Of a DNA stretch of 64,000 bases, positions 1 to 64,000 are shown one piece after another. Position numbers and translations under genes: made by a program. The notes beneath the pieces are model-generated. The model did no database searches. It worked only from the letters and a program-made list of their open reading frames with translations, and was not told the DNA's origin. Positions within the stretch are counted from its first letter, which is position 1. Every line of letters starts with the position of its first letter. This stretch comes from Oscillospiraceae bacterium. GTDB lineage: Bacteria; Bacillota; Clostridia; Oscillospirales; CAG-272. The stretch is from positions 23,194 through 87,193 of the forward strand of contig SVTP01000003.1 of assembly GCA_015063725.1 (NCBI GenBank), written 5' to 3'.

Positions 1-166
1 CAGCGATCTCAACAAGGCAGAGACGGCAAGCACCGATCTCGTTGATGTCTTTGAGGTAGCAGAGCGTAGGAATATCGATATGCGCTGCTTTTGCGGCTTC
101 CAGAACCGTGGAACCCTTGGCAACAGAATACTCTTTGCCATTAATTTTTACTTTGATCATATCCAT
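1..166 (-). CDS. hydA: [FeFe]-hydrogenase catalytic subunit, N-terminal fragment (continues past window edge)
   Basis: Reverse translation from 166 gives MDMIKVKINGKEYSVAKGSTVLEAAKAAHIDIPTLCYLKDINEIGACRLCLVEIA. This is a 2Fe-2S ferredoxin-like N-terminus typical of HydA/NuoG-type subunits. A GGAGA RBS lies about 10 nt upstream, and the ORF sits directly downstream of the NuoF-like gene. Confidence 0.6.
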   Translation of the reverse strand, partial: MDMIKVKINGKEYSVAKGSTVLEAAKAAHIDIPTLCYLKDINEIGACRLCLVEIA

Positions 167-184
167 GTCCACAATTCTCCTTTC

Positions 185-2011
185 TTAACCTTTGGAAATA
201 GCCTTGAACTTACATGTGGGCAGGCACGCACCGCACTTTACGCACTTGGAAGTGTCAATTGCGAAGGATGCGAGCTTGTGACCGGGTGCCACATAGTCAG
301 TTCTGGTAATTGCGCTTGCGGGACAGTTCTTAGCACACATACCGCAGCCAATGCACTTATCGGGATCGATGGAGAAGCTGAGCAGGCTCTTGCAAACGCC
401 TGCGGGGCACTTCTTATCAACGATGTGAGCAATGTACTCTTCGCGGAAGTAGCGAAGGGTGGAAAGAACGGGGTTAGGAGCAGTTTGACCAAGACCGCAG
501 AGAGATGCGGACTTGATGTAGTTGGAGAGTTCCTCGAGTCTGTCAAGGTCCTCAAGCTCGCCCTTACCTGCAATGATCTTATCCAAGATCTCAAGCAGTC
601 TCTTGGTACCAACACGGCAAGGTGTGCACTTACCGCAGGATTCATCTACGGTAAAGTCAAGGAAGAAGCGTGCGATGTCAACCATGCAGTTGTCTTCGTC
701 CATAACGATCAGACCGCCGGATCCCATCATAGAGCCGATCTCAAGCAGGTTATCGTAGTCGATAGGAGTATCGATGAGGTGTGCGGGAATGCATCCGCCG
801 GAAGGTCCGCCGGTTTGTGCAGCCTTGAACTTTTTGCCGTTGGGGATGCCTCCACCGATCTCTTCGATGATGTGGCGCAGAGTGGTTCCCATAGGAACTT
901 CTACAAGACCGGTGTTCTTGATCTTACCGCCAAGTGCAAATACCTTGGTTCCCTTGGACTTCTCGGTACCGATGGACTTAAACCAGTCTGCACCCTTGAG
1001 AATAATCTGGGGAATGTTTGCATAGGTCTCAACGTTGTTAAGCACTGTGGGACGGTCGAACAGACCCTTTACTGCCGGGAAAGGAGGACGGGGACGAGGC
1101 TCACCGCGCTTACCCTCGATAGAGGTCATCAGAGCAGTCTCTTCGCCGCATACGAATGCGCCTGCACCCAGACGGATGCCAAGGTCGAATTCAAAGTCAG
1201 TTCCAAAAATGTTCTTGCCGAGAAGTCCATATTCCTTTGCCTGATCGATAGCGATCTGCAAACGCTTAACAGCGATAGGATACTCTGCACGAACGTAAAC
1301 ATAACCCTGGTTTGCACCGATTGCGTAGCCGGCAATCGCCATAGCTTCGATCAGCGCGTGGGGGTCACCCTCGAGGATGGAACGGTCCATAAATGCACCC
1401 GGGTCACCCTCGTCTGCGTTACAGCAAACGTACTTTTGAACGTTGCCGCGATTACCGGAAGCGAACTTCCACTTCATACCTGTCGGGAAGCCTGCACCGC
1501 CGCGTCCGCGGAGACCGGAGTCAAGAATGGTAGCAATAACGTCATCGGGAGTCATCTCGGTCAAAACCTTACCGAGAGCTGCATAACCGTCCATAGCGAT
1601 GTACTCGTCGATGTTCTCGGGGTTGATAACACCGCAGTTACGCAGAGCAAGACGATATTGGGATTTGTAGAAAATGGTGTCGTTGAGCGAAGAATGTGCA
1701 GCTTCTGCATTTTCCTTTGCATCACCGGTATCGTTGTAAACAAGTCTTTCAACGATACGGCCCTTGAGCAGGTGCTCGCTAACGATTTCGGCTACGTCAT
1801 CAACGGTTACGTTGCTGTAGAAGGTACCGTCGGGATAGATGATAACAACGGGGCCCAGAGCGCAAAGACCGAAGCAACCGGTTTGAACAACTTTTACTTC
1901 CTCAACAAGACCGTTCTTTTCGATCTCGCTCTTGAAAGCATCCTGAATTTTCGGGCTTCCGGAAGATGTACAACCTGTACCTCCGCAAACCAATACATGT
2001 GCGCGAATCAT
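185..2011 (-). CDS. hydB: NuoF-like flavoprotein subunit of a bifurcating/NAD(P)-linked [FeFe]-hydrogenase
   Basis: 608 aa. It has an N-terminal thioredoxin-like 2Fe-2S module (VLVCGGTGC...GCFGLC), a NuoF core (GLRGRGGAGFPTGMKWKF, DESCGKCTPCR) and a C-terminal 2x[4Fe-4S] module (CIGCGMCAKNCP, CVKCGACLPTC). Confidence 0.9.
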   Translation of the reverse strand: MIRAHVLVCGGTGCTSSGSPKIQDAFKSEIEKNGLVEEVKVVQTGCFGLCALGPVVIIYPDGTFYSNVTVDDVAEIVSEHLLKGRIVERLVYNDTGDAKENAEAAHSSLNDTIFYKSQYRLALRNCGVINPENIDEYIAMDGYAALGKVLTEMTPDDVIATILDSGLRGRGGAGFPTGMKWKFASGNRGNVQKYVCCNADEGDPGAFMDRSILEGDPHALIEAMAIAGYAIGANQGYVYVRAEYPIAVKRLQIAIDQAKEYGLLGKNIFGTDFEFDLGIRLGAGAFVCGEETALMTSIEGKRGEPRPRPPFPAVKGLFDRPTVLNNVETYANIPQIILKGADWFKSIGTEKSKGTKVFALGGKIKNTGLVEVPMGTTLRHIIEEIGGGIPNGKKFKAAQTGGPSGGCIPAHLIDTPIDYDNLLEIGSMMGSGGLIVMDEDNCMVDIARFFLDFTVDESCGKCTPCRVGTKRLLEILDKIIAGKGELEDLDRLEELSNYIKSASLCGLGQTAPNPVLSTLRYFREEYIAHIVDKKCPAGVCKSLLSFSIDPDKCIGCGMCAKNCPASAITRTDYVAPGHKLASFAIDTSKCVKCGACLPTCKFKAISKG

Positions 2012-2029
2012 AAGATCGATACCTCCAAA

Positions 2030-2404
2030 TTATACATTCTTAGCGGCTGTGATCGTATATTCGGTAACGACCTTTCCGCCCTTGATGTGCTCTTTGAGTA
2101 CTTTTTCAGCCTTTTCAACGGTCATTTTAACGTAAGTAACCTTTTCCTTGCCGGCCTCATAGACCTCAACAACAGGCTCATACTGACAAATGCCGATGCA
2201 ACCGGTTTGGGAAACGACAACGTCGCTGCCAAGACCTTCCTTGTTTACGCCATCAACAAAAGCGTTGAGTACGGGACGTGCGCCTGCTGCGATACCGCAG
2301 GTAGCCATACCTACCACAATGCGGGTGGTGCTGCTGCCTTCACGCAGAACGATCTTGTCCTTCATCTTCTCTCTGATAGCTGCAAGCTCTGCCAAAGATT
2401 TCAT
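2030..2404 (-). CDS. thioredoxin-like (2Fe-2S) ferredoxin (HndB/HydD-like)
   Basis: 124 aa with MATCGIAAGA...QTGCIGICQYEP, the pattern of small 2Fe-2S ferredoxins encoded next to nuoF-like hydrogenase subunits. Confidence 0.8.
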   Translation of the reverse strand: MKSLAELAAIREKMKDKIVLREGSSTTRIVVGMATCGIAAGARPVLNAFVDGVNKEGLGSDVVVSQTGCIGICQYEPVVEVYEAGKEKVTYVKMTVEKAEKVLKEHIKGGKVVTEYTITAAKNV

Positions 2405-2427
2405 AGTTTTGATCCTTCCTTTTATGT

Positions 2428-2979
2428 TTATATATTTTTATATTGCTCACTCAAACTATCTGCGATCCACGAGAGGATCTCGGGCTCGCAAAGCGGAATT
2501 TCGGGTCCCAACACCTCGCGCACTTCCCTTGTGTCAAGTGACACATCAAAAGTACTTGATGTATGTCGGAACTCAAAATCGATATCGGGACTTCCCTGAA
2601 TCAAGGTCGTCACTGTTGAAATAATATCTCCCATAGGAGTAAAGTCGATATGCTGCTTGTAAAAGGTCGCCGTTACCTGCGTTCCGTGATCCTCGGGGTA
2701 CGCCGACTCGTGCTTTGAGGTGATAGTCACCTCACCGCCCGTTTGCTCGGCGGCAAGCTTGAGGAGCGGAATTCCAAGACCGACCTTACGGGTGGTTCTT
2801 GTGGTACAGAACGGATCGATCACACCGCGCAGGATTTCCTCGGTCATACCGGTGCCGTTGTCGATGATCTCCATCGTTAGCAGCTCGTCATCCTCGGTGA
2901 TGTGGATGTTGATCAGCGTTGCCTTTGCCTTGACAGAGTTCATTGTGATATCCAGAACGTTAAGTGAAAGCTCTTTCAT
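2428..2979 (-). CDS. GHKL (histidine-kinase-like) ATPase domain protein
   Basis: 183 aa with IIDNGTGM and GLGIPLLK motifs (N, G1 and G2 boxes). There is no dimerisation/His-phosphotransfer domain. Its 4-nt start overlap with the upstream PHP gene suggests translational coupling. Confidence 0.7.
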   Translation of the reverse strand: MKELSLNVLDITMNSVKAKATLINIHITEDDELLTMEIIDNGTGMTEEILRGVIDPFCTTRTTRKVGLGIPLLKLAAEQTGGEVTITSKHESAYPEDHGTQVTATFYKQHIDFTPMGDIISTVTTLIQGSPDIDFEFRHTSSTFDVSLDTREVREVLGPEIPLCEPEILSWIADSLSEQYKNI

Positions 2980-3716
2980 CTCTTTCCCTCCTTCAAGGTG
3001 CGGAACAGTTCCCTCCTGACAAGCTCCGAGCTATACGGCTCGTCGTGCAACTCAAAGAAGTGTTCCTTATCGCGGATATCCCACAAGTAATGTGCATCCG
3101 ATCCACTCACCAAAAGCATTTTTTGCATCGGCTCGTGAAAGACGCTGAGGGCTTCAGCTTTCTCCATATCGTGTAGCTCGCAAACCGCAAAGCGTGGCTC
3201 GGGTGGAAAAAGACCAAGCGTTGCCAGAATGCCGTTTGCCTCTCTGTCGACGTGTGCGGGAAAGCAAATGCCGTCAAATGCTTCAACCAGCGGTGGAACG
3301 TCCTCCAAAGCCAAGTCAAGTGCATTGGATAAGAGATCCGCTTCTTCGCCGATCACCTCGTCGTTTTCGTTCATCAAAAGCTGATCGCCGAAAATGTCGG
3401 TGCGGTTTGGAATACGGATGCGGTGTTTGTCCACCTCATCGTTGAATGCGAGTGCTTTGTTGATATCCTCAAACAAGCATACCATGTGAATGTCCTCTGC
3501 CGTCGTCAGCTCCATTCCTGCTATGGGAATGATCCCGTTCTTTTTTGCGGCTGCAAAAAATGCGGGACAGTTCCTCGAGGAATTATGATCGGTCAGAGCA
3601 ACGATATTCAAGCCTGCCAGCGCCGCCATGCCCGCAATGTTGTTTGGTGTCATATCATTGTCGGCACACGGAGAAAGACAGGAATGAATGTGAAAATCGT
3701 AGTAGTATCGGTTCAC
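2976..3716 (-). CDS. PHP-domain metal-dependent phosphoesterase
   Basis: YYYDFHIHSCLSPCADNDMTP...ALTDHNS is a PHP signature. I chose the GTG start at 3716, which overlaps the upstream stop as GTGA. The longer ORF-track start at 3806 would overlap the DRTGG gene by about 90 nt. Confidence 0.7.
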   Translation of the reverse strand: MNRYYYDFHIHSCLSPCADNDMTPNNIAGMAALAGLNIVALTDHNSSRNCPAFFAAAKKNGIIPIAGMELTTAEDIHMVCLFEDINKALAFNDEVDKHRIRIPNRTDIFGDQLLMNENDEVIGEEADLLSNALDLALEDVPPLVEAFDGICFPAHVDREANGILATLGLFPPEPRFAVCELHDMEKAEALSVFHEPMQKMLLVSGSDAHYLWDIRDKEHFFELHDEPYSSELVRRELFRTLKEGKR

Positions 3717-4042
3717 TGCAGACACTCCGCCAAAGAAGCGGCAAGCTGATATGCAGTTTTTTCCGAGGTGTAGATGTTGATTTCCTTTTGCAGTGCGGTG
3801 GCACAAACACTTTCGTCAGGCTCAACCCCTTCTGCCAAAATGATGCAGGCAACATCTGCCAGGGATGCGACCGCTACGATATTGATGTTGGACATAATGG
3901 TGATCCAGGCATCGCCACAATCGGCACGCCCCATCACCCAGCTAAGCAGGTCGCCGATGTAAACACCGGTCACCTCGCGGGAGCTGTCCGCCAAGGAAAG
4001 AGGTTTTAGGGAAAGCTTTTCAGCTATATCACAAACTTTCAT
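3713..4042 (-). CDS. DRTGG-domain protein
   Basis: 109 aa with (V)TGVYIGDLLSWVM and ITIMSNINIVAVA, typical of small DRTGG proteins. The start abuts the stop of the hydrogenase-like gene (4043). Confidence 0.6.
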   Translation of the reverse strand: MKVCDIAEKLSLKPLSLADSSREVTGVYIGDLLSWVMGRADCGDAWITIMSNINIVAVASLADVACIILAEGVEPDESVCATALQKEINIYTSEKTAYQLAASLAECLQ

Positions 4043-5326
4043 TTACTTGCCCTCCTCTTTGTTGCTTTGCTGGTCCAAACGTTTGCTTTTTTCTACCGGA
4101 CAGCTGTCGCGCCCTACGTTGCCTCTGATAACGTCCTCGGCAAATGCGCGGCAGGTGGGAGCACCACAGGCACCGCAATCAATTCCGGGGAGAACGTCAC
4201 GCAGCTTTTGGATATCCGACATCATACGAAGGGACTCCGCAAAGTTTTCACTCAGGCGCTGAATGGGACGGTAGGTAGGCATATTTTCAAAAAAGTAATA
4301 TTCGGGAATATACTCTTTCTCATCATCGCTCAAATAGGTTTGCGATACCGGCAGATAGCGACGCAAGGTTTGCAATCTTGCCTTGGCGACAAAGGGATTT
4401 TCCAACGCCATAACACCGCCAACACAGCCGCCCGGGCAGGCGTTGAGCTCGATGAACTCAAGCGTGGAGATGTTTCCGTTCTCCAACTGATCCAGCACGC
4501 GGTTGACGTTTTCGATGCCGTCTGCCGCCAGATACTTATCATTGAAGATTGCCGAGGATTCGCCACCCGAGGTTGCCCAGCCGATGCCGATCATACCAGA
4601 ACGGGAGAACGGGATCGGTGTGCGCTCGCGGCGCATCACATTGATGAGATTAAAGTAGATATCACTGATGGATAAGACCTCGTCTACCCCACTCTTGTAT
4701 TCTCCAAAGCCGTTCTTTACGTAAGAAACCTTTGCAGGACACGGAGAGATGAAGCAGATGCAGATATCGTCATCGGTGAGTTCGGGGTGTTCGCGTTTTG
4801 CCTTATCCCGCGCCATTCGTGCGGCGATCTCCATAGGCGGGAGCATTTGCATAATGTGCTCCTTGAGCATTGGGTAGCGCAGCGAAATGAGACGCAGAAC
4901 GACCGGGCAAGCAGAGCTGATAACGGGCTTGATGACACTTTCGTTTTTGAGGTAAAGACGCGTGTAAGCGGAAACAAGCTCCGCTGCCTGCGAAACCTCC
5001 ACCACGTCGTCAAAGCCGATGTCAAGCAGACCTTGCAAAACGTAGTCAATGTCTTCAAGCTCCTCAAACTGACCGTAAAGTGTAGGTGCTGGAAGTGCGA
5101 CCTTCCATTTGTACTTCATTACGGCATCCAGCTTGCTGTAGGTTGCCTTTTTGGCATTGTTAGGACAGTAACGAATACATACGCCGCAATCAATGCACCT
5201 GTCGGGATTGATGATGGCGTGGCCGTCCTTGATCCGTATTGCCTCGGTCGGGCAACGTTTGAGACACATTGTACACCCCGTGCATCTCGAAACGTCTAAG
5301 GAAACAGAATGCTCATACGTATTCAT
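4043..5326 (-). CDS. [FeFe]-hydrogenase-like (putative sensory) iron-sulfur protein
   Basis: 427 aa. It has an N-terminal 2x[4Fe-4S] module (CTGCTMCLKRCP, CIDCGVCIRYCP). The H-cluster-type motifs are SSACP, SPCPAK and NACPGGCVGG. A C-terminal 4-Cys module reads CGACGAPTCRAFAEDV...CP. Confidence 0.75.
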   Translation of the reverse strand: MNTYEHSVSLDVSRCTGCTMCLKRCPTEAIRIKDGHAIINPDRCIDCGVCIRYCPNNAKKATYSKLDAVMKYKWKVALPAPTLYGQFEELEDIDYVLQGLLDIGFDDVVEVSQAAELVSAYTRLYLKNESVIKPVISSACPVVLRLISLRYPMLKEHIMQMLPPMEIAARMARDKAKREHPELTDDDICICFISPCPAKVSYVKNGFGEYKSGVDEVLSISDIYFNLINVMRRERTPIPFSRSGMIGIGWATSGGESSAIFNDKYLAADGIENVNRVLDQLENGNISTLEFIELNACPGGCVGGVMALENPFVAKARLQTLRRYLPVSQTYLSDDEKEYIPEYYFFENMPTYRPIQRLSENFAESLRMMSDIQKLRDVLPGIDCGACGAPTCRAFAEDVIRGNVGRDSCPVEKSKRLDQQSNKEEGK

Positions 5327-5363
5327 TGGTGACTGTAACTCCTTTGTTGAAAATTTTGGGAAA

Positions 5364-5789
5364 TTACGAAAGGTTGACTGTCATCAAAATTTTGGTTCCC
5401 TTGCCGAGGGCTGAATCGATTGTAAAAGAGTCGGAATAACGCTTCATATTGGGGAGTCCCATGCCCGCACCGAATCCGAGGGAGCGGATATTATCGGGAG
5501 CGGTGGAGAATCCTTCTTGCATTGCAAGATCAATGTTGGCAATGCCGGGACCGTTGTCAATGAGGTGGATCTCAATGCGATCCTCAAAAATCAGCACGTC
5601 AGCCTCGCCGCCTCCGGCGTGAATGACCATATTGATTTCGCCCTCATACATTGCAATAGATACCTTGCGGATGATCTCGGGAGAGATGCCAAGCGCGCGT
5701 AGGTTCTTTTTCACCTTTACCGATGCTTGCCCTGCCGATGTAAAATCATCACCATCTACTGTAAAATGAAAACGAACAGCCTCACTCAT
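5364..5789 (-). CDS. anti-sigma-regulatory-factor-like Ser/Thr kinase (GHKL fold)
   Basis: MSEAVRFHF...IDNGPGIANI...GFGAGMGLPNMKR is a SpoIIAB/RsbW-like ATPase pattern. The start at 5789 overlaps the upstream stop as ATGA. The ORF-track start at 5837 is probably too long. Confidence 0.65.
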   Translation of the reverse strand: MSEAVRFHFTVDGDDFTSAGQASVKVKKNLRALGISPEIIRKVSIAMYEGEINMVIHAGGGEADVLIFEDRIEIHLIDNGPGIANIDLAMQEGFSTAPDNIRSLGFGAGMGLPNMKRYSDSFTIDSALGKGTKILMTVNLS

Positions 5790-6139
5790 ACGGTTGCTCC
5801 TTTTGCGCCAAGACCTGCCGCATAAAGTTTTCCGCAAGCCTCATACATTCTCTTGCTTGTTTTTAAAAGTACCATGCCGTGCTCTTGTGCCAGCGTGATC
5901 ATTTCCAAGGTAGGAGATTTGGAGCGTACGAATACGATGCAAACCATATCCATCATTTCTGCGGTTCTGACCACCTGCGGATTGACAAGTCCCGTAAGCA
6001 GAACTGCCTGATCCTTTACGTATGCGAGAACGTCACTCATCATATCGCTTCCGCAAGCGGAAGCAACTTCCCTGTCGAGTTGATCGCCACCGCAAACGAC
6101 CTCAGCCTCTAAGAGCTCTTGAATTTGAGAAATTTTCAT
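5786..6139 (-). CDS. DRTGG-domain protein
   Basis: 117 aa, paralogous in layout to 3713-4042 (GSDMMSDVLAY, VLLTGLVNPQVVRTAEMMD). Confidence 0.6.
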   Translation of the reverse strand: MKISQIQELLEAEVVCGGDQLDREVASACGSDMMSDVLAYVKDQAVLLTGLVNPQVVRTAEMMDMVCIVFVRSKSPTLEMITLAQEHGMVLLKTSKRMYEACGKLYAAGLGAKGATV

Positions 6140-6170
6140 AAGCGTTTTTCCGGCCTTTCAGATGTTAGGA

Positions 6171-6665
6171 TTATTTATACTTTGCAAGAATGGAATCGAC
6201 GTCATCAACCGTCAGTCTGCCATAAACCTCACCGTTAACGGTAAGAACGGGAGCCAGACCGCAAGCACCGATGCAGCGGGTTGCTTCGATGGAATACTTT
6301 CCGTCGGGAGAGGTGCTGCCAATGGCAACGCCAAGCTTTTCGGAAATTGCGTTGATGATGTCGCCGGAGCCTTTTACGTAGCAAGCGGTACCGAGGCATA
6401 CTGCGATAGCGTACTGACCGTCGGGATTGAGCTTGAACTGTGCGTAGAAGGAAACGATACCGAAGATCTCTTCCAGAGATACACCGGTCTTCAGGGCGAT
6501 GATTTCCTGAACCTCATAAGGCAGGTAACCGTAGATCTCTTGTGCTTCCTGCAGAATAGGCATCATAGCGCCCTTTTCGCCGGCGTGCTTTTCGATAACG
6601 GCAAGCAGTTTTTCTTCCTGCTCTTTTGTTCCGTGAAAATCGACCGTAGTCAATTTCTTTTTCAT
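6171..6665 (-). CDS. hydC: NuoE-like 2Fe-2S subunit of the hydrogenase
   Basis: MPILQEAQEIYGYLP...CLGTACYVKG...CIGACGLAPV is a NuoE/HndA signature. I chose the ATG at 6665, which is preceded by an AGGAGG RBS. The ORF-track start at 6710 is less likely. Confidence 0.85.
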   Translation of the reverse strand: MKKKLTTVDFHGTKEQEEKLLAVIEKHAGEKGAMMPILQEAQEIYGYLPYEVQEIIALKTGVSLEEIFGIVSFYAQFKLNPDGQYAIAVCLGTACYVKGSGDIINAISEKLGVAIGSTSPDGKYSIEATRCIGACGLAPVLTVNGEVYGRLTVDDVDSILAKYK

Positions 6666-6765
6666 GATTTGAAACCTCCTGAAATAGTTTAATGTCGGAA
6701 CGAGTGACACGAAAATCCTTACGTTTTTTACTGTTTTTCGCGTTGTTCACATAATTGGACATCTT

Positions 6766-6794
6766 ATTATACTATATATTTTTAAAAATGTCCA
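6766..6794 (-). promoter_or_regulatory. candidate sigma-A promoter of the hydrogenase operon
   Basis: On the minus strand: TGGACA (6789-6794), a 17-nt spacer, then TATAAT (6766-6771), about 95 nt upstream of the hydC start. Confidence 0.4.
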
Positions 6795-6847
6795 TAGTTT
6801 TTCGAGAAAAAATTGTGTTTTTGTCAAAATTTTATCAAGTTTTTTTT

Positions 6848-6890
6848 GCAAAAACAAAAAATCCCCTGCCAATTTGTCGATCAGCAGGGT
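6848..6890 (-). terminator. rho-independent terminator after the esterase gene
   Basis: The minus-strand RNA reads CCCUGC...GCAGGG followed by GAUUUUUUGUUUUUG. Confidence 0.6.
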
Positions 6891-6903
6891 GATTTTTACA
6901 ATT

Positions 6904-7719
6904 TTAAACGTTTTTAAAGAAGAAATCCACCGACTCCTGCACCCAAGATGCGCATGGATGCGGTGCCAATGGTGCGGACTGCGGCTCGGTGACATAGTTG
7001 CCAAGTCCCGTGCCATGACGGTCGCCACTCCAGATGCGGATCTCGTAAGGAACCCGCTTCTCTGCCAGTGCCGATGCAAAATCCAAAGAGGCCTTTGCAG
7101 GGACGGTAGAATCCGACCTCGTATGCCACAAATAGGTGGGCGGCGTAGCGCGGTTGACTTGGTTTTCAAGGTTGAGCAGAGCTTGTACCTCTTCGGTCAG
7201 ATCCTCTTCCCTCTTTGAAAACAAATTGAGGTAGGAGCCCTTGTGCGAGGCGATGTTGATAACGGGATACGCCAAGAACATAGCATTAGGACGATAGATC
7301 TCGCGCTCATTCTCAAGATAGGCATCCAAGCAAGCGTGATTCCAAAGTGTGCCCGTGCAAGCCGCCAGATGTCCGCCTGCCGAAAAGCCGCAAATGGCAA
7401 TTTTTGCAGGGTCAATACCGTATTCCTTGGCGTTCTCACGCACAAAACGGATCGCGTGCAAGGCTTCAAGCAGGGCTTGCGGAAAACGTGCGGGATAAAC
7501 GCTGTAATCCAAAACGAATGCGCAAAATCCGCGTGCAAGATACTCCAGAGCGATGGGCTCTCCCTCGCCGGGATAGGTCATTTCATATCCGCCGCCGGGC
7601 AGAACAATGATTGCGGGGCGGTTCTCTTTGAAATAGGTGCGCGGAGCGGCATCAGGGAGATAACAGGTGAGCGGAGCCGAAGCCTCCCCTACCTTGATTT
7701 CCTGCTTGAAATATTGCAT
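6904..7719 (-). CDS. alpha/beta-hydrolase (acetyl-esterase/lipase-like)
   Basis: 271 aa with an oxyanion-type VLPGGGY motif and the nucleophile elbow GFSAGGHLA. Confidence 0.75.
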   Translation of the reverse strand: MQYFKQEIKVGEASAPLTCYLPDAAPRTYFKENRPAIIVLPGGGYEMTYPGEGEPIALEYLARGFCAFVLDYSVYPARFPQALLEALHAIRFVRENAKEYGIDPAKIAICGFSAGGHLAACTGTLWNHACLDAYLENEREIYRPNAMFLAYPVINIASHKGSYLNLFSKREEDLTEEVQALLNLENQVNRATPPTYLWHTRSDSTVPAKASLDFASALAEKRVPYEIRIWSGDRHGTGLGNYVTEPQSAPLAPHPCASWVQESVDFFFKNV

Positions 7720-7737
7720 TTTGACGTCCTTTCTTGC

Positions 7738-8835
7738 CTACATCACGCGTTCCAGAATATCGGCAATGCGAACCGAGGCATCGCCGCTACCGTAAACAGA
7801 TGCAGGCGTTTTCATTTTTTTGTATTCTTTTGAGTGCGGCTTGAGAAGCTCTTTGCCAAGGTTGAAAATTCCCTCTTCGCTGCATCCCGCCAGGCGAAGA
7901 ACGCCTGCCTTGATGCCCTCACTGCGCTCGGTTGAGTGCCTTGTAACGATTGTGGGAATGCCAAGCGCTACGGCCTCCTCCTGAATGCCACCGCTATCGG
8001 TCATTACAAGATAGGTGCGCGCAAGGAGTTGATGAAAAGATAGAATATCGGGCGGCTCGATCACGCGGATACGCTCCTGCCCCCGAATCACCTCGGCGGC
8101 GGCTCTCACTCCCGGATTGTGGTGGAGCGGACAAACCGCTATCACGTCGGGAAACTCATTGACAAGTCGTGAAAGTGCCGAAAACATCCCCTTCATCTGC
8201 TCGCCCATGCTCTCTCTGCGGTGTGCCGTAAACAGAACCAAGCGATAATCGGTGGGGATATTCCAGCTAGGTCGGTGAAAATCATTACCAAGGGTAAAGC
8301 GCAAAGCATCGACCACGGTGTTCCCCGTAACAAATACGGATTTTTTCTTCTTCCCTTCTCGCAAAAGGTTTTCCTTTGCCATCTCGGTTGGGGCAAAGTG
8401 CCATTTGGCGATCAAACCGATTACCTGCCGATGGAACTCCTCGGGATAGGGGGAGTCGATATGATAAGTTCGCAGTCCCGCTTCGACATGCGCTATGGGA
8501 ATCCTTCTCTGAAACGCCGCAAGAGCACCTGCAAAGGCGGTGGTGGTATCTCCTTGCACAATAACAAGGTCGGGGCGCTCGGCGGCAAGGATCTCGTCAA
8601 GCCCCTTGAGGATCCGCGCCGTTACACTTGAGAGCGTTTGCCCCGTTCGCATCACGTCAAGATCAAAATCGGGCTTGACACCAAAGGCGCGCAAAACGCC
8701 GTCCAGCATACTGCGGTGCTGACCGGTTGAACAGACCAAAATCTCCTGCTTTTTACGCCGTTTCAGCTCCAAAACCAATGGGCAAAGCTTGATCGCCTCG
8801 GGGCGTGTGCCCATTACTATCATGATACGTTCCAT
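7738..8835 (-). CDS. wecB: UDP-N-acetylglucosamine 2-epimerase (non-hydrolysing)
   Basis: 365 aa with MGTRPEAIKL, VQGDTTT, AHVEAGLRT and TDSGGIQEEA, all classic WecB/MnaA motifs. Confidence 0.9.
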   Translation of the reverse strand: MERIMIVMGTRPEAIKLCPLVLELKRRKKQEILVCSTGQHRSMLDGVLRAFGVKPDFDLDVMRTGQTLSSVTARILKGLDEILAAERPDLVIVQGDTTTAFAGALAAFQRRIPIAHVEAGLRTYHIDSPYPEEFHRQVIGLIAKWHFAPTEMAKENLLREGKKKKSVFVTGNTVVDALRFTLGNDFHRPSWNIPTDYRLVLFTAHRRESMGEQMKGMFSALSRLVNEFPDVIAVCPLHHNPGVRAAAEVIRGQERIRVIEPPDILSFHQLLARTYLVMTDSGGIQEEAVALGIPTIVTRHSTERSEGIKAGVLRLAGCSEEGIFNLGKELLKPHSKEYKKMKTPASVYGSGDASVRIADILERVM

Positions 8836-8907
8836 ATCCGTACCTCCTCGTTGACATCGTTACAATGTACGAAAAAGTGCGGATATTTAGAACGGTTCAG
8901 AAAAAGA

Positions 8908-10137
8908 TCAAAGGATAATATGTACGGGCAGACCGTTTTCGTATTTGCATTTCACCTCTCCCTGAATGAGCGGGAGCAGATAGCGGCAACATTCGTCGGT
9001 AACATGGTTGCCCTCGGCATTGATGAATGCATCGTCAACGTAACGAATCTTGTTGGCAATCTCGGAGACATCTTTGTGCCAAAATTCAATACTATAATTT
9101 TCACACGGCAGACGCTCCATCGTCATCATTTGTCTTGTAATGCCCTCTTCGGCGGTAAAAACTGCAGCTTCACCAAGCATAACAGACTCCATCAAATCGG
9201 TTTTTGACGCCAGATGTGCGGCACAGCGTTGGGGCAAATTGAGCTCGATAGAACGAACCTTGCAGCCGATTTCGGCTTTGATAGCAAGCTCAAGTGCCTT
9301 GCCAGTGCCTGCAAGATATGCGTGACCAAAAGCGTCTTTTACACCTGTTTGTGTTCCCTCACCAACGTAGTGACCGTCGGCAAAGCGAATGCCCTCGGAG
9401 ACGGCAACAACCACGTTGGGGTGCTTTGCAAGAGCGGCACGAACATCCGAGAAGAATGTTTGCATATCAAATACTCTCTCGGGCAGATAAACAAGATCGG
9501 GCTCAATGCCATTGACAACTCTGCCGATGGCAGAAGCCGCTGTCAGCCAACCTGCATCACGCCCCATAATCTCGATAATGGTTACGGCAGGCACCCGATA
9601 TACCGCGCAGTCGCGGATAATTTCCTGTGTTGTGACTGCGATATACTTTGCGGCAGAACCAAAGCCTGGGGTGTGATCGGTTCCGACAAGGTCATTGTCG
9701 ATGGTTTTCGGCACACCGAGAATGATCATTTCATAGTCATGCGCGCGTGTGTATTCCGAGAGCTTTGCAACGGTATCCATCGAATCGTTGCCGCCGATGT
9801 AGAAGAAATAGCGGATGTTGTATTTTTGAAAGATGGAGATCAGATTCTCATAAAAAGCATCATCTTCGCCCATTTTGGGTAGCTTTTTGCGACAAGAGCC
9901 AAGAACTGCCGCAGGAGTGTTGACCAACAGCTCGAGCTTCTTTTCCCCATCAAAATAAGCAGAGAGATCGATCAGATCCTCTTTCATCAGTCCTTCAACG
10001 CCGTTACGCATACCGTAAAGGGTTTGTATGCAAGTGCTTTTTTTAGCACCGCGGATCACGCCTGCAAGTGTCGCATTGATTGCGGCAGTCGGTCCGCCGC
10101 TTTGTCCCACTACTGCATTGCCGAAAAGTTGTTTCAT
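8908..10137 (-). CDS. 6-phosphofructokinase family enzyme (possibly PPi-dependent)
   Basis: MKQLFGNAVVGQSGGPTAAINA..., YIGGNDSMDT and PKTIDNDL. I chose the ATG at 10137. The ORF-track start at 10440 adds about 100 non-homologous residues that run into the sigK promoter region. Confidence 0.85.
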   Translation of the reverse strand: MKQLFGNAVVGQSGGPTAAINATLAGVIRGAKKSTCIQTLYGMRNGVEGLMKEDLIDLSAYFDGEKKLELLVNTPAAVLGSCRKKLPKMGEDDAFYENLISIFQKYNIRYFFYIGGNDSMDTVAKLSEYTRAHDYEMIILGVPKTIDNDLVGTDHTPGFGSAAKYIAVTTQEIIRDCAVYRVPAVTIIEIMGRDAGWLTAASAIGRVVNGIEPDLVYLPERVFDMQTFFSDVRAALAKHPNVVVAVSEGIRFADGHYVGEGTQTGVKDAFGHAYLAGTGKALELAIKAEIGCKVRSIELNLPQRCAAHLASKTDLMESVMLGEAAVFTAEEGITRQMMTMERLPCENYSIEFWHKDVSEIANKIRYVDDAFINAEGNHVTDECCRYLLPLIQGEVKCKYENGLPVHIIL

Positions 10138-10275
10138 AATCAACCGTCTCCGTTCTTCAAATCTGCATTTAGTATACCACACAAGCGCGCGTGTGTCAAC
10201 AAGAAAAGGGGCGTACAAGCAAAAAAATTCCGCCGCCGCATATATTAGAGCAGAACAAAATCGGAGGTAAAATTT

Positions 10276-10956
10276 ATGTTCGCAACACTTTTTTCTTACA
10301 TCACACGCGTACTGCATCTCATTCTTGGCATCAACACACCGCAAAACTTTCCCCCTACTCTTTCTGACGAGGAAGAGCGCGCCTGCTTTTTGGCGGCAGA
10401 ATCGGGCGACGAGGATGCACGGCAAAAGCTGATCTTGCACAATCTGCGCCTTGTCTCACACATCGTTCGCAAATACTATTCGGGTGCAAAATCGCAAGAG
10501 GATTTGGTTTCGATCGGTACGATCGGACTGATCAAGGCGGTGGATTCCTTTAACATTCACCTTGGCGCAAAGTTCGCCACCTATGCTGCAAAGTGTATTC
10601 AAAACGAAATTTTGATGTATTTTCGTTCGCAAAAGAAGCTTGCATCTGAAATTTCCATCAATGAAACCATTGATGTGGACCGCGACGGCAATCCCTTGAC
10701 CTACATAGACGTGGTTTGCTGTGACGAGGATATTGCCGAGGAGATCGACCGCAAGATCACCACCGAAAAAATGCTTGTGTTTGTAGAAAAGCTGCTCTCT
10801 CCGCGCGAGAGACAAATCATTATGATGCGCTACGGTCTTGGCGGCATCAAGGCACAAACACAAAGAGAGATTGCACAGTCTCTTGGCATTTCGCGCTCCT
10901 ATGTTTCGCGCATTGAGAAAGCCGCACTCGTTACCTTGCGCGATGCGCTGAAATAA
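10276..10956 (+). CDS. sigK: sporulation sigma factor, SigK-like (uninterrupted)
   Basis: 226 aa with a short hydrophobic pro-sequence, then FPPTLSDEEE, HNLRLVSHIV, SIGTIGLIKA, ATYAAKCIQNEILM and GISRSYVSRIEKAAL. The gene stands alone, with no spoIIGA or sigG neighbours, which favours sigK over sigE. Confidence 0.75.
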   Translation: MFATLFSYITRVLHLILGINTPQNFPPTLSDEEERACFLAAESGDEDARQKLILHNLRLVSHIVRKYYSGAKSQEDLVSIGTIGLIKAVDSFNIHLGAKFATYAAKCIQNEILMYFRSQKKLASEISINETIDVDRDGNPLTYIDVVCCDEDIAEEIDRKITTEKMLVFVEKLLSPRERQIIMMRYGLGGIKAQTQREIAQSLGISRSYVSRIEKAALVTLRDALK

Positions 10957-10962
10957 AAAAAT

Positions 10963-10983
10963 CCCCACAGAGGTACTGTGGGG
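10963..10983. terminator. bidirectional terminator hairpin between convergent sigK and the MBL gene
   Basis: CCCCACAG-aggta-CTGTGGGG, flanked by an A-run on one side and a T-run on the other. Confidence 0.6.
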
Positions 10984-10992
10984 ATAACTGTT

Positions 10993-12036
10993 TTAATTGA
11001 ATTTTCCCTCGTAATAGAGGTATGTAGGAAGATAAGAAATATCGCTTTTTGCCGCCGTGGGATTGGTATTGGCATCGGGGTTCATCTGCGTGGTAAAGGT
11101 CAAGGTTTTGCCATCGGTGCTCTTACACACAATATGTCCTTGCATATCGGTGCGGTACAGTTTGACGTCTGCATCGCGATAACGGGAAAGAACCGTCTCG
11201 TGAGGGTGCCCGTACTCATTGTTTCTGCCACAGGTGATAACACCGTAGGTAGGTTGAACCGCACGCAGGAATTGATACCAGCTGGAAGAATAACTGCCAT
11301 GGTGACCGACTTTAATGACGTCTGCCTTGAGGTTGACACCCGTTTTGACAAGTTCCAATTCAGCTTCTCCCTCCATATCTCCCGTAAAGAGGAATGCAAG
11401 GTCGCCGTATTCAACGCGCAAGACGATAGATGTGTTATTGATGTCCTCATAGTCAGTGCGCAAAGGACCAAGGACGGTGACTCTTGCCGAGCCAAGAGTG
11501 AACTGATGCCCAATTTCGGGAACGATCACGCGGTTTCGCATAGTGTAAGTTACGTAATTGATGAACTTATTAAAACCGCTGACGTCGGTTACAGCAAAGG
11601 GAGAATAGACGGTATCAACCGTTACGTGGCGCAAAACGCTTGTAAATGCGCCGTAGTGGTCGGAGTGTGGGTGCGTTGCAACAACGTAAGACAAGTGACT
11701 GATATTGTGCTCTGCAAGATAGTCGATGATAATATCGTCATCGTCGGGATTGCCTGCATCAATCAGCATTGCCTGTCCGTCGCAAATAATAAGCATGCAG
11801 TCCGCTTGTCCCACATCAATAAAGTGCGCTTCAAAATAAGAGCCATCAACAACCGGTGGAAGTTCAACCTCTTGCTTTGGAGTCGTTTCGAGTGTTGCCC
11901 CTTCGGTGGTCGTTTGGGAATTCTCCTCGGAAGTGCCACCTCCCAATCCCTTTACGAACTCGGGGAGCTGACAAGAAGAAAACGTGACCAAGAGGAGCAG
12001 AACGGCAAGAAGCGCCGCTAAAATACGCATTTTCAT
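10993..12036 (-). CDS. MBL-fold metallo-hydrolase lipoprotein (ComEC C-terminal-domain-like)
   Basis: Lipoprotein signal MKMRILAALLAVLLLLVTFSSC, followed by DVGQADC, THPHSDHYG and GHHGS motifs. Confidence 0.75.
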   Translation of the reverse strand: MKMRILAALLAVLLLLVTFSSCQLPEFVKGLGGGTSEENSQTTTEGATLETTPKQEVELPPVVDGSYFEAHFIDVGQADCMLIICDGQAMLIDAGNPDDDDIIIDYLAEHNISHLSYVVATHPHSDHYGAFTSVLRHVTVDTVYSPFAVTDVSGFNKFINYVTYTMRNRVIVPEIGHQFTLGSARVTVLGPLRTDYEDINNTSIVLRVEYGDLAFLFTGDMEGEAELELVKTGVNLKADVIKVGHHGSYSSSWYQFLRAVQPTYGVITCGRNNEYGHPHETVLSRYRDADVKLYRTDMQGHIVCKSTDGKTLTFTTQMNPDANTNPTAAKSDISYLPTYLYYEGKFN

Positions 12037-12060
12037 AAGATACTTCCCTTTCTTTTGGTA

Positions 12061-13644
12061 TTACGAGCCGAACTCTACGAGCTCCAGCCCCTCGTTATTA
12101 TCCAACGTGTGGCGGATGTGCCACTCGCTGTTAAAGAGCAAAAAGTCATTACCGCGGAAGTCCTGCACCCATTTAACGTCAAACAAATGCAGCTTTTTGG
12201 GATCTGCACCGTTTGCAATACGGCGGATATATTGGTAGGGTTGCGAATATTGACGATAAGTAACGCCATATTCCGCTTTCATACGGGATTCGAGCACGTC
12301 ATATTGCAGCATACCGACAACACCGACGTACACGCGCTCCAAACCGCCGCCCGGCTCAATAAAGATCTGAATAGCACCTTCTTGTGCGATCTGGTTCATG
12401 CCCTTGGCAAACTGTTTACGCTTCATGCTATCGATCTGCTCGACCATTGCAAAGCATTCGGGAGCAAATGTGGGAATGCCCTCAAACTGCACCTTTTGAC
12501 CTTTTTCGCAAACGGTGTCACCGATGGAAAAGATACCGGGATCGAATACGCCAATGATATCACCTGCATAGGCTTCCTCAATGATGGAACGCTCCTGTGC
12601 CATCATTTGTTGGGGCTGCGAAAGGCGGAGCGTCTTGTCGCCCTGCACGTGGAAATATTCTTTGTCCGATTCAAATTTGCCCGAAACGATGCGCATAAAG
12701 GCAATGCGGTCGCGGTGCGCCTTGTTCATGTTGGCTTGAATTTTGAAAACGAATGCCGAGAAGGTCTCCTCAAAGGGTTGAACCTCGCTCTCTCCTGCCT
12801 TACGTGCAAGCGGCGCTGTGGTCATTTTGAGGAAGTGCTCAAGGAAGAACTCGACACCAAAGTTGTTGAGCGCCGAGCCAAAGAACACGGGGCTGAGCTT
12901 GCCGCAACGCACGGCATCAATATCAAAATCAAAGCACGCACCGTCAAGGAGCTCTACCTGTTCAACGAGCTCTTCGCGAGCGTAAGAGCCGATCAGCTCG
13001 TCCATACGTGCAGTATCGGTAATATCGCAAGGGATAGATGCGAGACGGTCACGTCCGCGGTGAGAGTCGCCAAAGGCAAGAATTCTGCGCCCGTCGCGAT
13101 CATAAACGCCCTTAAAGCCAACGCCGCAGCCGATGGGCCAGTTCATGGGGTAAGTACCGATGCCAAACTCTTTTTCCAGCTCGTCGATCAGGTCAAAGGG
13201 GTCGCGCGCCTCGTGGTCGAGCTTGTTGATAAAGGTGAAGATCGGAATATGGCGCATCGCGCAAACCTTGAAGAGCTTACGTGTTTGCGGCTCGATACCC
13301 TTTGCGGCATCAATGACCATAACGGCACTGTCCGCAGCCATCAGGGTGCGGTAGGTGTCCTCGGAGAAGTCTTGGTGTCCGGGGGTGTCAAGGATGTTGA
13401 TGCAGTATCCCTCGTATTCAAATTGCATAACCGACGAGGTAATGGAAATACCTCTTTTCTTCTCCATTTCCATCCAGTCGGAAACGGCGTGACGGTCAGA
13501 TGCCTTGCCCTTGACCGAGCCTGCCGTTTGAATAGCACCGCCGTAAAGCAAGAACTTTTCGGTCAGCGTAGTCTTACCGGCGTCGGGGTGCGAAATGATG
13601 GCAAAGGTGCGTCGGCGATTGATTTCTTGTTGCAATTTACTCAT
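12061..13644 (-). CDS. prfC: peptide chain release factor 3
   Basis: MSKLQQEINRRRTFAIISHPDAGKTTLTEK...DWMEMEKKRGISITSS...LDTPGHQDF. I chose the ATG at 13644. Confidence 0.9.
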   Translation of the reverse strand: MSKLQQEINRRRTFAIISHPDAGKTTLTEKFLLYGGAIQTAGSVKGKASDRHAVSDWMEMEKKRGISITSSVMQFEYEGYCINILDTPGHQDFSEDTYRTLMAADSAVMVIDAAKGIEPQTRKLFKVCAMRHIPIFTFINKLDHEARDPFDLIDELEKEFGIGTYPMNWPIGCGVGFKGVYDRDGRRILAFGDSHRGRDRLASIPCDITDTARMDELIGSYAREELVEQVELLDGACFDFDIDAVRCGKLSPVFFGSALNNFGVEFFLEHFLKMTTAPLARKAGESEVQPFEETFSAFVFKIQANMNKAHRDRIAFMRIVSGKFESDKEYFHVQGDKTLRLSQPQQMMAQERSIIEEAYAGDIIGVFDPGIFSIGDTVCEKGQKVQFEGIPTFAPECFAMVEQIDSMKRKQFAKGMNQIAQEGAIQIFIEPGGGLERVYVGVVGMLQYDVLESRMKAEYGVTYRQYSQPYQYIRRIANGADPKKLHLFDVKWVQDFRGNDFLLFNSEWHIRHTLDNNEGLELVEFGS

Positions 13645-13732
13645 TGTTGTGTAAAACCTCATTGTAAAATCGTGATAACTATATTATTATAGCATACGAG
13701 GTAGAAAATTACAAGAGCTTTTTTCAAGTCTT

Positions 13733-13765
13733 GCAAAAAAGTTGGGCGGCAGGTTTCTGCCGCCC
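13733..13765 (-). terminator. rho-independent terminator after the MutS-like gene
   Basis: The minus-strand RNA reads GGGCGGCAG-aaac-CUGCCGCCC followed by AACUUUUUUG. Confidence 0.7.
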
Positions 13766-13781
13766 TATGGTTTGCTCTTTT

Positions 13782-15284
13782 TTATAGCAATCCGTATTTT
13801 TTTGCAATTCCTTGTGCGTAGCTGTTTGCCTCGGCTTTTCCCTTTTGAATGAAATAAACGCGGTTTTCCCCGTTGATGGTGGCGTGAAGATAGTCCACAC
13901 GCGCACCGCACTCGGCAATTTTAGGCTCGCTTTCGCAAAGCTGATGATAGTGCGTAACAAAAATGCACTTGGCACCGATCTCACAAAGCTCCGCAATAAA
14001 GTTAGCGGCAATTGGAAGAGCTGCTGAGGATGAGGTTGAGGTAAATGCTTCATCGATCATCACAAGGCTGTTTGCGGTAGCTGTTTGCAGGATTTTGGAA
14101 AGCGTGATGCACTCCTGCTCAAACCGTCCAGCCGAGTTGGATGCCTTTTGTTTTTCGACAGACACCTTATAGATCGCATCGCAAATGGGCATCGTCGCCG
14201 ACTTTGCGGGAATCGGCATACCAAGCTGAAAATAGTATTGCGCCGCTCCCACAGAATTGAGAAACACCGTTTTGCCGCCACTGTTCGGTCCCGAAACGAT
14301 ATAGGTACATACGACACTTTCCAATCGAACGGTGTTGGGCACGATCTCTTTCTTTTCCTTTACGCGGCAAAGCGTGTCGTCATAGAGGGAAACAAAATCA
14401 AAGGTGCGGTCGGTGCTGATCTCGGGAAAGCACAGAGGGATGTGCTTGTCCTGAAAAAGCTTGATGCGAGCAATGGCACTTGCAACAAAGGCAAGCGAGG
14501 ATTGCCACTTGATGTAGTTCAGTATCTTCTTGCGCGCATAACCAAGCAGGCGGCTTCCGCAATGATGCAGTCCACTGTCCACTGCGCTCCCCAATGCCTT
14601 GAGGACGGCATAGTTGATTTGCTGATTTTCCTGAAAGGTGAGCTTTTTATCGATCGTAGTCAAGGGGGCGATGCAATGAAAATCGTCCTTTGCAAAATCC
14701 AGACGTAAAATGCGATCAAGGAGATCTCCCGATTTGAATTCCTCGTCATGAAGCGCAAGGATCCCTGCCTCTTTGGGCATAAACGTGGTATTGAGATTGA
14801 CACCGATCGTAATGCTTCGAATATAGTTGAGCTTGCCCGCGTTCTTTTCATAATAAGCTTTGATGCTTTGGTATTCCTTTGATGCAAAGTCCTCTTTTGC
14901 AAGCTCGTATAAGCATTTGACCGCTTCCGACCTCACCCCACCCATAATGGGAGAGAGTGAGGTATAAATAAAATCAACCAAATTGGTGTAGACCATAGGA
15001 AATAGAATATTGCGTACGTGTTCTTCCCTGTTTTTTGCTTTGATGTGATAGGTCACAAGAGGCTCGTACTCGGTCAGCTTTTCGGAAAGCGCACACAAAA
15101 AGCCCGAAAGAGCTTCACTCTTGAGAACGTCTGCAAAAAGTGCCTGACGGTGCAAAATAGTGTCTTTATCGACAGAAATATACTTTTTTGCGGTATCAAA
15201 AAAGCCGTCTTTTCTGACAAGCTCTTCCCTTGCATCAAAATCAAGAATGCCCGATTCCTCTTTGTTCAAGTACATAAAATCCAT
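13782..15284 (-). CDS. MutS-family ATPase (core + domain V only, no mismatch-binding or nuclease domain)
   Basis: Walker A GPNSGGKT, Walker B LVMIDEAFTSTS and the FVTHYHQL motif. I chose the ATG at 15284, preceded by a GGAGG RBS (MDFMYLNKEE...). Confidence 0.75.
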   Translation of the reverse strand: MDFMYLNKEESGILDFDAREELVRKDGFFDTAKKYISVDKDTILHRQALFADVLKSEALSGFLCALSEKLTEYEPLVTYHIKAKNREEHVRNILFPMVYTNLVDFIYTSLSPIMGGVRSEAVKCLYELAKEDFASKEYQSIKAYYEKNAGKLNYIRSITIGVNLNTTFMPKEAGILALHDEEFKSGDLLDRILRLDFAKDDFHCIAPLTTIDKKLTFQENQQINYAVLKALGSAVDSGLHHCGSRLLGYARKKILNYIKWQSSLAFVASAIARIKLFQDKHIPLCFPEISTDRTFDFVSLYDDTLCRVKEKKEIVPNTVRLESVVCTYIVSGPNSGGKTVFLNSVGAAQYYFQLGMPIPAKSATMPICDAIYKVSVEKQKASNSAGRFEQECITLSKILQTATANSLVMIDEAFTSTSSSAALPIAANFIAELCEIGAKCIFVTHYHQLCESEPKIAECGARVDYLHATINGENRVYFIQKGKAEANSYAQGIAKKYGLL

Positions 15285-15634
15285 AATACCTCCAAAAAAT
15301 GACCAAACGGAATTCCCAAAATTTTGAGGATAATGATAACCGCCACATGAAAAACGATGTATGCTTTTGGGGAGATGCTGCACTGTTTCCAAATGTCGTA
15401 GATCATATACACAAATAAACCGTACAGCATCAGATTTGGAAGAACGATATAGCCGAAAAAGACTTTGTTACGAATGGAAAACAGAGCCAACAGCTCTATC
15501 CAAAAAGGCAGCAAGGTGCGAAAAAGAAGGCGTTTTGAAATGGTGATGTGATACGTCTCTCCCAGCTGCAAAAACTCTGCATACATAACATGCTCCCCTT
15601 TTCTAACCGTCAGCTTTTTTGTATGCCAAGCCAT
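15266..15634 (-). CDS. small membrane protein, unknown function
   Basis: 122 aa starting at MAWHTKKL, with an AGGAGG RBS. It has 2-3 hydrophobic helices. Its 3' end overlaps the MutS-like start by 19 nt. Confidence 0.5.
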   Translation of the reverse strand: MAWHTKKLTVRKGEHVMYAEFLQLGETYHITISKRLLFRTLLPFWIELLALFSIRNKVFFGYIVLPNLMLYGLFVYMIYDIWKQCSISPKAYIVFHVAVIIILKILGIPFGHFLEVLWILCT

Positions 15635-15739
15635 AGTGCTCCTCCTTTCCAAGTGTGCTGCAAAAAATTCTGATCATATTCTACTACAATTGGCGGTTGA
15701 CTTCAATAACCGCGTGGTTGATGGAAAACAAACAGAAAT

Positions 15740-15958
15740 TTATTCACCAAAAAAGTCGTCCACCTTGCAGCCGATAGTGTCGGCAAGAATGGGCAATAAC
15801 GTAATATCAGGATAGCACTCCTCGCGTTCCCATTTGGAGATGGCTTGGGCGCTGATGTCCAAAAGCTCAGCGACCTGCGCTTGCGTCAGCCTCTCTCGGG
15901 TGCGAAACTCTTTGATTTTTTGTGAAACGATAACTTTTCTCATCCGTAATGTCCTCAT
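15740..15958 (-). CDS. XRE-family HTH transcriptional regulator
   Basis: LTQAQVAELLDISAQAISKWERE is a Cro/C1-type HTH. An alternative start at 15943 (MRKV) is possible. Confidence 0.75.
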   Translation of the reverse strand: MRTLRMRKVIVSQKIKEFRTRERLTQAQVAELLDISAQAISKWEREECYPDITLLPILADTIGCKVDDFFGE

Positions 15959-16166
15959 AAAACTCGTATAACTGTTTTTTAATATAGCATCCCCGTTTTT
16001 CTCTTTGATAGCCCTGCAAGTTTGTTTGATTGCAGATAAGTTGCCACTATCAGGTGATCCACCTAACTTATAACAAAAAAAGCAACAAAACGTGACAACG
16101 TTTTTGCTGCTTTTTTATTTTTTGTTTATTTGCATAAATCAGCGCGGCGTTTTTTGTCGCTTTTGC

Positions 16167-16943
16167 TTACTTCACACTCCTGCAAAGTGCAATCAATTCC
16201 TCAAGACTTGCACTTTGGGTGATGACCTGATAGATGTATTCGCCATCGCTCCAAATGATCGAGATTCCTGCAAAAGTCGTGTGTTGAATGAGGGTTCCCT
16301 CTTTGCCGCCAATATCGATTGTATCAAGCGTAATCCCCTCATTATCGATATACATATCGCTCTCCGAGTGGATCATTTGGGTAAACGTGTATGCAAGCAC
16401 CTCATCTTTGTAATAATCAATGCACACGTAAACCTTGTTTTGAATAATGACATCTTCGATGATGTTATCGGCAAGATTGGTCGGTTTTCTGACCTCTTTG
16501 ATGGTCGTGGGCGGAGTGATTACGGGAACCTCTATGGGTGGTGTTTCGGTATTACCCGTTGTTGTGTTCTGCGCTTCGCCGTTTGCGTTGACAGTATCTT
16601 TATTGGCATTCTCGTAGTGCAGAGTGATGTAGTTTTCGTGCCACTCGACAATCACTTCAAACACCGCTTTGCGCATAGGAGAGACCGCCATAATAGTGGT
16701 AAATCCTAGAGACATGATGATCATAAGAACCATAGCCGCCCCAAGCAAGCCCTTTTTGAGCACGCGCGCGGTGGGACCGTTTTTGTGCTTTTGCACGATG
16801 CGCGCTTTTTTGCGGTGAAAGCCCTTGTCGAGCATTACACTTGAGGCATCTAACCGATTGAGCAGCTCCACGTCATTGTTGCCGCAATCTTTTCCTGCCA
16901 GGGCAAGCATCATATCAAGTTTATCAAGCATTCCTGCATCCAT
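16167..16943 (-). CDS. single-pass membrane protein, anti-sigma-factor-like (DUF4367-type C-terminus)
   Basis: 258 aa with one TM segment (LLGAAMVLMIIMSLGFTTIMAV). It overlaps the upstream sigma gene by 20 nt, the typical sigma/anti-sigma pairing. Confidence 0.55.
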   Translation of the reverse strand: MDAGMLDKLDMMLALAGKDCGNNDVELLNRLDASSVMLDKGFHRKKARIVQKHKNGPTARVLKKGLLGAAMVLMIIMSLGFTTIMAVSPMRKAVFEVIVEWHENYITLHYENANKDTVNANGEAQNTTTGNTETPPIEVPVITPPTTIKEVRKPTNLADNIIEDVIIQNKVYVCIDYYKDEVLAYTFTQMIHSESDMYIDNEGITLDTIDIGGKEGTLIQHTTFAGISIIWSDGEYIYQVITQSASLEELIALCRSVK

Positions 16944-17511
16944 ACAACGTATCTCCTCCCAATTCTAAAATTTTTGCACGCGCACGCGAATATCTTTTGC
17001 GCACAAGCTCCACCGAAATGTTCATCATATACGCAATTTCTTCGTTTGTAAACTGCATACTTTTAAGCACAATGACGTCTCGGTACTTGGAATCGAGCTT
17101 GTCTATCAGTTGCTTGATATACCGGTAGTTGTACTCGCTCAAAACGATCTTTTCAACGTCCTCACTTGTGTCGGGAATTTCCATAGTCAAAGCTTCGTCG
17201 TCATCATCGTAAACAGTGGTGGAAACCTCCGCTTTGTTTTTTCGTTTATTCTCATTGTACTTGTTGATGGCGACGTTTCGGCAAGCGATTACAATCAACT
17301 TTTTTAAATAGTTTTGATGCTGCGCTTGCTTGAAGCGTTCTATTTTGTCAATGATCTTTACAACCGTTTCCTGAACGCAATCCTCGGCATCGTGATGATT
17401 TTTTAAAATATCGTATGCGATCAAATACATTTTTTCGGAGTAGAGATGGTAGATCTCCTCTACAAATGCCCTATCCTTGCTATCTTCTATACTCATGATT
17501 ATGGCGAGCAT
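16924..17511 (-). CDS. sigma-70 family (ECF-like) RNA polymerase sigma factor
   Basis: Region 2 (DAEDCVQETVVKI) and a region 4 HTH (FTNEEIAYMMNISVELVRKRYSRA). Confidence 0.75.
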   Translation of the reverse strand: MLAIIMSIEDSKDRAFVEEIYHLYSEKMYLIAYDILKNHHDAEDCVQETVVKIIDKIERFKQAQHQNYLKKLIVIACRNVAINKYNENKRKNKAEVSTTVYDDDDEALTMEIPDTSEDVEKIVLSEYNYRYIKQLIDKLDSKYRDVIVLKSMQFTNEEIAYMMNISVELVRKRYSRARAKILELGGDTLYGCRNA

Positions 17512-17624
17512 GTCAGAATCACCGCCCTTTCCCTTTTATTATACCGTTTTGCGCAAAAAATGTCAACATGTATGCCCAAAGTGAGTTCTCAACCAATGGT
17601 TGAAATCAAAAAGCAGACAAAAAA

Positions 17625-17654
17625 CCGAGAGAATCTTGCATAAGATACTCTCGG
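17625..17654. terminator. terminator hairpin
   Basis: CCGAGAG...CTCTCGG with flanking A and T runs, downstream of the 17708 stop. Confidence 0.5.
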
Positions 17655-17707
17655 TTTTTATATCAGCAGTAGCGCACATCTATTTTTTTATCTAACCCCC
17701 GTCACCG

Positions 17708-18340
17708 CTATATAACAGAGCAAAAATCATTTCCAACAGTGACAAAAGCGTCATTTTCGCCCGAAAGCAAGCGGCAATAGTGAGCAATCTTTTGGGTCAG
17801 CTCCTCGTGTGTCAATTTTAAGAGATTGGTTTTTCTGTTTGAAATAGCAATCCACAAGAGATATTTTATTTGATTGGCGATCCATTCGGGAACCGTTGTG
17901 GGCTTTGTAAATTCTTCGCGTTTGCCGCCATAGCACTTTATGATCGACTGCCAAGTGTAGGCGTTTTCCCCTTTCAAGAATTTCTCGGGCATTCTTTCAC
18001 CATTGTGTGATAAAAAATCTCCGGCAATGGCAAGAATTGAGAGTTGTGACGCGGTAAGCATATCTTTTGAAATGCGATAAAAGGATTGATAACAAGCAAA
18101 ACCTTGACCTGAAAGCACTTCTATCAGCTGATCCATTTCTTCGTTGTTGTATCTCTCACTCGGCGCCGCGCGCAGTCTCGAAAGAGCAAGAGAAACAAAA
18201 ATGCTACTGATGTCAAGCTTGTCTTTTATCTGTTCGGTAGCGGATAAATACAGTTCATCGAGTTTTTTCTCAAAAACCTCTTGCGAAAGCTCACCCGCAC
18301 GATAGTGGGTGAGTAGTTCCAAAAGCATTTGTTTTATCAT
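17708..18340 (-). CDS. hypothetical protein (no recognisable domain)
   Basis: A 210-aa ORF with helical, non-repetitive composition, its own terminator and lower GC than its neighbours. Confidence 0.5.
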   Translation of the reverse strand: MIKQMLLELLTHYRAGELSQEVFEKKLDELYLSATEQIKDKLDISSIFVSLALSRLRAAPSERYNNEEMDQLIEVLSGQGFACYQSFYRISKDMLTASQLSILAIAGDFLSHNGERMPEKFLKGENAYTWQSIIKCYGGKREEFTKPTTVPEWIANQIKYLLWIAISNRKTNLLKLTHEELTQKIAHYCRLLSGENDAFVTVGNDFCSVI

Positions 18341-18473
18341 AATGATTCTTCCTTTTCAAGATTCTGCCAAAAGTCAAGTAAATGATTTTATAAAAATTAT
18401 ATCAAATTGATTTGCAGATTACAACCGCTTTTTGCAATTTACTTACTTTCAGACAATGAAATCGAATTTTCAG

Positions 18474-18500
18474 ATAAAAAAGAGCCCTTCGCAGGGCTCT
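18474..18500 (-). terminator. rho-independent terminator closing the Leu-T-box operon
   Basis: The minus-strand RNA reads AGAGCCCU-gcga-AGGGCUCU followed by UUUUUAUCUG, directly after the 18507 stop. Confidence 0.7.
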
Positions 18501-18506
18501 TGTGTT

Positions 18507-19319
18507 TTACATTTTATAAATTCTCACAGCATTCTCGGAAAGAATCATTGTGCGTTCTTCGTCGGTCAATTTGAGCTTCATAAAAGTTTCAAGCTCGACC
18601 TCGGGAGACCACATCGGAAAATCGCTACCGAACATGACGCGCTCCGCACCGTAGCGGTGAATCAGTCTCTCGCCAAGGGCGAGATCGTTCCCTGCAAACG
18701 GAAAGGTTGAGGAACAATCGACGTATAGGTTTGGAATATCGCAAAGCTCGCGCGAGGCATCGTCCCACACCGACCATCCGCCAAAATGCGCGCCAATGAC
18801 TGTCAATTTTGGAAACGCTTTGAGCACAGGCAAAAGGCGGTTGGGATTGGAATAATCGTAACGATGGTCACCTGTGTGCATCAGGACAGCAAGCCCTTCA
18901 CTCTCGCACAGTTCATACACGCGCATCATACGAGGGTCATCAATGGCAAACCCTTGAATATCAGGGTGAATTTTGATGCCGTGAAGTCCCAATGCTTTGA
19001 TCTCTGCAATAACGGCATCCTGATCTTCACAATCGGGATGCGCCGCGCCAAGTCCCGTAAAACGGTCGGGCGCCTTTGCCACCTCGGCGGCAATAAAGTG
19101 ATTGATGCTGGAGACCTGCTTGGGCGTGGTTGCCACAGATTGCACCACAAAACGGTCGATGCCAACGCGGTCGCCAATCTCCAAAAGCTCGGCGGCAACG
19201 CCACGGCAGGCGGCGTGGGTGGAATAAAACGCATCCGTCCCCGCAACCGCTCTGTCTACAATCTTTTCGGGATAGATATGACAATGCGCGTCAATAACCT
19301 GAAATTTGTTCTCTATCAT
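18507..19319 (-). CDS. amidohydrolase-2 (PF04909-like) TIM-barrel metal hydrolase/decarboxylase family protein
   Basis: 270 aa with an N-terminal IDAHCHIYP metal motif, HTGD and GSDFP. Confidence 0.75.
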   Translation of the reverse strand: MIENKFQVIDAHCHIYPEKIVDRAVAGTDAFYSTHAACRGVAAELLEIGDRVGIDRFVVQSVATTPKQVSSINHFIAAEVAKAPDRFTGLGAAHPDCEDQDAVIAEIKALGLHGIKIHPDIQGFAIDDPRMMRVYELCESEGLAVLMHTGDHRYDYSNPNRLLPVLKAFPKLTVIGAHFGGWSVWDDASRELCDIPNLYVDCSSTFPFAGNDLALGERLIHRYGAERVMFGSDFPMWSPEVELETFMKLKLTDEERTMILSENAVRIYKM

Positions 19320-19325
19320 TTTGTA

Positions 19326-21833
19326 TCATCCTTTTTTCAGTCCCAGCTTTTCAACGGCATCCTCGCGCATTTTGTACTTGAGGATCTTGCCTGCGGCATT
19401 CATTGGGAACTTGTCAACAAAATCAACGTATCTGGGCACCTTGTGGCGCGCCATACTTGCGGCTACAAAGTCTTTCATCTCCTGCTCGGTCATGCTCTCG
19501 CCATCTTTGAGGATGATACAAGCCATAATTTCCTCACCGTATTTTTCGTCGGGAACGCCGATGACCTGCACGTCGCTGACCTTGGGACAGGTGTAGATAA
19601 ATTCTTCGATCTCTTTGGGATAAATGTTTTCACCGCCGCGAATGATCATATCCTTGAGGCGCCCCGTAATGCGGTAGTTGCCGTCATCATCACGGCAAGC
19701 AAGGTCTCCTGTGTGGAGCCAACCGTCGGCATCAATGGCAGACGCGGTCGCCTGCGGCATTTTGTAATATCCCTTCATAATGTTGTATCCACGCGCCACA
19801 AACTCACCGTTGACACCGTTGGGACAGTCCTCGCCCGTTTCGGGATCGATGATCTTGCACTCAACGTTTGCAAAAACACTGCCTACGGTTTCGGTGCGGA
19901 CCTCCAACGAGTCATAATAGGAGCTCATCGTGCATCCGGGAGAGGCTTCGGTCTGACCGTAAACCGAGACGATCTCTTTCATATTCATAACCTCGGTTGC
20001 CTTTTTCATCAGGTCGGCAGGACAGTTGGAGCCTGCCATAATACCGATGCGCATATAGGAGAAATCGGTTGCGGCAAAGTCGGGATGCTCCATCATTGCA
20101 ATGAACATGGTGGGCACGCCGTTAAAGGCGGTGATGTGCTCGTTGTGCACGCAAGCCAGCGCGGGCTTGGGTGAAAAGTACGGCAGCGGCATCATGGTAG
20201 CGCCGTGCGTCATCGATGCGGTCATTGAAAGAACCATACCAAAGCAGTGGAACATGGGAACTTGGATCATCATGCGGTCAGCGGTGGAAAGGTCCATATG
20301 GTCGCCAATGTATTTGCCGTTGTTGACGACGTTGTAGTGTGTCAGCATAACGCCCTTGGGAAATCCAGTAGTGCCCGAGGTGTATTGCATGTTGCAAACG
20401 TCATCCTTATTGACAGCGGCTGCCATGCGGTAGACCTCGCTGACGGGTACCTGTGCGGCACGCTCAACGGCTTCATTCCAATCCATACATCCCTTTTGTC
20501 TGAAGCCAACGGTAATAACGTTGCGCAAAAACGGCAGGCGCTTGCTATGCAGAGCAGCGCCCGGCTTGAGCCTTGCCAATTCGGGGCAAAGCTCGGCAAT
20601 GATCTTGCCGTAGTGCGTATCCTTGGATCCCTCGGTCAAAATCAGGGTGTGTGTGTCGGATTGCTTGAGCAGATATTCTGCCTCGTGAATTTTATAAGCG
20701 GTATTGACAGTGACAAGCACGGCACCGAGCTTTACGGTTGCCCAAAAAGCAATGTACCATTGCGGCACGTTGGATGCCCAAACGGCGACATGGGAGCCTG
20801 CCTTGACGCCCAGCGCGATCAGGGAGCGCGCAAATTCGTCTACGTCATCGCGGAATTCGCTATACGTGCGCGTATAGTCGAGCGTGGTGTATTTGAAAGC
20901 GTATTGATCGGGAAATTCCTCGACCATGCGGTCAAGCACCTGCGAGAAGGTTGCATCGATCAAGAGATCCTTCTTCCAAACATACTTACCCGTATGTGCG
21001 CGGTTGTAATACAAGGTCTTTTCATTGCGTGAGGGATCGCTGAACTGGCTCATAAAGCCGACAAACTGCGAGAAGATGATCTCCATATCATCAAGCTCCT
21101 CACACCAGGCGGGATCCCAGACAAGGGAGAGGAAGCCGTCATAGTTGACGGAGCGCAAAGCAAGCATCATATCCTTGATAGGCAATTCTCCCTCACCAAG
21201 CAGACAGTATTCAATGCTATCCCCTGCTCTTTTTGCATCGTTGATATGCACGTGGCGAACGTACGCACCAAGATTTTTGATGATCTGCTCGGGACTCTCT
21301 CCTCCCTCAAAATATGCAGCGGAAAGATTCCAAAGAGATGCAAAGTAATCACTGGCAAAGCTATCCAACATCGCGCGTAGCTTTTCGGTCTTTGCAAAAA
21401 GTCCTGCCGTCTCCATCAAAAGCGAAATGCCGCGGCTCTCTGCCTCGGGCAGGAGTTCTGCAATCACTGCCTCTGTGTTGGTAAGTGCACTCTCCTCGTC
21501 CTCTGCGGCATTGGCGCGAATGCGAATGTTGGGGATATGCAAATTGGATGCGATCTCCATGCACTTGCGAATTTCGGCAATGCAGGCATCCTTTTCGTTC
21601 TTGTCAGACGGATTGCAGATGGCATCGATGCACGGAATGCGCAGCTTCTTTTCGTAGAGACGGCGAATGGTGGATGCGGCGGCGTAATTATAGAAGGCAC
21701 CGTCTTTATCAGCAAACAGGCTGTTTTTTATGTTGTGAAGCTCAATGCCCCCAAAGCCCATTGCCGTGGCGATGTCGCAAAAATCTTCAAAGGTGTGGCC
21801 GTGCCAGCCCTTTGTTGAAAAGGAAAATTTCAT
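19326..21833 (-). CDS. fusion protein: xylose-isomerase-like TIM barrel + AMP-forming acyl-CoA ligase
   Basis: 835 aa. The first roughly 270 aa resemble sugar-phosphate isomerase/epimerase TIM barrels (GFGGIELHN, HVHINDA). The remainder is an adenylate-forming ligase (YTSGTTGFPKGVMLTH, YGQTE, TGDLACRDDDGNYRITGRLKDMIIRGGENIYP). Confidence 0.8.
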   Translation of the reverse strand: MKFSFSTKGWHGHTFEDFCDIATAMGFGGIELHNIKNSLFADKDGAFYNYAAASTIRRLYEKKLRIPCIDAICNPSDKNEKDACIAEIRKCMEIASNLHIPNIRIRANAAEDEESALTNTEAVIAELLPEAESRGISLLMETAGLFAKTEKLRAMLDSFASDYFASLWNLSAAYFEGGESPEQIIKNLGAYVRHVHINDAKRAGDSIEYCLLGEGELPIKDMMLALRSVNYDGFLSLVWDPAWCEELDDMEIIFSQFVGFMSQFSDPSRNEKTLYYNRAHTGKYVWKKDLLIDATFSQVLDRMVEEFPDQYAFKYTTLDYTRTYSEFRDDVDEFARSLIALGVKAGSHVAVWASNVPQWYIAFWATVKLGAVLVTVNTAYKIHEAEYLLKQSDTHTLILTEGSKDTHYGKIIAELCPELARLKPGAALHSKRLPFLRNVITVGFRQKGCMDWNEAVERAAQVPVSEVYRMAAAVNKDDVCNMQYTSGTTGFPKGVMLTHYNVVNNGKYIGDHMDLSTADRMMIQVPMFHCFGMVLSMTASMTHGATMMPLPYFSPKPALACVHNEHITAFNGVPTMFIAMMEHPDFAATDFSYMRIGIMAGSNCPADLMKKATEVMNMKEIVSVYGQTEASPGCTMSSYYDSLEVRTETVGSVFANVECKIIDPETGEDCPNGVNGEFVARGYNIMKGYYKMPQATASAIDADGWLHTGDLACRDDDGNYRITGRLKDMIIRGGENIYPKEIEEFIYTCPKVSDVQVIGVPDEKYGEEIMACIILKDGESMTEQEMKDFVAASMARHKVPRYVDFVDKFPMNAAGKILKYKMREDAVEKLGLKKG

Positions 21834-23215
21834 TGCGCGGCCTCCTCGTAAACGATCTTGTTAACGGCGTTGATATAGGCACGGATGCCTGCACCGATGA
21901 TGTCGGTGGAAATACCGTTGCCCGAATAGAGCTTTCCGTCGGAGCGAAGCTTAACGAGCGCCGAGCCCATAGCTTCTGTACCCTCGGTAACGGCTTGGAT
22001 CTGGAAATCATCCAACTCATAACGGTAGCCGATGATCTGCTCGATGGCAGAAAATGCGGCATCAATTGGACCGTCGCCAATGCAAATGCCCGTCAGATCC
22101 TTTCCGTCCTTGCGCAGCGTGATCTGCGCACTTGTGGAAATGATATTGCCGCTGTTGACAACGTAATTGACAAGCTCATACGTGGGCGGAACCTGCAATG
22201 CCACGCTTGCAACGATGGCTTCCAGCTCCTTTGCCCCTACCTTCTTTTTGGCGGCTACGCGTAAAAATTCTTGATAAACAAGAGATTTATCTTCTTCGGA
22301 AAGATCGTACCCCAGCTTTGCAACGGCTGTAGCTACGGTGTCCTTATCGTCGTTGGCATCCAGATGGATGGGTTCGTCGTCGGGAGTGGCAGAAGTGATG
22401 CTTCCCTTTGCGCTCTTGACGTTATCCAGCACCCAGCCGATCTGCTTTACCGTACGATGAAGCTCGGTATAGCGGATATCGGAATAAAAGCCGTAGCGGT
22501 TGCCGCAATTTTTGACCATGGCGGCAAAGCTCTCAAGCGAAACACCTGCCTCGCCTACGGCTGTTTTAACACCCGATGCGCCTGCGCGGATCGCCATAAT
22601 AGCATTCGCACAAGCCATACTGTTTTGATTGGAACAACGAACGTTGACGGGAACGTTGATATTCTCGGCAATCTTCTTCACGAAATCTGCAAAATCATCG
22701 GGGAGCATTTCTCCTGCATCATCGCAAAGAGTAACCTCACAAGCACCTGCCGCAATAGCGGTGTTGATAACAGAAGCAAGGAATGCAGGCTCTGCACGGG
22801 AAGCATCCAAAGCGCAAAACTCAACCGAGGAGCACTGCTCTTTTGCAAAGGTGACGATCTTCTCTACCCATGCAATCATCTTATCGGGCTTTTTGTGGCA
22901 AACGTACTCCATGCTGACAGGAGAGGTGGGCAGCTCAATGCGAATGCGCGGATAGAGTGCGGTAGAAAGTGCCGCTTTTGCATTTTCGACGCTCTCAACC
23001 GTCATACCTGCCGCCACGGAGATGGTGCTCTTTTTAACAAAGGTCGAAATCGTTTTGATCAGCAGTGTATCAATGCGCACGTTTTGAATTTCGGGCAGCT
23101 CGATAATGTCCCCATCCAGCTTTTCAAGCTGACGGGCGATATCGATCTTTTCTTTAAAGCTAAAGGCATTGTCTGCTCGGCAAAGCGTAGCGTCTGCAAT
23201 TCTGATTCTTTTCAT
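21830..23215 (-). CDS. 2-isopropylmalate synthase homolog with degenerate catalytic motifs
   Basis: 461 aa with a DRE-TIM-like N-terminal half and a LeuA-type C-terminal regulatory domain (GDGPIDAAFSAIEQI, IQAVTEGTEAMG, GISTDIIGAGIRAY). The TLRDGEQ motif is replaced by TLCRADN, and HxH(D) by RCSNQ. Confidence 0.8.
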   Translation of the reverse strand: MKRIRIADATLCRADNAFSFKEKIDIARQLEKLDGDIIELPEIQNVRIDTLLIKTISTFVKKSTISVAAGMTVESVENAKAALSTALYPRIRIELPTSPVSMEYVCHKKPDKMIAWVEKIVTFAKEQCSSVEFCALDASRAEPAFLASVINTAIAAGACEVTLCDDAGEMLPDDFADFVKKIAENINVPVNVRCSNQNSMACANAIMAIRAGASGVKTAVGEAGVSLESFAAMVKNCGNRYGFYSDIRYTELHRTVKQIGWVLDNVKSAKGSITSATPDDEPIHLDANDDKDTVATAVAKLGYDLSEEDKSLVYQEFLRVAAKKKVGAKELEAIVASVALQVPPTYELVNYVVNSGNIISTSAQITLRKDGKDLTGICIGDGPIDAAFSAIEQIIGYRYELDDFQIQAVTEGTEAMGSALVKLRSDGKLYSGNGISTDIIGAGIRAYINAVNKIVYEEAAQ

Positions 23216-23255
23216 GGTTTCAAATCTCCTCTTCCATCATTTCCGCCCCGATAAA

Positions 23256-23530
23256 TCAAAAGTCCCCGAGACGGATGCATAATCCACCTCGGGGACGAAT
23301 GTTCTCATTCGCGGTACCACCCCGGTTACCGAACAAGTCGGTCACCTCAAAGGCTCAGGCAAGCCCTATGCTATGATAACGGTGCATGCCGTGACCGCTT
23401 ACTAAAGGTTCTGCGGTCCTGCTCCGGAACGAGACTTTCTTCTCTTTCGGTAACGGCTCACACCAAGCGCCGCCTCTCTGAAACCGATATGGGAGAAAAA
23501 ATAATTCCTTCAACGCATTTCAAAAAAATA
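23256..23530 (-). promoter_or_regulatory. T-box riboswitch leader, specifier read as CUC (Leu)
   Basis: On the minus strand: a K-turn (GUUGAA/GGA), an AGAGAG bulge, a CGGC-GCUUGGUGUGA-GCCG distal loop, the T-box core CCGGGGUGGUACCGCG (23310-23325) and a terminator GUCCCCGAG...CUCGGGGAC+UUUU (23258-23297). The specifier CUC-G lies at 23430-23433. Confidence 0.8.
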
Positions 23531-23536
23531 TGCTTT

Positions 23537-23565
23537 ATTATACCATTTACAATGGTATTTGTCAA
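23537..23565 (-). promoter_or_regulatory. sigma-A promoter of the Leu T-box unit
   Basis: TTGACA (23560-23565), a 17-nt spacer, then TATAAT (23537-23542). Confidence 0.6.
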
Positions 23566-23587
23566 GGTTTTTTTGAAATTTTTTCAA

Positions 23588-24658
23588 TTATTTTTCAATG
23601 GGATATGTCCAGCCGTAAGTGTCCTCGATTTTGCCCCATTGAATGCCTGTCAAGGTATCGTACAGATGTTGGGTAACGGTACCGATCTTGCCACCGTTAA
23701 CGGGATATTGTACGCCCTTGTAGCAAAGCTCGCCAATGGGAGAGACAACTGCAGCAGTTCCGCAGCCCCATGCTTCCTCAAGTGTGCCATTTTCAAGCGC
23801 TTCGGAAAGCTCACCGATAGAGAGCAGACGCTCGCTGACCTTGTAGCCCTCGCCCTTGAGAACCTCGATGCAGGATTTGCGCGTGATACCGGGCAGAATG
23901 GAGCCGGTCAGAGCGGGCGTGACGATCTCGCCGTTGATCTTGAACATAACGTTCATAGCGCCGACTTCTTCGATATACTTGCGTTCCACACCGTCAAGCC
24001 ACAAAACCTGAGAGTATCCCTTTTGTGCGGCTCTCTCACCGGCTCTGTTACTTGCGGCATAGTTACCGCCGCATTTTGCATAACCTGTACCGCCTCTGAC
24101 AGCACGAACATCCTCGTCCTCGATCATGATGCGAACGGGATTGATGCCCTCTTTGTAGTAGCTTCCTACGGGAGAAGCGATGATAACAAAGGTTGCGTTG
24201 TGAACTGCGTGAACACCCAAGGTCTCATCGTTTCCAAACAGGAACGGACGCAGATAAAGCGAGGTTCCGGGAGCGGACGGTGTCCAGTCCTGCTCCATTT
24301 CCACAAAGGTCAAAAGAGCCTGAAGCATATCTTCCTCGGGCATTTGCGGCAGGCACAAACGCTCGGCAGAGTTGTTCATGCGGCGAATGTTCTCCAAAGG
24401 GCGGAAGAGCTGAACCTTGCCGTCGGCACGGCGGTAAGCTTTCAGTCCTTCAAAGATCTCGGAGCCATAGTGCAGAACGGTGGATGCAGGATGGAGAGAA
24501 ATGTTTGCAAAAGGCACGATGCGCGCATTGTGCCAACCCATCTCGTGGGAATAGTCCGCCATAAACATATGGTCGGTAAAGATCTTGCCAAAGCCAAGCG
24601 TAGAAGGATCCGGCTTTGCCTTGGGAGCATCACATTTTGTAATGGAAATATTGAGCAT
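23588..24658 (-). CDS. ilvE: branched-chain amino acid aminotransferase
   Basis: 356 aa with FGKIFTDHMF, ASTVLHYGSEIFEGLKAYR, the PLP-Lys context, GTGYAKCGGNYA and PGITRKS. Confidence 0.9.
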   Translation of the reverse strand: MLNISITKCDAPKAKPDPSTLGFGKIFTDHMFMADYSHEMGWHNARIVPFANISLHPASTVLHYGSEIFEGLKAYRRADGKVQLFRPLENIRRMNNSAERLCLPQMPEEDMLQALLTFVEMEQDWTPSAPGTSLYLRPFLFGNDETLGVHAVHNATFVIIASPVGSYYKEGINPVRIMIEDEDVRAVRGGTGYAKCGGNYAASNRAGERAAQKGYSQVLWLDGVERKYIEEVGAMNVMFKINGEIVTPALTGSILPGITRKSCIEVLKGEGYKVSERLLSIGELSEALENGTLEEAWGCGTAAVVSPIGELCYKGVQYPVNGGKIGTVTQHLYDTLTGIQWGKIEDTYGWTYPIEK

Positions 24659-24685
24659 AGTACTTCCCCTTTCTGCAATTTGTTA

Positions 24686-25219
24686 TCAGTTTTCGGCACC
24701 GATGCGCATAGCGCCAAGATTGATCTCCAGCATGTCGGCACGCTTTGCGGAGATAACTTTTTTCAGTGCAGCGGTGATGTTTTCTTCGTTATAGTCGCCA
24801 ATTTCCTTGAGAACCTTGCCAACAATGATCATATTTGCCAGCGTGGGAGTTCCGTTATCGCTTGCCAGCTGCGTTGCAGGAATGTAGAATACCTGAACGT
24901 CATCGCGTGCGACCTTGCGCTCAATGAGCGTGGAGTCCGCAAAGATCATACCGCCGGGCACAACGGTCGATTCAAACTTATCAAGAGAAGGCAGATTCAT
25001 GGCGATCAGGATATCGGGATTGGAAACGATAGGAGAACCAACAGGCTCATCGCTCACGATGACACTGCAGCTTGCAGTACCGCCGCGCATTTCGGGACCG
25101 TAGGACGGAAGCCAGCTGACCTGTTTATCTTCCATCAAGCCCTTGTATGCAATAAATTTACCGGCAAACAGAATGCCCTGTCCGCCAAAGCCGGAAAACA
25201 GCATTTGCTTTGTACTCAT
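24686..25219 (-). CDS. 2-oxoacid:ferredoxin oxidoreductase, gamma subunit
   Basis: 177 aa with [14 protein letters not shown], typical of the gamma subunit. It has an ATGA overlap with the beta gene. Confidence 0.85.
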
Positions 25220-25974
25220 TTTGCCGATTCCTCCTTTGCACTTCTATCCTTATAGACACCCAAGGGATAGTACGGAATCATCTTTTCGTCAATCCATTGG
25301 AGAGCCTTCTGAGGTGTCATACCCCAGTTGGTGGGACAGGTGGAAAGGACCTCTACCAGAGAAAAGCCCTTGCCATCAATTTGGTTTTGGAATGCCTTTT
25401 TGATCGCCTTTTTGGCGTTATTTACGTTCTTTACATTGTTGACCGTTACGCGAGCAAGATACTCGGGGCCTTCCAATTCAGAGAGCATTTCGCACACGCG
25501 GATCGGGAAACCGCAGTGATTGGTGTCACGTCCGTAAGGAGAGGTCTGTGTTACCTGTCCGGGCAGCGACGTAGGTGCCATCTGACCGCCGGTCATGCCG
25601 TAAATTGCGTTGTTGATAAAGATAATGGTGATGTTTTCGTTTCTTGCAGCGGCATGAACAGTCTCCGCCATACCGATGGATGCGAGGTCACCGTCACCCT
25701 GATAGGTGAACACGATGTGCTCCTCGGGATTTGCGCGTTTTACACCGGTGGCAACTGCAGGGGCTCTGCCGTGTGCCGCCTCGATCATATCACAGTTAAA
25801 ATAGTTATAAGCCATAACCGAGCAACCAACGGGAGCAATACCGATGGTTCTGCCTTCGATACCAAGCTCGTCAATGACCTCGGCTACCAGACGGTGAATG
25901 ATGCCGTGGGTGCAGCCGGGACAATAGTGAAAAGGTGCATCGGTCAGGGCGTGGGGCTTTTTGAATACAACCAT
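25216..25974 (-). CDS. 2-oxoacid:ferredoxin oxidoreductase, beta (TPP-binding) subunit
   Basis: MVVFKKPHALTDAPFHYCPGCTHG... and GDGDLASIG (the TPP/Mg motif). I chose the ATG at 25974, which overlaps the alpha stop as TAATG. Confidence 0.85.
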   Translation of the reverse strand: MVVFKKPHALTDAPFHYCPGCTHGIIHRLVAEVIDELGIEGRTIGIAPVGCSVMAYNYFNCDMIEAAHGRAPAVATGVKRANPEEHIVFTYQGDGDLASIGMAETVHAAARNENITIIFINNAIYGMTGGQMAPTSLPGQVTQTSPYGRDTNHCGFPIRVCEMLSELEGPEYLARVTVNNVKNVNNAKKAIKKAFQNQIDGKGFSLVEVLSTCPTNWGMTPQKALQWIDEKMIPYYPLGVYKDRSAKEESAK

Positions 25975-27050
25975 TAGTTTTCTCCTCCTTTCGCGGCTTT
26001 TTTGATCGCTTCGAGTACTTGCTCGGGGGACGGAATCATACCGCCTGCACGATTGCAAAGCGTTACAGGCTTTTTGCATTCGGTTGCAAGGCGTACATCC
26101 TCAATCATCTGTCCCATAGAAAGCTCAACAGAAATAAAGCTGTTGACCTTATCCGCAGCGCGACGGAAAACTTCCTTCGGGAAGGGCCAGAGCGTGATGG
26201 GACGGATCATGCCGACCTTAATTCCCTGTTTTCTTGCCTCGTTGATGGCGTTTTTGGATACGCGAGCGGCAATACCGAAGGCGGCAATGCAGATCTCGGC
26301 ATCGTCCATCATGTATTCCTCGTACAGAACCTCGTTTTCCTCGATGTAGCGGTAACGCTCATAGCGAGCAAAGTTGAACTGCTCAAGCTCCTCGGGAACG
26401 AGAGAGAGCGAATTGACAATGTTGTGGGGACGTTGCATTTTGGTGCCTGTGATTGCCCAAGGCTTTTCGGGAGCGGGCTTGACAACAAGATCATCAAGTG
26501 CCACGGGCTCCATCATCTGTCCCATGGTGCCGTCTGCCAAAATCATAGCGGTCATGCGGTAGGTGTCGGCAAGCTCAAAGCCCTTAACGGTCAGCTCTGC
26601 CATCTCTTGAACAGATGCAGGTGCGAGAACGATCATACGGAAGTCACCGTGACCGCCTGCCTTGGTTGCTTGGAAATAGTCGGATTGGCTGGGTTGAATG
26701 CCGCCAAGACCGGGACCGCCGCGTTGAACGTTGACAACGAGTGCAGGCAGATCAGAGCCTGCAAGGTAAGAAAGACCTTCGCTCTTGAGTGCGATTCCGG
26801 GACTGGAGGAAGAGGTCATAACGCGGTATCCCGTAGATGCTACGCCATAAACCATATTGATAGCCGCGATCTCGCTTTCGGCTTGCAGGAAGGTACCGCC
26901 AATCTTGGGCATCTTTTTTGCCATATAAGCCGCGATCTCGGTTTGAGGGGTGATGGGATAGCCAAAATAATGTCTGCAGCCTGCGTGAATTGCAGCCTCG
27001 GCAATGGCTTCGTTGCCTTTCATCAATACTTTATCTGCCATTTTGATCAC
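25974..27050 (-). CDS. 2-oxoacid:ferredoxin oxidoreductase, alpha subunit
   Basis: 358 aa with MKGNEAIAEAAIHAGCRHYFGYPITPQTEI and QAESEIAAINM. Confidence 0.85.
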   Translation of the reverse strand: MIKMADKVLMKGNEAIAEAAIHAGCRHYFGYPITPQTEIAAYMAKKMPKIGGTFLQAESEIAAINMVYGVASTGYRVMTSSSSPGIALKSEGLSYLAGSDLPALVVNVQRGGPGLGGIQPSQSDYFQATKAGGHGDFRMIVLAPASVQEMAELTVKGFELADTYRMTAMILADGTMGQMMEPVALDDLVVKPAPEKPWAITGTKMQRPHNIVNSLSLVPEELEQFNFARYERYRYIEENEVLYEEYMMDDAEICIAAFGIAARVSKNAINEARKQGIKVGMIRPITLWPFPKEVFRRAADKVNSFISVELSMGQMIEDVRLATECKKPVTLCNRAGGMIPSPEQVLEAIKKAAKGGEN

Positions 27051-27253
27051 CTCTCAACAGTAATAATGCAGTCGGGACACATCGTTGCACAGAAAGCACA
27101 GCCGATGCAAGCATCGGGGTTTTCTGCCTCTACGGGGTGATGTCCCTTTTTGTTGATCTTATCGGGTGCCAGACGAAGCACCTTTTTGGGGCAAGCGTCT
27201 ACACACAGACCGCAGCCCTTGCATTTATCGGTCAAAAACGTTAATTTTGCCAT
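27047..27253 (-). CDS. 2-oxoacid:ferredoxin oxidoreductase, delta (2x[4Fe-4S] ferredoxin) subunit
   Basis: 68 aa, MAKLTFLTDKCKGCGLCVDACP...CIGCAFCATMCP. It has an AAGGAG RBS and its stop has an ATGA overlap with the alpha start. Confidence 0.8.
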   Translation of the reverse strand: MAKLTFLTDKCKGCGLCVDACPKKVLRLAPDKINKKGHHPVEAENPDACIGCAFCATMCPDCIITVER

Positions 27254-27287
27254 TTTTATGTACTCCTTTGGGTAGGATTTAAAACAG

Positions 27288-27950
27288 TTACTGAATCTTT
27301 TTTTGCAGTTCAAGTGGGAAAAGATCAGGAATCTTCCCTTCCAGCTCACACTGCAGTTTTTGGTCTGCCGTTGTCATAACGACGGGCAAGCCCGACATAG
27401 CCGCCACCTCGTTGGCATAGGATACCGACCGAAGCACGTCCTCGGCAGTGGTCTCCACTCCGAGATTGGAGTTGTTGACCAATGCGGTAAATCGCATACC
27501 GCACGCGGTCTCGATCTCACGCATTACCTCAAGGGTGGATATCGCATCGCGCGTTAAGGGGCGGTAGCAGTTGATCACCATCAGCATTTCGTAATCATTC
27601 TCCGCCAAAATAGCGGGAGCGAGTCTGCCAAGCACCAAAGCACCGCGGTCGTCACCGCCCACGTCGATGATGGCGCGCATGCGGCGGTCATCGGTCAGGG
27701 CGTAGAGGTCGGGCGGAAGTGCGGGAATATCGACGTTGCTGTTTGCATAGTTGGAGCAAATGAGTCGAATGCCCGCCTCTTCCAGCTCGGCGGCACTGTC
27801 CTTGGAACGAAAATAAGGATTGACGATGTCAAGGTCGGCAAGCGTTACGGTTGGGTATTCCCTCTTGATGGCTTGTGCCAGATTGACGGCAATGTTGGTT
27901 TTGCCGCTGCCGTAATGTCCGCACAAGAGCAAAACGCGTTTGTTCATCAT
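27288..27950 (-). CDS. P-loop NTPase of unknown role (MinD/CooC/GPN-like layout)
   Basis: 220 aa with a deviant Walker A (LLCGHYGSGKTN), LADLDIVNPYF and a Walker-B-like IIDVGGDD. Its start overlaps the ligase stop as ATGA. Confidence 0.6.
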   Translation of the reverse strand: MMNKRVLLLCGHYGSGKTNIAVNLAQAIKREYPTVTLADLDIVNPYFRSKDSAAELEEAGIRLICSNYANSNVDIPALPPDLYALTDDRRMRAIIDVGGDDRGALVLGRLAPAILAENDYEMLMVINCYRPLTRDAISTLEVMREIETACGMRFTALVNNSNLGVETTAEDVLRSVSYANEVAAMSGLPVVMTTADQKLQCELEGKIPDLFPLELQKKIQ

Positions 27951-30235
27951 AGCTTGTTCCTCTGAATTTTTCCGCTTGTTGTCTTGGGCAATTCATCGCA
28001 GAAGACCACAAGACGGGGGTATTTGTAGGGAGCGGTGTGCTCCTTAACGTAGGTTTGAATTTCTTTTTTGAGTTCCTCTGTGGGTTCTGTTCCCTTGGTA
28101 AGAACAATGGATGCCTTGACGATCTGTCCTCTTACCTCATCGGGAGCGGCGGAAACGCCGCACTCAAGAACGTAAGGCAGCTCCATAATAACGCTCTCAA
28201 TTTCAAAGGGACCAATGCGGTAGCCCGAGGACTTGATGACGTCATCGGCACGTCCTACGTACCAATAGAAGCCGTCCTCATCGCGCCAAGCAACGTCGCC
28301 GGTGTGGTAGTAACCGTCGTGCCAGACCTCTGCGGTCTTTTCCGCGTCGCGATAGTAGCCTGTAAAGAGTCCGCAAGGCGCTCCGTTTTTGACGTTGACA
28401 ACGATCTCACCGCTCTCACCAACAGAAACGGGATTGCCGTCGGCGTCCACAAGAGAAACATCATAAATCGGTGCGGGCTTACCCATAGAGCCGATCTTAT
28501 GCGGTGCACCGATCATATTACCGATGATCATGGTGCTCTCGGTCTGTCCAAAGCCTTCGAGAATTTGCAGTCCCGTTGCCTTTTCAAACTGGCGGTAGAC
28601 CTCGGGGTTGAGTGCTTCGCCCGCCGTTGTCATGTGCTTGACGGAAGAAAGATCGTATTTGGAAATGTCTTGCTTGATCATCATGCGCAGCATTGTGGGC
28701 GGCGCGCAGAAGGTTGTGATGTTGTATTTTGCAAACATCGGCAAGATCTCGGCAGCATCAAAGCGGTCAAAGTCGTAAACAAAGGTTGCCGCCTCACACA
28801 GCCACTGACCGTAGAGCTTTCCCCACATTGCCTTTGCCCAGCCCGTATCCGAGATGGTAAAATGTAAGCCGTTGGGATCGGCATTGTGCCAATATTTTGC
28901 GGTATGGAAGTGTCCGAGTGCGTACTTGTAATTGTGCGCCGCGATCTTGGGGTATCCTGTGGTTCCCGAAGTAAAGAACATCAGCATCAGATCGTCACCG
29001 CCGGGTGCATCCTCGCCTCGGTTGTAGTGCGAGCTGTAAAGCGTGTATTCTTCATCAAAGCTTCTCCAGCCCTCTCTTGTGCCGCCAACGATCAAGAAAT
29101 TCTTGAGCTCGGGACAGGTTTTTGCTGCGAGTTCGATTTGATGTGCGGTGTTGCCATCGGCAGTACAAAGAACCGTATTGATGCCTGCGGCTTGGAAGCG
29201 GTATTCAAAGTCATGCTCCTGCAACTGATTGGGAGCGGGGATGGCAATAGCACCAAGCTTGTTCAAGCCAAGCATAGCAAACCAGAACTGATAGTGGCGC
29301 TTGAGAACGAGCATGACGCGATCGCCCTTTTTGATGCCCAGCGACTTGAAATAGTTGGCACACTGTGCCGATGCTTTTTTGATATCCTTAAAGGTAAATC
29401 TTCGCTCGGTCTTATCCCCTGCAATGTGCAGCATTGCCAGCTTTTGCGGTTCTTTATCGGCAAGAGCATCCACAAGATCGAATGCAAAGTTAAAGTTTTC
29501 GATATTTTTAAATTGGATGGATGTAGGAGTTCCGTTTTCGTCTTCTTCAACGTCAATAAACTGTTGATAGATGCGCTCCTTGGTATCCTTTTGAATGGTG
29601 GCAGTTCCCCGCACGAGCTTTGCGGGCGTCAATTCGGGAATGGGCTCACCCGTAGGATTGAGCACGATCGCATAGAATTCGCAATCCTGACCGTCAACGG
29701 CAATCATACCGTGCGGAGCGCTACTGTCATAATAGATGCTGTCGCCTGCGCGCAGAACCTCTTTGTGCGAGCCGACCTGCACCATCAGGCTACCCGAGAT
29801 GACGATGTCGATCTCCTGACCTGCGTGTGTAGTCAGCTCGATATCCTTGTGTAGTGCTTCTTCGTTGTATTCACTGCGAACAAGCAAGGGCTCGGCAATT
29901 CGGTTTTGGAACGCGTATGCCAGGTTGTAGTAGGTCATGCCGTGTGCCTGCTCAATACGCTGTCCCGCGCCGTTTCGAGTGACCGTGTAGGACTTGAGCT
30001 TGGGGCTGACACCGTCGATGATGTCGGTAACGTTGACGCCAAAAGCCAATGCACAACGGTAGATAAACGCAAAGTTGAGGTCACTCTGCCCGTTTTCGCA
30101 CGCCAAGTATTCTTCAATCGTAACGTCGGTTTTTGCCGCCATCTCCTCGGGAGTATAGCGTGTAATTTCGCGCAACTCTCGAATACGCTCTGCCATCTCT
30201 CGGATCTTGAAATCCAATCCGCTCATTTGTTTCAT
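27947..30235 (-). CDS. HTH(XRE)-cupin fused to an AMP-forming short/medium-chain acyl-CoA synthetase (paralog B)
   Basis: 762 aa from the ATG at 30235, with a GGAGAG RBS. The N-terminus has an HTH (ITRYTPEEMAAKTDVTIEEY) and a cupin (HAGQEIDIVISG...HGM). The ligase part carries FFTSGTTGYPK, GFGQTE, TGDVAWRDEDGFYWYVGRADDVIKSSGYRIGPFE and SGKIQR. The ORF-track start at 30328 lies inside the T-box core and is rejected. Confidence 0.85.
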   Translation of the reverse strand: MKQMSGLDFKIREMAERIRELREITRYTPEEMAAKTDVTIEEYLACENGQSDLNFAFIYRCALAFGVNVTDIIDGVSPKLKSYTVTRNGAGQRIEQAHGMTYYNLAYAFQNRIAEPLLVRSEYNEEALHKDIELTTHAGQEIDIVISGSLMVQVGSHKEVLRAGDSIYYDSSAPHGMIAVDGQDCEFYAIVLNPTGEPIPELTPAKLVRGTATIQKDTKERIYQQFIDVEEDENGTPTSIQFKNIENFNFAFDLVDALADKEPQKLAMLHIAGDKTERRFTFKDIKKASAQCANYFKSLGIKKGDRVMLVLKRHYQFWFAMLGLNKLGAIAIPAPNQLQEHDFEYRFQAAGINTVLCTADGNTAHQIELAAKTCPELKNFLIVGGTREGWRSFDEEYTLYSSHYNRGEDAPGGDDLMLMFFTSGTTGYPKIAAHNYKYALGHFHTAKYWHNADPNGLHFTISDTGWAKAMWGKLYGQWLCEAATFVYDFDRFDAAEILPMFAKYNITTFCAPPTMLRMMIKQDISKYDLSSVKHMTTAGEALNPEVYRQFEKATGLQILEGFGQTESTMIIGNMIGAPHKIGSMGKPAPIYDVSLVDADGNPVSVGESGEIVVNVKNGAPCGLFTGYYRDAEKTAEVWHDGYYHTGDVAWRDEDGFYWYVGRADDVIKSSGYRIGPFEIESVIMELPYVLECGVSAAPDEVRGQIVKASIVLTKGTEPTEELKKEIQTYVKEHTAPYKYPRLVVFCDELPKTTSGKIQRNKL

Positions 30236-30263
30236 GTTTTCTCTCCGTTTCTTGCCCGGGAAC

Positions 30264-30540
30264 CAAAAATGCACTCGTCCCAAGCGAAAATAACCTTGAG
30301 ACGAGTGCAATAACACCCGCGGTACCACTCAAATTGCGACAAAGTCGCCACTCTTGGAGCCTGACAGCTCCTATGCATTAACGCAGCAATCACGGAAGGG
30401 TTCTACTGGAGCGTGCTCGTTCTTCCCTTCGGCTCGGAAGCTACAAATGCCGGTAAAGTCCAATGGCTTGCACCAAACGCCATCTCTCTGCAAAGACCTG
30501 TTTCCAACATCCTCTTCGTCAGTGCCTTTCTAAATTATAA
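30264..30540 (-). promoter_or_regulatory. T-box riboswitch leader, specifier read as GUA (Val)
   Basis: Stem I has a K-turn (CUGAC/CGA), a GAAG/CUUC lower helix, an AGAGAG bulge and an AUGGC-GUUUGGUGCAA-GCCAU distal loop. The T-box core is AAUUUGAGUGGUACCGCGGG (30316-30335) and the terminator is GCACUCGUC...GACGAGUGC+AUUUUUG (30264-30308). The specifier GUA-G lies at 30441-30444. Confidence 0.8.
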
Positions 30541-30543
30541 AGT

Positions 30544-30572
30544 ATTGTATCACACTTTTGGTTATTTGTCAA
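30544..30572 (-). promoter_or_regulatory. sigma-A promoter of the Val T-box operon
   Basis: TTGACA (30567-30572), a 17-nt spacer, then TACAAT (30544-30549). Confidence 0.6.
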
Positions 30573-30611
30573 TAGATTTTATAATATTTCCAATATTATA
30601 TATTGGCAATA

Positions 30612-32879
30612 TCAAAGTTTATTTCTCTGAATCTTGCCGCTGATGGTTTTGGGCAGTTCATCGCGGAAAACAACCACGCGGGGGTATTTGTAGGGCGCGG
30701 TATGCTCTTTGACATAAGTTTGAATCTCTTTTTTGAGCTCTTCGGTGGGTTCTGTTCCCTTTGTAAGAACAATAGACGCCTTGACAATCTGTCCTCTGAC
30801 CTCGTCGGGCATAGCGGATACACCGCACTCGAGAACGTAAGGCAGCTCCATAATAACGCTTTCGATCTCAAAGGGACCGATGCGGTAGCCGGAGGACTTG
30901 ATAACGTCATCTACGCGACCAACGTACCAATAGAAACCGTCCTCATCGCGCCAAGCGGTGTCACCCGTATGATACATACCGTCATGCCAAACCTCGGCGG
31001 TCTTTTCTTCGTTCTTGTAGTATCCCGCAAAGAGTCCGCAAGGAACCTTTTTGTCGGTACGGACAACGATCTCACCAACCTCACCAACCGCTACGGGATT
31101 GCCGTCGGGATCAACGATATCAACGTCATAAAGCGGAATAGGCTTACCCATGGAGCCGAGCTTGTGCGTGCCGCCAATCAGATTTGCAATGGTGAGCGTC
31201 AGCTCGGTCTGCCCAAAGCCTTCCATGATCTGTAGTCCCGTTGCCTTTTCAAACTGACGGTAAACCTCGGGGTTGAGTGCTTCGCCCGCGGTGGTCATAT
31301 GCTTGATGGAAGAAAGATCGTATTTGGAGATGTCTTCCTTGATCATCATGCGCAGCATCGTGGGGGGCGCACAGAAGGTGGTGATATTGTATTTTGCAAA
31401 CATGGGAAGGATATCCGCTGCCGAGAAGCGGTCAAAGTCATAGGTAAAGACCGCGCCCTCACACAGCCACTGACCGTAGAGCTTGCCCCAAAGTGCCTTG
31501 CCCCATCCTGTTTCGGAAATGGTAAAGTGGAGACTGCCGTCACTGACGCCGTGCCAATGCTTGGCGGTAACAAAGTGACCGAGCGGATATTTGTAGGTAT
31601 GCGCTGCAATTTTGGGATACCCTGTGGTTCCCGATGTAAAGAACATCAACATCAGATCGTCACCACAGGGGGTGTCATCAGTACGATAGAAGTGCGTGCT
31701 GTAAAGACCGAATTCCTCGTCAAAGTCTCTCCAGCCGTCGCGCTTGCCGCCAACGAGAACCTTGGTGGTGAGCACCGGGCACTTCTGTTGTGCAAGGTCA
31801 ACCTGATGGGCAACATCACCGTCGGCTGTGCAGATGATCGCACTAACGTCGGCTGCTTCAAAGCGGTATTCAAAGTCATGCGCCTGCAGCTGATTGGTCG
31901 CGGGAATAACGATAGCACCCAGCTTGTGCAAGCCGAGAATTGCGAACCAGAACTGATAGTGGCGCTTGAGAACGAGCATGACACGGTCGCCCTTTTTGAT
32001 GCCCATGGATTTGAAATAGTTTGCGCACTGTGCCGAGGCGCGTTTCATATCGTTAAAGGTAAAGCGACGCTCGGTCTTATCGTTTGCAATGTGGATCATG
32101 GCAAGCTTGTCGGGTTCCTTTTGTGCAATGGCATCCACAACATCAAAGCCAAAGTTGAATTTGTCCTCATCGTGGAAATCGATGGACTGCAACAGACCGT
32201 TTTCGTCCTCGACTGTGGAGATAAAACGGTCGCAGACCAACTCTCTCTTTGGGGTACGCATGGGGATCAGTGTATCTCTGATCACGTCCTCTTTTTCGTT
32301 CTCACCGGGCAAAACAACTGCCACAAATAGGCAATCCTCGCCATCGATTGCGATCATACCGTGAGGGGTGGAGCTGTTGTAATAAATACTGTCACCCTCA
32401 CCGAGATACTCGACGTTATCGCCAACCTGCACCTTGAGCTTGCCTTTGAGTACCATGTCAAACTCCTGCCCGGAGTGCTTTGTCAGGTGGATGGGACGGT
32501 TTTGCAGATCGGGGTTATATTCGTAGCGAACCCAATAGGGCTCAGCCAGCTTTTTGCGGAACATGGGGGCTAAGTTGGAAATCTCAATGCCATCCTCTTT
32601 TGCCGTTTGCTGTCCCTGACCACGGCGCGTGACCGTGTAGGACGAAAGATGCGCACTGCGGCCTTCCAAAAGGTCGGTCATGCCAATGCCAAACGCCTGC
32701 GCACATTTATAAATAAAGGTAAACGGAAAATCCAACTCACCGCTTTCATACCTGCAGTACTCGGCAACCGATACCTCGGTCTTCTCTGCCATGGTTTCAA
32801 CGCTGAAATCAAAAATTTCACGCATTTCGCGAATTCGAAGCGCAACCTCCTGCAAAGTGTTAGATGATAAGTTCGACAT
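30612..32879 (-). CDS. HTH(XRE)-cupin fused to an AMP-forming short/medium-chain acyl-CoA synthetase (paralog A)
   Basis: 755 aa from the ATG at 32879, with an AGGAGG RBS. It has the same architecture as 27947-30235, and the ligase half is nearly identical (FFTSGTTGYPKIAAH, ILPMFAKYNITTFCAPPTMLRMMIK, GYRIGPFEIESVIMELPYVLECGVSA). The ORF-track start at 32963 lies inside the T-box and is rejected. Confidence 0.85.
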   Translation of the reverse strand: MSNLSSNTLQEVALRIREMREIFDFSVETMAEKTEVSVAEYCRYESGELDFPFTFIYKCAQAFGIGMTDLLEGRSAHLSSYTVTRRGQGQQTAKEDGIEISNLAPMFRKKLAEPYWVRYEYNPDLQNRPIHLTKHSGQEFDMVLKGKLKVQVGDNVEYLGEGDSIYYNSSTPHGMIAIDGEDCLFVAVVLPGENEKEDVIRDTLIPMRTPKRELVCDRFISTVEDENGLLQSIDFHDEDKFNFGFDVVDAIAQKEPDKLAMIHIANDKTERRFTFNDMKRASAQCANYFKSMGIKKGDRVMLVLKRHYQFWFAILGLHKLGAIVIPATNQLQAHDFEYRFEAADVSAIICTADGDVAHQVDLAQQKCPVLTTKVLVGGKRDGWRDFDEEFGLYSTHFYRTDDTPCGDDLMLMFFTSGTTGYPKIAAHTYKYPLGHFVTAKHWHGVSDGSLHFTISETGWGKALWGKLYGQWLCEGAVFTYDFDRFSAADILPMFAKYNITTFCAPPTMLRMMIKEDISKYDLSSIKHMTTAGEALNPEVYRQFEKATGLQIMEGFGQTELTLTIANLIGGTHKLGSMGKPIPLYDVDIVDPDGNPVAVGEVGEIVVRTDKKVPCGLFAGYYKNEEKTAEVWHDGMYHTGDTAWRDEDGFYWYVGRVDDVIKSSGYRIGPFEIESVIMELPYVLECGVSAMPDEVRGQIVKASIVLTKGTEPTEELKKEIQTYVKEHTAPYKYPRVVVFRDELPKTISGKIQRNKL

Positions 32880-32895
32880 TTTGGTTTCCTCCTTT

Positions 32896-33170
32896 TCAAA
32901 AAATAAAACACCCGTCTCAATTCTTTGAGACGGGTGTGAAAATACACTCGCGGTACCACTCAAATTGCGACATTGTCGCCACTCTTGGAATCAAACAATT
33001 CCTATGCCTTGACGCAGCAATCACGGGAAATTCTACTTGAACACAGTCTTTCGAACATCCGGCTCGGAAGTGATGGGTCTTGAGTAACTTTGTCATCGGT
33101 TCACACCAACACCGACTCTCTGCGGGCATCCTTATTCGACCTTCTTCGTCATCGCCTTTTTCAAATTACG
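32896..33170 (-). promoter_or_regulatory. T-box riboswitch leader, specifier read as AUC (Ile)
   Basis: Stem I reads GGC-GAUGAC-GAAG...CUUC-CGA-GCC, with an AGAGAG bulge and a GUCGGU-GUUGGUGUGA-ACCGAU distal loop. The T-box core is AAUUUGAGUGGUACCGCG (32948-32965) and the terminator is ACACCCGUCUC...GAGACGGGUGU+UUUAUUUUUU (32896-32937). The specifier AUC-A lies at 33071-33074. Confidence 0.8.
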
Positions 33171-33173
33171 TGT

Positions 33174-33202
33174 AGTATACCACACAAAAAAGTGTTTGTC
33201 AA
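33174..33202 (-). promoter_or_regulatory. sigma-A promoter of the Ile T-box unit
   Basis: TTGACA (33197-33202), a 17-nt spacer, then TATACT (33174-33179). Confidence 0.6.
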
Positions 33203-33230
33203 TAGTTTTTTTAAAACTTTTTTCAAAAAA

Positions 33231-33962
33231 TCAATCGCAGTTTTCCCAGTTGTGGTAAACGTCCATAACGTCGTCATCCTCTTCGAGCTTTTCAATCAGA
33301 AGATTCATAAATTTGATGTCATCTTCGCTCTCAAGAGTAACGGACGTGGAAGCCTGCTTGGTCTTGTCGGCAGAGAGAATCTCATAGCCTGCGGCTCTGA
33401 GATCTTCCTGAATGTTGTAAACGTCATCGGGCTCGGTGGTGATGATGAAAACGTCACCCTCTGCCTTGAAATCTGCTGCGCCTGCCTCAAGTGCTTGCTC
33501 CATCAGTTTATCCTCGTCAACGTCGCCGTCCTCGTTGTTGATAACGATCTCGCCAACGTCGGTGAAGAGGTATCCAACGCAACCTGTCTGACCCATGTTG
33601 CCGTGGTATTTGGAGAAGTAGGAACGCACGTTACCCGCGGTACGGTTGCGGTTGTCGGTGGTAGCGGTTACCAGGACGGCAACGCCTGCGGGACCGTAGC
33701 CCTCGTAGGAAACCTCTTCGTAGCTTTCACCGCCGCCGCCAAGTGCTTTTTTGATGCAACGCTCGATGTTATCGTTGGGAACGTTGTTTGCCTTTGCCTT
33801 TTGGATCAGGTCGCGCAGCTTGGAGTTGTTGTTGGGATCTCCGCCGCCCTCTTTTACGGCGATGGTGATCTCTTTGCCGATCTTGGTAAAGATCTTACCC
33901 TTTGCGGCATCGGTTTTTTCTTTTTTGTGCTTGATATTCGCCCATTTGCTATGTCCGGACAT
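33231..33962 (-). CDS. yebC: YebC/PmpR-family transcriptional regulator
   Basis: MSGHSKWANIKHKKEKTDAAKGKIFTK...NNVPNDNIERCIKKA. Confidence 0.9.
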   Translation of the reverse strand: MSGHSKWANIKHKKEKTDAAKGKIFTKIGKEITIAVKEGGGDPNNNSKLRDLIQKAKANNVPNDNIERCIKKALGGGGESYEEVSYEGYGPAGVAVLVTATTDNRNRTAGNVRSYFSKYHGNMGQTGCVGYLFTDVGEIVINNEDGDVDEDKLMEQALEAGAADFKAEGDVFIITTEPDDVYNIQEDLRAAGYEILSADKTKQASTSVTLESEDDIKFMNLLIEKLEEDDDVMDVYHNWENCD

Positions 33963-34012
33963 AATGATTCATCCTTTCGATATATAGAATATTTTATTGA
34001 AACCAAAATTGA

Positions 34013-35746
34013 TCAAACCTTTTCTGTCTTGGAAAGACAAATGAGGTCGAATGCGTTACCGAGAACGATCTTGGTAGCCTCGGTAAGCTTTACGCGGGAT
34101 GCGCGTACGGCGGGATCATCGGCACCGAGAATGGTGCAGTTGTGATAGAAGCGGTTAAACGCAGCGGCAACGTCAAGAATAAAGCGCGTAATGTAGCTGG
34201 GTTCATAATCGGCGATCGCCGAGCAAACTCTCTCACCAAAACGGCAGAGCGTTTTGACGAGTGCGGCTTCTTCCTCGGTGGTGATCTGTACGGGAGCATC
34301 TGCCACATTCCCTGCGCGGCTCAGTACCGAGCAAGCGCGTGCGTAGGTGTACTGCACGTAAGGACCGGTGTTGCCCTCAAAGCTGAGTGCTTCCTCAAGA
34401 CTGAAGTTGATGTCCTTAATGCGGTTGTTTGTCAGATAGTAGAAAACGATTGCGCCAACACCGATTGCCTCGGCAACAGCTTCTTTGTTTTCAAGGTTGG
34501 GATTCTTTTCGTCCATGATGCCCCTTACCTTATCAACTGCCGCCTCGAAAAGGTCCTTGAGCAGAACGACATTTCCGGTTCTGGTAGCCAATTTAGCACC
34601 GTTGATGGACACAGTGCCATATGGAACGTGGACAAGCTTATCATACCAATCATAGCCCATCAATTCAACGACCTTATACCATTGCTTGAAGTGAAGAATT
34701 TGCTGTGTGCTTGTTACGTAAATACACTTATCAAAATCGTATAATTGCTTTCTATCGTAAGCAGCAGCTATATCACGGGTGGGATACAAAGAAGAACCGT
34801 CACGCTTTAAAATCAAGCAAGGTGGCATTCCATATTCGCTCAAATCAACCAAGGATGCTCCGTCATCTATTTTGAGGAGTCCCATCTCTCTGAGTTTTGC
34901 AACTTGTGCAGGCATATCCTCGGTGTAGCTGCTCTCACCCTTGTAGCTATCAAACGTGATGCCAAGCTGTTGGTAAATCTTATCGTTTGCCTTGATGGAG
35001 AGCTTTACGAGCCAGCGCCAAAGAGCGAGATTTTCCTCATCGCCCATTTCCATTTTGTGGAATTCGGCTCTTGCTTCGTCAGCAAGAGAAGGATCGGCTA
35101 CAATACCTATTTCCTCATTGCCGGAAATCGCATTGTTGATGCGTACATACAAATCCACCAGCGCATCTACACCGCCGTTTTCGACTTCCTCTCTGTTGCC
35201 CCATTTCTTGTAGGCAACAATCAATTTGCCAAACTGTGTACCCCAGTCACCAATATAGTTGATGCCAACACAACGGTATCCGGCAAACTCGTGGAGCTTT
35301 TTGATGGAGTGACCGATTACGGTGGTACCAAGATGCCCGATGTGGAAGGGCTTTGCAAGATTGGGGGAGGAATAATCCAAAACAACAGTCTTCCCTTTTC
35401 CAAACTCCTGTGCGCCATAATTCTCTTTTTTATCAAGAATTTCAGGAAGCACACTTTGGGCAAGGTAAGTATTACTGATTTTAATGTTCAAATATCCGTT
35501 GACTGCTTCAACAGTATCTATTGCAGCGTCATTCAAAAGCTCTGTCATAGCTGCCGCAATCTGCACGGGAGAACGGCGCAAAACCTTGCTGAGCTTGAAA
35601 CAAGGAAATGCGAGGTCGCCCATGTTGCTATCGGGCGGATACTCGAGCATAGCGGCAACGTCTTGCGCGTTAAGTTGGGCTTCTGCATTGATCTGCACTA
35701 CGGCAGAAACGATTTTTTCGGCAATGCGTGATTTAATGGTTTGCAT
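34013..35746 (-). CDS. argS: arginine--tRNA ligase
   Basis: SSPNLAKPFHIGHL (the HIGH motif), a class I fold and a C-terminal anticodon-binding DALR region. I chose the ATG at 35746 (MQTIKSR), because the ORF-track start is a TTG five codons upstream. Confidence 0.9.
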   Translation of the reverse strand: MQTIKSRIAEKIVSAVVQINAEAQLNAQDVAAMLEYPPDSNMGDLAFPCFKLSKVLRRSPVQIAAAMTELLNDAAIDTVEAVNGYLNIKISNTYLAQSVLPEILDKKENYGAQEFGKGKTVVLDYSSPNLAKPFHIGHLGTTVIGHSIKKLHEFAGYRCVGINYIGDWGTQFGKLIVAYKKWGNREEVENGGVDALVDLYVRINNAISGNEEIGIVADPSLADEARAEFHKMEMGDEENLALWRWLVKLSIKANDKIYQQLGITFDSYKGESSYTEDMPAQVAKLREMGLLKIDDGASLVDLSEYGMPPCLILKRDGSSLYPTRDIAAAYDRKQLYDFDKCIYVTSTQQILHFKQWYKVVELMGYDWYDKLVHVPYGTVSINGAKLATRTGNVVLLKDLFEAAVDKVRGIMDEKNPNLENKEAVAEAIGVGAIVFYYLTNNRIKDINFSLEEALSFEGNTGPYVQYTYARACSVLSRAGNVADAPVQITTEEEAALVKTLCRFGERVCSAIADYEPSYITRFILDVAAAFNRFYHNCTILGADDPAVRASRVKLTEATKIVLGNAFDLICLSKTEKV

Positions 35747-35812
35747 AGGTGATCCTTTCAATTTATAATCAACTGTAATGTAATGCGATAGTCTAAAAAT
35801 TAAGGGGGTGCT

Positions 35813-36286
35813 TTATTTTGTTGTCAGGTCGGCAGTTTTGGCACCGATAAAGGGGATCAGCGCTTCGCGCGAAAGCAAAAGCTGTGCTCCGCGTGTGCCT
35901 GAGCTGACTGTGATCTGTTCAAATTGCAAAGCACTTTCGTCCACATATGTGGGAAAGGCTTTTTTCATTCCGATGGGAGAAACGCCGCCGCGGATGTAGC
36001 CCGTCAGGGCGAGCAGATCCTTGACATGGATCATTTCGATCCTCTTATTTCCCGTAATGGATGCCGCGCGCTTGAGATCGATCTCGGCAGCTACGGGAAT
36101 ACAAAAGACCAGCGGTCCTGTTTTGTCCCCTTTCGCAACGAGTGTTTTGAACATTCTTTCGGGTGGAAAACCGAGCTGTTCGGCAATGTGCATGCCCGAG
36201 AGGTCGTTTTCATCCACCTCGTATTCCAAAATTTGATACGGTATTTTTGCGGCATCAAGACGCCGCATTGCGTTTGTCTTTTGCAT
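35813..36286 (-). CDS. ybaK: Cys-tRNA(Pro)/Cys-tRNA(Cys) deacylase YbaK
   Basis: MQKTNAMRRLDAAKIPYQILEY...FKTLV...TGYIRGGVSPIG. Confidence 0.8.
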   Translation of the reverse strand: MQKTNAMRRLDAAKIPYQILEYEVDENDLSGMHIAEQLGFPPERMFKTLVAKGDKTGPLVFCIPVAAEIDLKRAASITGNKRIEMIHVKDLLALTGYIRGGVSPIGMKKAFPTYVDESALQFEQITVSSGTRGAQLLLSREALIPFIGAKTADLTTK

Positions 36287-36287
36287 A

Positions 36288-37955
36288 TTATCTGTATTCC
36301 TCAATCATTTCGCGTGCGGCGTTCCGTTGTGCTTCGGTGGGGTGGATGCTACCGAGAATACGCGCAATCTCGTCAACACGCGCATCCTCGCCAAGAAGAT
36401 GAACGTCTGTCTCGGCTCTGCCGTCACGCTCCTGCTTGGTAATGCGATAATGGTTGTCGGCAAGAGATGCGATCTGCGCGGAGTGCGTAACACAGATGAC
36501 CTGCGTTCCCCCCTTGGCAGTCTCTCCCAGCTTAATGCCGATCTTGCGCGAGGTCTTTCCCGATACACCGGTATCGATCTCGTCAAAAATGACGGTATCC
36601 ACGCCATCGTGATCGTTCAGAACCGAGCGAAGCGCGAGCATAATGCGGGAAAGCTCACCGCCCGAAGCAATTTTGGAAAGCGGCAAAAGTGGCTCACCCG
36701 GGTTGGTGGCAATCAAAAATTCGATATCGTCGCCGCCGTGCTCACCCAGTGCAGTGGGTACGATGGAGATCTCAAAGCGAACCTTGGGCATATCCAAAAA
36801 TGCAAGTGACTCGGTAACCTGACTGACGATTTCCTTTGCGGCATCGCATCTCTTTTGTCGCAGAATTGCTGCATGCTTCTCTGCCGTTTTGGTAAGAGCT
36901 TTGACCTCTTTTTGCAGCTTTGCAAGGCGCTCGTCAGAGGTCTCCAGAGCTTCCAGACGTGCGGCGGCATCGGCGCGGAACGCCAAGACAGCGGCTACGT
37001 CGGCACCGTACTTGCGCTTGAGCTTTGCAATGCCTTCAAGGCGTCCTTCAATGCGGTCAATGCGTGCGGTGGGGTCCTCGCGATCATCATCCATATAGGA
37101 GCGGACCGTCTCGGCGACGTCTTCAATTTCGGATGCGGCATCACTCAGGCGTTGGCACAGATCATCGGTATTGTCAACAAGACCGTCGAGAGATGCCAAA
37201 AGTGTCTCAGCGCGGCGAATAACGTCATAGGCGTTGCCCTTTTCGGAGTCGCGCAAAAGGCGACAGATGGTGCCGGTTTGCTTATTGATACGCTCCAGAT
37301 TGGAAAGACGGTCACGCTCCTTTTGGAGCACCTCTTCTTCCCCATTCTTGAGCTTCATGGAGTCTATATCTTCGATTTGGTATTTGAGCATTTCAGAGAG
37401 TCGCAGCTTTTCGGCACTGTCCTGCGAGAGTGCTTGCAGCTCGCGGCGACACTTTTTCAGCTCCTCATAGGCGGTAACGTAATTGCCAAGCGCCTCACCT
37501 GAGGTGCCGTAAGCATCGAGCAACTCTCGGTGGCGGCTCTTTTGCAACAGACTTTGGCTATCCGATTGTCCTTGAATACTGATGAGCAGTCGCGCGATCT
37601 CCTTCTGCATCGTTTGCGTAATGATACGACCGTTCAGGCGCGTTTGTGAGCGACCGTCTGCCGTAATAGTACGCGAAAGCATGACTGAGGCATCCTCTAT
37701 GGCAAAGCCCATCTCACGAATGTGCATGACGGCATCGTCGGAAAGCTCCTCAAATACGGCGCTCACGGTGGCACTTTCCTCACCCGAGCGAATGATCTCT
37801 CGCGAGGTGCGGTTGCCAAGGAGCAAATTGATGCTGTCAACGATCATTGATTTGCCCGCGCCCGTCTCACCTGTCAGAGCGGAAAAGCCCCTATAGAGCT
37901 CCAGGTCGGCAGAGCGAATGACCGCAATGTTTTCGATATGTAATGAGGTTAACAT
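36288..37955 (-). CDS. recN: DNA repair protein RecN
   Basis: MLTSLHIENIAVI...LTGETGAGKSMI, a long coiled-coil and a C-terminal ASGGELSRIMLAL...VIFDEIDTGVSG. Confidence 0.9.
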   Translation of the reverse strand: MLTSLHIENIAVIRSADLELYRGFSALTGETGAGKSMIVDSINLLLGNRTSREIIRSGEESATVSAVFEELSDDAVMHIREMGFAIEDASVMLSRTITADGRSQTRLNGRIITQTMQKEIARLLISIQGQSDSQSLLQKSRHRELLDAYGTSGEALGNYVTAYEELKKCRRELQALSQDSAEKLRLSEMLKYQIEDIDSMKLKNGEEEVLQKERDRLSNLERINKQTGTICRLLRDSEKGNAYDVIRRAETLLASLDGLVDNTDDLCQRLSDAASEIEDVAETVRSYMDDDREDPTARIDRIEGRLEGIAKLKRKYGADVAAVLAFRADAAARLEALETSDERLAKLQKEVKALTKTAEKHAAILRQKRCDAAKEIVSQVTESLAFLDMPKVRFEISIVPTALGEHGGDDIEFLIATNPGEPLLPLSKIASGGELSRIMLALRSVLNDHDGVDTVIFDEIDTGVSGKTSRKIGIKLGETAKGGTQVICVTHSAQIASLADNHYRITKQERDGRAETDVHLLGEDARVDEIARILGSIHPTEAQRNAAREMIEEYR

Positions 37956-37963
37956 GTTCTGTT

Positions 37964-38413
37964 TTATTTGATCATACCGCGGAAGCGGTCTACAATTTTG
38001 CGTGCCGCCTCTTCACTGCGGGAAACCAGCAGAATGGTATCATCCCCAGCAACACAACCCAAAATATTTTCCAGATGCATAGCGTCAATGCCGACTGCAA
38101 GTGCATTTGCAAGACCTGCGTGGGTTTTGAGCACGACGATGTTGCAAGCGTAGTCAATATGAATGAGCGCATCGATGAGCGCGGAATTGAACTTCATATT
38201 GGAGGTAGGTGCCGTTTGCTTTGGGAGAACGTAGCGGTAGGTCCCCTTGCCCGTTGTCATTTTAGAAATGTTGAGCTCACGAATATCGCGGGATACCGTT
38301 GCCTGTGTCACCTCAAAGCCGCTCTCGCGCAAGCGCTCGATCAACTCATCCTGTGTGTCTATTTCATATTTGGAGATCAACTCCAGCAATTTTTCTTGAC
38401 GAATTCTTTTCAT
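37964..38413 (-). CDS. argR: arginine repressor
   Basis: 149 aa with QDELIERLRESGFEVTQATVSRDIREL and a C-terminal GCVAGDDTILL. Confidence 0.9.
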   Translation of the reverse strand: MKRIRQEKLLELISKYEIDTQDELIERLRESGFEVTQATVSRDIRELNISKMTTGKGTYRYVLPKQTAPTSNMKFNSALIDALIHIDYACNIVVLKTHAGLANALAVGIDAMHLENILGCVAGDDTILLVSRSEEAARKIVDRFRGMIK

Positions 38414-38424
38414 AACGTTTCTCC

Positions 38425-39303
38425 TTAATCAAGCTGCGTCGATCTCATCTTGGCACGCAAATTGCTGTAAAAACTGCTGGGTGTCAGGCGAATCAGATTG
38501 GTTTTGAGATCGGATTTTGTAATGCGAACCGTTTGGTTGCGGTAAAGCTCAAAGTTCATGCGTCCGTCAACGGTCAGGTAAAGCATCTTTTCCCTCGCGC
38601 AGGTATTTCTGATCTCCAACACGGTGCTATCCGAGAAGATCAAGGGGCGTGCGCCAAAGGAATGGGGGCAGATGGGAGTGACACAGAAACACGGAACTGC
38701 AGGATCGACCACGGCGCCGCCCGCCGACATAGAGTAAGCGGTAGAGCCTGTGGGAGTTGCAATGATCAGACCGTCAGCGCGGTAATTGGCAACGTGCTTG
38801 CCCCCCTGCAAAAGCTCCAGATCGACAATGCGGGAAACAGATCCGTTGGAGATAACGGCATCGTTGAGCGCATAGCAGAAGGATTTGAGATCGTTGCCCG
38901 AAAGCAATTCAACGCGCAGCATAGAACGACGGTCGAGGGTATATTCACCGGTGAAAATGGCATCAATACCGTCAAGTCCCGACATTTCAAGCTCTGCCAT
39001 GTATCCAAGTCTGCCCAAATTGATGCCAAGAATGGGAGTGCCGCGAGTTGCCGCACGGCGTGCCACCTCCAGGATGGTTCCGTCACCGCCCAAAACGATG
39101 ATGACGTCTGCCTCGGAATAAACAGCCTCCAAGGGCATATAGACAAACTCCTCGCGGTGCTTGCCCACGCGCATCAGCTTTTCTTTGTTGAATGCGGCCA
39201 CAAGAATGCGGCAAGGCTTGCCCGCCAAGCGGTCGGCTACCACAAATGCGGCATTTGCCTTTTCGGGAATATTGAAATTGGTGATCAATGCAATTTTAAG
39301 CAC
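38425..39303 (-). CDS. nadK: NAD kinase
   Basis: VIIVLGGDGTIL, GINLGRLGY(M) and IATPTGSTAYSMSAGG. Confidence 0.9.
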   Translation of the reverse strand: MLKIALITNFNIPEKANAAFVVADRLAGKPCRILVAAFNKEKLMRVGKHREEFVYMPLEAVYSEADVIIVLGGDGTILEVARRAATRGTPILGINLGRLGYMAELEMSGLDGIDAIFTGEYTLDRRSMLRVELLSGNDLKSFCYALNDAVISNGSVSRIVDLELLQGGKHVANYRADGLIIATPTGSTAYSMSAGGAVVDPAVPCFCVTPICPHSFGARPLIFSDSTVLEIRNTCAREKMLYLTVDGRMNFELYRNQTVRITKSDLKTNLIRLTPSSFYSNLRAKMRSTQLD

Positions 39304-39325
39304 TGTTATCGCCTCCTCTGATCAA

Positions 39326-40114
39326 TTACTTTGTTGCTACACTAAAAATTTGTTCATCGGTAAGCACCTCGCCACGTTCCTCTTGGCGCACAAGATGCAA
39401 TAAAAATTCACAGTTACCGTCCCCCCCTTGAATGGGTGAAAGAATGAGGGCTACGGGACGAAGCCCAACACTCTCGGCACAAGTGCATACGCGCTTGATT
39501 GCGTCGGCATGTGCCATGGCGTCGCGCACGATGCCGCCCTTGCCGATCATCGCTCTCCCCACTTCAAACTGTGGCTTGACAAGGCAAACTGCCTCGGCAG
39601 TTTCGTTCATAAGTGCGGGATATTGCGGAATGATATAGGTTGCAGAAATAAAGGAAACGTCCATAACGATCAAATCGACACGGGTATTGCCTATGTGCTC
39701 AGGCAAAAGATTGCGCGCGTTCAGTTTTTCAATGGAAATCACTGCGGGATTGGCAAGCAGACTCCCTGCAAGCTGCCCCACGCCTGCATCCACAGCATAG
39801 ACCTTTTTGGCGCCGCGTTGCAAAAGACAATCTGTAAAGCCGCCCGTAGAGGCGCCGATATCCAGTGCTGTCTTGCCGCGCACGTTAATGCCAAAGGCAT
39901 CCAATGCCGCTTCCAGCTTCAGTCCACCGCGACCGACAAAGCGAACCTCGTCGCCCTGCAAAATCTCGACAGTGTGCTCGGTATCATCAATTTGCTGGGA
40001 AGCCTTTTTGACGGTGTGACCGTCAAGAGTGACCTTTCCCGCATCAATCAGCATTTGTGCCTTTTTGCGGCTGGAAACGTATCCTTTTTCGGTTAAAAAG
40101 AGGTCTGCTCTCAT
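39326..40114 (-). CDS. tlyA: TlyA-family rRNA 2'-O-methyltransferase
   Basis: An S4 domain (MRADLFLTEKGYVSSRKKAQ) and FtsJ-type SAM motifs (ALDIGASTGGFTDCLLQRGAKKVYAVD). Confidence 0.85.
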   Translation of the reverse strand: MRADLFLTEKGYVSSRKKAQMLIDAGKVTLDGHTVKKASQQIDDTEHTVEILQGDEVRFVGRGGLKLEAALDAFGINVRGKTALDIGASTGGFTDCLLQRGAKKVYAVDAGVGQLAGSLLANPAVISIEKLNARNLLPEHIGNTRVDLIVMDVSFISATYIIPQYPALMNETAEAVCLVKPQFEVGRAMIGKGGIVRDAMAHADAIKRVCTCAESVGLRPVALILSPIQGGDGNCEFLLHLVRQEERGEVLTDEQIFSVATK

Positions 40115-40620
40115 AAGAAGGAAATATCAAATGCGGGAACAAAAGAAAGTGCGATTGCCGTTATCACACCGGTAATAAAGCCAAAAACGACCTGCAGAGG
40201 TGTGTGACCGATCAGTTCCTTGAAACGGGTGTCAAAGGTGTTTCCGTCAGATTTAAAAAGCTCCTCTATAATGATGTTGAGCGCGCGCGACTGTTTTCCT
40301 GTTTCGCGGCGTACACCCATAGCATCAATCATAACAATGATGGCAAGAACCACCGAAATGGCAAAGACTGCAGAATCAAAGCCTTGTCCTATGGCGCAAG
40401 CAGTGCAAAGCGATGCAACCGTTGCAGTATGTGAGCTGGGCATTCCACCCGTTCCAAAAAACAACGCTTTTAGCGAAAAACGTTGCTCTTTGAAAAAGCC
40501 CGTAAAGATTTTGAGGAACTGTGCCAAAAGCCATGCTGCCATAGCCGAAATAAGGTAGTAGTTCGTAATCAAAGCTTGCATTTTCTTTTTTCCTTCTTCT
40601 TCTTTTTCTTTATTTGTCAC
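40111..40620 (-). CDS. divergent PAP2-family membrane protein (DUF212-like)
   Basis: Polytopic, with GGMPSSHTA and IDAMGVRR motifs. The more likely true start is the ATG at 40581 (MQALITNYY). Confidence 0.65.
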   Translation of the reverse strand: MTNKEKEEEGKKKMQALITNYYLISAMAAWLLAQFLKIFTGFFKEQRFSLKALFFGTGGMPSSHTATVASLCTACAIGQGFDSAVFAISVVLAIIVMIDAMGVRRETGKQSRALNIIIEELFKSDGNTFDTRFKELIGHTPLQVVFGFITGVITAIALSFVPAFDISFL

Positions 40621-41500
40621 GCGTCAAAAGCCACTGCGCCAAGGAGATGAGCGCATCGGAGTCGGGATATTTTTTAAGTGCCGTTACTGCCTCTCTTGTC
40701 AGCTGCTCGGCATAGAACCGCGCTTCTTCTACCGAATAGAAATTCAGAAACGTGTTCTTTTTGCGTTTTTTGTCTCCACCAACGCTTTTGCCGAGCTGTT
40801 CTTCGGTTGCGGTGGCATCGAGAATATCATCAATGATTTGGAATACCAAACCGATGTTTTCGGAGTAAGTGATCACATCGACCATGCAGGGATCATCAAA
40901 GCGGACACCTGCGGCAAGTGCCCCCAGAACGCAGGATGCACCAATGAGCGCACCCGTTTTCAAGGAGTGTAATTTCAGGAGCGATTCGAGTCCAAGCTCA
41001 TTCCCCTCTCCCTCAACGTCCATAACCTGACCGCCGATCATACCGTAACGGCCGACACTGCCTGCAAGATACGCCACAGCCATTGCCGATATCTCGGGAC
41101 CAGCCTCGGTATTGGTAGCTGCCGCCTCAAATGCGCCTGTCAGAAGTGCATCCCCTGCCAGGAGCGCCATACCCTCGCCAAACACCTTGTGATTGCAGGG
41201 CTTGCCACGGCGAAGCTCGTCATCGTCCATGCAAGGAAGATCGTCGTGGATGAGCGAATAGGTATGGATCATTTCCACCGCACAGGCAAACGGAAGTGCC
41301 GCGGCATCCTCGCCGCCAAACAAGCGGCAAAACTCCAGCGTGAGCATAGGGCGAATGCGCTTGCCGCCTGCAAACAGACTGTACCGTTCTGCATCCAAGA
41401 GGGTTCTCAGATCCTCGTCCTCGGTATAATAGGATTTGAGTGCTTGCTCGGTCAGGGTTGCATTGCGATGCATCAAAAGTTCCAATGCCTCGTCTATCAT
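40610..41500 (-). CDS. ispA: (2E,6E)-farnesyl/geranylgeranyl diphosphate synthase
   Basis: The two Asp-rich motifs LIHDDLPCMDDD and FQIIDDILD. Confidence 0.85.
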   Translation of the reverse strand: MIDEALELLMHRNATLTEQALKSYYTEDEDLRTLLDAERYSLFAGGKRIRPMLTLEFCRLFGGEDAAALPFACAVEMIHTYSLIHDDLPCMDDDELRRGKPCNHKVFGEGMALLAGDALLTGAFEAAATNTEAGPEISAMAVAYLAGSVGRYGMIGGQVMDVEGEGNELGLESLLKLHSLKTGALIGASCVLGALAAGVRFDDPCMVDVITYSENIGLVFQIIDDILDATATEEQLGKSVGGDKKRKKNTFLNFYSVEEARFYAEQLTREAVTALKKYPDSDALISLAQWLLTRDK

Positions 41501-41736
41501 GCCTTTTCTCCCTTGCCATCAAAATCAGCAAGCACAATGCCATCCTCATGCATTTGCAAAACCTTTACGCTTTGCTCGGCTGCTTCCAGCTTTTGCGTGC
41601 AGAGGCGGATGAGAGAGACGCCCTCCTCATAGAGCTTGAGCGAGTCATCCAATCCCTCGGCTCCCGATTCCAAAAGTCGGGATATCTCCTCAAGGCGTTC
41701 CATTGCCGCCTCAAAGGTTATCGTTTTCTTTGTCAT
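41497..41736 (-). CDS. xseB: exodeoxyribonuclease VII small subunit
   Basis: 79 aa with FEAAMERLEEISRLLE. It overlaps xseA and ispA at both ends. Confidence 0.85.
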   Translation of the reverse strand: MTKKTITFEAAMERLEEISRLLESGAEGLDDSLKLYEEGVSLIRLCTQKLEAAEQSVKVLQMHEDGIVLADFDGKGEKA

Positions 41737-42947
41737 TGTTCTGTATCCTTTCGTTGCGACACTGTGGCGCGAACGGAGCCGTCCGCCATTCGGATATCCA
41801 GCGTGTCGTTATCGTTGATCTGCTTTATGCTCGTAATTGAGATACCCTCGCGGCTGACGGTTGCATAGCCACGCGAGAGAATGGACAAGGGATTGAGTGC
41901 CTGCAATTTGCCTGCAAGGGCTGCGGTACTCTGCCGTTTTTGCAAAAGCGTTTGCCCCACGGCGCGCGTCAACTCGGCTTCTCCTTCATCCAAGCGTTGA
42001 CGGAAGCCATCAAGCATTTGTTCGGGGCGACTGAACACGCGTGACTGCGTGATCTGATTGAGCATTCGTCTCTCTTGAACGATCAACTTTTGCATAGACG
42101 TTTGCAATCCCGCACGCACAGATGCAAGACCGCGCAAAATCTCTCCCATATCGGGAACGGCGATTTCAGCCGCTGCTGAGGGTGTGGGAGCACGACGGTC
42201 TGCCACAAAATCGCAAATGGTGAAGTCACTCTCGTGTCCGACTGCCGAAATGACGGGAATCGAACAGGATGCAACTGCCCTTGCCAGATATTCATCGTTG
42301 AACGCCCAAAGATCCTCGGCGGAGCCTCCTCCGCGACCGAGAATAATGACGTCAACAAGCCCTGTCATGGAGAAAAATTCCACACCAGAGATAAGCTGCG
42401 CAGGGGCTTGTGTGCCCTGCACCTCGCTGGGGTAAAGAATCATCTCCGCTGCAGGAAAGCGGCGCCCGAGCACGTTGATAATGTCATGCACTGCCGCGCC
42501 CGAGGGCGAGGTAATGACACCGATGCGCCGCGGCATGGGCGGCAAGGGGCGCTTGCGGGATTCGTCAAACAAGCCCTCGGCTGCAAGCTTGCGTTTGAGT
42601 TGCTCAAAGCGCATCGCCAAGGATCCCGCTCCGTCGGGTTGCAGGTCGTCTACGTAAAGCTGATACTGTCCGCTGCTCTCATACACCGAAACACGTCCGT
42701 GCGCGATGACGCGCATACCGTCCTCGGGAAGAAAAGCCATGCGGGAAAAATAAGAGCGAAACATGACGGACTTAAGCTGCCCTGCATCATCCTTGAGGGT
42801 GAAGTAGGCATGCCCCGACGAATAAAGCTTGAAATTGGATATTTCGCCGCGCACAAATACGCTGGAGAGCACGCGATCGCCATCAAGAAGCATCTTCAAG
42901 TATTCGTTGAGCTGTGTGACCGACAGCGTTTGTCTTTCCGTTTGCAT
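41733..42947 (-). CDS. xseA: exodeoxyribonuclease VII large subunit
   Basis: LSVTQLNEYLK...VRGEISNFK...SGHAYFTLKD and RGGGSAEDLWAFN. Confidence 0.9.
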   Translation of the reverse strand: MQTERQTLSVTQLNEYLKMLLDGDRVLSSVFVRGEISNFKLYSSGHAYFTLKDDAGQLKSVMFRSYFSRMAFLPEDGMRVIAHGRVSVYESSGQYQLYVDDLQPDGAGSLAMRFEQLKRKLAAEGLFDESRKRPLPPMPRRIGVITSPSGAAVHDIINVLGRRFPAAEMILYPSEVQGTQAPAQLISGVEFFSMTGLVDVIILGRGGGSAEDLWAFNDEYLARAVASCSIPVISAVGHESDFTICDFVADRRAPTPSAAAEIAVPDMGEILRGLASVRAGLQTSMQKLIVQERRMLNQITQSRVFSRPEQMLDGFRQRLDEGEAELTRAVGQTLLQKRQSTAALAGKLQALNPLSILSRGYATVSREGISITSIKQINDNDTLDIRMADGSVRATVSQRKDTEQ

Positions 42948-42962
42948 TGTGCGCTCCTTTCA

Positions 42963-43910
42963 TCAAATTTTAAGGAATTGTTTGCGGCAAAGCAAAGCGA
43001 TACCTGCCGCGTTATCTGCCGAGAATTGCGGTTCGGCAAAATAGGTGTTCTTCCGCTCGCCAAGACGGGCTTGCAGATAGCGGTTGCTCATCACGCCGCC
43101 GGCGTATACGATTGGGAGTGAGGGGATGCGTGCATCCAGCTCCCCTGTCATCGCCACAAGTGTGTCACCAATGAATTGCAGAGTAAACGCGGCTACCAGA
43201 GCGGCATCGCCACTCTCCTGCCACAACTTGGCTGCCATATTTTCCAGTCCCGAAAGATTGCAGTAGCCGTCCTTGACGGAAATACGCGACTTCGGGATTT
43301 TTTTTGTATTCTTTTCTGCGAGCTTTTCCAGCTCCTTGCCGCAGGGAAAATCAAGACCAAGCATCACACCGATGCGGTCAATGGCTTGTCCTGCGTTGAT
43401 GTCGGCAGTCGCCGAAAAAAGTTCAATATCAAATCCGCGTGGATGCGGCGTGGCAAGAAGGACCTCGGTCGTTCCTCCCGACACGTGAAACGCTGCAAAG
43501 CGCTCGGCATCAAGCAGGTGCATCGCCCCTGCCGAGTAAGCCGCCGCCATAATGTGCCCTTCCTGATGCGAGAAGCGCAAAAGCGGAATGTGTGCAGCCG
43601 CGGCAAAGCTTTGTGCCGCAGCAATTCCCGAAAGGAAGCACGGCATATAGGAGCCCTCAAGCGGTCTTGGCGTAGCGGATACGCCAACGGCTACGGGTTT
43701 CATCCCTTGCAGGCTTTCTGCAAGGCGCTCCATCAGCTGTGGCAGATTTTTGACGTGTGCAAAAACCGCATCGCTTTGGCGTAGCCCGCACTCGCCCGCC
43801 TTTACGGGAAGTGGCAGTTTGAGGTTGGCAACAATCTCTCCGTCTTTGGTACAGATCGCCGCCGAGGTGGTATAGTTACTGGTATCGATGCCAACAAAGC
43901 ATTCGGTCAT
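42963..43910 (-). CDS. Kae1/TsaD (peptidase M22)-family protein
   Basis: GIDTSNYTTSAAI...HQEGH...VSGGTTE...YAGGVMSN, an ASKHA fold of the TsaD/TsaB clade. Confidence 0.6.
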   Translation of the reverse strand: MTECFVGIDTSNYTTSAAICTKDGEIVANLKLPLPVKAGECGLRQSDAVFAHVKNLPQLMERLAESLQGMKPVAVGVSATPRPLEGSYMPCFLSGIAAAQSFAAAAHIPLLRFSHQEGHIMAAAYSAGAMHLLDAERFAAFHVSGGTTEVLLATPHPRGFDIELFSATADINAGQAIDRIGVMLGLDFPCGKELEKLAEKNTKKIPKSRISVKDGYCNLSGLENMAAKLWQESGDAALVAAFTLQFIGDTLVAMTGELDARIPSLPIVYAGGVMSNRYLQARLGERKNTYFAEPQFSADNAAGIALLCRKQFLKI

Positions 43911-44326
43911 TTTGCAGCTTCTTCCAATTCTGTTTTCGCACCGTGCAAAACACCGTTGACAAAGGTGCGCATTTTGGGATCGTCATAGGTCTTGACAAGC
44001 TCGATTGCCTCGTTGATGGAGACTGCCGCGGGGATATCGTCCATGTATTTCATTTCAAAGATGCAGAGGCGAATTGCACTGCGGGATATGGGGGTGATGC
44101 GGCTCGGCTTCCAGCCGTTGGCATGGCGCGCCATGATCTCGTCAATTTCGGCAAGATGTTCTCTTACACCAAAATAGACGCGGCGGATGTAGGCATCCTC
44201 AACGAACTCGCGATCCTCTTGCGAGAGCGCATAGATCTCCTCGGGGGATGCTTCGGTATGAAATTCGGTCTCAAAGAGCAGGTGAAAAACCTGGGCTCTT
44301 GCTTCTTTTCTTGTAATTGCTGCCAT
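43907..44326 (-). CDS. nusB: transcription antitermination factor NusB
   Basis: MAAITRKEARAQVFHLLFE...INEAIELVKTYDD...FVNGVL. I chose the ATG at 44326. Confidence 0.85.
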   Translation of the reverse strand: MAAITRKEARAQVFHLLFETEFHTEASPEEIYALSQEDREFVEDAYIRRVYFGVREHLAEIDEIMARHANGWKPSRITPISRSAIRLCIFEMKYMDDIPAAVSINEAIELVKTYDDPKMRTFVNGVLHGAKTELEEAAK

Positions 44327-44509
44327 TGCTTGCAATTCCTTTCTCCCATTTGGGCACGTCATATCAAAAAGGGCTCAATACCACATAATAACCCATCTTA
44401 TATTATTATACAATATATTTTTAAAATGTCAACACAAAAAATGAATATTCTTTGATTTTTATGCATAAATTGCTTTGCAAAATTGGATGTTGGAGGAAAA
44501 AACGAATCG

Positions 44510-45232
44510 ATGAAGCCCGTATTCTGTTGGCGTTTTTTGGCTTTTTTGCTTTTTTTGAGTATTCTGTTTGCCATTTTGTTCGTGTTAGCCGAGAAAACGC
44601 GCCCCAAAAATGAGCTTGGTGTTGTGAATAAGGACAGCAATTCCCTACCCAAAACCGTCATTTTGGATGCCGGTCACGGCGGCGAGGATGGCGGCGCTTC
44701 GAGTGCGGACGGACTCCTTGAAAAAGACCTCAACCTTGCCCTCGCTCTTGCGATGCGCGACATTCTCGAGGCAAACGGTGTAAAGGTCATTTTAACACGT
44801 GACACTGACACACTCCTTTATGATAGGAACGTGGACTTTCAAGGGCGCAAAAAGATGCTGGACATGGCGGCTCGCCTCAAAATTGCAAATAATGCGCCCA
44901 ATGCTATTTTTGTCAGCCTGCATATGAACACCTATCCACATCCATCATGCCAAGGGGTGCAGGTTTGGTATTCGGAAAACAATAGCACCTCGGAAGAGAT
45001 TGCCAAAACCATCCATAAAAGCGTGCAAGAACTCCTGCAACCCGACAATGACAGACCTGTCAAGCGGAGCGGCAGCAGTATTTATCTGCTGCACCATCTT
45101 GCTTGCCCTGCGGTGCTTGTGGAATGCGGATTTCTTTCCAGCCCCGAGGAAGCGGCACTCCTTGGCGATGAAAATTACCGTCAACAGTTGGCACTAACAC
45201 TTTGCATGGGAATTTTGCGCGCAATTGCATAA
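44510..45232 (+). CDS. cwlD: N-acetylmuramoyl-L-alanine amidase, CwlD-like
   Basis: Signal/TM segment, then ILDAGHGGEDGGA, SLHMN and VLVECGFLS. An alternative upstream start at 44483 is possible. Confidence 0.7.
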   Translation: MKPVFCWRFLAFLLFLSILFAILFVLAEKTRPKNELGVVNKDSNSLPKTVILDAGHGGEDGGASSADGLLEKDLNLALALAMRDILEANGVKVILTRDTDTLLYDRNVDFQGRKKMLDMAARLKIANNAPNAIFVSLHMNTYPHPSCQGVQVWYSENNSTSEEIAKTIHKSVQELLQPDNDRPVKRSGSSIYLLHHLACPAVLVECGFLSSPEEAALLGDENYRQQLALTLCMGILRAIA

Positions 45233-45302
45233 AACCTCTTGCAAAAATCCTGCAAATGCGGTATAATGGTGGTAAGTACGAAAAGAAAGGTCTGATTGCA
45301 AA

Positions 45303-46688
45303 ATGAAAGGACTGAAAACGTTTTACATCTGCACGGAATGTGAATACAAAAGTGCCAAATGGCTTGGTAAATGCCCCTCTTGCGGTGCTTGGAACGCCTT
45401 TGTCGAGGACGTGCAAGAGGTTGCGCCTGCCGCAACTGCTCCCAAGCGCGTAAGCATGATCCCCTCTTTGGGCGACAATCACGCCGTTGGCTTTACCGAT
45501 TTGGAGATCCCCGATTATATGCGCCGCACAACAGGGCTTGGGGAGCTTGACCGCGTGCTTGGCGGTGGACTTGTTCACGGCTCGGTGGTGCTGCTTTCGG
45601 GTGAACCGGGCATTGGTAAATCCACACTCCTGATGCAAATTTGCGACTCGCTTGGCGAGAGCCGCCGCGTTCTTTACGTGTCCGGCGAGGAGTCGGGTGG
45701 TCAGCTCAAGCTCCGCGCAAAGCGCCTTGGCGTGGTGGGAAATTCCCTCTTTATCCTTACCGAATCGAATATTGAAAGCATCCTCAAAGAGGTTGACAAG
45801 ATCAAGCCCGACGTTATTATCGTCGACTCGATACAGACCATCTATTCCGCATCGGTCAACTCTGCCCCCGGCAGCACGACACAGGTCAAGGAGACCGCGC
45901 TTTCCTTTATCAACAAGGCTAAGAGTGACGGTATTTCGGTCATTATGGTCGGCCACGTCAACAAGGAAGGCAGTATTGCAGGACCGAAGGTGCTGGAACA
46001 CATGGTAGACGCCGTACTCTACTTTGAGGGCGAACGTCAGCAGGCATACCGCATCATTCGCGCCATCAAGAACCGCTACGGTTCGACCAACGAGATCGGC
46101 GTGTTTGAGATGACCGACAAAGGTCTTATTGAGGTGGACAACCCCTCGCAAATGCTGCTCGCAGGCAGGCCGAAGAACATTTCGGGCAACTGTGCCGTTT
46201 GCACCATTGAGGGTACGCGCCCCATCATCGCCGAAATTCAGGCACTCGTCACCCCCACCGCATTCCCTGCTCCGCGTCGTACCACAAACGGCATAGATTA
46301 CAACCGTATGTGTCTAATTATAGCAGTTTTGGAAAAACGACTTGGGCTCAAATTCTATCAAAACGACGTTTATCTCAACGTCATTGGCGGTATGCGACTG
46401 GACGAGCCTGCCACTGACGTAGCACTTGCCATGGCACTCATTTCCTCAATGACAGACCGCATTATCCCCGATGACCTGATTGCCATTGGCGAGCTTGGTC
46501 TTGCCGGTGAGTGTCGCTCCGTCTCCAATCTTGAGCAACGCATCAAAGAAGCCGAGCGCCTCGGCTTTAAGCACGCCATCGTCCCCTACCGCAACATTGA
46601 AAAGCGTAAAATTGAAACAGAAAGCATCAATATCATTCCCATTCGCGGCATCTATGAGGTGCTGAATATGATGAAGGAGAGTAATTAA
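45303..46688 (+). CDS. radA: DNA repair protein RadA
   Basis: Zn ribbon CTECEYKSAKWLGKCPSCGAW, Walker A GEPGIGKST, KNRYG and a Lon-like C-terminus. Confidence 0.9.
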   Translation: MKGLKTFYICTECEYKSAKWLGKCPSCGAWNAFVEDVQEVAPAATAPKRVSMIPSLGDNHAVGFTDLEIPDYMRRTTGLGELDRVLGGGLVHGSVVLLSGEPGIGKSTLLMQICDSLGESRRVLYVSGEESGGQLKLRAKRLGVVGNSLFILTESNIESILKEVDKIKPDVIIVDSIQTIYSASVNSAPGSTTQVKETALSFINKAKSDGISVIMVGHVNKEGSIAGPKVLEHMVDAVLYFEGERQQAYRIIRAIKNRYGSTNEIGVFEMTDKGLIEVDNPSQMLLAGRPKNISGNCAVCTIEGTRPIIAEIQALVTPTAFPAPRRTTNGIDYNRMCLIIAVLEKRLGLKFYQNDVYLNVIGGMRLDEPATDVALAMALISSMTDRIIPDDLIAIGELGLAGECRSVSNLEQRIKEAERLGFKHAIVPYRNIEKRKIETESINIIPIRGIYEVLNMMKESN

Positions 46689-46780
46689 AGGGTAAAACTG
46701 CAATATGTTCATTGCAGAAATTGCAAAGAAAAGTTTGTCGAAATAATTCCTACCAAAGGTAACAGAGAAAGAGAAACATT

Positions 46781-47914
46781 ATGAAAGAAAATTCGAATAA
46801 CAATACAAATGAAACAAGGAAAAAGAAAGTATTGTATGGAATTATAATCGGTACTGTCGCGCTTATAATCCTTACAACTGCGATTGTGCTTGGAAGTGTC
46901 ATCGCATCTAAGCTAACCTGTTCCCATGATAATACATATGAAATTGAAATTCTCCCTTACAAATCTGCTACATGCTTGGAAGAAGGTTTGACTATGGGAA
47001 AGAAGTGTAATTATTGTGGTAAAATATTCGTAAAGCAAAAAACCATTCCAAAAACTGAATGCAGTGCAACGGAAACTCTGCCATATAAAGCTCCTACTTG
47101 TAAAGAAACAGGACTTACAGAAGGTAAGAAATGTTCTGTTTGCGGAAAAATAGTTGTAGCTCAAAAAGTTATTCCTACAAAAGCGTGCAATTCCTCAGTG
47201 GTATTATCCGCTAAAGCCCCCACTTGCACTAAAACAGGATTGACACAAGGTAAGCAGTGTAGCATTTGTGGTAAAATCACAACGGCTCAACAAATTATTC
47301 AAAAAGTTGCTTGCAAAGAAACTACGTGGATTGTGGATAAAGAACCAACAAAAACTATGGACGGTTCTAGGCATACCGAATGCACAATGTGTGGTAAAAT
47401 CATGCAAAAACAAGTGATAGCTTCCGGATCAAAAGGACTAACGTACGTTGATCAAAAAGATGGTACATATCTTGTAAAAGGCAGCTATTATTTTTCGGAT
47501 CCAGATGTCGTAATTCCTCGGATGTACAATGAATGTAATGTTGTAGGTATTCAATACTACGCATTTATGAACAATAAATATATTGAAAGTCTCAAGACTC
47601 CAAGCACTATAACATTTATTGATTCTCAAGCCTTTTATGGTTGTGAAAACTTAAAAACGGTAATCCTTGCGAAAGGACTAGAAGTGCTTTCAGGATATGC
47701 TTTTAAGAATTGTACTTCGCTTGAGAGCATTACGTTGCCAAGCACTTTGAGGACTATTGGTCATGAAGCATTCTTTAATTGCACATCACTAACAACAATA
47801 GAATTTGAAGGCACGGTTGAACAATGGAGTGCTATCTCATTGGGCACAGGTTGGCGTGGAAGAGTCCCAGCCACCGAAGTTATCTGCTCCAACGGAACAG
47901 TTCCCTTAAATTAA
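46781..47914 (+). CDS. membrane-anchored surface protein: four Cys-rich repeats + BspA-type leucine-rich repeats
   Basis: 377 aa with an N-terminal TM segment (VLYGIIIGTVALIILTTAIVLGSVI) and four Cys-rich repeats of about 41 aa. The C-terminal LRR_5-like units read IDSQAFYGCENLKTV, LSGYAFKNCTSLESI and IGHEAFFNCTSLTTI. GC is lower than in flanking genes. Confidence 0.65.
   Translation: MKENSNNNTNETRKKKVLYGIIIGTVALIILTTAIVLGSVIASKLTCSHDNTYEIEILPYKSATCLEEGLTMGKKCNYCGKIFVKQKTIPKTECSATETLPYKAPTCKETGLTEGKKCSVCGKIVVAQKVIPTKACNSSVVLSAKAPTCTKTGLTQGKQCSICGKITTAQQIIQKVACKETTWIVDKEPTKTMDGSRHTECTMCGKIMQKQVIASGSKGLTYVDQKDGTYLVKGSYYFSDPDVVIPRMYNECNVVGIQYYAFMNNKYIESLKTPSTITFIDSQAFYGCENLKTVILAKGLEVLSGYAFKNCTSLESITLPSTLRTIGHEAFFNCTSLTTIEFEGTVEQWSAISLGTGWRGRVPATEVICSNGTVPLN
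46919..47419 (+). repeat. four tandem in-frame repeats of about 123 nt encoding Cys-rich modules
   Basis: Units follow the pattern C-x(13-16)-TC-x(3)-GLT-x-GK-x-C-x(2)-CGKI-x(3)-Q-x(2)-I. The fourth unit is degenerate. Confidence 0.6.
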
Positions 47915-47975
47915 CTCCCTTCAAAGCATATACATTTAGTAAGATTGTATTGTAGTATCAAAACACAAAAATCCC

Positions 47976-48008
47976 AAGAGCCCCCATCCATTACGGACGG
48001 GGGCTCTT
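47976..48008. terminator. bidirectional terminator between convergent genes
   Basis: AAGAGCCCCC...GGGGGCTCTT with flanking A and T runs. Confidence 0.65.
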
Positions 48009-48020
48009 CTCTTTTTATTG

Positions 48021-48827
48021 TTATTTCTTCAACTTCAACGTTTTTTCATACGCCGCGGTGACGGCACTCATTGCGGTGGAACGGAAGGAGCCCTCCTCAA
48101 GTGCGTGCACGCCTGCGATGGTCGTGCCGCCGGGACTGCATACGGCATCTTTCAGTTCCCCAGGGTGCTTTCCGCTTTGGAGCAACAGTTCAGCCGCGCC
48201 CAAGAGCGTTTGTGCGGCATAAAGGTTTGCTTTGTCGCGCGCGAGTCCGCACTCTACTGCACCGTCTGCAAGAGCCTCGACAAAGAGATAGACGAATGCA
48301 GGTCCGCAGCCCGAAAGCGCGCTTGCCGCGTCGATCTTATCCTCTGTAATCTCATCGAGCTTGCCCGCTTTTGCGAGTGCGTGTAAAAAGGTGTCAATTT
48401 CTTTTTCGGTAACGGCATCGTTTGCGGTATAGAGGATCATTCCCTCGCCTACCGACACGGGCGTGTTGGGCATAATGCGAATGATAGGTGCTTTCATTTT
48501 GCACATCTTTTCAATTGCCGAAATGCTGATGCCTGCCGCCATACTGATGAGCACAAAGCGATCTTTTCTCTTTTGGAGAATAGGAGAGATCTCTTCAAAA
48601 AGTCCTTCGAAGCCCTGCGGCTTGACACCGAGAAAGATATATTCGCAATCAGCGGCAACTTGTTCCAAGAGCGCCACGCCACAACCGAGAGACTCGGCAA
48701 GCGCGGCAGATTTTTCGATATTGGCATCGCAAAGTGCGATATCGTATGGGTTTGCGGTCTTTGCAACGGCTTGTGCCAAGGCACCGCCCATGTTTCCGCA
48801 ACCGATAAAACCAAATTTTATTTTCAT
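48021..48827 (-). CDS. proC: pyrroline-5-carboxylate reductase
   Basis: FGFIGCGNMGGAL, a Rossmann N-terminus and SPGGTTIAGV. Confidence 0.9.
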   Translation of the reverse strand: MKIKFGFIGCGNMGGALAQAVAKTANPYDIALCDANIEKSAALAESLGCGVALLEQVAADCEYIFLGVKPQGFEGLFEEISPILQKRKDRFVLISMAAGISISAIEKMCKMKAPIIRIMPNTPVSVGEGMILYTANDAVTEKEIDTFLHALAKAGKLDEITEDKIDAASALSGCGPAFVYLFVEALADGAVECGLARDKANLYAAQTLLGAAELLLQSGKHPGELKDAVCSPGGTTIAGVHALEEGSFRSTAMSAVTAAYEKTLKLKK

Positions 48828-48843
48828 AATAGATCCTTCCCCG

Positions 48844-50100
48844 TCAGCGGATCTGTCCGCTTCCGTTGATGACGTATTTGTAGGTGGTCAGTTCTTCAAG
48901 CCCCATAGGACCGCGCGCGTGGAGCTTTTGGGTAGAGATGCCGATCTCACAACCAAGCCCGAACTCGCCGCCGTCGGTAAAGCGCGTGGATGCGTTGACG
49001 TAAACTGCGGCACTGTCCACCGCCGCCGTAAAATATGCGGCGTTTTGTGCGTTTTTGGTAATGATGGCATCGCTGTGATGCGTGGAATGGAGCGCGATAT
49101 GCTCGACGGCTTCTCTGACGTTCTCAACCACGCCAATTGCAAGGATGTAGTTGAGAAATTCGGTATCAAAGTCAGCTTCTGTTGCAGGTGTGCCATCAAT
49201 GATCGCACCTGCCTCGGCATCTACGCGAAGCTCTACGGGCGTTTTGCCGTCACGAATGCGCGCATCCACGAGACGCTCCTTCAAGCGCGGCAAAAAGTCT
49301 TTTGCAACCTTGCGCGAGACCAAGCAGACCTCCTCAGCGTTGCAAACAGAGGGGCGCGACGTTTTGGCGTTTTCGATGATATTGAGCGCCATATCAAGGT
49401 CTGCATCCGCATCCACGTAAACGTGGCAAATGCCCGTACCCGTTTGAATACAAGGAACCTTGGCATTCTCTACACAAGCGCGAATGAGTCCTGCACCGCC
49501 GCGCGGAATCAGCAGATCCACGTAGTCGACAGCGGTCATCAATTCGTTAGCACCGGCCCGTGTGGTATCTTCAAGAATATTGACAAAGGTTGTGGGAAGA
49601 TTCAGGGATGCAAGTCCCTTTTGGAGCGCTTTTACGATAGCAGTTGAAGAACGGTACGCCTCTTTGCCGCCGCGTAAAACGCAAACGTTGCCGCTTTTGA
49701 GAGATAGAGCCGCGGCATCTGAGGTAACGTTCGGGCGGCTTTCGTAAATGATGGCAACCACACCCATCGGTACGCGTACCTTGCTGACCTCAATGCCGTT
49801 GGGACGGGTAAAACACTCGGTGATTTTACCTACGGGATCCGGGAGCTTGACAACGTCACGAATTCCCTCTGCCATAGCGACAATACGCTCTCGCGTCAGG
49901 CGCAAACGGTCGATCATAACGTCATTCATCGTGTCCTTTACGCCTTCAATATCGGCATTATTGGCGGCAAGAATAGCATCGGTATCGGCAATCAGGGCAT
50001 CTGCCATTGAAAGGAGCGCGCGATTTTTTTCCTCGCTCGAAAGCATGGAAAGCGCACGCGTAGCAGCTTTTGCGCCTTGCAAAATTTCAAGTGTTGTCAT
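48844..50100 (-). CDS. proA: glutamate-5-semialdehyde dehydrogenase
   Basis: 418 aa with [15 protein letters not shown](V)CLV and HSTHHSDAI. Confidence 0.9.
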
Positions 50101-50873
50101 GCTCTGTCTCCTTTTGCAAAAAATCGCGTTCCAACCTCTTTTCCCTCAAAAAGATCATACAAAAGATTGGGTTCGGCACCGTTGAGAATGACCATTTCAC
50201 ATTCCGCATCCCGGCAGAGCTCGGCGGCGTGGAGCTTGGTCTTCATTCCGCCCGTACCGAGAGCCGAGCCTGCGTCTCCTGCAAGCGCCATAATCTCGGG
50301 TGTGAGTTCCTTTACGTTGTGGATCAGCTTGGCATCGGCACACTTGTGCGGATCGGCGGTATAAAGTCCGTCGATATCGGAAAGCAAAACAAGGCAGTCT
50401 GCCCCCACGCTTGCGGCAACCATTGCTGAGAGCGTATCGTTGTCACCAACCTTGATCTCCTCGGTGGCGATGGTATCATTTTCGTTGATGATGGGCAAGA
50501 CCTCAAGCTCTAAAAGGCGACCGAGCGTGTTTTGGAAGTTATGATAACGGTCATCGTTTTTGAAATCCGATCCCGTTAACAGGATCTGCGCCACGGTGTG
50601 GTGATATTTTTGAAAGAGACGGTCATAGGTATACATTAGCTCGCACTGCCCCACGGCTGCTGCAGCTTGCTTAGTGGGAATGTCCTGTGGCTTCTCCTTA
50701 AGAGAAAGCTTACCAACACCCATACCAATTGCACCGGAAGAAACAAGAATGATCTCATATCCACTGTTTTTGAGGTCGCTGATCACCTTACAGAGCTCCT
50801 CAACACGGCGAATGTTGAGACGTCCGTTGGCGTGGGCGAGTGTTGAAGTACCGATTTTAATTACCACTCTCAT
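50097..50873 (-). CDS. proB: glutamate 5-kinase (short form, no PUA domain)
   Basis: [18 protein letters not shown] and GDNDTLSA. It has a 4-nt overlap with proA. Confidence 0.9.
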
Positions 50874-50906
50874 TGTTTTACAGTCCCTTTCTGTAATCTT
50901 TTCTAC

Positions 50907-50935
50907 ATTATAAACAAAAAAATGCCACTCGTCAA
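50907..50935 (-). promoter_or_regulatory. candidate sigma-A promoter of proBAC
   Basis: TTGACG (50930-50935), a 17-nt spacer, then TATAAT (50907-50912). Confidence 0.5.
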
Positions 50936-50953
50936 TAGATTATGAGGAAAAAA

Positions 50954-50983
50954 AGGATGCAGAAATCATTTTTTCTGCATCCT
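50954..50983 (-). terminator. terminator after the htrA-like gene
   Basis: AGGATGCAGAAA-tcatt-TTTCTGCATCCT with flanking A and T runs. Confidence 0.6.
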
Positions 50984-50991
50984 TTTGGAAT

Positions 50992-52236
50992 TTAAGATAC
51001 GCCAACTATGATTTGGACAGTCATTTTTTGACCTCGGCGGTAAAGTTCAAAGGTCACCGTTTGCCCAACATAGCATTTGTAAAGCTCGTTTTTGAAGCTT
51101 TCAAGATTGGTAACGGTAACACCGTTGACCGAGCAAAGAATGTCACCGACCTGAATCTTTCCATAAGCACCGCTGTTAGTGGATACTTCAAGAACAAAAA
51201 ATCCGGGGGCGGGGGCGGTGTATTCCCTATTTCCAAGTGTAAACCTTTCGCCCTTGGTGATCTCCGAGCCTGTGATGCCGATCTTGGGACGCGACTTGGA
51301 AACCGATGAAACAAAGCCGTAAAGTCTGCCCTCCAGAATGGCATCGATCGTACGCATTGCATCGGTAATGGGAATGGCATAGCCCATGCCCTCATAATCG
51401 CTCATTTTGCGTGTAATAATACCAATGACCTCGCCATTCTCGTTGCAAAGGGGGCCTCCCGAGTTGCCGGGGTTAACCTGCGCATCGGTTTGTAGCATCT
51501 TCATTTCGCTGAAATATGCAGCTTCTTCTACCGAAAGAATACGGTTTGTGGCAGAAACAATACCTTTTGTGGTGGTCCATCCACCCTCTGCACCGCCGGG
51601 GTTGCCAACTGCAATGGCAACGTCACCTGCCATCAGAATATCCGAGTTTCCAATTGCCAGTGGCGAATATTTACCATTTGGAATTTTGATAACTGCAAGG
51701 TCATCCTCCGCGCGGTAACCAACCATCTCGGCATTCTTAACGGTACCGTCGTAAAGCGTTACGCGAATTTGGATTGCGCCCTCAACCACGTGGTAGTTGG
51801 TTGCAATATAACCGTCATCGCTCAGAAAAAATCCGGTTCCGCTACCCGAGCTGTCGCTTCTGCCCACCTCAATGAGCACTACAGAGGCTTTAATCTTCTC
51901 CACAACGCTTGCAGTGTTCGGTTTTTCTTGCGGCGTTGTGGACGGCTCCGATGCATCGGGATTTGTGGGTGACGGAGTGGTTACTTGCGTTTCCTCCTGA
52001 GGTGAAGTTTCTTCTGGCGAACCGTTCGAATTTTGCATAAACCACAAAAAAGTAGTGGCAAACAAAGCAAAAAAGGCAACCAGAACAACGGTCAGAACGA
52101 TCCCGTAAATCAGGAGTTTGCGTTTTCCTTTTTTCTCTTTTTCTCTGCGGTCAATGGCGAGTTGGTCATTGTAGTTCCAATAGAAGGAATAGGACTGTGC
52201 AGAATTTTTGAATTGATTGTTTTGCTTTTCTGACAT
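50992..52236 (-). CDS. HtrA/DegP-type serine protease with a PDZ domain
   Basis: One TM segment, a Pro/Thr/Ser-rich linker, the catalytic triad context (TNYHV, DLAVIK, GNSGGPL) and a C-terminal PDZ domain. Confidence 0.85.
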   Translation of the reverse strand: MSEKQNNQFKNSAQSYSFYWNYNDQLAIDRREKEKKGKRKLLIYGIVLTVVLVAFFALFATTFLWFMQNSNGSPEETSPQEETQVTTPSPTNPDASEPSTTPQEKPNTASVVEKIKASVVLIEVGRSDSSGSGTGFFLSDDGYIATNYHVVEGAIQIRVTLYDGTVKNAEMVGYRAEDDLAVIKIPNGKYSPLAIGNSDILMAGDVAIAVGNPGGAEGGWTTTKGIVSATNRILSVEEAAYFSEMKMLQTDAQVNPGNSGGPLCNENGEVIGIITRKMSDYEGMGYAIPITDAMRTIDAILEGRLYGFVSSVSKSRPKIGITGSEITKGERFTLGNREYTAPAPGFFVLEVSTNSGAYGKIQVGDILCSVNGVTVTNLESFKNELYKCYVGQTVTFELYRRGQKMTVQIIVGVS

Positions 52237-52271
52237 ATCGCTCTCCTAAGTATTCATCTCGAAAGTATTGC

Positions 52272-52964
52272 TCAGTTCAAAAGCTCGAACTTGTAGCCCA
52301 CACCCCAAACGGTTTTGAGAATCCATTTATCGGACACACCCTCAAGCTTTTCACGCAGACGCTTAACGTGTACGTCAACGGTACGGGAGTCACCGAGATA
52401 GTCAAAGCCCCAAACCTTGTCAAGGAGCTGATCACGCGTAAATACGCGGTTGTAGTTGGATGCCAGGAAGTACAGAAGCTCCAATTCCTTGGGCGGAATG
52501 TCAACCGAGCGGCCGCTCAACTTGAGCTCATATTTTTGCAGGCTGATTTCAATGTTTTCGAATTTGATAACCTCTTCTTCGCTCTGGCGGGTGCTTGCCT
52601 GACAGCGGCGCAGAACAGCCTTGACACGTGCGGAAAGAACCTTGATATCAAAGGGCTTGGTTACAAAATCGTCGGCGCCCAATTCCAAACCGAGAACGGT
52701 ATCAAACGCATCGCTCTTTGCGGTTACAAAAATGATGGGCTTGGAAGAGATCTCGCGAATTTCGCGGCAGACCTGCCAACCGTCCTTTTTGGGGAGCATT
52801 ACATCCAAAAGCACCAGATCGGGGGAAAAGATTTTAAAATAATTCAAGCCCTCCATACCGTCGGATGCCACTTTAACGTCGTAGCCCTCGTTGGTGAAAT
52901 AGGATTTGAGCACCTCGGTTACACCGGAATCATCGTCAATGATGAGAATTTTTGTATCAGTCAT
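52272..52964 (-). CDS. OmpR/PhoB-family response regulator
   Basis: MTDTKILIIDDD...LLDVMLP...TAK, plus a winged-helix C-terminus (RTVDVHVKRLREKL, VWGVGYKF). I chose the ATG at 52964. No histidine kinase gene is adjacent. Confidence 0.85.
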   Translation of the reverse strand: MTDTKILIIDDDSGVTEVLKSYFTNEGYDVKVASDGMEGLNYFKIFSPDLVLLDVMLPKKDGWQVCREIREISSKPIIFVTAKSDAFDTVLGLELGADDFVTKPFDIKVLSARVKAVLRRCQASTRQSEEEVIKFENIEISLQKYELKLSGRSVDIPPKELELLYFLASNYNRVFTRDQLLDKVWGFDYLGDSRTVDVHVKRLREKLEGVSDKWILKTVWGVGYKFELLN

Positions 52965-53351
52965 AGTTTTTTTCTCCTTTTTGCTTGTCCGATTCGTCAC
53001 TCACATTATAAAAGATAAACGGGGTGATCTCGTGACGAAAATATGAATTTTGAAACAATTTGTTCATTTACATTGTGATTTTCATATGAAGACATTATAA
53101 CACAAAATCGAATAAATTGCAAATGGTTTTTGAACATTTGTTTGATTATGCATGATTTTTGTGCAAAATACCTTGTTTTTTGTCATTTTGTGGAAATTTT
53201 GAAGTCTTTTTTGTTCAAAATTCATTAAAAGTTGTTAACATTTTTTCAATTCAAAATTATAAACTCGAATTTTTGGTTTGGTAAAAGTTTTGTAACATTC
53301 TCACACCTTCACTTTTTTGCAAAAGTATGAAAATATTTTTGGGCTTTGGTA

Positions 53352-53380
53352 TTGCAAAAAAAGCGGCTTTATGATATAAT
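53352..53380 (+). promoter_or_regulatory. candidate sigma-A promoter of ychF
   Basis: TTGCAA (53352-53357), a 17-nt spacer, then TATAAT (53375-53380). Confidence 0.5.
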
Positions 53381-53413
53381 AGTTAAGATAAAAAGACAAA
53401 GGAGCAAAACATC

Positions 53414-54508
53414 ATGAAACTTGGTATCGTGGGACTTCCCAACGTGGGAAAGAGCACGCTCTTTAACGCACTGACAAACGCAGGAGCCGAATCGGCGAAC
53501 TATCCTTTTTGCACCATCGAACCCAACGTGGGCGTGGTAACTGTTCCCGATAAGCGTCTTGATTTTCTTGCAGATATGCACCACCCCAACAAATATACCC
53601 CTGCTGTTATCGAATTTGTTGACATTGCAGGTCTTGTGAAGGGTGCTTCTAAGGGTGAAGGACTTGGTAACCAATTCCTTGGCAATATCCGCGAAGTGGA
53701 CGCTATTTTGCACGTTGTGCGTTGCTTTGAGGATGACAATATCATTCACGTTGACGGCAAGATCGACCCGATGCGCGATTTGGAGACCATCAATCTTGAA
53801 TTGATCTTTTCGGATATGGAAATTTTGGAACGCCGCATCGACCGCACCAAAAAGGCAATGAGAGCTGACAAGAAATATGCCGCGGAGCTTGCCGTATTTG
53901 AAAAGCTGATGGCGGCTCTTGCCGAGGGCAAATGCGCGCGCACGGTTGAGCTTAGCGAGGACGAAGAAGCATGTCTGTATGACACTCCCCTGCTCACCCG
54001 CAAGCCCGTTATTTACGTTGCAAATGTAAACGAGGATTATGCCGCGACTGAACCCAATGATTATGAGCCTTATGTTGCGCTCAAGGAATATGCCGCAAGC
54101 GAGCACTCGCAGATCATTCCCATCTGTTGCCAGATCGAAGCAGAAATCGCACAGCTTGACGCAGAGGAAAAGGAAATGTTCCTCTCTGACCTTGGCATTG
54201 AAGAAAGCGGTCTTGACCGTCTGATTAAGGCAAGCTATGCTCTGCTCGGCCTGATCAGTTTCCTCACCGCAGGTCCCGACGAGTGCCGCGCTTGGACCAT
54301 TCGTAAGGGTACCAAGGCTCCCAAAGCTGCAGGCAAGATCCACTCGGATATTGAACGCGGATTTATCCGCGCCGAGATCGTTGCTTTTGATGACCTTGTA
54401 AAGCATGGCTCTATGAACGCCGCAAAAGAGGCAGGTGTGCTGCGCAGCGAAGGTAAGGAGTACATCATGCAGGATGGAGATATTGTATTTTTCCGTTTCA
54501 ATGTTTAA
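53414..54508 (+). CDS. ychF: redox-regulated ribosome-binding ATPase YchF
   Basis: [21 protein letters not shown]...YPFCTIEPN...[10 protein letters not shown], plus a C-terminal TGS-like domain. Confidence 0.9.
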
Positions 54509-54525
54509 TAAAACGAATACAAATA

Positions 54526-54556
54526 AGGACAGAGATTTTCGTCTCTGTCCTTTTTT
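54526..54556. terminator. terminator hairpin between convergent ychF and the HAD gene
   Basis: AGGACAGAGA-ttttc-GTCTCTGTCCT followed by TTTTT. Confidence 0.6.
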
Positions 54557-54559
54557 ACT

Positions 54560-55189
54560 TTATATTCCAACAATTTTGGCAACCTCGGTTATGTCTTTGC
54601 AGCGGTAATCCACTTTGGCATCGGGATAGAGGTCGTCCTCGTCCCACAAAAAGCCGACCATTCCGGCGTTCATTCCTGCCAAGGCGTCGATCGGGCGGTC
54701 GCCAATCATCAGGCAAGTTTTGGGATCCAGTCCGCAATGCTCTGCCAAAAACAGGAGCGCATCGGGTGCGGGCTTCATCGGGAAGGGATAGGAAGCATCT
54801 AACACAAACTCAAAGCAATCCAAAATGCCGATGTTTGCAAGAATTTCCTTGGCGATCGGCCCCGTGTGGGTGTAGATAAAGTTCTTCTTCCCTGCCGCCT
54901 GCGCTTTTTTGATCAGGTCGATCGTTTGCGCAAAGCCGGGTTGCTCGGTGTAATGCTCGGAGTAAGTGGAAACATAATCGTCGTAAAATTTTTCATAGGT
55001 CGTCTTGTGTTCCACGTCCATTTTGCGGTAAGCATCGGGAACGGTGATTTTGAGCATCCGAAAGACTGTATCACGGTCATACGGAACGTCAATGCCGTTT
55101 TTCTCACACGCGGCAATAAAGGACTCTACAAAAAGCGGATAGGAGTTGACAATGGTACCGTCGAGGTCAAAGATCAAATTTTGAATCAT
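54560..55189 (-). CDS. HAD-superfamily hydrolase (phosphatase)
   Basis: An N-terminal FDLDGTIV motif and a C-terminal GDRPIDALAG. Confidence 0.75.
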   Translation of the reverse strand: MIQNLIFDLDGTIVNSYPLFVESFIAACEKNGIDVPYDRDTVFRMLKITVPDAYRKMDVEHKTTYEKFYDDYVSTYSEHYTEQPGFAQTIDLIKKAQAAGKKNFIYTHTGPIAKEILANIGILDCFEFVLDASYPFPMKPAPDALLFLAEHCGLDPKTCLMIGDRPIDALAGMNAGMVGFLWDEDDLYPDAKVDYRCKDITEVAKIVGI

Positions 55190-55191
55190 GA

Positions 55192-55782
55192 TTAGTCCTT
55201 TCTTTTGGGTTCGCGATCGCTTTCTGGGTATTGATTTTTATGAAAGAAGCTTGTGTATTTTACGTCGTGCAAACCAAAATAATACGAAATTCCGCAAACG
55301 AGAATTGCGGGAATGGGCGTGAGGAAATAGGAAATCCAATAAGTGTTGAGGGGCGCACCGCCGACGGGATTGACGAGAATCCCCGCATACATGCCATGCA
55401 GAAACATTGAAACTGCTTGTGCCACGCCACCGATCGACTCAAAGACGGCTACACTTGGCAAGAGAGCGCGCAACAGAATGAAAACAGCGAGCAGATAATT
55501 GATAGCGTTGGCGCACAGAGAAATGAGCGCGCCGCGCAAGGGGTTGTTTGCCTTTTTGCCCTGCTCTACCGATATTTTGTCCTTGTATCCAATATCCCAT
55601 GCCTTGATATACAAAAGCACAAGATAAAACAGGATGGAGCAGATGCTCGTTACGTTGCGCAAAGCATCGTTATCGATCTTCATTGCTGCCAGCACCAAGG
55701 AAAAGCCAAACATAGAAATGACCAGTTGGTGGAGCAACATCGTTACAATGTCATAGGAATGACTTTTGAAAAAAGTTTTCAT
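55192..55782 (-). CDS. polytopic membrane protein, unknown function
   Basis: 196 aa with about 5 hydrophobic helices, separated from the downstream HAD gene by 2 nt. Confidence 0.5.
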   Translation of the reverse strand: MKTFFKSHSYDIVTMLLHQLVISMFGFSLVLAAMKIDNDALRNVTSICSILFYLVLLYIKAWDIGYKDKISVEQGKKANNPLRGALISLCANAINYLLAVFILLRALLPSVAVFESIGGVAQAVSMFLHGMYAGILVNPVGGAPLNTYWISYFLTPIPAILVCGISYYFGLHDVKYTSFFHKNQYPESDREPKRKD

Positions 55783-55924
55783 TGCACTACCTCGGTTGTG
55801 TATTTGCCTATAGTATAGCGAATTTTTGCGCCAAATGCAACTGCAAACTGCAAAAATTTACAATTTATCAACTAAAATAACAAGATATGTTGTATAATAG
55901 AGGTAGATAAGCAAAGGAGCGATT

Positions 55925-56929
55925 ATGTCAAACATTATTTCAAAGGATGAATTTTCATCTCTCATTCAGGAATACGCATCGTATAAGAGAAGCATTCAGG
56001 GGTGCTCACAAAAAACGGTAGATGAATATCTGCTGGATCTGCGCACCTTTTTTCGCTATCTCGTTGCGCGCGAAAACGACATTCCTTTCCGCTCCGAGGA
56101 GTTCTTCAAGCTTGACATCAAGGGTGTTGGACTTGAAATGCTTGGCAAGATTCGCGCTGAGGATCTTTACGATTACCTTGCCTACATCACCGATGACCGC
56201 GAAAACAAGTGGTGCGCGCGTGCGCGAAAGCTATCGGCAATTCGCTCTCTTTATAAATACTTGGTAAACAAGCGGCACTATCTGGAATACAATCCCACCA
56301 CCGACATCGACTCCCCCAAGGCACAAAAAACCTTGCCAAAGGTGCTCACGCTCACCGAATCGATGCGACTTTTGGCGGCGGTCGACAATGATAAGGACTC
56401 CAAGTTCCGCAAGCGCGACTATGCCATTCTCACGCTCTTTCTCAACTGTGGGATGCGTCTTTCCGAGCTTGTAGGCATTGACATCAACGACATCGACTCA
56501 GATATGACTTCCCTGCGCGTCATGGGTAAAGGCAGCAAGGAGCGTGTCATCTACCTCAACGATGCTTGCCAGGCAGCCCTGACCGATTATCTCATTACCC
56601 GTATGAGTCAAAAGTATGCACACGTGCAAACAAAAGCTGTCTTTTTGAGCCGTTTGGATCAACGAATGAGTGTAAAAACCGTACAAGCAATGGTTTATAA
56701 ATACCTCAAGCTGGCAGGACTTGAATCCAAGCATTATTCTGTGCATAAGCTACGCCACACAGCGGCAACACTTATGTATCAATCGGGCAACGTGGACGTT
56801 CGCGTGCTCAAAGAAATTCTTGGTCACGAGCAGCTCAACACCACGCAAATTTATACACACGTCTCCAACGCGGACATCGAAAAGGCAATGGCACAAAACC
56901 CATTGGCAAACACAAAATCGAAGAAATAA
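55925..56929 (+). CDS. tyrosine recombinase, XerC/XerD family
   Basis: An SAM-like N-terminal domain and catalytic residue context (GMRLSEL, HKLRHTAAT, LGHEQLNTTQIYTHV). Confidence 0.8.
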   Translation: MSNIISKDEFSSLIQEYASYKRSIQGCSQKTVDEYLLDLRTFFRYLVARENDIPFRSEEFFKLDIKGVGLEMLGKIRAEDLYDYLAYITDDRENKWCARARKLSAIRSLYKYLVNKRHYLEYNPTTDIDSPKAQKTLPKVLTLTESMRLLAAVDNDKDSKFRKRDYAILTLFLNCGMRLSELVGIDINDIDSDMTSLRVMGKGSKERVIYLNDACQAALTDYLITRMSQKYAHVQTKAVFLSRLDQRMSVKTVQAMVYKYLKLAGLESKHYSVHKLRHTAATLMYQSGNVDVRVLKEILGHEQLNTTQIYTHVSNADIEKAMAQNPLANTKSKK

Positions 56930-56934
56930 AGAAA

Positions 56935-56962
56935 ACATCCGCCTCGAGCACGAGGCGGATGT
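56935..56962. terminator. bidirectional terminator
   Basis: ACATCCGCCTCG-agca-CGAGGCGGATGT with flanking A and T runs. Confidence 0.65.
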
Positions 56963-56966
56963 TTTG

Positions 56967-58559
56967 TTATATTTTGTTTTTCTTTTTGGACCTCACAAGG
57001 AATACATCAATTGCGTAAAGAAGCAACACAAACGCCATACACGAATACACAAACAGGTTGCCAATGCGCGTATAGAGCGTAGTATGCGTGCACATTTCTA
57101 CCTCGCTCATGGCAATCCCCTTTGTCTCGGGTGCGAGCCAAGCTTTATGCTCGCCATGCTCGGTGATGATAGAAGAAATGCCCGTGTTCCCCGCGCGAAC
57201 GAGATAGCGACCGCTCTCAATGGCGCGCAGCATTGCTTGCGTTTCGTTTTGATAGGTCTCCACCGAGGTTGAGAACCACCAGGAATCGTTGCTCGGGAGC
57301 AGCATCAGGTTAGCTCCGTCCTTGGCACTTGCGCGTGTCAATTCCTCATAGATGGAGTCAAAGCAGATCAGTCCGCCAAGCTTTCCCCATTCGGTCTCAA
57401 ACAGTGCGGTCTCCGTACCGGGGGAAAGGTCATCCTCCAGTGCCGAAAGCTCGGCAAGCGGCGGAATGAGCGTCATGATCAACTCACGCATGGGCACATA
57501 CTCACCAAACGGCACAGGATGACGCTTGTGATAAAGGGTATCCGAAATTTCGCCGTCGGGGGTAACCATATAAAGCGTGTTATAGTCTTTATCATCCTCT
57601 TCGTAAAGCGCGCCGACGATCAATGTCACACCGCACTCTTTTGCAAGGTCTTTCACAAAATTCTTCAAAAGCGAATGGCGGTTCATGTAGTATGGGAAGA
57701 TGCTTTCAGGCCAAACAACAATATCCGCGCCCGCATCTGCGGCTTCTTTTGTCATCTCGCCGTAAACACGCATCAATTCCACAATGGCGCCTCCCTTTGC
57801 ATCCATATCCACGTTGCCTTGAATTGCCGCAACCTGAACGGTGATGCGCTCTTCGTCCTTTTTGTTCATCATTTCAATGCCCAAAAGAATGTTGGAAGAA
57901 AGGATCACGACAGCCATAAACACCGCAAGGATCGCCTTGAATTTGGTGCTTCGATAGCTGAAAATGGCATATGCCAACAGTCCGTTTACAATGAGAATCA
58001 AAAAGCTGACAAAATAGGGCCCAAGCAGTGAGGTGGACTGCAAAACGGGGAGATATTCGCTCTGACCAATGCAAAGCCGTCCCCACGGAACACCCGTCCA
58101 ACCAAGCGTGCTCGACCACTCGAACACGATCCACAAAGCCGAGAGCGCAATGGGGCGCAGGATGGGGGTACGTTCAAAGATCCCTCTCCTCTCCAACAGT
58201 TTCAGGATAACAAACATCAATCCACCGGGCAGTGCCTGCAAAACAGAAAGTCCGATCCATCCTGCAACTACAACGACCACCGAGGATTGATTGTCCAGTC
58301 CTGCAAAATCAAGCGGATACAGGCTCAGGAACCAATGATAAATGACAAAGTAATAGACAAAGACTGTTAAAAATCCGCCCCAATAGGTGCGCCAAAGACC
58401 TCTTTTTTTGTCGGCACAGTAAACAAACGCCCCCAAAAAGAAGGGGATGAGTGTTATCCACTCCAAAAAGCCGACCTTGGGAAAAGTCAACGTCAAAGCA
58501 GTCAGCGCCACGCCAATGAGCATTGCGGGCAATGCTATTTTTTTATATCGCTCGCACAT
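56967..58559 (-). CDS. lnt: apolipoprotein N-acyltransferase-like protein
   Basis: 530 aa with about 7 N-terminal TM helices, a CN-hydrolase domain (VAAIQGN, VVWPES, ICFDS) and a C-terminal TM segment. Confidence 0.75.
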   Translation of the reverse strand: MCERYKKIALPAMLIGVALTALTLTFPKVGFLEWITLIPFFLGAFVYCADKKRGLWRTYWGGFLTVFVYYFVIYHWFLSLYPLDFAGLDNQSSVVVVVAGWIGLSVLQALPGGLMFVILKLLERRGIFERTPILRPIALSALWIVFEWSSTLGWTGVPWGRLCIGQSEYLPVLQSTSLLGPYFVSFLILIVNGLLAYAIFSYRSTKFKAILAVFMAVVILSSNILLGIEMMNKKDEERITVQVAAIQGNVDMDAKGGAIVELMRVYGEMTKEAADAGADIVVWPESIFPYYMNRHSLLKNFVKDLAKECGVTLIVGALYEEDDKDYNTLYMVTPDGEISDTLYHKRHPVPFGEYVPMRELIMTLIPPLAELSALEDDLSPGTETALFETEWGKLGGLICFDSIYEELTRASAKDGANLMLLPSNDSWWFSTSVETYQNETQAMLRAIESGRYLVRAGNTGISSIITEHGEHKAWLAPETKGIAMSEVEMCTHTTLYTRIGNLFVYSCMAFVLLLYAIDVFLVRSKKKNKI

Positions 58560-58569
58560 AAGCGCCTCC

Positions 58570-59529
58570 TTAACAAAAATCCTTGATAAACCAAATATCT
58601 CCCTCGTCTATGGCGAAGGTTTTTCCTTCCAAATACCGCAAAGCGCCCTCTCGCTCCGTCTTACGGAAGGTCAGACGGTATGCATAAAGTGCCTGAAATT
58701 TATATCCCTTTGCGCGGTCCTCTCGGTTGACACCATATTTTCCGTCACCGATGAGCGGATGCCCGATGTGAGAAAGATGCGCGCGGATCTGGTGCGTTCT
58801 GCCCGTAACAAGCTCCACTTCCAGCAATGCCACATCCCCCCTTGACTTGAGAACACGGTATTTGGTAATGATCTCCTTATATCCCGCACGGGGAGTATCG
58901 ATAACGTCCACAGTGTTGTCGGCACTGTTCTTTTTCAGGTATCCCGTAAGGGTTGCCGATGCCTTTTTGGGGATGCCGTGAACGGCACAGATATAGCACT
59001 TGCGAAGCTCGTCATTGCGGATCTTTTCGTTCATCTCACGCAAAGCCTCTGCGTTTTTGGCGGCGATGACAATGCCGCCCGTGTTGCGGTCAATGCGATT
59101 GCAAAGCGCGGGAGCAAAGGATTGCTCACTCTCGGGATCATACTCCCCTTTTTGCGCAAGGTAAGCCTTGACGTGCATGATGAGCGTGTTCTCGGCGGCG
59201 GCAGTATCCTCGTGCACAAGCACGCCGGGGCGCTTATTGAGGAGCATAATGTTCTCATCCTCATAAACGATGTCCAGCTTAGGAACGATGCGCCAAAGAG
59301 CGCCGCGATCACTCTCGGGAGATTCAAAAAACTCATCTCTGATAAAGAGTTGAATCTCATCTCCCTCGCAAAGCATATACTTTTGCTCGGTGCGCGCGCG
59401 GTTGACCTTTATTTTTTTTGTGCGAATGTATTTGTACATCAACGACATCGGAAGCCCTTTGACGGCTTTTGATAAAAACTTATCCAGCCGTTGCCCCGCA
59501 TCGTTGTGTCCAACAACCAAAATCTTCAT
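58570..59529 (-). CDS. RluA-family 23S rRNA pseudouridine synthase
   Basis: An S4 domain (RLDKFLS) and catalytic HRIDRNTGG-type NRIDRNTGGIV and GRTHQIRAH motifs. Confidence 0.85.
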   Translation of the reverse strand: MKILVVGHNDAGQRLDKFLSKAVKGLPMSLMYKYIRTKKIKVNRARTEQKYMLCEGDEIQLFIRDEFFESPESDRGALWRIVPKLDIVYEDENIMLLNKRPGVLVHEDTAAAENTLIMHVKAYLAQKGEYDPESEQSFAPALCNRIDRNTGGIVIAAKNAEALREMNEKIRNDELRKCYICAVHGIPKKASATLTGYLKKNSADNTVDVIDTPRAGYKEIITKYRVLKSRGDVALLEVELVTGRTHQIRAHLSHIGHPLIGDGKYGVNREDRAKGYKFQALYAYRLTFRKTEREGALRYLEGKTFAIDEGDIWFIKDFC

Positions 59530-59585
59530 TGGTGCACAATGCGGGGAGCTTATTCAGCTCCCCGACACTCCTTTTTTCAGTTTGA

Positions 59586-60215
59586 TTACAGAGTACCGAA
59601 AATACGGTCGCCGGCATCGCCCAGACCGGGAACAATATATGCATGCTCGTTGAGGCAATCATCAAGAGCAGCGGCATAGATGTCAACGTCGGGGTGCTTA
59701 GCTTGTACCGCACGAACTCCTTCGGGAGCGGCAACCAGACACATAAAGCGGATATGCTTGCAGCCGCGTGCCTTGAGCATAGAAAGTGCATCGACTGCAG
59801 AACCTCCCGTTGCCAGCATGGGATCAACAAGAATAACGATTCTTTCATCAATATCAGGCGGCAGTTTGCAATAGTATTCTACCGGCAGATGCGTTTCGGG
59901 ATCGCGGTAAAGACCGATATGCCCTACCTTTGCAACGGGAATGAGGCGTTGCAATCCGTCTACCATGCCGAGTCCTGCACGCAGGATAGGTACGATCGCC
60001 AGCTTTTTACCCGAGATCATTTTTGCTTTCATTTTGGTAATGGGAGTTTCGATGGTGACGTCCTCTGTGGGAAGATCACGTGTCAGCTCATAGCCCATCA
60101 GCATTGCGATCTCATCAAGAAGTTCACGAAAATCCTTAGAACCCGTCTTTTTGTTTCTCATAATGGAAAGCTTGTGGGTGATCAAGGGATGGTTCATAAC
60201 AAATAATTCACTCAT
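59586..60215 (-). CDS. upp: uracil phosphoribosyltransferase
   Basis: 209 aa with [33 protein letters not shown] and [12 protein letters not shown]. Confidence 0.9.
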
Positions 60216-60381
60216 TGTTCTGCCTCCTTTTGCGAGCGTATTGGTTTTCTACCTCATTATACAACTCTTTTTTCCCTTTTTCAAGTCTAAAATGCAAATT
60301 CAGCATAATTTTTTGTGTTTTTTTATTTACTTTTTGCAAAAACCGTGCTAAAATAAGGATAATACCAACACAAGGAGCCAT

Positions 60382-61717
60382 TATGTCACATTTGCGCAGA
60401 ACGGTAGGTATTTACACCCTTGGGTGTAAAGTCAATCAATACGAATCGGAAGCCATTGCCGAGGGACTTGCATCCCGCGGCTTTTCGGTCATTCCCTTTA
60501 CAGAAATTTGTGACGCCTACATCATCAATACCTGCACAGTAACTGCGGAGTCCGACCGAAAAGCGCGCCAGCTCATTCGTCGCGCCATCAAGAACAATCC
60601 CGCAGCGTTTGTCCTCGTTACGGGATGCATGGCTGAAGTATTTTCGGATAAGGTCTCCAAAATTGCGGGAGTCGACTACATTTGCGGAAACGGACACAAA
60701 TTGCAGGTGATTGATGCGCTTGAAAATTTGTTTGCAAAAGGATGCAAAAATGACGCTCCCGAAATCTCTCTTGCCCCCTTGGATGAATTTGAAGCGATGC
60801 AAATTGCAAAGTTTGACCGCACACGTGCTTACATCAAAATTGAGGACGGTTGTGAGAACCGTTGCACCTATTGCATCATTCCCGAAGCGCGCGGCAAGGT
60901 GCGTTCCAAGTCCCCTCTCGAAGTGCTCTCCGAGGTACGCGCGCTGACTGACGGCGGTTGCCGCGAGGTGGTACTGACAGGCATTGAGACTGCATCCTAT
61001 GGCAAAGACTTCGACAAATATCGCTTGGCTGACCTGCTTGAAGAAGTAGACGCCATCCCCGGCATCGGACGTGTACGGCTCGGCTCTCTTGATCCCTCTT
61101 TGATGAAGCCCGATTTTGTTAACCGTATTGCAAAATTAAAGTCCCTGACACCGCATTTTCATCTTTCGATGCAAAGCGGCTCAGATAAGATCCTGGCGCT
61201 GATGAAGCGCAAATACAACCGCAAAATGGCTCTTGAAGGTATGGAGCGTTTGCGCGCCGCAATGCCCGGCGTTCAGTTTACGACTGATATCATCGTCGGA
61301 TTCCCCGGAGAAACCGAGGAAGATTTTGCCCTGACCGTTGATTTTGCAAAAAAAGCAAAATTTTTGATGATCCACGTCTTTCCCTATTCCGAGCGGCGCG
61401 GAACGGTTGCCGCCACGCTCCCCGGGCGTGTTCCCGAGGAGATCCGCCACGCGCGTGTGCGTGAGTTGAGTGCCGTTCAGGCAGAGATCCAAAAAGAAAT
61501 TTTGGATTCCTATACAAACACCGCTGTAAGCGTACTCTTTGAAACCTTTGCTGATGGAATCGCCATCGGTCACACCGACACCTTTGTTGAGGTCTGTTGC
61601 CCGACACCGCACGCTCTGCAGTCGCAGCTGCACACGGTTTACATTACAGGCAACGACGGCAAAAAATGCGTTGGCACGCTTTGCCCTCAATTGAACACAC
61701 AGACAGGAGATAAATGA
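60382..61717 (+). CDS. mtaB: tRNA methylthiotransferase, MtaB/MiaB family (radical SAM)
   Basis: UPF0004 domain (YTLGCKVNQYESE...NTCTVT), radical SAM motif CENRCTYCIIP and a TRAM domain. I chose the ATG at 60382, preceded by an AAGGAG RBS. The ORF-track start at 60215 is rejected. Confidence 0.85.
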
Positions 61718-61718
61718 T

Positions 61719-63389
61719 ATGACATATCGCTCAATGATTCGAGATTTTGGAAATATGAGTATGGCGCAAGCAGAAGTTCTGTGTGCACGCTTCTCCCTGT
61801 CGATGTCGCCTGACACGCTGCTTTTTTGCGGAATTCATTACAAGGAGCGACTTGGGCGTGATCCTTTTGTGGATGAGTTGAAAATGTTAGACATGCTTAC
61901 CGCGGCGCAAAGAAAAAGCGGTGATTCTCAGGCATTGACTGAATTTTTGACAAACGATGCTTTCGTTGCCAAGACTTATGCGGATATGCTCAAAATGCGC
62001 AATAAGCTCCACCCTGAAGTATATCACCCCATCACGCTTACCGATGCAGCCAACGTTGCAAATGAATATTGCACCACAAAAAGAAAGAAAAAATCAAATT
62101 CCAATATCCATCCGCACCTTGAAAATGCACCTTATCGGTTGCATCTGTTGCAGCTGTCCGATTCCGCGCCTTGCGTGGGAGATACCTTGGTGTTGCTTTC
62201 TCCTGCAAAACAAGATTCTCAAGATGAATTTTACCACAAAGCTACTGCACTTTTGCAAAACCGTGAATTGATGCAGTTTGTAAAAACAGTTGCATCGATT
62301 GGACACGGCGGTATTTTGCCGGAACTTTTGACACAGGCAAAAGGCGTGCATATCTATCTCCCCTCACTCGCATTTGATAAAGAGCCGATTCCTACAACGG
62401 TTTTGTGCAATCGCTTTTTCAAATGCAAGATCCTGCGCCTCGCACCGCAGCACTGGAGCAAGGTTTCGACTCTTTTGAAGAACAGCGGCGTTCGCGCAAC
62501 TCCTTTTGCAACGGTCTTGGAAAAAGAAAAATTTGTTTTTGCTCGCGATAAGCAAACCGCATTTGAAATCGAGACGTCCTTTTTACATTCCCTCAGATCT
62601 TATGAGACAATTCGAGCAAAGCTCCCGAGTGAATCGTCGCGAATGACGCTTTCTCCTTCCCTTCATTACGTTTGGAACAAAGCATTTCCTTTTTTAACGT
62701 CGGACAACGCGACGCAAGTCGGCGAGGTAACGCAAAACGGTGTTGGCACCTGCGTTTCGGCAACCGCCACAACTGCAGGTTCCTATTATAAAACTGCAAT
62801 TTGGAGCATTCTTGCCCCCACCATAGCGCTCTGTGCGTGCGGGATCCCCTATTCCAAGCAAGAATTGGCCATTGCTTTGGATATCCCAAAGGATCTCTCC
62901 CACGATGCGGTCGCAGGCAAATGTATGTCGACTGTACTCGGTCTTTTCCGCGCGCAAACAGAACTGAAGCTCGCGGCAAAAGGCGGCACCCTTATTGACA
63001 GAAATAAGGATGTATCAGTTCCGTCGATCTTTGTCTGGGCGGCAGCACAAAACGCAAAAAAGCTCCCCAATACCTTCACCACCAAAGGCAGCTCAATTTA
63101 TGCAGTGACTCCAAAGTTTGACTTTGATGGACTTCCCGTTTTTTCGGATATGCGAAAAAAGCTGAACGCGATTGCTAAACTTGCTAACAAAGGGAAAATT
63201 CTCTCCTTCCGCGTTCTTTCAGGTGAAACGATTACCGACGGAATCTGCAAAATGAGCAGTGCTTACACTTGCGAAAAAGATGATAAGGCGATATTGACAG
63301 AAACAAAGCTTCCCCTGTGTATCCTTATCGAATCCAATAACCGTTTGCCTTGGCGGTGCATAGGAAAAGTAGTCTCTGAAACGCTCTGA
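61719..63389 (+). CDS. hypothetical protein, possibly a degenerate PurL/AIR-synthase-like fold
   Basis: 556 aa. Its ATG lies 1 nt after the mtaB stop. The N-terminus (LSMSPDTLLFCGIHYKERLGRDPFVDELKMLDML) resembles the PurL linker/N-domain but lacks the SEHCSYK-type motif. Confidence 0.45.
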   Translation: MTYRSMIRDFGNMSMAQAEVLCARFSLSMSPDTLLFCGIHYKERLGRDPFVDELKMLDMLTAAQRKSGDSQALTEFLTNDAFVAKTYADMLKMRNKLHPEVYHPITLTDAANVANEYCTTKRKKKSNSNIHPHLENAPYRLHLLQLSDSAPCVGDTLVLLSPAKQDSQDEFYHKATALLQNRELMQFVKTVASIGHGGILPELLTQAKGVHIYLPSLAFDKEPIPTTVLCNRFFKCKILRLAPQHWSKVSTLLKNSGVRATPFATVLEKEKFVFARDKQTAFEIETSFLHSLRSYETIRAKLPSESSRMTLSPSLHYVWNKAFPFLTSDNATQVGEVTQNGVGTCVSATATTAGSYYKTAIWSILAPTIALCACGIPYSKQELAIALDIPKDLSHDAVAGKCMSTVLGLFRAQTELKLAAKGGTLIDRNKDVSVPSIFVWAAAQNAKKLPNTFTTKGSSIYAVTPKFDFDGLPVFSDMRKKLNAIAKLANKGKILSFRVLSGETITDGICKMSSAYTCEKDDKAILTETKLPLCILIESNNRLPWRCIGKVVSETL

Positions 63390-63589
63390 GCTTTGTTGTA
63401 AAGAAAATAAACAGGCGTTTTTTCAAAAAAAATTGCAGTAGCGGTAAAAAAAATGAAAAAAATATAAAAAAATCGAAAAAAACACTTGCTTTTTTGAAAA
63501 ATGTGTGGTATAATGATTGTCGTTTGAAGTATGGAATCAGCTCTGCCCCCCATTTTTGGGCAGGAGCAAGTCTTAAGGAGGTCGCTAAA

Positions 63590-63760
63590 ATGGCAAAATG
63601 TTGTATCTGCAGTAAGGGCGTTGTGTTTGGTCAGAACGTTTCTCACTCTCATCGCAAAACCAACAGAACTTGGAAGCCCAACATTCGCAAAGTAAAGTTG
63701 GAAGGCAGCAAAGCAATTTACGTTTGTTCTCGTTGCCTGCGCACCATGAAGAAGGCTTAA
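63590..63760 (+). CDS. rpmB: 50S ribosomal protein L28 (Cys-containing, zinc-ribbon form)
   Basis: MAKCCICSKGVVFGQNVSHSHRKTNRTWKPNIRKVKL...CSRCLR, with an AAGGAGG RBS. An extended -10 promoter TGTGGTATAAT lies about 70 nt upstream. Confidence 0.9.
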   Translation: MAKCCICSKGVVFGQNVSHSHRKTNRTWKPNIRKVKLEGSKAIYVCSRCLRTMKKA

Positions 63761-63782
63761 TCTGAATGTGCAAATAAAGTAA

Positions 63783-63812
63783 GGCAGACACGGCGTGTCT
63801 GCCCTTTATTTT
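63783..63812 (+). terminator. rho-independent terminator of rpmB
   Basis: GGCAGACAC-ggc-GTGTCTGCC followed by CTTTATTTT. Confidence 0.7.
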
Positions 63813-63822
63813 AGGAGTTGAT

Positions 63823-64000
63823 ATGTTAGCACTCACAAATCACATCTTTCCTCGCGATGCGGAAGAATCCTTATCCCAATTGGGTCACCGTACCCTGCGC
63901 CCTGCCACCGCATCCCACACTCCCCGCACCCGTATCCTCACACCCCGATATGCTCCTCTTTTTTGCGCCCGATGCTATTCTTTGCACCAAAAGTTACTAT
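63823..64000 (+). CDS. start of an unidentified ORF running off the window
   Basis: An AGGAG RBS at 63813-63817 with the ATG at 63823, open to the window edge (MLALTNHIFPRDAEESLSQLGHRTLRP...). No recognisable domain. Confidence 0.3.
   Translation, partial: MLALTNHIFPRDAEESLSQLGHRTLRPATASHTPRTRILTPRYAPLFCARCYSLHQKLL

Follow-up and report, generated by a model that had tools for sequence, protein, structure and literature searches.

Isoleucine, valine and leucine T-box leaders in a proposed branched-acid salvage cluster of uncultured Clostridia

In our study, a DNA stretch of 64,000 nucleotides (hereafter the window) was found to contain three T-box leaders with isoleucine, valine and leucine specifiers, each heading a unit that encodes an AMP-forming acyl-CoA ligase. 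We consider it likely that the three units form one regulon for the synthesis of Ile, Val and Leu, with 2-methylbutyrate, isobutyrate and (probably) isovalerate from outside the cell as the respective precursors. This reading, put forward in an earlier note on the same DNA, is supported by the presence of a four-subunit 2-oxoisovalerate:ferredoxin oxidoreductase (VOR) and IlvE in the Val operon, the likeness of two ligases to Macs and MbcS, and the conservation of the cluster with its T-boxes in many species; we infer the ligase substrates, the direction of VOR and the induction under starvation. No published description of a tRNA-gated branched-acid salvage cluster was found in the literature.

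At least 70 of 80 related loci of gut and rumen Clostridia carry the cluster too, with the genes in a shuffled order, and every carrier found was an uncultured MAG. A T-box core was present upstream of LigI in 70 of the 80 loci. The same parts remained linked despite the shuffling, and in locus L011 the Leu-unit genes stood in a single operon together with VOR and the ligases.

T-box leaders, specifiers and promoters

The window was scanned with the Rfam covariance models at gathering and E-value thresholds, and exactly three matches to RF00230 were found, all on the minus strand, in agreement with the three complete leaders described earlier. At the gathering thresholds only 23522..23288(-) was reported, whose 122.5 bits exceed the required 93. 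The E-value thresholds gave two further full-length matches, both slightly below the gathering score of 93, namely the Ile leader at 33161..32923(-) (89.2 bits, E 2e-19) and the Val leader at 30531..30294(-) (85.8 bits, E 2e-18). No RNA family other than the three T-boxes was found in the whole window by the E-value scan. The core sequences GGUGGUACCGCG and GAGUGGUACCGCG named in the earlier note were both located in the window, and each leader contained the terminator with a U tract that had been claimed for it (Table 1). The best three sigma-70 matches within 18000-33400 were the same three promoters that had been called near-consensus. A conserved operator was searched for near the promoters and was not found.

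Table 1. Features of the Ile, Val and Leu units in the window
Feature	Position	Strand	Length	Description
Ile unit promoter	33174..33202	-		TTGACA-17-TATACT, 11/12 matches, TG extended -10
Ile T-box leader	32908..33161	-		RF00230; specifier AUC 33074..33072; core GAGUGGUACCGCG at 32960; terminator 32937..32908 and U tract
LigI	30612..32879	-	755 aa	XRE-type HTH, Cupin_2 and Macs/MbcS-type AMP-forming acyl-CoA synthetase (Pfam, NCBIfam)
Val unit promoter	30544..30572	-		TTGACA-17-TACAAT, 11/12 matches, TG extended -10
Val T-box leader	30271..30531	-		RF00230; specifier GUA 30444..30442; core GAGUGGUACCGCG at 30329; terminator 30308..30271, then AUUUUU
LigV	27947..30235	-	762 aa	HTH_19, Cupin_2 and Macs/MbcS-type ligase (Pfam, NCBIfam)
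P-loop NTPase-like protein	27288..27950	-	220 aa	Walker A GHYGSGKT; weak CbiA match
VOR delta	27047..27253	-	68 aa	2x[4Fe-4S] ferredoxin-like; Fer4 families; OGOR_delta and PorD_KorD matches below cutoffs
VOR alpha (VorB type)	25974..27050	-	358 aa	NF005507, 547.5 bits (cutoff 399); POR_N, PFOR_II
VOR beta, TPP-binding	25216..25974	-	252 aa	TPP_enzyme_C; PorB_KorB-type matches below cutoffs
VOR gamma	24686..25219	-	177 aa	POR, 117 bits
IlvE, branched-chain amino acid aminotransferase	23588..24658	-	356 aa	NF009897, 473.2 bits (cutoff 307); TIGR01123, 399 bits (cutoff 250)
Leu unit promoter	23537..23565	-		TTGACA-17-TATAAT, 12/12 matches, TG extended -10
Leu T-box leader	23262..23522	-		RF00230; specifier CUC 23433..23431; core GGGUGGUACCGCG at 23321; terminator 23296..23262
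Pseudo-LeuA	21830..23215	-	461 aa	Degenerate HMGL-like barrel and conserved LeuA_dimer regulatory domain (Pfam)
TIMLig	19326..21833	-	835 aa	Xylose-isomerase-like TIM barrel (AP_endonuc_2) fused to FadD/ACSF2-type AMP-forming ligase (AMP-binding)
Amidohydro_2 protein	18507..19319	-	270 aa	PF04909, 132 bits; metal-dependent hydrolase or decarboxylase-type
Intrinsic terminator closing the Leu unit	18480..18501	-		9-bp stem, 5 GC pairs, then U tract

The covariance-model alignment placed the CUC, GUA and AUC triplets, followed by G, G and A, respectively, at the very coordinates from which Leu, Val and Ile had been read. The Ile specifier ATC did not vary among the 66 LigI leaders in the alignment (that of the window and those of 65 orthologous loci), with A, C or G as the following base, and stem covariation was observed as compensatory changes in 28 of 51 predicted pairs. 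The Val specifier of the orthologous leaders was GTA in 49 and GTC in 8 (n = 57); seven of the GTC triplets came from the alignment and the eighth, in the poorly aligned L028, was called by regex. The Leu specifier was CTC in 17 and CTG in 6 of 23 leaders. The alignment, together with the solely synonymous change of the triplets among relatives, confirms the specifiers as Leu, Val and Ile.

T-boxes (RF00230) of Firmicutes control ilv-leu operons, BCAA transporters and ileS/valS/leuS. The leaders of the window resemble these in the stem I with K-turn, specifier loop, AG bulge and distal loop, in the T-box sequence with a UGGN bulge, in the competing antiterminator and terminator helices, and in reading out the charging of a specific tRNA. 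However, the genes under their control encode acyl-CoA ligases, accessory proteins and a 2-oxoacid oxidoreductase that depends on ferredoxin, instead of aminoacyl-tRNA synthetases, canonical biosynthesis or transporters, and three leaders of distinct specificity are arrayed in one cluster. Targets of the acyl-CoA ligase or VOR type were not listed in the published T-box surveys, as far as these were accessible.

Ile and Val units

The ligase gene directly follows the leader in the Ile and Val units, as had been stated for all three leaders, whereas in the Leu unit a LeuA-like gene comes first, followed by the TIM-barrel-ligase fusion. LigI and LigV were 69% identical, and a group-specific residue comparison found that, in all orthologs, LigV has Ala where LigI has G460. 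The earlier description of both as ACSM/MACS-like agrees with our matches: the closest PDB entry for the ligase domains was 3ETC (Macs, M. acetivorans; 620 bits, E 5e-185), with which they align end to end and keep the Trp259-equivalent residue, and the best NCBIfam model was MbcS. Since both miss the MbcS equivalog cutoff of 850 (LigI scored 439.6 bits, about 440), the proposal of their substrates draws on the specifier and on a similarity to Macs of ~60% identity. Macs prefers 2-methylbutyrate (PMC10455477), and MbcS of S. aureus activates 2-methylbutyrate and isobutyrate, and isovalerate poorly (PMC10026030). LigI is proposed as a 2-methylbutyrate-CoA ligase and LigV as an isobutyrate-CoA ligase, in line with the substrates measured for Macs and MbcS. 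In existing annotations LigI is just a 'cupin domain-containing protein' or an 'AMP-binding protein'.

Both ligases differ from Macs and MbcS in T-box control and in an added N-terminal XRE-HTH and cupin module of ~235 aa, which the earlier note had overlooked. Many standalone proteins of ~185 aa matched the N-terminal 235 aa of LigI (33-44% identity), and so did other ligase fusions; in contrast to the standalone XRE-HTH and cupin regulators (~185 aa; architecture as in PDB 1Y9Q), the module of LigI and LigV is fused to an enzyme. Their proposed purpose, amino-acid synthesis, also differs from the lipid priming of MbcS. We regard it as improbable that these ligases scavenge branched acids as primers for branched-chain membrane fatty acids, with T-boxes that turn on when BCAA-derived primers are scarce, although MbcS, the top-scoring curated family, has exactly that role in S. 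aureus (PMC10026030) and the Ile unit of the window consists of the ligase alone. LigV shares its transcript with VOR and IlvE, two enzymes that primer supply does not require, several loci (L052, L037) place the P-loop protein, VOR and IlvE under the Ile T-box along with LigI, and no fatty-acid synthesis genes were found in the cluster.

The VOR subunits, the P-loop gene and IlvE were also overlooked in the earlier note. The start of the P-loop gene overlaps the LigV stop, and the gene always adjoined VorD, in 51 loci; its product was highly conserved among orthologs, contained no conserved Cys and is named 'hypothetical' in annotations. The VOR resembles that of rumen bacteria and methanogens in its four subunits (delta, alpha, beta, gamma), with an alpha subunit that meets the VorB model, but it lies in a predicted tRNA-gated operon with a dedicated ligase, the P-loop protein and IlvE. 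The gene content of the operon supports a complete route from isobutyrate to valine, which LigV, VOR and IlvE would provide.

Leu unit

Pseudo-LeuA, the first gene product, shares with LeuA the two-domain layout (HMGL-like barrel and LeuA_dimer) and the position behind a Leu T-box, where true leuA genes are often found. A functional LeuA was rejected because the catalytic positions, the Arg/Asp of RDGEQ and the His-x-His metal ligands, were missing in the alignment to 3RMJ and 3EWB and unconserved among 30 orthologs, and every LeuA equivalog cutoff of NCBIfam was missed. The regulatory domain alone was well conserved (0.76 for the C-terminal domain vs 0.54 for the barrel), and pseudo-LeuA may be a leucine-sensing or regulatory subunit. 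The start of TIMLig overlaps the pseudo-LeuA stop. Its previous description as a FadD/ACSF2-like ligase fused to a TIM barrel was borne out by the AP_endonuc_2 and AMP-binding domains and by a match to PRK12583, which at 670 bits does not reach the cutoff (832); no close characterised relative of the ligase domain was found. As isovalerate is poorly used by MbcS, a separate ligase class is predicted for the Leu unit, as is seen, and TIMLig may be an isovalerate-CoA ligase. The Amidohydro_2 gene, also overlooked before, ends the unit. Its product keeps the full metal site (HxH, H148, H178 and D233 conserved); the nearest PDB entry was an uncharacterised protein and decarboxylases were distant matches.

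The dead LeuA, the TIM barrel and the Amidohydro_2 protein are three components beyond the needs of the pathway. Isovalerate activation would explain this unit in part only, and it is the least certain element of our reading. With the Ile and Val units as proposed, the three Leu-unit proteins might instead act on a different precursor of leucine, or assemble into a complex that leucine regulates and that carries out other chemistry, a possibility that we consider less likely. The proteins are conserved together (the LeuA-like gene adjoins TIMLig in 29 loci and Amidohydro_2 is present in 15), the intact metal site belongs to a family that includes reversible decarboxylases, mere isovalerate activation makes the TIM barrel, the amidohydrolase and the LeuA-like protein superfluous, and the TIMLig ligase domain has no near relative among characterised enzymes. 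Against this, most loci showed physical linkage of the unit with VOR and the remaining ligases, in some cases within a single operon (L011, L034), its T-box always carried a Leu specifier, a different ligase is expected where Macs/MbcS-type enzymes use the acid poorly, and an isovaleryl-CoA route would be finished by VOR and IlvE.

Proposed operation of the regulon

In the proposed regulon, each unit would be transcribed from its own strong sigma-70 promoter through a transcription-terminating T-box leader. The uncharged cognate tRNA (Ile-GAU, Val-UAC or Leu-GAG), with its discriminator A73 paired to the UGGU bulge, would stabilise the antiterminator and allow RNA polymerase to enter the genes. 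The acid would be converted to its CoA thioester by the AMP-forming ligase, and the acyl-CoA to the 2-oxo acid through reductive carboxylation by the four-subunit VOR of the Val operon with reduced ferredoxin. Transamination of this 2-oxo acid by IlvE would then yield the amino acid. The two paralogous Macs/MbcS-type ligases would take the alpha-branched acids and the FadD-type ligase the beta-branched acid. VOR and IlvE of the window sit behind the Val T-box only, so Ile-only or Leu-only starvation would rely on basal expression, read-through or other copies.

Many fermenters use VOR and IlvE, both of them reversible, for catabolism, and in principle the two enzymes could oxidise BCAAs to acyl-CoAs, with the ligases reversed or detoxifying acids. 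We judge such a catabolic cluster highly improbable. T-boxes turn on under lack of the amino acid, sensed as uncharged tRNA, which is opposite to the need of a catabolic pathway and fits an anabolic role; moreover, ATP conservation does not employ AMP-forming ligases, and neither a phosphotransacylase/kinase nor an ADP-forming synthetase was found in the cluster (Pfam, NCBIfam).

The physiology proposed for the salvage regulon is the same as that reviewed for methanogens, in which BCVFA are converted to BCAA by VOR reductive carboxylation (PMC10658910). More speculatively, the HTH-cupin modules of LigI and LigV and the regulatory domain of pseudo-LeuA may add metabolite sensing, as feedback or autoregulation, on top of the tRNA sensing by the three leaders.

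T-box leaders and promoters of the three units

The three T-box leaders described in the earlier note were all matched by the T-box covariance model of Rfam (RF00230), which matched no other place in the window. The Leu leader scored 122.5 bits, above the curated gathering score of 93 bits, and was the sole RNA found in the 64 kb window when the Rfam library was searched at its curated thresholds. The Ile leader (89.2 bits, E 2e-19) and the Val leader (85.8 bits, E 2e-18), found at E-value thresholds, were just under 93 bits and covered the full length of the model. A permissive Rfam scan of the whole window found no RNA other than the three T-boxes, and no tRNA genes were found within the window. 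The specifier columns of the covariance-model alignments contained CUC-G in the Leu leader, GUA-G in the Val leader and AUC-A in the Ile leader; these are the triplets that the earlier note had read, at exactly the same positions. The stem I elements UGA/GAA, AGAGA and GGUG (K-turn, AG bulge and distal loop, respectively) were visible in all the alignments, and the leaders contained the T-box sequence GAGUGGUACCGCG or GGGUGGUACCGCG with its UGGN bulge. The 3' strand of the antiterminator was common to the terminator stem, and the terminators expected before the genes were present, each followed by a U tract. The three promoters were the top-ranking sigma-70 matches of the region 18000-33400, and each contained a TG extended -10. 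The T-box matches, the specifier coordinates, the promoters and the terminators together therefore show that the observation is real, far beyond chance. Antitermination by uncharged tRNA is predicted at all three leaders. No terminator was found between the stop codon of LigI, the ligase fusion of the Ile unit, and the Val promoter and leader; therefore, a transcript extended beyond the Ile T-box would go on into the Val T-box, which could couple both units.

Coordinates of the features of the cluster and its surroundings in the window
Feature	Position	Strand	Description
A/T-rich palindromic tracts	33203-33235	(-)	T6-N-A6, just upstream of the -35 box of the Ile unit
Ile leader	33161..32923	(-)	RF00230 match
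Ile terminator stem	32937..32908	(-)	
LigI	32879..30612	(-)	755 aa; XRE-type HTH, Cupin_2 and AMP-forming acyl-CoA synthetase; sole gene of the Ile unit
LigI/LigV nucleotide comparison	27947-32879	(-)	
LigI stop codon and Val promoter/leader	30572-30612	(-)	
Val palindrome	30581-30609	(-)	CCAATAT-ATA-ATATTGG, upstream of the Val promoter
Val leader	30531..30294	(-)	RF00230 match
Val terminator stem	30308..30271	(-)	
P-loop protein	27288-27950	(-)	220 aa; Walker A GHYGSGKT, DVGGDD motif, without conserved Cys
Leu leader	23522..23288	(-)	RF00230 match
Leu terminator stem	23296..23262	(-)	
Terminator ending the Leu unit	18501..18480	(-)	Closes the last unit
210-aa protein	17708-18340		Without Pfam match
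ECF-type sigma factor and DUF4367 protein	16167-17511	(-)	195 aa and 258 aa
[FeFe]-hydrogenase-like gene	4043-5326	(-)	Fe_hyd_lg_C, Fer4 and a putative Fe-S domain
ORF	80-2599	(+)	839 aa; without Pfam match at E <= 1e-5
ORF	61719-63389	(+)	556 aa; without Pfam match at E <= 1e-5

In the window and its relatives, the Ile-type leaders contained ATC in 66 of the 66 aligned sequences, followed by A, C or G. The Val-type leaders contained GTA in 49 cases and GTC in 8, and the Leu-type leaders CTC in 17 and CTG in 6, a count that takes in five leaders detected by the Rfam model alone. Leaders with GGGUGGUACCGUGG-type cores, which were beyond the regex-based specifier calls, were recovered by the alignments and Rfam. 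Only synonymous change was found at the triplet, which is the signature of a triplet read as a codon, and RNAalifold found compensatory changes in 28 of the 51 base pairs. The possibility that the leaders are degenerate and non-functional was rejected, since their conservation is accompanied by covariation and their terminators are intact. In T-boxes, the specifier is normally followed by a conserved purine. This was so in the window, where a purine came after each codon, with A at 33071 after the Ile specifier. A C nucleotide was found after the Ile specifier in many orthologous leaders, such as those of the related loci L007, L010, L011 and L013 (A1 alignment, columns around 119-123).

Ligases and HTH-cupin modules of the Ile and Val units

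The earlier note had described ACSM/MACS-like ligases in the Ile and Val units. The ligase domain is indeed present in both, but it is fused to an N-terminal HTH and Cupin_2 module. LigV, encoded by the first gene of the Val unit, shares the architecture of LigI at 69% identity, and Pfam found AMP-binding and AMP-binding_C in both proteins. The substrates of the Ile and Val sides would be alpha-branched acids, and that of the Leu side would be isovalerate, which is beta-branched. The top PDB match of the LigI ligase domain was 3ETC, the Macs of Methanosarcina acetivorans (517 residues, E 5e-185, 620 bits). The top NCBIfam model was MbcS, with 439.6 bits for LigI and 435.5 bits for LigV against an equivalog cutoff of 850, so that both are relatives of MbcS and not equivalogs. 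Macs and MbcS are the closest characterised relatives of the two ligase domains. Macs prefers 2-methylbutyrate and has a critical Trp259 (PMC10455477), a residue that is kept in the ligase domain of LigI. The MbcS of S. aureus is selective for isobutyrate and 2-methylbutyrate and is poor at activating isovalerate (PMC10026030), which matches the locus, where two Macs/MbcS-type paralogs are found behind the Ile and Val switches and another ligase class behind the Leu switch. From the specifier codons and this homology, we infer that LigI and LigV would prefer 2-methylbutyrate and isobutyrate, respectively.

Comparison of 81 Ile-type with 53 Val-type sequences, the copies of the window included, revealed 19 positions that cleanly split the two types; 17 were in the HTH-cupin module and two, G460A and G475A, in the ligase domain. 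Position 460, with Gly in LigI and Ala in LigV, was the sole fully split position of the ligase domain, and the equivalent residue of Macs is Gly, as in LigI. This residue has a putative place in the acyl pocket and may tune the pocket size. The nucleotide identity of LigI and LigV was mosaic, with 0.51-0.60 over the first 750 nt (HTH-cupin) and 0.61-0.91 in the ligase part, parts of which reached 0.87-0.91. No clear gene conversion tract was seen in this identity profile; the mosaic points to strong constraint or else to partial gene conversion of the tandem paralogs.

Cupin_2 was above the Pfam cutoff in both LigI and LigV. HTH_19 scored 35.4 bits in LigV, above its cutoff of 30.2, and 25.8 bits in LigI, below it. 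The HTH-cupin module was found to have many homologues of about 185 aa that stand alone, as well as other ligase fusions, and it probably derives from standalone regulators; a PDB search with the module found no close characterised relative. DNA binding by the module is putative, and the cupin may sense something specific to the pathway. A palindrome search upstream of the promoters did not find a conserved operator, and only A/T tracts recurred, T6-N-A6 tracts being present just upstream of the -35 box at many Ile-unit promoters. The closest relatives of the Val promoter of the window had only a TTGGAAA motif in common with it at the site of the Val palindrome, which is too little to call an operator. 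For the A/T tracts and the Val palindrome, a role as UP elements or as operators of the fused HTH is possible.

Enzymes of the Val and Leu units

The Val unit contained, in order and all on the minus strand, the genes of LigV, a P-loop protein, the four-subunit 2-oxoisovalerate:ferredoxin oxidoreductase (VOR) and IlvE. The alpha subunit of VOR matched the NCBIfam VorB model NF005507 with 547.5 bits (cutoff 399); the beta, gamma and delta subunits, encoded by adjacent genes with TPP_enzyme_C, POR and Fer4 domains (TPP; 2x[4Fe-4S] in delta), missed the NCBIfam equivalog cutoffs. IlvE scored 473.2 bits with NF009897 (cutoff 307) and 399.3 bits with TIGR01123 (cutoff 250). Most neighbouring genes of the cluster, the VOR genes among them, were joined by stop/start codon overlaps. 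LigV, VOR and IlvE in one operon would therefore make a complete route from isobutyrate via isobutyryl-CoA and 2-oxoisovalerate to valine. The pathway from branched acids to amino acids had been proposed before VOR and IlvE were seen, and both genes were found to be encoded in the Val unit. The P-loop gene was directly upstream of that of VorD, the delta subunit, in 51 related loci, and its product may be a VOR-associated NTPase. It is named 'hypothetical' in the databases, with an implausible 'EcfA2' label in JGI as well. A PDB sequence search found Walker-A-level matches only, the mean pLDDT of the AlphaFold2 model was 57, and the Foldseek matches of that model were meaningless.

A ligase gene had been expected directly after every leader. 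This is the case in the Ile and Val units, whereas the Leu unit starts with a LeuA-like gene, followed by that of TIMLig, a fusion of a TIM barrel (AP_endonuc_2) and a FadD/ACSF2-like ligase domain, and that of an Amidohydro_2 protein, all on the minus strand. Alignment of the LeuA-like protein to 3RMJ and 3EWB showed that the RDGEQ motif and the His-x-His metal ligands were replaced (TLCRADN; RCSNQN), and the catalytic motif positions were unconserved across 30 orthologs. Its best equivalog score was 274.7 bits against a cutoff of 532, and its best conserved part was the C-terminal regulatory LeuA_dimer domain (0.76 vs 0.54 in the barrel). Judged from its sequence, the protein is a pseudoenzyme (pseudo-LeuA). 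It is labelled 'hypothetical' in NCBI and '2-isopropylmalate synthase' in JGI; the latter annotation can yield false calls of leucine prototrophy. The Amidohydro_2 protein retained its full metal site and, like the P-loop protein, was highly conserved, and both look functional. PDB searches with the TIM domain and the Amidohydro_2 protein found no close characterised relative.

Distribution of the cluster and its proposed role

At least 592 relatives of LigI were detected when one genome of each species was scanned. The 80 best matches, 69-94% identical to LigI, were all from MAGs of animal gut or rumen and carried labels such as Oscillospiraceae, Acutalibacteraceae, Christensenellaceae, Ruminococcus, Faecousia and similar; a LigI protein of identical sequence is on record from a Ruminococcaceae MAG. 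In 70 of these best 80 loci, LigI was preceded by a T-box core at a distance of 40-420 nt, and the loci without it were mostly truncated contigs or operon fusions. The gene order was shuffled among lineages, with the Leu unit upstream, downstream or divergent and IlvE before or after VOR, and in some lineages all the cluster genes were in one operon, yet the same parts stayed together. LigI and LigV were adjacent in 50 loci, and the LeuA-like gene and TIMLig in 29. Longer fused operons with fewer T-boxes were found in L011, L024, L027, L034, L051 and L062, for example LeuA-like-TIMLig-LigI-LigV-IlvE-P-loop-VOR and LigI-P-loop-VOR-LeuA-like-TIMLig; in such operons one specifier may gate the entire pathway.

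Shortly downstream of the cluster, beyond the gene of the 210-aa protein, were the genes of an ECF-type sigma factor and then a DUF4367 protein, the latter likely an anti-sigma or partner protein. The [FeFe]-hydrogenase-like gene has only a loose bearing on the cluster, in that it points to ferredoxin-linked metabolism in the organism.

The best-supported model is a demand-gated salvage, in which uncharged tRNA-Ile, tRNA-Val or tRNA-Leu would stabilise the antiterminator of its own leader, the ligase would activate the matching branched acid (2-methylbutyrate, isobutyrate or isovalerate), VOR would reductively carboxylate the acyl-CoA, and IlvE would transaminate the product. T-boxes induce on scarcity, which argues for the anabolic direction, and a catabolic reading was rejected on this ground. 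The ligases alone could possibly supply lipid primers, as MbcS does, but such a role leaves the co-transcription of VOR and IlvE with the ligases unexplained. The salvage model has two weak points: in the window, VOR and IlvE are under no switch other than that of Val, and the Leu unit has parts beyond the needs of a simple pathway. We tentatively consider, as a possible rather than a probable arrangement, that the salvage of branched-chain fatty acids into branched-chain amino acids, through genes not previously defined, is under two-layer control, in which the T-boxes would read demand as tRNA charging, and the HTH-cupin modules and pseudo-LeuA would sense metabolites, either the amino acid made at the end or the acid taken up, and exert feedback or autoregulation in the manner of trigger enzymes. 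The metabolite-sensing layer is best supported by the location of the 19 residues that tell the Ile type from the Val type, of which 17 are in the HTH-cupin module and not in the catalytic domain; that pseudo-LeuA keeps only its allosteric domain conserved also argues for it.

Isobutyrate, 2-methylbutyrate and isovalerate are needed by or useful to many fibre-degrading anaerobes of the rumen and gut, and isotope work since the 1960s has traced branched acids into valine, isoleucine and leucine. To our knowledge, neither standard genome annotation nor metabolic reconstruction yet covers the genes that activate these acids in Firmicutes, or the regulation of those genes. The branched-acid salvage route was absent from one gut-microbiome amino-acid reconstruction examined, and the cluster proteins bear no more than the database names 'AMP-binding', 'cupin domain-containing' or 'hypothetical'. 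Taken separately, T-boxes, Macs/MbcS ligases, VOR and the physiology of branched-acid conversion are all known already. Their combination in one cluster, the three codon-labelled switches within it, the regulator-enzyme fusions and pseudo-LeuA appear to be undescribed in the searchable literature. A full-text literature search found no description of T-boxes wired to branched-acid ligases or VOR, earlier mention in subscription papers outside its reach being possible, and targets of this kind are absent from the T-box surveys PMC2494555 and PMC3766115.

The locus offers a complete candidate gene set for branched-acid salvage and a substrate assignment for each ligase from its T-box codon, and it is a case of T-boxes recruited to a salvage pathway beyond their usual targets. 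If the two-layer control is true, the specifier codons would label the substrates of hundreds of ligases, so far unannotated, of uncultured Clostridia of the gut and rumen. Knowledge of the locus would improve predictions of auxotrophy for uncultured Oscillospirales and Christensenellales, help in the design of their culture media and guide isoacid feed supplementation.

Follow-up and report, generated by a model that had tools for sequence, protein, structure and literature searches.

A leucine T-box operon of Oscillospirales with a TIM-barrel::acyl-CoA ligase fusion as a candidate unit for isovalerate salvage

Many fibre-degrading rumen anaerobes need isovalerate and convert it to leucine, as has been known for about 60 years. 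A three-gene operon under a leucine T-box, found in the 64,000-nucleotide stretch of Oscillospiraceae DNA analysed here (the window), raises the question of whether it serves this conversion. The original prediction left its chemistry between a leucine-specific branch, in which isovalerate is activated, and an alternative route to 2-oxoisocaproate. We consider it rather likely that the unit would turn isovalerate into isovaleryl-CoA under leucine control, for use by the 2-oxoacid:ferredoxin oxidoreductase (OFOR) and IlvE encoded upstream, with a barrel domain that is non-catalytic and an amidohydrolase that is an accessory.

Results

The minus-strand unit runs from the T-box through LeuA*, the fusion and the amidohydrolase to the terminator (Table 1). 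Its leader matches RF00230 over the full length, scoring 122.5 bits against a gathering threshold of 93 (Rfam). LeuA* and the fusion overlap by ATGA, and the fusion stop (...ggaTGAtacaaaATGata) is followed by the next ATG after exactly 6 nt, the Shine-Dalgarno of the amidohydrolase sitting within the ligase gene. The specifier reads CUC, and the three genes form one leucine T-box unit, as had been proposed. The predicted six-nucleotide gap and the DAHCH, HTGD and GSDFP motifs of the amidohydrolase are all there, and the terminator, which had been placed at 18474-18500, was found at 18501..18480.

Table 1. Features of the leucine unit and its upstream context (window coordinates)
Feature	Position	Strand	Remarks
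Sigma-70-type promoter, TTGACA-17-TATAAT with TG	23537..23565	-	consensus match 12/12
T-box leader, specifier CUC (Leu), core GGGUGGUACCGCG	23288..23522	-	Rfam RF00230
Leader terminator hairpin, 15 bp + U tract	23262..23296	-	
LeuA*, degenerate 2-isopropylmalate-synthase paralogue, 461 aa	21830..23215	-	barrel without RDGEQ and HxH; LeuA allosteric domain conserved
TIM-barrel domain, fusion residues 1-265, xylose-isomerase-like	21039..21833	-	E141, N169, H196, V238 at ligand positions
Fusion linker, residues 266-295, motif YYNRAHTGKYVWKK	20949..21038	-	conserved only in fusions; dN/dS 0.03-0.06
ANL acyl-CoA ligase domain, residues 296-835 + stop	19326..20948	-	all core motifs
PF04909 amidohydrolase, 270 aa	18507..19319	-	H12, H14, K116, H118, D120, H148, H178, D233 invariant
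Intrinsic terminator at operon end, 9-bp stem then TTTTTAT	18480..18501	-	
Context: IlvE	23588-24658	-	directly upstream of the Leu unit
Context: four-subunit OFOR, gamma/beta/alpha/delta	24686-27349	-	upstream; putative user of the ligase product

Upstream, the same cluster carries ligase cassettes with Ile (AUC) and Val (GUA) T-boxes. OFOR and IlvE belong to the preceding Val T-box unit and not to the Leu unit, so that a pure leucine shortage would induce the ligase unit only. Among the 31 tRNAs recovered from this 80%-complete assembly, the exact partner of the CUC specifier, tRNA-Leu(GAG), did not turn up; with so few recovered, this absence is uninformative.

As the original prediction had it, barrel and ligase are joined without stop or frameshift. 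The frame (19326..21833, minus strand) is uninterrupted over 835 aa and contains three Pfam domains, namely PF01261 AP_endonuc_2 (residues 20-238, 74.6 bits, gathering 31.1), PF00501 AMP-binding (residues 301-690, 307.5 bits, cut-off 29.9) and PF13193 (residues 741-816, 67 bits, cut-off 24.5). More than 120 protein clusters of 832-843 aa, at no less than 79% identity, have the identical three domains. Because many independent assemblies share the frame, an assembly or frameshift artefact was rejected, and the sequencing error that had been named as a possible refutation is ruled out by this recurrence. Nor is the fusion, which had been called unusual, a rare one. It is conserved in related genomes: within the order, 77 of the 201 genomes carry it, and a public-genome search seeded with the full-length fusion alignment, from which 80 loci were kept, places it in at least 80 public genome records. 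The carriers there are rumen and gut MAGs of Acutalibacteraceae, Oscillospiraceae, Ruminococcus and Lachnospiraceae, and among such MAGs of Oscillospirales and Lachnospiraceae it is common.

Orthologous ligases also occur unfused, some of them then with a separate TIM gene. The specifier was CUC in 10/10 T-box leaders read, which precede LeuA* with the fusion (the window, L053, L054, L064), the fusion alone (L061, L062), the ligase with a separate TIM gene (L025, L029) or the ligase alone (L028, L034). A plain regular expression for the T-box core missed several leaders found by Rfam, and several leaders that it found score under the Rfam gathering threshold. Most related loci link the fusion with OFOR and IlvE, and the gene order takes several forms; in L053 the linked OFOR is a single-chain, PFOR-type enzyme.

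The ligase domain carries core motifs A3, A5, A7 and A8 and the catalytic Lys of A10 (YTSGTTGFPKG, YGQTE, GWLHTGD, GRLKDMIIRGGENIYP and AAGKILK), invariant across 13 diverse fusions. It is under strong purifying selection (dN/dS 0.013-0.03); this and the other dN/dS values given here are rough, since dS is already 0.8-1.2 for the nearest relatives of the window and saturates for L159. No curated NCBIfam model scores the domain above its cut-off; the best match is NF009233 (PRK12583, 'fatty acid CoA ligase family protein') at residues 290-833, with 670.5 bits against a cut-off of 832. PDB matches reach E 1e-76, and the closest solved ANL enzymes are 8weu/8wev, FadD13 and malonyl-CoA synthetase; neither these nor NF009233 have an N-terminal TIM barrel. 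By its sequence, the ligase domain is the only clearly competent pathway enzyme among the three genes of the unit. Gene context makes isovalerate its most likely substrate and isovaleryl-CoA its product.

We then considered the canonical leucine pathway. In this genome, no protein matches LeuA, LeuB or LeuC at the curated cut-offs, and the LeuABCD route was not found in its 80%-complete assembly. A LeuA-like and aconitase-like pair on contig C8 was rejected as canonical LeuA, as it scores far under the LeuA and LeuC cut-offs and is citrate-branch-like. Across the 201 genomes, LeuB is present in 46 of 122 with the ligase versus 65 of 79 without it. The 21 genomes with a fusion of 64% identity or higher all lack LeuB. 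With 46 genomes having both, the ligase is no plain replacement for the classical route.

In LeuA*, the RDGEQ and HxH positions read TLCRADN and RCSNQ when aligned to the isopropylmalate synthase structures 3ewb and 3rmj, and neither motif is retained in any of 95 copies. The protein scores under all LeuA cut-offs, and the positions conserved in at least 95% of the 95 copies cluster in the regulatory domain. LeuA* is thus predicted to be a catalytically dead LeuA paralogue that keeps the leucine-binding domain. It was absent from all 20 unfused ligase loci examined.

The barrel domain shows a similar loss. Its model (AF2 pLDDT 89.2) has a xylose-isomerase-like fold, with Foldseek TM scores of 0.74-0.79 to Art22, IolI, AsbF and UlaE. 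Of the canonical Glu-Asp-His-Glu metal ligands on strands 5 to 8, the window keeps two of four (E, N, H, V), with Asn and Val where its relatives would have Asp and Glu, and the 'HH' after the Asp reads S171, A172. Ligand and 'HH' positions are intact in 10/10 fusions without LeuA* and in all six standalone TIM genes. Of the 97 fusions that have LeuA*, 87 show altered ligands, and ligand state changes at least nine times on the tree. Lacking two of the four ligands, the barrel is unlikely to supply extra chemistry, and we regard it in the window as a predicted non-catalytic domain. It is no decaying relic, a reading rejected at a dN/dS of about 0.06 (0.056-0.077, similar to IlvE). Its catalytic face retains E31, E141, H196, D199, W168 and W239, so that ligand binding or a different chemistry could still take place there.

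Enzymes of the same fold include AsbF (3-dehydroshikimate dehydratase, 3dx5), the isomerase Art22 (8z1i/9koj), MJ1311 (3wqo) and IolI (1i60). The barrel family profile matches AsbF at E 7e-16; identity to these relatives is only 14-22%, and no substrate is transferable from any of the four. The product of AsbF is an acid that is then activated by an adenylating enzyme, a precedent for a barrel beside an ANL enzyme. Literature searches on pairings of a barrel with an acyl-CoA ligase, and on Art22, returned nothing relevant.

The amidohydrolase looks intact. PF04909 covers residues 9-269 with 132.2 bits (gathering 26.4), and the model (AF2 pLDDT 94.1) matches LigW, gamma-resorcylate decarboxylase (gamma-RSD) and ACMSD at E 1e-16 in Foldseek. 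The metal site, HxH on strand 1 (H12, H14), His on strands 5 and 6 (H148, H178) and Asp on strand 8 (D233), is invariant in 39 sequences, as are the strand-4 residues K116, H118 and D120, at whose positions BB4693 and LigW differ. Purifying selection is evident here too (dN/dS 0.055-0.069). Relatives of the same family and fold are BB4693 (3irs), LigW, ACMSD, gamma-resorcylate decarboxylase, LigI-like 2ffi and CAC3332 (3cjp). The best sequence match, BB4693, is itself uncharacterised, and there was no characterised close relative among the sequence and structure matches; the PF04909 decarboxylases match only in part (E 1e-6 to 1e-10). At 270 aa the protein is about 60 residues shorter than decarboxylases of the ACMSD, LigW and gamma-RSD type (320-375 aa).

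Its position is far less stable than its active site. Of 100 scoreable fusions, 37 have the gene immediately 3' of the ligase, in several cluster arrangements, and the other 63 do not; it can also sit elsewhere in the cluster, is missing from 20/20 unfused ligase loci, and adjacency changes at least 13 times on the tree. Family members occur in 132 of the 201 genomes, in settings that include positions after ilvE, after OFOR gamma, beside ispF and RNase H and, in L067, at the end of the his operon adjoining a PHP phosphatase. Two genomes (G042, G180) have a family member and no ligase; in L070, the gene is enclosed between the Leu T-box and the next T-box. Relatives in such unrelated operons as his and ispF suggest that the link to the leucine pathway may be loose. 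Its absence from most loci led us to reject the amidohydrolase as a core step of the pathway, and for the same reason the original prediction does not hold where it made the gene a fixed part of the unit. We describe it as a predicted, intact metal-dependent hydrolase-type enzyme that is an optional and movable accessory of the salvage cluster.

Discussion

These data can be read as follows. Uncharged tRNA-Leu would let transcription pass the CUC T-box into the three genes, and the ANL domain would, most likely, form isovaleryl-CoA from isovalerate, ATP and CoA. The four-subunit OFOR encoded upstream could then carboxylate isovaleryl-CoA reductively to 4-methyl-2-oxopentanoate, which IlvE would transaminate to leucine, replacing the LeuABCD route; feedback would be exerted through the leucine-binding domain of LeuA*. 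The leucine-specific branch of the original prediction therefore fits the comparative evidence, namely the conserved CUC T-box in four architectures, the linkage of OFOR and IlvE in most loci and the anticorrelation with LeuB, while isovalerate as the substrate and the coupling of the ligase to OFOR and IlvE are what we infer from gene context. Unfused ligase architectures, the uniform CUC specifier of the leaders read, the LeuB anticorrelation, loss of barrel ligands and mobility of the amidohydrolase are new in this analysis.

The barrel would descend from a ligand-intact metal enzyme that partners the ligase, fused or separate, in other lineages, and is probably a structural or docking partner for the co-translated LeuA*. 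We tentatively suggest, as a possibility that is more doubtful than the salvage role itself, that LeuA* and the ligand-depleted barrel act as a leucine-sensing allosteric brake on the isovalerate ligase, the barrel having turned into a docking adaptor. Such a brake would explain why LeuA* is found only with the fused architecture, why barrel ligands decayed repeatedly and only after LeuA* arrived, and why both LeuA* and the barrel are under strong purifying selection; it is their co-occurrence that points to a regulatory role.

Other explanations have to be weighed against isovalerate salvage. The ligase might mainly serve branched-chain fatty acid synthesis, making isovaleryl-CoA or some other branched acyl-CoA as the primer, with the Leu T-box there because leucine is the normal primer source. 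MbcS, the methylbutyryl-CoA synthetase of Staphylococcus aureus, is a precedent, since it is described as an ATP-dependent ANL-family enzyme that feeds FabH for lipids and prefers 2-methylbutyrate and isobutyrate, being poor with isovalerate (PMC10026030). The likeness would be one of function, that of an ANL-family synthetase dedicated to scavenging short branched-chain acids, and the abstract of that paper mentions no T-box, N-terminal barrel or LeuA-like partner (PMC10026030). Genomes with both LeuB and the ligase would also suit a primer role, as the leucine pathway needs no replacement there. Linkage to OFOR and IlvE, the anticorrelation with LeuB and the company of a protein that retains only the leucine-binding domain of LeuA nevertheless make this improbable, and tRNA-Leu charging signals supply for protein synthesis rather than lipid need. 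We give still less credence, indeed very little, to the idea that barrel and amidohydrolase are both catalytic in a different route to 2-oxoisocaproate or leucine, for example with a reversible decarboxylase acting with the ligase. PF04909 does include reversible decarboxylases, the closest folds among them, and the ancestral barrel had an intact metal site; the window barrel, however, is without its Asp and Glu ligands, most fusion loci and all unfused ones lack the amidohydrolase, and its short length, the extra invariant strand-4 Lys, His and Asp and a closest relative that is uncharacterised leave this second option of the original prediction unsupported. The substrates of characterised PF04909 decarboxylases are phenolic or vinylogous acids, and these enzymes are not known to use aliphatic ones.

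Two further explanations concern the amidohydrolase. It may have taken over the former reaction of the barrel by non-orthologous replacement, in which case a metal-dependent step beside the ligase would still be needed. Both proteins belong to the metal-dependent (beta/alpha)8 enzymes, all 37 fusions with the gene directly 3' have an altered barrel site, and none of 18 ligand-intact scoreable fusions has an adjacent amidohydrolase. Yet 45 fusions with an altered barrel have none either, the family turns up in the his operon of L067 and in the two ligase-free genomes, and an independent-pairs test gave a median p of 0.5 (6 supported pairs, 1-3 informative contrasts). With so few informative pairs we do not claim the correlation as established, and we think replacement quite unlikely. 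A less remote alternative, although still an unlikely one, would make the amidohydrolase a passenger: a small, widely distributed housekeeping hydrolase that tends to settle at the ends of operons and plays no part in leucine salvage. The breadth of the family and its heterogeneous contexts suit a passenger; its recurrence 3' of the ligase inside the T-box unit with many changes on the tree, the tight spacing with a Shine-Dalgarno inside the ligase gene, and its enclosure between two T-boxes in L070 argue against one.

If isovalerate salvage is the correct reading, the unit offers a concrete candidate gene for isovalerate activation, widespread in uncultured Oscillospirales and Lachnospiraceae. 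This would bear on isoacid feed supplements and on models of amino-acid auxotrophy in gut communities. The barrel provides a natural series from an enzyme domain to a non-catalytic one (separate gene, fused intact, fused with ligands lost), in which the loss of ligands goes with the appearance of a second pseudoenzyme, LeuA*. The amidohydrolase, with its invariant strand-4 Lys, His and Asp, represents a very common, uncharacterised clostridial protein family.

Among known systems, leucine-gene T-boxes (RF00230) share with this leader the full-length match, the CUC specifier, the T-box core and the terminator; they control leuS or ilv-leu genes, whereas the controlled gene here is an acyl-CoA ligase unit. 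A full-text literature search found no paper describing this gene set, and no paper naming an isovalerate-activating enzyme or its control. Labelling work by Allison and co-workers in the 1960s-80s reportedly showed that rumen and gut anaerobes form leucine from isovalerate by reductive carboxylation, and is said to have named no genes. The unit has in common with that route the rumen and gut habitat and a predicted path from acid to acyl-CoA, by a ferredoxin-dependent step to the 2-oxoacid, and on to the amino acid. Control by a T-box, fusion to a barrel, a dead LeuA partner and an accompanying amidohydrolase lie outside the classical description of the isovalerate route.

Results

All elements of the three-gene Leu T-box unit and its terminator were found in the window as the original prediction had described them; they are collected in the table below, together with related loci from other genomes (L handles). 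The unit encodes LeuA*, a degenerate paralogue of 2-isopropylmalate synthase (IPMS), a fusion of a xylose-isomerase-like barrel (TIM) with an ANL acyl-CoA ligase (ACS), and an amidohydrolase (AH2). In the Infernal alignment the specifier of the window's leader was CUC (Leu), and its T-box core reads GGGUGGUACCGCG. The fusion gene has the Shine-Dalgarno sequence GAGGAGG, and the amidohydrolase gene starts 6 nt past the fusion stop, with its AAGGA lying within the fusion gene. CUC was the specifier in all 10 leaders read from Infernal alignments, and predicted leucine control tracks the ligase rather than the accessory genes. At L026 (7166-11652), a UGG (Trp) T-box is followed by a TrpB-like PALP gene and then by genes for an unfused ligase orthologue and a standalone TIM. 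Past the operon terminator of the window lies a 210-aa ORF (17708-18340, minus strand) with a promoter-like site at 18424-18396 and no Pfam match. Riboswitches for lysine (L066 1803-1988), ZMP/ZTP (L144 1877-1988) and TPP (L061 5867-5972) near the Leu unit are unrelated to it. A tRNA-Leu(GAG) was absent among the 31 tRNAs recovered from the window's own genome (G000), an 80%-complete MAG.

Features of the Leu unit (window positions unless stated otherwise) and their counterparts at related loci
Feature	Location	Strand	Remark
Sigma-70-type promoter	23565-23537	-	12/12 match
T-box leader, full length	23522-23288	-	122.5 bits; Rfam gathering score 93
Leader terminator hairpin	23296-23262	-	15 bp + U tract
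LeuA-like protein (LeuA*) gene	23215-21830	-	461 aa
TIM::ACS fusion gene	21833-19326	-	835 aa; ATGA overlap with LeuA-like gene
PF01261 xylose-isomerase-like TIM barrel	fusion residues 20-238		74.6 bits
PF00501	fusion residues 301-690		307.5 bits
PF13193	fusion residues 741-816		67 bits
PF04909 amidohydrolase gene	19319-18507	-	270 aa
Operon terminator	18501-18480	-	9-bp GC-rich hairpin + TTTTTAT; ends Leu unit
Val (GUA), Ile (AUC) T-box leaders	30294-30531 and 32923-33161
CUC leader before LeuA*-TIM::ACS	window, L053, L054, L064
CUC leader before TIM::ACS without LeuA*	L061, L062
CUC leader before ACS, then separate TIM	L025, L029
CUC leader before ACS alone	L028, L034
Amidohydrolase	L070		enclosed by Leu T-box and next T-box
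Amidohydrolase	L073		after OFOR gamma
Amidohydrolase	L071		after ilvE; genome without ligase
Amidohydrolase	L067		last in his operon, behind PHP phosphatase, upstream of Leu T-box
Amidohydrolase	L074		beside another PHP gene
Amidohydrolase	L072		beside ispF and RNase H

Among 5.8 billion proteins searched, more than 120 protein clusters matched the fusion at 79% identity or more, all of 832-843 aa and with the same three domains. A resequencing error as the source of the fusion is excluded, since the same frame and domains recur in many genomes and protein clusters. The gene is genuine, as had been claimed, and conserved in relatives; the joining of barrel and ligase, originally called unusual, is real but common, being carried by 77 of 201 sampled genomes of the order (57-80% identity). 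Another 45 of these genomes had a ligase orthologue without the barrel, at 48-60% identity across residues about 290-833; the remaining 79 had neither form. A scan of GTDB species genomes gave at least 600 matches, and the best 80 loci, examined for source, came from rumen or gut MAGs labelled Acutalibacteraceae, Oscillospiraceae, Ruminococcus, Lachnospiraceae and Faecousia, with one cultured carrier among them, Anaerobacterium chartisolvens DSM 27016. At 6 of 20 unfused loci (L025, L026, L027, L029, L032, L033), a separate 270-aa TIM gene lies directly 3' of the ligase, and its product is 25-30% identical to the window's barrel domain. That two domains are fused in one lineage and encoded side by side in another is a classical sign of a functional pair, and barrel and ligase, linked in two architectures, would be such a pair. 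At L029 (5189-9693) the Leu T-box is followed by ACS, TIM and a PaaK-like ligase, in that order. At L032 (8023-11486) a gene for a two-domain GNAT acetyltransferase follows ACS-TIM, a possible hint that the ligase is controlled through acyl-lysine.

By Pfam, a full ANL adenylate-forming enzyme lies C-terminal of the barrel, and its core motifs are complete (YTSGTTGFPKG, YGQTE, GWLHTGD, GRLKDMIIRGGENIYP, AAGKILK). The top curated model, NF009233 (PRK12583), scored 670.5 bits, under its 832-bit cut-off, which places the domain as an ANL acyl-CoA ligase outside every curated subfamily. The nearest solved structures are fatty-acyl, feruloyl and malonyl-CoA synthetases. Compared with relatives at 88%, 80% and 74% identity, the ligase domain gave a dN/dS of 0.013-0.03 and the barrel one of 0.056-0.077, values that are rough because dS is near saturation. 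The barrel is thus about 4-fold above the ligase domain and comparable to the transaminase IlvE (0.046-0.079) and LeuA* (0.05-0.11), and its dN/dS rules it out as a relic.

The barrel's metal site has changed. Aligned to solved relatives and 22 family members, the canonical Glu-Asp-His-Glu positions are E141, N169, H196 and V238 in the window, and the HH that follows the Asp of intact barrels is S171, A172; by its predicted ligands, the window's barrel is degenerate. When ligand state was scored in 107 fusions, the full set (E-D-HH-H-D-E) was present in 10/10 fusions without LeuA* and in 6/6 standalone TIM genes, and at least one ligand was changed in 87 of 97 LeuA*-bearing fusions (E141K in a large clade; D169N/H/Q/E; H171Y/S/N/T/Q/C/R; E238V/I/T/Q/D/A). 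The E141K clade, of Faecousia/Oscillospiraceae (L057, L108, L121, L126 plus about 20 loci), keeps all other ligands (KDHHHHDE), and its lysine occupies the place of the first metal-binding and catalytic Glu. On the ligase-domain tree, the intact state required at least 9 changes and LeuA* presence 2. The AlphaFold model of the barrel is confident (pLDDT 89.2). Its nearest folds are Art22, MJ1311, IolI, AsbF and UlaE (TM 0.74-0.79, identity 14-22%), AsbF also being the best match of the family profile (E 7e-16), and a substrate for the barrel is not transferable from any of them.

LeuA*, encoded outside the stretch first singled out but needed to interpret it, has itself lost its catalytic motifs. 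Aligned to the solved IPMS 3ewb and 3rmj, TLRDGEQ became TLCRADN and HCHND became RCSNQ, and none of 95 LeuA* copies retained the RDGEQ or HxH motif. The residues conserved at 95% or more cluster in the C-terminal LeuA allosteric domain (positions 380-454). LeuA* was found at 0/20 unfused ligase loci.

The genes directly upstream of the Leu unit in the window are those for IlvE, the four subunits of a 2-oxoacid:ferredoxin oxidoreductase (OFOR) and a P-loop protein, together with two HTH-cupin-ligase genes. The latter are headed by the Val and Ile T-boxes, which at 85.8 and 89.2 bits fall slightly short of the gathering score (93), so that a default Rfam scan shows the Leu leader only. Linkage of the Leu unit to this OFOR/IlvE block recurs in related genomes, with at least five gene orders, and at L053 a single-chain PFOR-type OFOR follows the unit. 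G000, at 80% completeness, gave no match at curated cut-offs for LeuA, LeuB or LeuC. A 459-aa LeuA/homocitrate-synthase-like gene beside a 646-aa aconitase-like gene on another of its contigs (C8, 14647-17753) was rejected as leucine genes, the scores being far too low; the pair resembles, and probably is, a Re-citrate-synthase/aconitase branch. On contig C9 (40546-42906), another ANL ligase, which shares 30% identity with the ligase domain, directly precedes an OFOR-alpha-like gene and may form with it a further acid-to-amino-acid salvage pair. Across the 201 genomes, LeuB was above cut-off in 46 of 122 with the ligase, where the two coexist, versus 65 of 79 without it (Fisher's p 3e-10, overstated since relatives are not independent), and in 0/21 whose fusion shares 64% identity or more with that of the window.

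The amidohydrolase matched PF04909 at 132.2 bits, with a model pLDDT of 94.1 and a dN/dS of 0.055-0.069 (rough, dS being near saturation). H12, H14, K116, H118, D120, H148, H178 and D233 were invariant in 39 sequences. Among solved structures its best sequence match is BB4693, which is uncharacterised (E 6e-25 with the profile), whereas decarboxylases gave only partial sequence matches; by fold it is similar to LigW, gamma-RSD and ACMSD, from which it differs in being about 60 residues shorter. In alignments, an extra invariant Lys/His/Asp on strand 4 sets it apart from BB4693 and LigW. The strand-4 Lys may resemble the bridging lysine known from binuclear hydrolases. The family occurs in 132 of 201 genomes. 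In 37 of 100 scoreable fusions, across several arrangements of the cluster, a member stands immediately 3' of the ligase; judged from gene order, the amidohydrolase behaves as an optional, mobile accessory, with a distinctive invariant site. PHP-domain (histidinol-phosphatase-like) genes pair with amidohydrolase relatives in two unrelated places, the his-operon end HisB-H-A-F-IE-PHP-AH2 just upstream of a Leu T-box (L067 1246-6161) and an overlapping AH2-PHP pair (L074 6164-7826).

Discussion

The conversion of isovalerate to leucine has long been established by rumen labelling studies. In the Leu unit, the ligase would activate isovalerate to isovaleryl-CoA, OFOR would carboxylate this to 2-oxoisocaproate, and IlvE would turn the latter into leucine. 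Such a Leu-specific branch had been suggested originally, and it gains support from the CUC T-boxes, the OFOR/IlvE linkage and the LeuB counts; isovalerate as the substrate is what we infer. Since OFOR and IlvE sit in the preceding Val unit, leucine starvation alone would raise the ligase unit only.

As for the barrel, an active enzyme likely worked beside the ligase at the outset, the two then fused, LeuA* was recruited, and the metal site was lost repeatedly while the fold was kept. A sensor would be the most economical role for LeuA*. LeuA* occurs strictly with the fused barrel, which points to the barrel as its possible docking site, and we tentatively consider, with more doubt than confidence, that LeuA* senses leucine and acts on the ligase from there.

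Several roles may be considered for the amidohydrolase. It might replace the reaction lost by the barrel: the 37 fusions directly followed by the amidohydrolase are all altered in the barrel, and 0 of 18 intact-barrel fusions have it there, but 45 altered-barrel fusions also lack it in that position, and adjacency and barrel decay offer too few phylogenetically independent contrasts. For these two reasons no pathway step is assigned to it. It might instead deacylate the catalytic lysine of the ligase, a reading at which the GNAT gene of one locus, L032, may hint, or hydrolyse a by-product of the transaminase, or be a mere passenger.

Collectively, our results confirm the original observation, support its interpretation in part, and point to a putative branched-acid CoA ligase under the control of a Leu T-box, with a pseudo-barrel and an uncharacterised hydrolase. 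A full-text literature search brought up no account of a ligase under Leu T-box control, of the TIM::ACS fusion or of its partner genes. The characterised enzyme closest in function to the ligase of the Leu unit is MbcS of S. aureus, which has a preference for 2-methylbutyrate and isobutyrate and works in lipid synthesis (PMC10026030).

Follow-up and report, generated by a model that had tools for sequence, protein, structure and literature searches.

A known route leads from branched-chain acids to amino acids by acid activation and reductive carboxylation, through MbcS (S. aureus), VOR (VorABC) and IlvE, and includes the conversion of isovalerate to leucine in ruminococci. IlvE carries out the last step to leucine, valine and isoleucine, and Allison and Bryant are said to have found in the 1960s that such rumen organisms incorporate isovalerate into leucine. 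The nearest described system to the protein reported here is LeuA, with the short bacterial form represented by E. coli (b0074), N. meningitidis (3RMJ) and L. monocytogenes (3EWB), and the full architecture by M. tuberculosis (1SR9/3FIG). In the regulatory domain, the leucine carboxylate is reported to lie between the N-termini of two helices, within a hydrophobic pocket at the dimer interface (PMC11057210). The isolated PF08502 domain of CimA, which is isoleucine-specific, acts as an autonomous branched-chain amino acid sensor, and effectors differ among PF08502 domains (PMC13381585).

We analyzed a window of 64,000 nucleotides, the whole stretch taken from contig SVTP01000003.1 of an Oscillospiraceae bacterium, in which a LeuA-like gene opens a three-gene operon with the following features.

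23537..23565, minus strand: sigma-70-type promoter between the ilvE stop and the T-box (TTGACA-17-TATAAT, TG-extended; 12/12 consensus match)
23288..23522, minus strand: T-box leader with CUC (Leu) specifier (Rfam RF00230, 122.5 bits; gathering score 93)
23262..23296, minus strand: T-box intrinsic terminator hairpin and T-run (15-bp stem, 9 GC pairs, then TTTTGATTT), overlapping the 3' end of the T-box model
21830..23215, minus strand: LeuA-like, putatively non-catalytic protein, 461 aa (Pfam HMGL-like and LeuA_dimer)
22451..23215, minus strand: DRE-TIM barrel of this protein, residues 1-255, degenerate (no Arg/Asp, Glu, HxH or GERAGN; from alignments and fold match)
22238..22450, minus strand: its linker, residues 256-326, shortened by loss of subdomain I and its HxSGIHQDG motif (subdomain-II-like helix pair kept)
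21833..22237, minus strand: its LeuA allosteric/dimerization domain, residues 327-461, almost unchanged across the family (PF08502, E 1e-30)
19326..21833, minus strand: 835-aa fusion, a proposed isovalerate-CoA ligase (Pfam AP_endonuc_2, AMP-binding and AMP-binding_C)
20979..21833, minus strand: N-terminal xylose-isomerase-like TIM barrel of the fusion (AP_endonuc_2)
19326..20978, minus strand: acyl-CoA ligase part of the fusion (AMP-binding and AMP-binding_C)
18507..19319, minus strand: third and last gene of the operon, encoding an Amidohydro_2 protein of 270 aa (PF04909, E 4e-38)
18480..18501, minus strand: intrinsic terminator at the operon end (9-bp stem, then TTTTTATCT)

An earlier note on this DNA had described the first gene product as aligning with LeuA along its whole length. 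Pfam gives the protein an HMGL-like domain (residues 14-254, E 2e-33) and a LeuA_dimer domain (residues 327-454, E 1e-30), and the description holds only apart from three deletions that interrupt the alignment, one of them of ~45 residues. Alignment to E. coli LeuA and to the LeuA catalytic domains in the PDB verified the substitutions claimed at the active site. TLRDGEQ reads TLCRADN (Arg to Cys, metal-ligand Asp to Arg), and 5 residues are deleted after it; the HxH metal motif is gone, with NVRCSNQ in place of SVHTHDD/HCHND (His to Arg, His to Ser); and GIGERAGN is largely deleted, with GEAG left and Arg and Asn gone. The Asp and His metal ligands and the catalytic Arg are accordingly missing, as the note had stated. 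Two losses go beyond it: the catalytic Glu of VEFSxEDA is Leu, and the ~45-residue gap relative to E. coli LeuA takes out the accessory-subdomain motif FAHSSGIHQDG.

These changes characterize a large unnamed family, which forms over 100 clusters when grouped at 50% identity and occupies no fewer than 577 genome loci. Most members come from animal-gut Clostridia, chiefly from Ruminococcus, Oscillospiraceae and Acutalibacteraceae of ruminant guts. Substitutions and deletions at the LeuA catalytic motifs recur in 106/106 family representatives, a recurrence that, judged from these sequences, is far beyond chance. The HxH pair is found in none of the 106, and the former metal/substrate positions vary widely (E/Q/S/R/C/A at the first His; E/Q/N/K/S at the Asp). 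A true 2-isopropylmalate (or citramalate/homocitrate) synthase that has diverged and now carries its catalytic residues at non-canonical positions might be suspected from the LeuA-like fold and domain order, from the label '2-isopropylmalate synthase' that JGI gives some members, and from an Arg or Lys at the RDGEQ Arg position in 60/106 representatives. We consider it very improbable. In the aligned barrels of the 106 representatives, the three metal ligands have no conserved His, Asp or Glu as a substitute, so neither an alternative catalytic constellation nor the shifted ligand set that the earlier note had named as a counter-argument is visible. The catalytic subdomain is deleted, the gene never lies beside leuBCD but always beside the ligase fusion, and the protein falls far under every NCBIfam equivalog cutoff (best LeuA equivalog, 275 bits against 532; CimA, 52 bits, barrel part).

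A decaying pseudogene or annotation artefact, to which the loss of all catalytic motifs and the NCBI label 'hypothetical protein' could point, has practically no chance, and conservation across the family refutes it. In 82 loci, at 47-90% identity, the frame is unbroken; the gene also keeps its place in the operon and its translational coupling, and the AlphaFold2 model is confident (pLDDT 88, falling below 50 at linker residues 269-280). Relative to locus L004, each of the three regions has a dN/dS well under 1, with 0.010 in the allosteric domain and 0.056 in the barrel. Mean entropy is 1.37 bits in the allosteric domain and 2.32 in the barrel, and the linker has the highest value of the three (2.67). 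A Foldseek search with the model returned LeuA structures, the barrel matching 3ewb at TM 0.92 and rmsd 1.7 Å (LeuA catalytic domains overall, 1.7-1.8 Å). The protein is best described as a LeuA paralog that has shed its catalytic machinery and kept a folded barrel and its allosteric domain; the loss of catalysis is well supported.

The barrel may nonetheless have a binding or even catalytic role, because it is under strong purifying selection and keeps ancestral residues. Strand-end D8, T10, E103, K109, D137, R140 and D165 are invariant or nearly so, and Y104 is also retained. Together with the confident model and the barrel dN/dS, these residues speak for a neofunctionalized enzyme whose barrel would have gained a new active site, either independent of metal or with other ligands. 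Alongside the Amidohydro_2 protein and the TIM barrel of the fusion, it would supply the acid used by the ligase, or a leucine precursor, and the allosteric domain would regulate this new activity in cis. Such an enzyme would give the AP_endonuc_2 and Amidohydro_2 folds, which have no role in a regulatory model, something to do, and the clade of the window conserves C12, C106, C128, C194 and C237. These cysteines, however, are not kept family-wide; the retained polar residues belong to the LeuA motifs DTTL, MEYKLK, EDAxR and PDTxG, none of them new; all LeuA metal- and substrate-contact positions are highly variable among the 106 representatives; and the active-site-closing subdomain, source of a catalytic His, is gone. 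We regard a new enzyme as improbable.

Selection has been most stringent on the C-terminal domain, which the earlier note had called well preserved: all the strings it quoted are present, and entropy and dN/dS are lowest here. GDGPIDA and GNGISTDI, conserved in the family, match the LeuA motifs GNGPVDA and GVGLATDI. Their Gly-rich helix N-caps, GDGP and GxGxSTD, are nearly invariant, stand where helices 383-395 and 439-460 are predicted to begin, and align with the leucine-site loop G531-A536 and with residues 620-631 of M. tuberculosis LeuA. In profile comparisons the domain matches 3f6g, the regulatory domain of CimA, at E 4e-7, and also residues 529-573 and 616-641 of M. tuberculosis LeuA. 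The leader ahead of the gene, noted earlier as a Leu T-box, is recovered as such by RF00230 and by alignment with 64 orthologous leaders: these specify Leu throughout, by CUC or, after a synonymous switch in three loci, by CUG. A T-box lies within 250 nt upstream of the gene in 64/78 loci. Given its LeuA-type ancestry and the Leu T-box, the protein would bind leucine in the inherited pocket rather than isoleucine, valine or a keto acid.

The gene is coupled to the fusion by an ATGA overlap at 21830-21833 (...gcgcaATGAaa...), as had been reported. The fusion comes next in 76/76 loci with enough sequence, and the ligase domain is present in 64/64. In 66/75 loci the fusion starts between -4 and +6 nt from the LeuA-like stop. 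Its ligase part is 73-97% identical between loci; the best NCBIfam model of the fusion is PRK12583 (670 bits against a cutoff of 832), and its neighbors in the PDB are generic fatty-acyl, feruloyl and malonyl-CoA ligases. An Amidohydro_2 gene, whose product has the uncharacterized BB4693 (3irs) as closest PDB entry, lies downstream of the pair in 46/58 loci. The ligase would use isovalerate, and the LeuA-like protein would contact it and may inhibit it, activate it or only scaffold it.

DRE-TIM proteins such as DmpG-type aldolases channel in complexes with CoA-dependent partners, and the DmpG-type structures 1nvm, 4jn6 and 4lrs are among the fold matches of the LeuA-like protein. Synteny and coupling would fit equally well a scaffold or sensor for another ligand (2-ketoisocaproate, isovaleryl-CoA, isoleucine or valine), or a structural or assembly subunit without feedback that is needed for ligase folding or for channeling to VOR. 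We hold this to be rather unlikely, even though PF08502 effectors differ, as in the Ile-binding CimA domain (PMC13381585). The domain derives from bacterial LeuA rather than CimA, the top NCBIfam models being LeuA equivalogs, and the extreme conservation of the effector-site motifs is hard to square with a pure scaffold. The T-box reads Leu codons only, and leucine is therefore the most economical effector.

The operon closes a 15-kb cluster that the earlier note had not taken into account, with MbcS-like ligases behind Ile and Val T-boxes, a VorB-type 2-oxoacid:ferredoxin oxidoreductase and IlvE.

23588..24658, minus strand: IlvE branched-chain aminotransferase (NCBIfam PRK13357, 473 bits; cutoff 307)
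24686..27349, minus strand: 2-oxoacid:ferredoxin oxidoreductase gamma, beta, alpha (VorB-type) and delta ferredoxin subunits (Pfam POR, TPP_enzyme_C, POR_N/PFOR_II, Fer4; NCBIfam VorB, 547 bits, above its cutoff of 399)
27288..27950: CbiA-like P-loop gene
27947..30235, minus strand: MbcS-like HTH-cupin-acyl-CoA ligase of 762 aa, downstream of the Val T-box (Pfam HTH_19, Cupin_2, AMP-binding; best NCBIfam MbcS, 435 bits)
30294..30531, minus strand: T-box leader with GUA (Val) specifier (RF00230, 85.8 bits, E 2e-18, slightly below the gathering score)
30612..32879, minus strand: second MbcS-like HTH-cupin-acyl-CoA ligase, of 755 aa, downstream of the Ile T-box (Pfam; NCBIfam MbcS, 439 bits)
32923..33161, minus strand: T-box leader with AUC (Ile) specifier (RF00230, 89.2 bits, E 2e-19)

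Both specifiers were read off an alignment; GUA is shared with loci L003, L060 and L075, and AUC also occurs in L003, L060, L074, L075 and L082. VOR lies near the LeuA-like gene in 31/66 loci, and VOR together with IlvE falls inside the examined flanks in about half of the loci.

Our preferred explanation, to which we give an even chance of being right, is that the LeuA-like protein is a non-catalytic, leucine-sensing subunit of the isovalerate-activating ligase in a branched-chain-acid-to-amino-acid pathway of gut Clostridia. Its constant pairing with an acyl-CoA ligase behind a leucine-responsive T-box is what suggests a feedback sensor. Uncharged tRNA-Leu would turn the operon on through the CUC T-box, and translational coupling would yield the LeuA-like protein and the TIM-barrel ligase in a fixed ratio. 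The fusion ligase would convert isovalerate to isovaleryl-CoA, the neighboring VorB-type oxidoreductase would carboxylate this reductively to 2-ketoisocaproate, and IlvE would transaminate the latter to leucine. A LeuA-like dimer could then bind leucine in the inherited pocket and, by touching the ligase, perhaps through the barrels of the two proteins, relay fast end-product feedback to the first committed step. Protein-level feedback would in this way be added on top of transcriptional T-box control, as with genuine LeuA in the canonical pathway. VOR, IlvE and the Val and Ile T-boxes lend the sensor hypothesis its physiological logic, while the fused TIM barrel and the Amidohydro_2 gene are left without explanation. 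The earlier note had suggested a regulatory or scaffolding subunit, and every part of that reading open to computation comes out in its favor.

Compared with known systems, the protein shares with LeuA the order of DRE-TIM barrel, linker and PF08502 domain, at 26-29% identity and with barrels that superpose at 1.7-1.8 Å rmsd. Also common to both are the motifs GxGPxDA and GxGxxTDI of the effector site and expression controlled by leucine availability. Unlike LeuA, it is ~55 residues shorter with subdomain I deleted, lacks the RDGEQ Arg/Asp, the catalytic Glu, both HxH histidines and GERAGN, fails all NCBIfam LeuA cutoffs, and is encoded beside a TIM-barrel/acyl-CoA-ligase fusion instead of leuBCD. 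The surrounding cluster resembles the MbcS/VOR/IlvE route in its MbcS-like ligases, VorB-type oxidoreductase, IlvE and rumen/gut Clostridia hosts. A literature search returned no account of a branched-chain acid route with a subunit derived from LeuA, with a PRK12583-type ligase fused to a TIM barrel, or with three ligases under separate Ile, Val and Leu T-boxes, and we know of no such description. As a small feedback module that would bind a branched-chain amino acid, the allosteric domain resembles the CimA regulatory domain (3F6G/3F6H) and IlvH/IlvN of acetolactate synthase; yet the CimA domain is Ile-specific and fused to an active catalytic barrel, IlvH has an ACT fold, and neither comes with a dead catalytic domain. 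The closest parallel in concept is HisZ, a catalytically dead histidyl-tRNA-synthetase paralog that serves as regulatory subunit of the short-form ATP phosphoribosyltransferase HisG. In both cases a dead paralog recognizing the pathway amino acid would have become the end-product-sensing subunit of the first enzyme of a route. Fold and pathway are unrelated, and the complex and histidine feedback of HisZ are experimentally established, whereas we infer both for the LeuA-like protein, a sensor that comes from the canonical leucine pathway and would control an alternative one.

The LeuA-like gene, whose product is a paralog of 2-isopropylmalate synthase, belongs to a Leu operon that runs on the minus strand of the window and comprises the following elements:

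23565-23537, minus strand: sigma promoter with a perfect TTGACA-17-TATAAT, first element of the operon
23522-23288, minus strand: T-box leader (RF00230; 122.5 bits against a gathering threshold of 93) with specifier CUC (Leu)
23296-23262, minus strand: T-box terminator, between the T-box and the LeuA-like gene
21830-23215, minus strand: LeuA-like protein, 461 aa
19326-21833, minus strand: 835-aa fusion of a xylose-isomerase-like TIM barrel (AP_endonuc_2) and an AMP-forming acyl-CoA ligase
Following the fusion, minus strand: Amidohydro_2 gene (Pfam)
18501-18480, minus strand: strong terminator after the Amidohydro_2 gene, end of the operon

Domain searches and structure prediction agreed on the fold of the LeuA-like protein. 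Pfam assigned an HMGL-like (beta/alpha)8 barrel to residues 14-254 (PF00682, E 2e-33) and the LeuA allosteric/dimerisation domain to residues 327-454 (PF08502, E 1e-30; 106 bits against a gathering threshold of 24.9). An AlphaFold2 model built from a 38-sequence family alignment reached a mean pLDDT of 88.3, with disorder limited to residues 269-280. In Foldseek searches with this model, the barrel superposed on LeuA catalytic domains (3EWB, TM 0.92, rmsd 1.7 Å; 3RMJ, 1.8 Å), and the full-chain match was Mycobacterium tuberculosis LeuA (MtLeuA; 1SR9, 3FIG and 3HPS, E ~1e-22). The top NCBIfam matches were bacterial LeuA equivalogs, both below cutoff (NF002086, 274.7 bits vs 532; TIGR00973, 243 vs 599).

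Alignment to Escherichia coli LeuA (L001) and the LeuA catalytic domains 3RMJ, 3EWB and 3EEG bore out the active-site substitutions that an earlier note had read from the sequence alone. TLRDGEQ has become TLCRADN, followed by a 5-residue deletion; CRADN thus lacks both the substrate-binding Arg and the metal-ligand Asp of RDGEQ. SVHTHDD (HCHND) has become NVRCSNQ, with R-C-S in place of the HxH metal ligands of strand 7, and GIGERAGN is reduced by a 5-residue deletion to a GEAG remnant missing the Arg and Asn. Two losses go beyond that reading: the catalytic Glu of VEFSxEDAxR is Leu, and a deletion of ~45 residues, common to all family members, takes out accessory subdomain I with FAHSSGIHQDG, the catalytic His motif HxSGIHQDG. 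Catalysis has very probably been lost.

The degeneration extends across a large family. More than 120 full-length relatives (64-92% identity) came out of a word-indexed search, all from Clostridia/Oscillospiraceae MAGs and annotated as 'hypothetical protein' or, by JGI, as '2-isopropylmalate synthase'. An exhaustive search of representatives yielded more than 110 clusters at the 50% identity level (453-489 aa, 38-63% identity), with canonical LeuA (500-516 aa, ~222 bits) ranking only below them. Scanning one genome per species gave at least 577 genome loci, the hosts being mostly Acutalibacteraceae, Oscillospiraceae, Ruminococcus, Lachnospiraceae and unclassified Clostridia from cattle, goat, sheep, deer, buffalo and other guts. 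Our literature search on isopropylmalate synthase pseudoenzymes, reductive carboxylation, T-box/oxidoreductase associations and inactive LeuA paralogs found no description of this family.

Tabulating motifs in 106 representatives, we found RDGEQ, HxH, GERAGN and HxSGIHQDG to be missing from every member, with substitutes that vary between members. The first His position holds E/Q/S/R/C/A/D/K, the metal-ligand Asp position E/Q/N/K/S/D/R/L and the catalytic Glu position E/L/I/V/Q; the strand-7 His pair occurs in none of the 106, and the Glu column of GERAGN is a gap in 105. The structural LeuA motifs DTTL, the D and R of EDAxR and the D and G of PDTxG are kept. The earlier note had left room for catalytic residues supplied from shifted positions; none are visible across the aligned representatives, where no conserved His, Asp or Glu lies near the lost ligands, and we reject this option. 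A new Cys-based metal or Fe-S site was rejected as well. The window's clade does conserve C12, C106, C128, C134, C164, C194 and C237, but the wider family does not keep these Cys, and C194, located between the two former His positions, should on a beta-strand face away from the old site. With NCBIfam scores below cutoffs, motifs lost and ligand positions variable, a genuine synthase is effectively excluded; judged by its sequence, the protein lacks the defining catalytic features of LeuA and does not belong among the isopropylmalate synthases (EC 2.3.3.13; Claisen-condensing DRE-TIM metallolyases).

The same alignment yielded a mean column entropy of 2.32 bits for the barrel, 2.67 for the linker and 1.37 for the allosteric domain. 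Compared with L004, the closest genomic relative (90% aa identity), dN/dS was 0.056, 0.082 and 0.010, respectively, these values being approximate as dS (~1.3) is close to saturation. The whole LeuA-like protein is therefore under selection, with the old active site freed and the effector domain most constrained. Low dN/dS in all regions and conservation across the family effectively exclude a decaying pseudogene. The protein is a pseudoenzyme, that is, a paralog without catalytic residues yet under purifying selection.

Some LeuA-like proteins of ~500 aa (P0250, P0261, P0265 and P0266 from the representative search; L084:2005-3516) have only partly degraded catalytic motifs. P0250, for instance, carries TLCEGER and HSQ, has an intact GIGERAGN and has lost the HQDG motif. 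These forms may represent stages in the degeneration of LeuA or separate instances of it; the ligase fusion is absent from L084, the sole genomic context retrieved for them.

The C-terminal strings that the earlier note had cited as preserved are indeed present and correspond to the LeuA motifs GNGPVDA and GVGLATDI. In the AlphaFold2 model, PF08502 adopts a duplicated beta-beta-beta-alpha fold (strands 347-354, 361-369 and 372-380 and helix 383-395; strands 400-408, 417-425 and 428-436 and helix 439-460). The effector-site motifs GDGPIDA and GNGISTDI (GxGPxxA and GxGxxTDI; GxGxSTDI in the family) are nearly invariant and align with MtLeuA 531-537 and 620-627 and with CimA. A profile of the C-terminal domain matched the CimA regulatory domain 3F6G (E 4e-7) and, in the same search, aligned G380-F388 with MtLeuA G531-F538 and G432-A442 with MtLeuA 620-630. 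The leucine pocket in the MtLeuA structure of Koon et al. from 2004 reportedly comprises L535, V551, Y554, A565 and I627, which we take to correspond to I384, L401, F404, A415 and I439 here, all conserved hydrophobic positions. E. coli G462, the site of feedback-resistant G462D, is presumably equivalent to the invariant G417. Both predicted helices, 383-395 and 439-460, start directly behind the Gly-rich motifs; leucine has been described as bound in a hydrophobic pocket where the regulatory domains of the dimer meet, with its carboxylate flanked by two helix N-termini (PMC11057210). An isolated PF08502 domain can act as an autonomous amino-acid sensor, and its specificity can be Ile in place of Leu (PMC13381585). 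For this latter reason, L-leucine is a ligand that we infer from LeuA ancestry and the Leu T-box, rather than one that is shown.

We examined gene context by tblastn in the best 80 of the at least 577 loci. The TIM-barrel domain of the fusion lies directly 3' of the LeuA-like gene in all 76 scorable loci, followed by the ligase domain in 64 of 64 and by Amidohydro_2 in 46 of 58; a VorB-type 2-oxoacid:ferredoxin oxidoreductase (VOR) and the branched-chain aminotransferase IlvE are found in the flanks of 31 and 34 of 66 loci, respectively. The ATGA overlap proposed for the window, in which the stop codon of the LeuA-like gene overlaps the start of the fusion gene, held up, and the distance from stop to fusion ATG is -4 to +6 nt in 66/75 loci. 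At 21833-21850 (minus strand), the codons of the near-invariant C-terminal VYEE(A), TAC GAG GAG GCC, include GAGGAGG, the Shine-Dalgarno sequence of the ligase gene that overlaps here, and are therefore probably constrained on two counts. Unbroken adjacency, together with overlapping or near-abutting stop and start codons, provides indirect evidence for a complex with a catalytic partner, in line with the subunit role that the earlier note had suggested; the LeuA-like protein would associate with the ligase and modulate it. The synteny fits equally well with a pure scaffold or with a sensor of some other ligand.

Across loci, identity amounts to 73-97% for the ligase domain, 47-90% for the LeuA-like protein, 37-91% for the fused TIM barrel and 46-86% for the amidohydrolase, as one would predict for a ligase that does the enzymatic work with the other proteins in accessory roles. 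The ligase domain (19326-20978, minus strand) is unusually well conserved, remaining 73-97% identical across the fetched loci L002-L083 where neighbouring proteins are only 40-65% identical, and the VOR subunits and IlvE behave alike; either very strong constraint or horizontal transfer of the cluster between gut Clostridia could account for this.

Leucine control by T-box is common in the family. A T-box lies within 250 nt upstream of the LeuA-like gene in 64/78 loci, and the specifier in these orthologous leaders (n = 64) is CUC, except for CUG in three loci, a synonymous switch that confirms both the specifier reading frame and leucine identity. The remaining 14 loci (L044, L045, L047, L053, L055, L056, L059, L062, L070 and others) have no T-box of their own within 250 nt, and in most of them the LeuA-like gene sits directly behind ilvE or the VOR gamma gene in a larger operon. 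Separate Leu control as in the window is hence not universal.

Upstream on the same strand, the window contains ilvE (IlvE, 473 bits vs an NCBIfam cutoff of 307) and VOR gamma, beta, alpha and delta genes (alpha: VorB, 547 bits vs 399), as well as two further ligases with their own leaders:

27947-30235, minus strand: HTH_19 + Cupin_2 + acyl-CoA ligase fusion, ~760 aa, MbcS-like, start Met codon at 30235
30294-30531, minus strand: T-box with specifier GUA (Val), 5' of an HTH-cupin ligase; 85.8 bits against a gathering threshold of 93, E ~1e-18
30612-32879, minus strand: HTH_19 + Cupin_2 + acyl-CoA ligase fusion, ~760 aa, MbcS-like, start Met codon at 32879
32923-33161, minus strand: T-box with specifier AUC (Ile), 5' of an HTH-cupin ligase; 89.2 bits against a gathering threshold of 93, E ~1e-19

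Mechanical ORF calls of both HTH-cupin ligases begin inside the T-boxes, the true starts being 30235 and 32879. Their best NCBIfam match is MbcS, the methylbutyryl/isobutyryl-CoA synthetase of Staphylococcus aureus, at 435-439 bits, below the equivalog cutoff of 850; the best match of the Leu-controlled ligase is PRK12583 (670 bits, subfamily level, below cutoff). GUA and AUC specifiers recur 5' of the orthologous ligases in L003, L060, L074, L075 and L082. Three T-boxes, one each for Leu, Val and Ile, thus lie within 15 kb. Three T-box-controlled ligases with a shared VOR and a shared aminotransferase make up the gene set expected for the synthesis of Ile, Val and Leu from 2-methylbutyrate, isobutyrate and isovalerate by reductive carboxylation, a route to branched-chain amino acids known from isotope labelling in ruminococci in the 1960s. 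Most simply, the Leu-controlled ligase would be the isovalerate-activating enzyme. Canonical leuA was not found within the 64-kb window, a stretch that is silent on the rest of the genome.

The HTH-cupin-ligase architecture, with an XRE-type HTH (HTH_19), is unusual, and its N-terminal module evolves faster (44-90% identity vs 69-96% for the ligase part); by analogy with the LeuA-like protein, this module might be regulatory. Between the Val-controlled ligase and the VOR genes, in a position conserved in most loci, lies a CbiA-like 220-aa P-loop gene (27288-27950, minus strand; weak CbiA/MinD-type Pfam match, no NCBIfam family), which may encode a maturation factor for the oxidoreductase. Just 3' of the Leu operon, at 16167-17511 (minus strand), the gene for an ECF-type sigma factor (195 aa) overlaps a DUF4367 gene (258 aa), the products forming a probable anti-sigma pair. 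A 210-aa protein encoded at 17708-18340 has no Pfam match; the same applies to an 839-aa ORF at 80-2599 (plus strand), which shares most of its DNA with a 608-aa ORF read in the other direction (185-2011, minus strand).

Taken as a whole, we give even odds to a model in which the LeuA-like protein is the leucine-sensing, non-catalytic partner that confers feedback on the isovalerate-activating ligase. Uncharged tRNA-Leu would trigger T-box readthrough, upon which the ligase fusion and the LeuA-like protein would be made at a constant ratio. The ligase would supply isovaleryl-CoA to VOR and then IlvE, while the LeuA-like protein would dimerise via PF08502, accommodate leucine in its inherited pocket and relay the signal to the ligase, so that the first committed step, at which ATP and CoA are spent, would come under fast feedback. 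Speculatively, the HTH-cupin modules would serve an analogous role in the Val and Ile branches. More tentatively, with a probability somewhat below even, the LeuA pseudoenzyme would have been recruited as the dedicated Leu feedback sensor of an alternative pathway leading from isovalerate via isovaleryl-CoA and 2-ketoisocaproate to Leu. The allosteric module of the canonical pathway's gatekeeper would in that case have moved, as a subunit of its own, to the enzyme that guards the entry to another pathway.

The fused TIM barrel and the amidohydrolase fall outside this model, which does not explain them. Two partner enzyme folds that have no place in the model, and the strong constraint on the barrel of the LeuA-like protein, would suit a neofunctionalised enzyme, a reading that retains some probability; however, every conserved barrel residue is part of a structural motif inherited from LeuA, and the positions that once held ligands are free to vary. 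In the fused TIM domain (20979-21833, minus strand), two putative metal ligands, E141 and H196, have been kept; at the other two canonical ligand positions, the window's clade has Asn (or His) and Val/Ile, and distant members have Asp and Glu. These substitutions may mean that the AP_endonuc_2 barrel, too, is on its way to losing its metal site. Homology searches for stand-alone relatives of the domain returned just fragments of the same fusion, and PDB sequence matches were weak (Art22, 8z1i, E 1e-4; MJ1311).

If the leucine-sensor model is true, it assigns a function to a large unnamed family that comprises more than 100 clusters (50% identity) and occurs in at least 577 species-level genomes. 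A probably widespread mis-annotation would also be corrected, members being labelled 'hypothetical protein' or, wrongly, 2-isopropylmalate synthase; in metabolic reconstruction, genomes with this gene alone would wrongly be scored LeuA-positive. Rumen and gut Clostridia have long been known to require branched-chain volatile fatty acids ('isoacids'). Together with the MbcS-like Val and Ile ligases, VOR and IlvE, the proposed sensor would form the genetic and regulatory basis of this requirement. The three-T-box cluster offers a testable genetic model for the conversion of isovalerate, isobutyrate and 2-methylbutyrate into Leu, Val and Ile in fibre-degrading rumen Clostridia, of relevance to isoacid feed supplementation. 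Provided that it binds leucine, as we infer, the LeuA-like protein could serve as a natural leucine-binding module in biosensor design.

The model, if true, would add a new example of pseudoenzyme-based allostery and show clearly, in bacteria, that a biosynthetic enzyme can become a free-standing allosteric sensor for another enzyme. To our knowledge, the sole close conceptual precedent is HisZ, a dead paralog that acts as the allosteric subunit of the first enzyme of a pathway, as the LeuA-like protein would in its presumed complex with the ligase.
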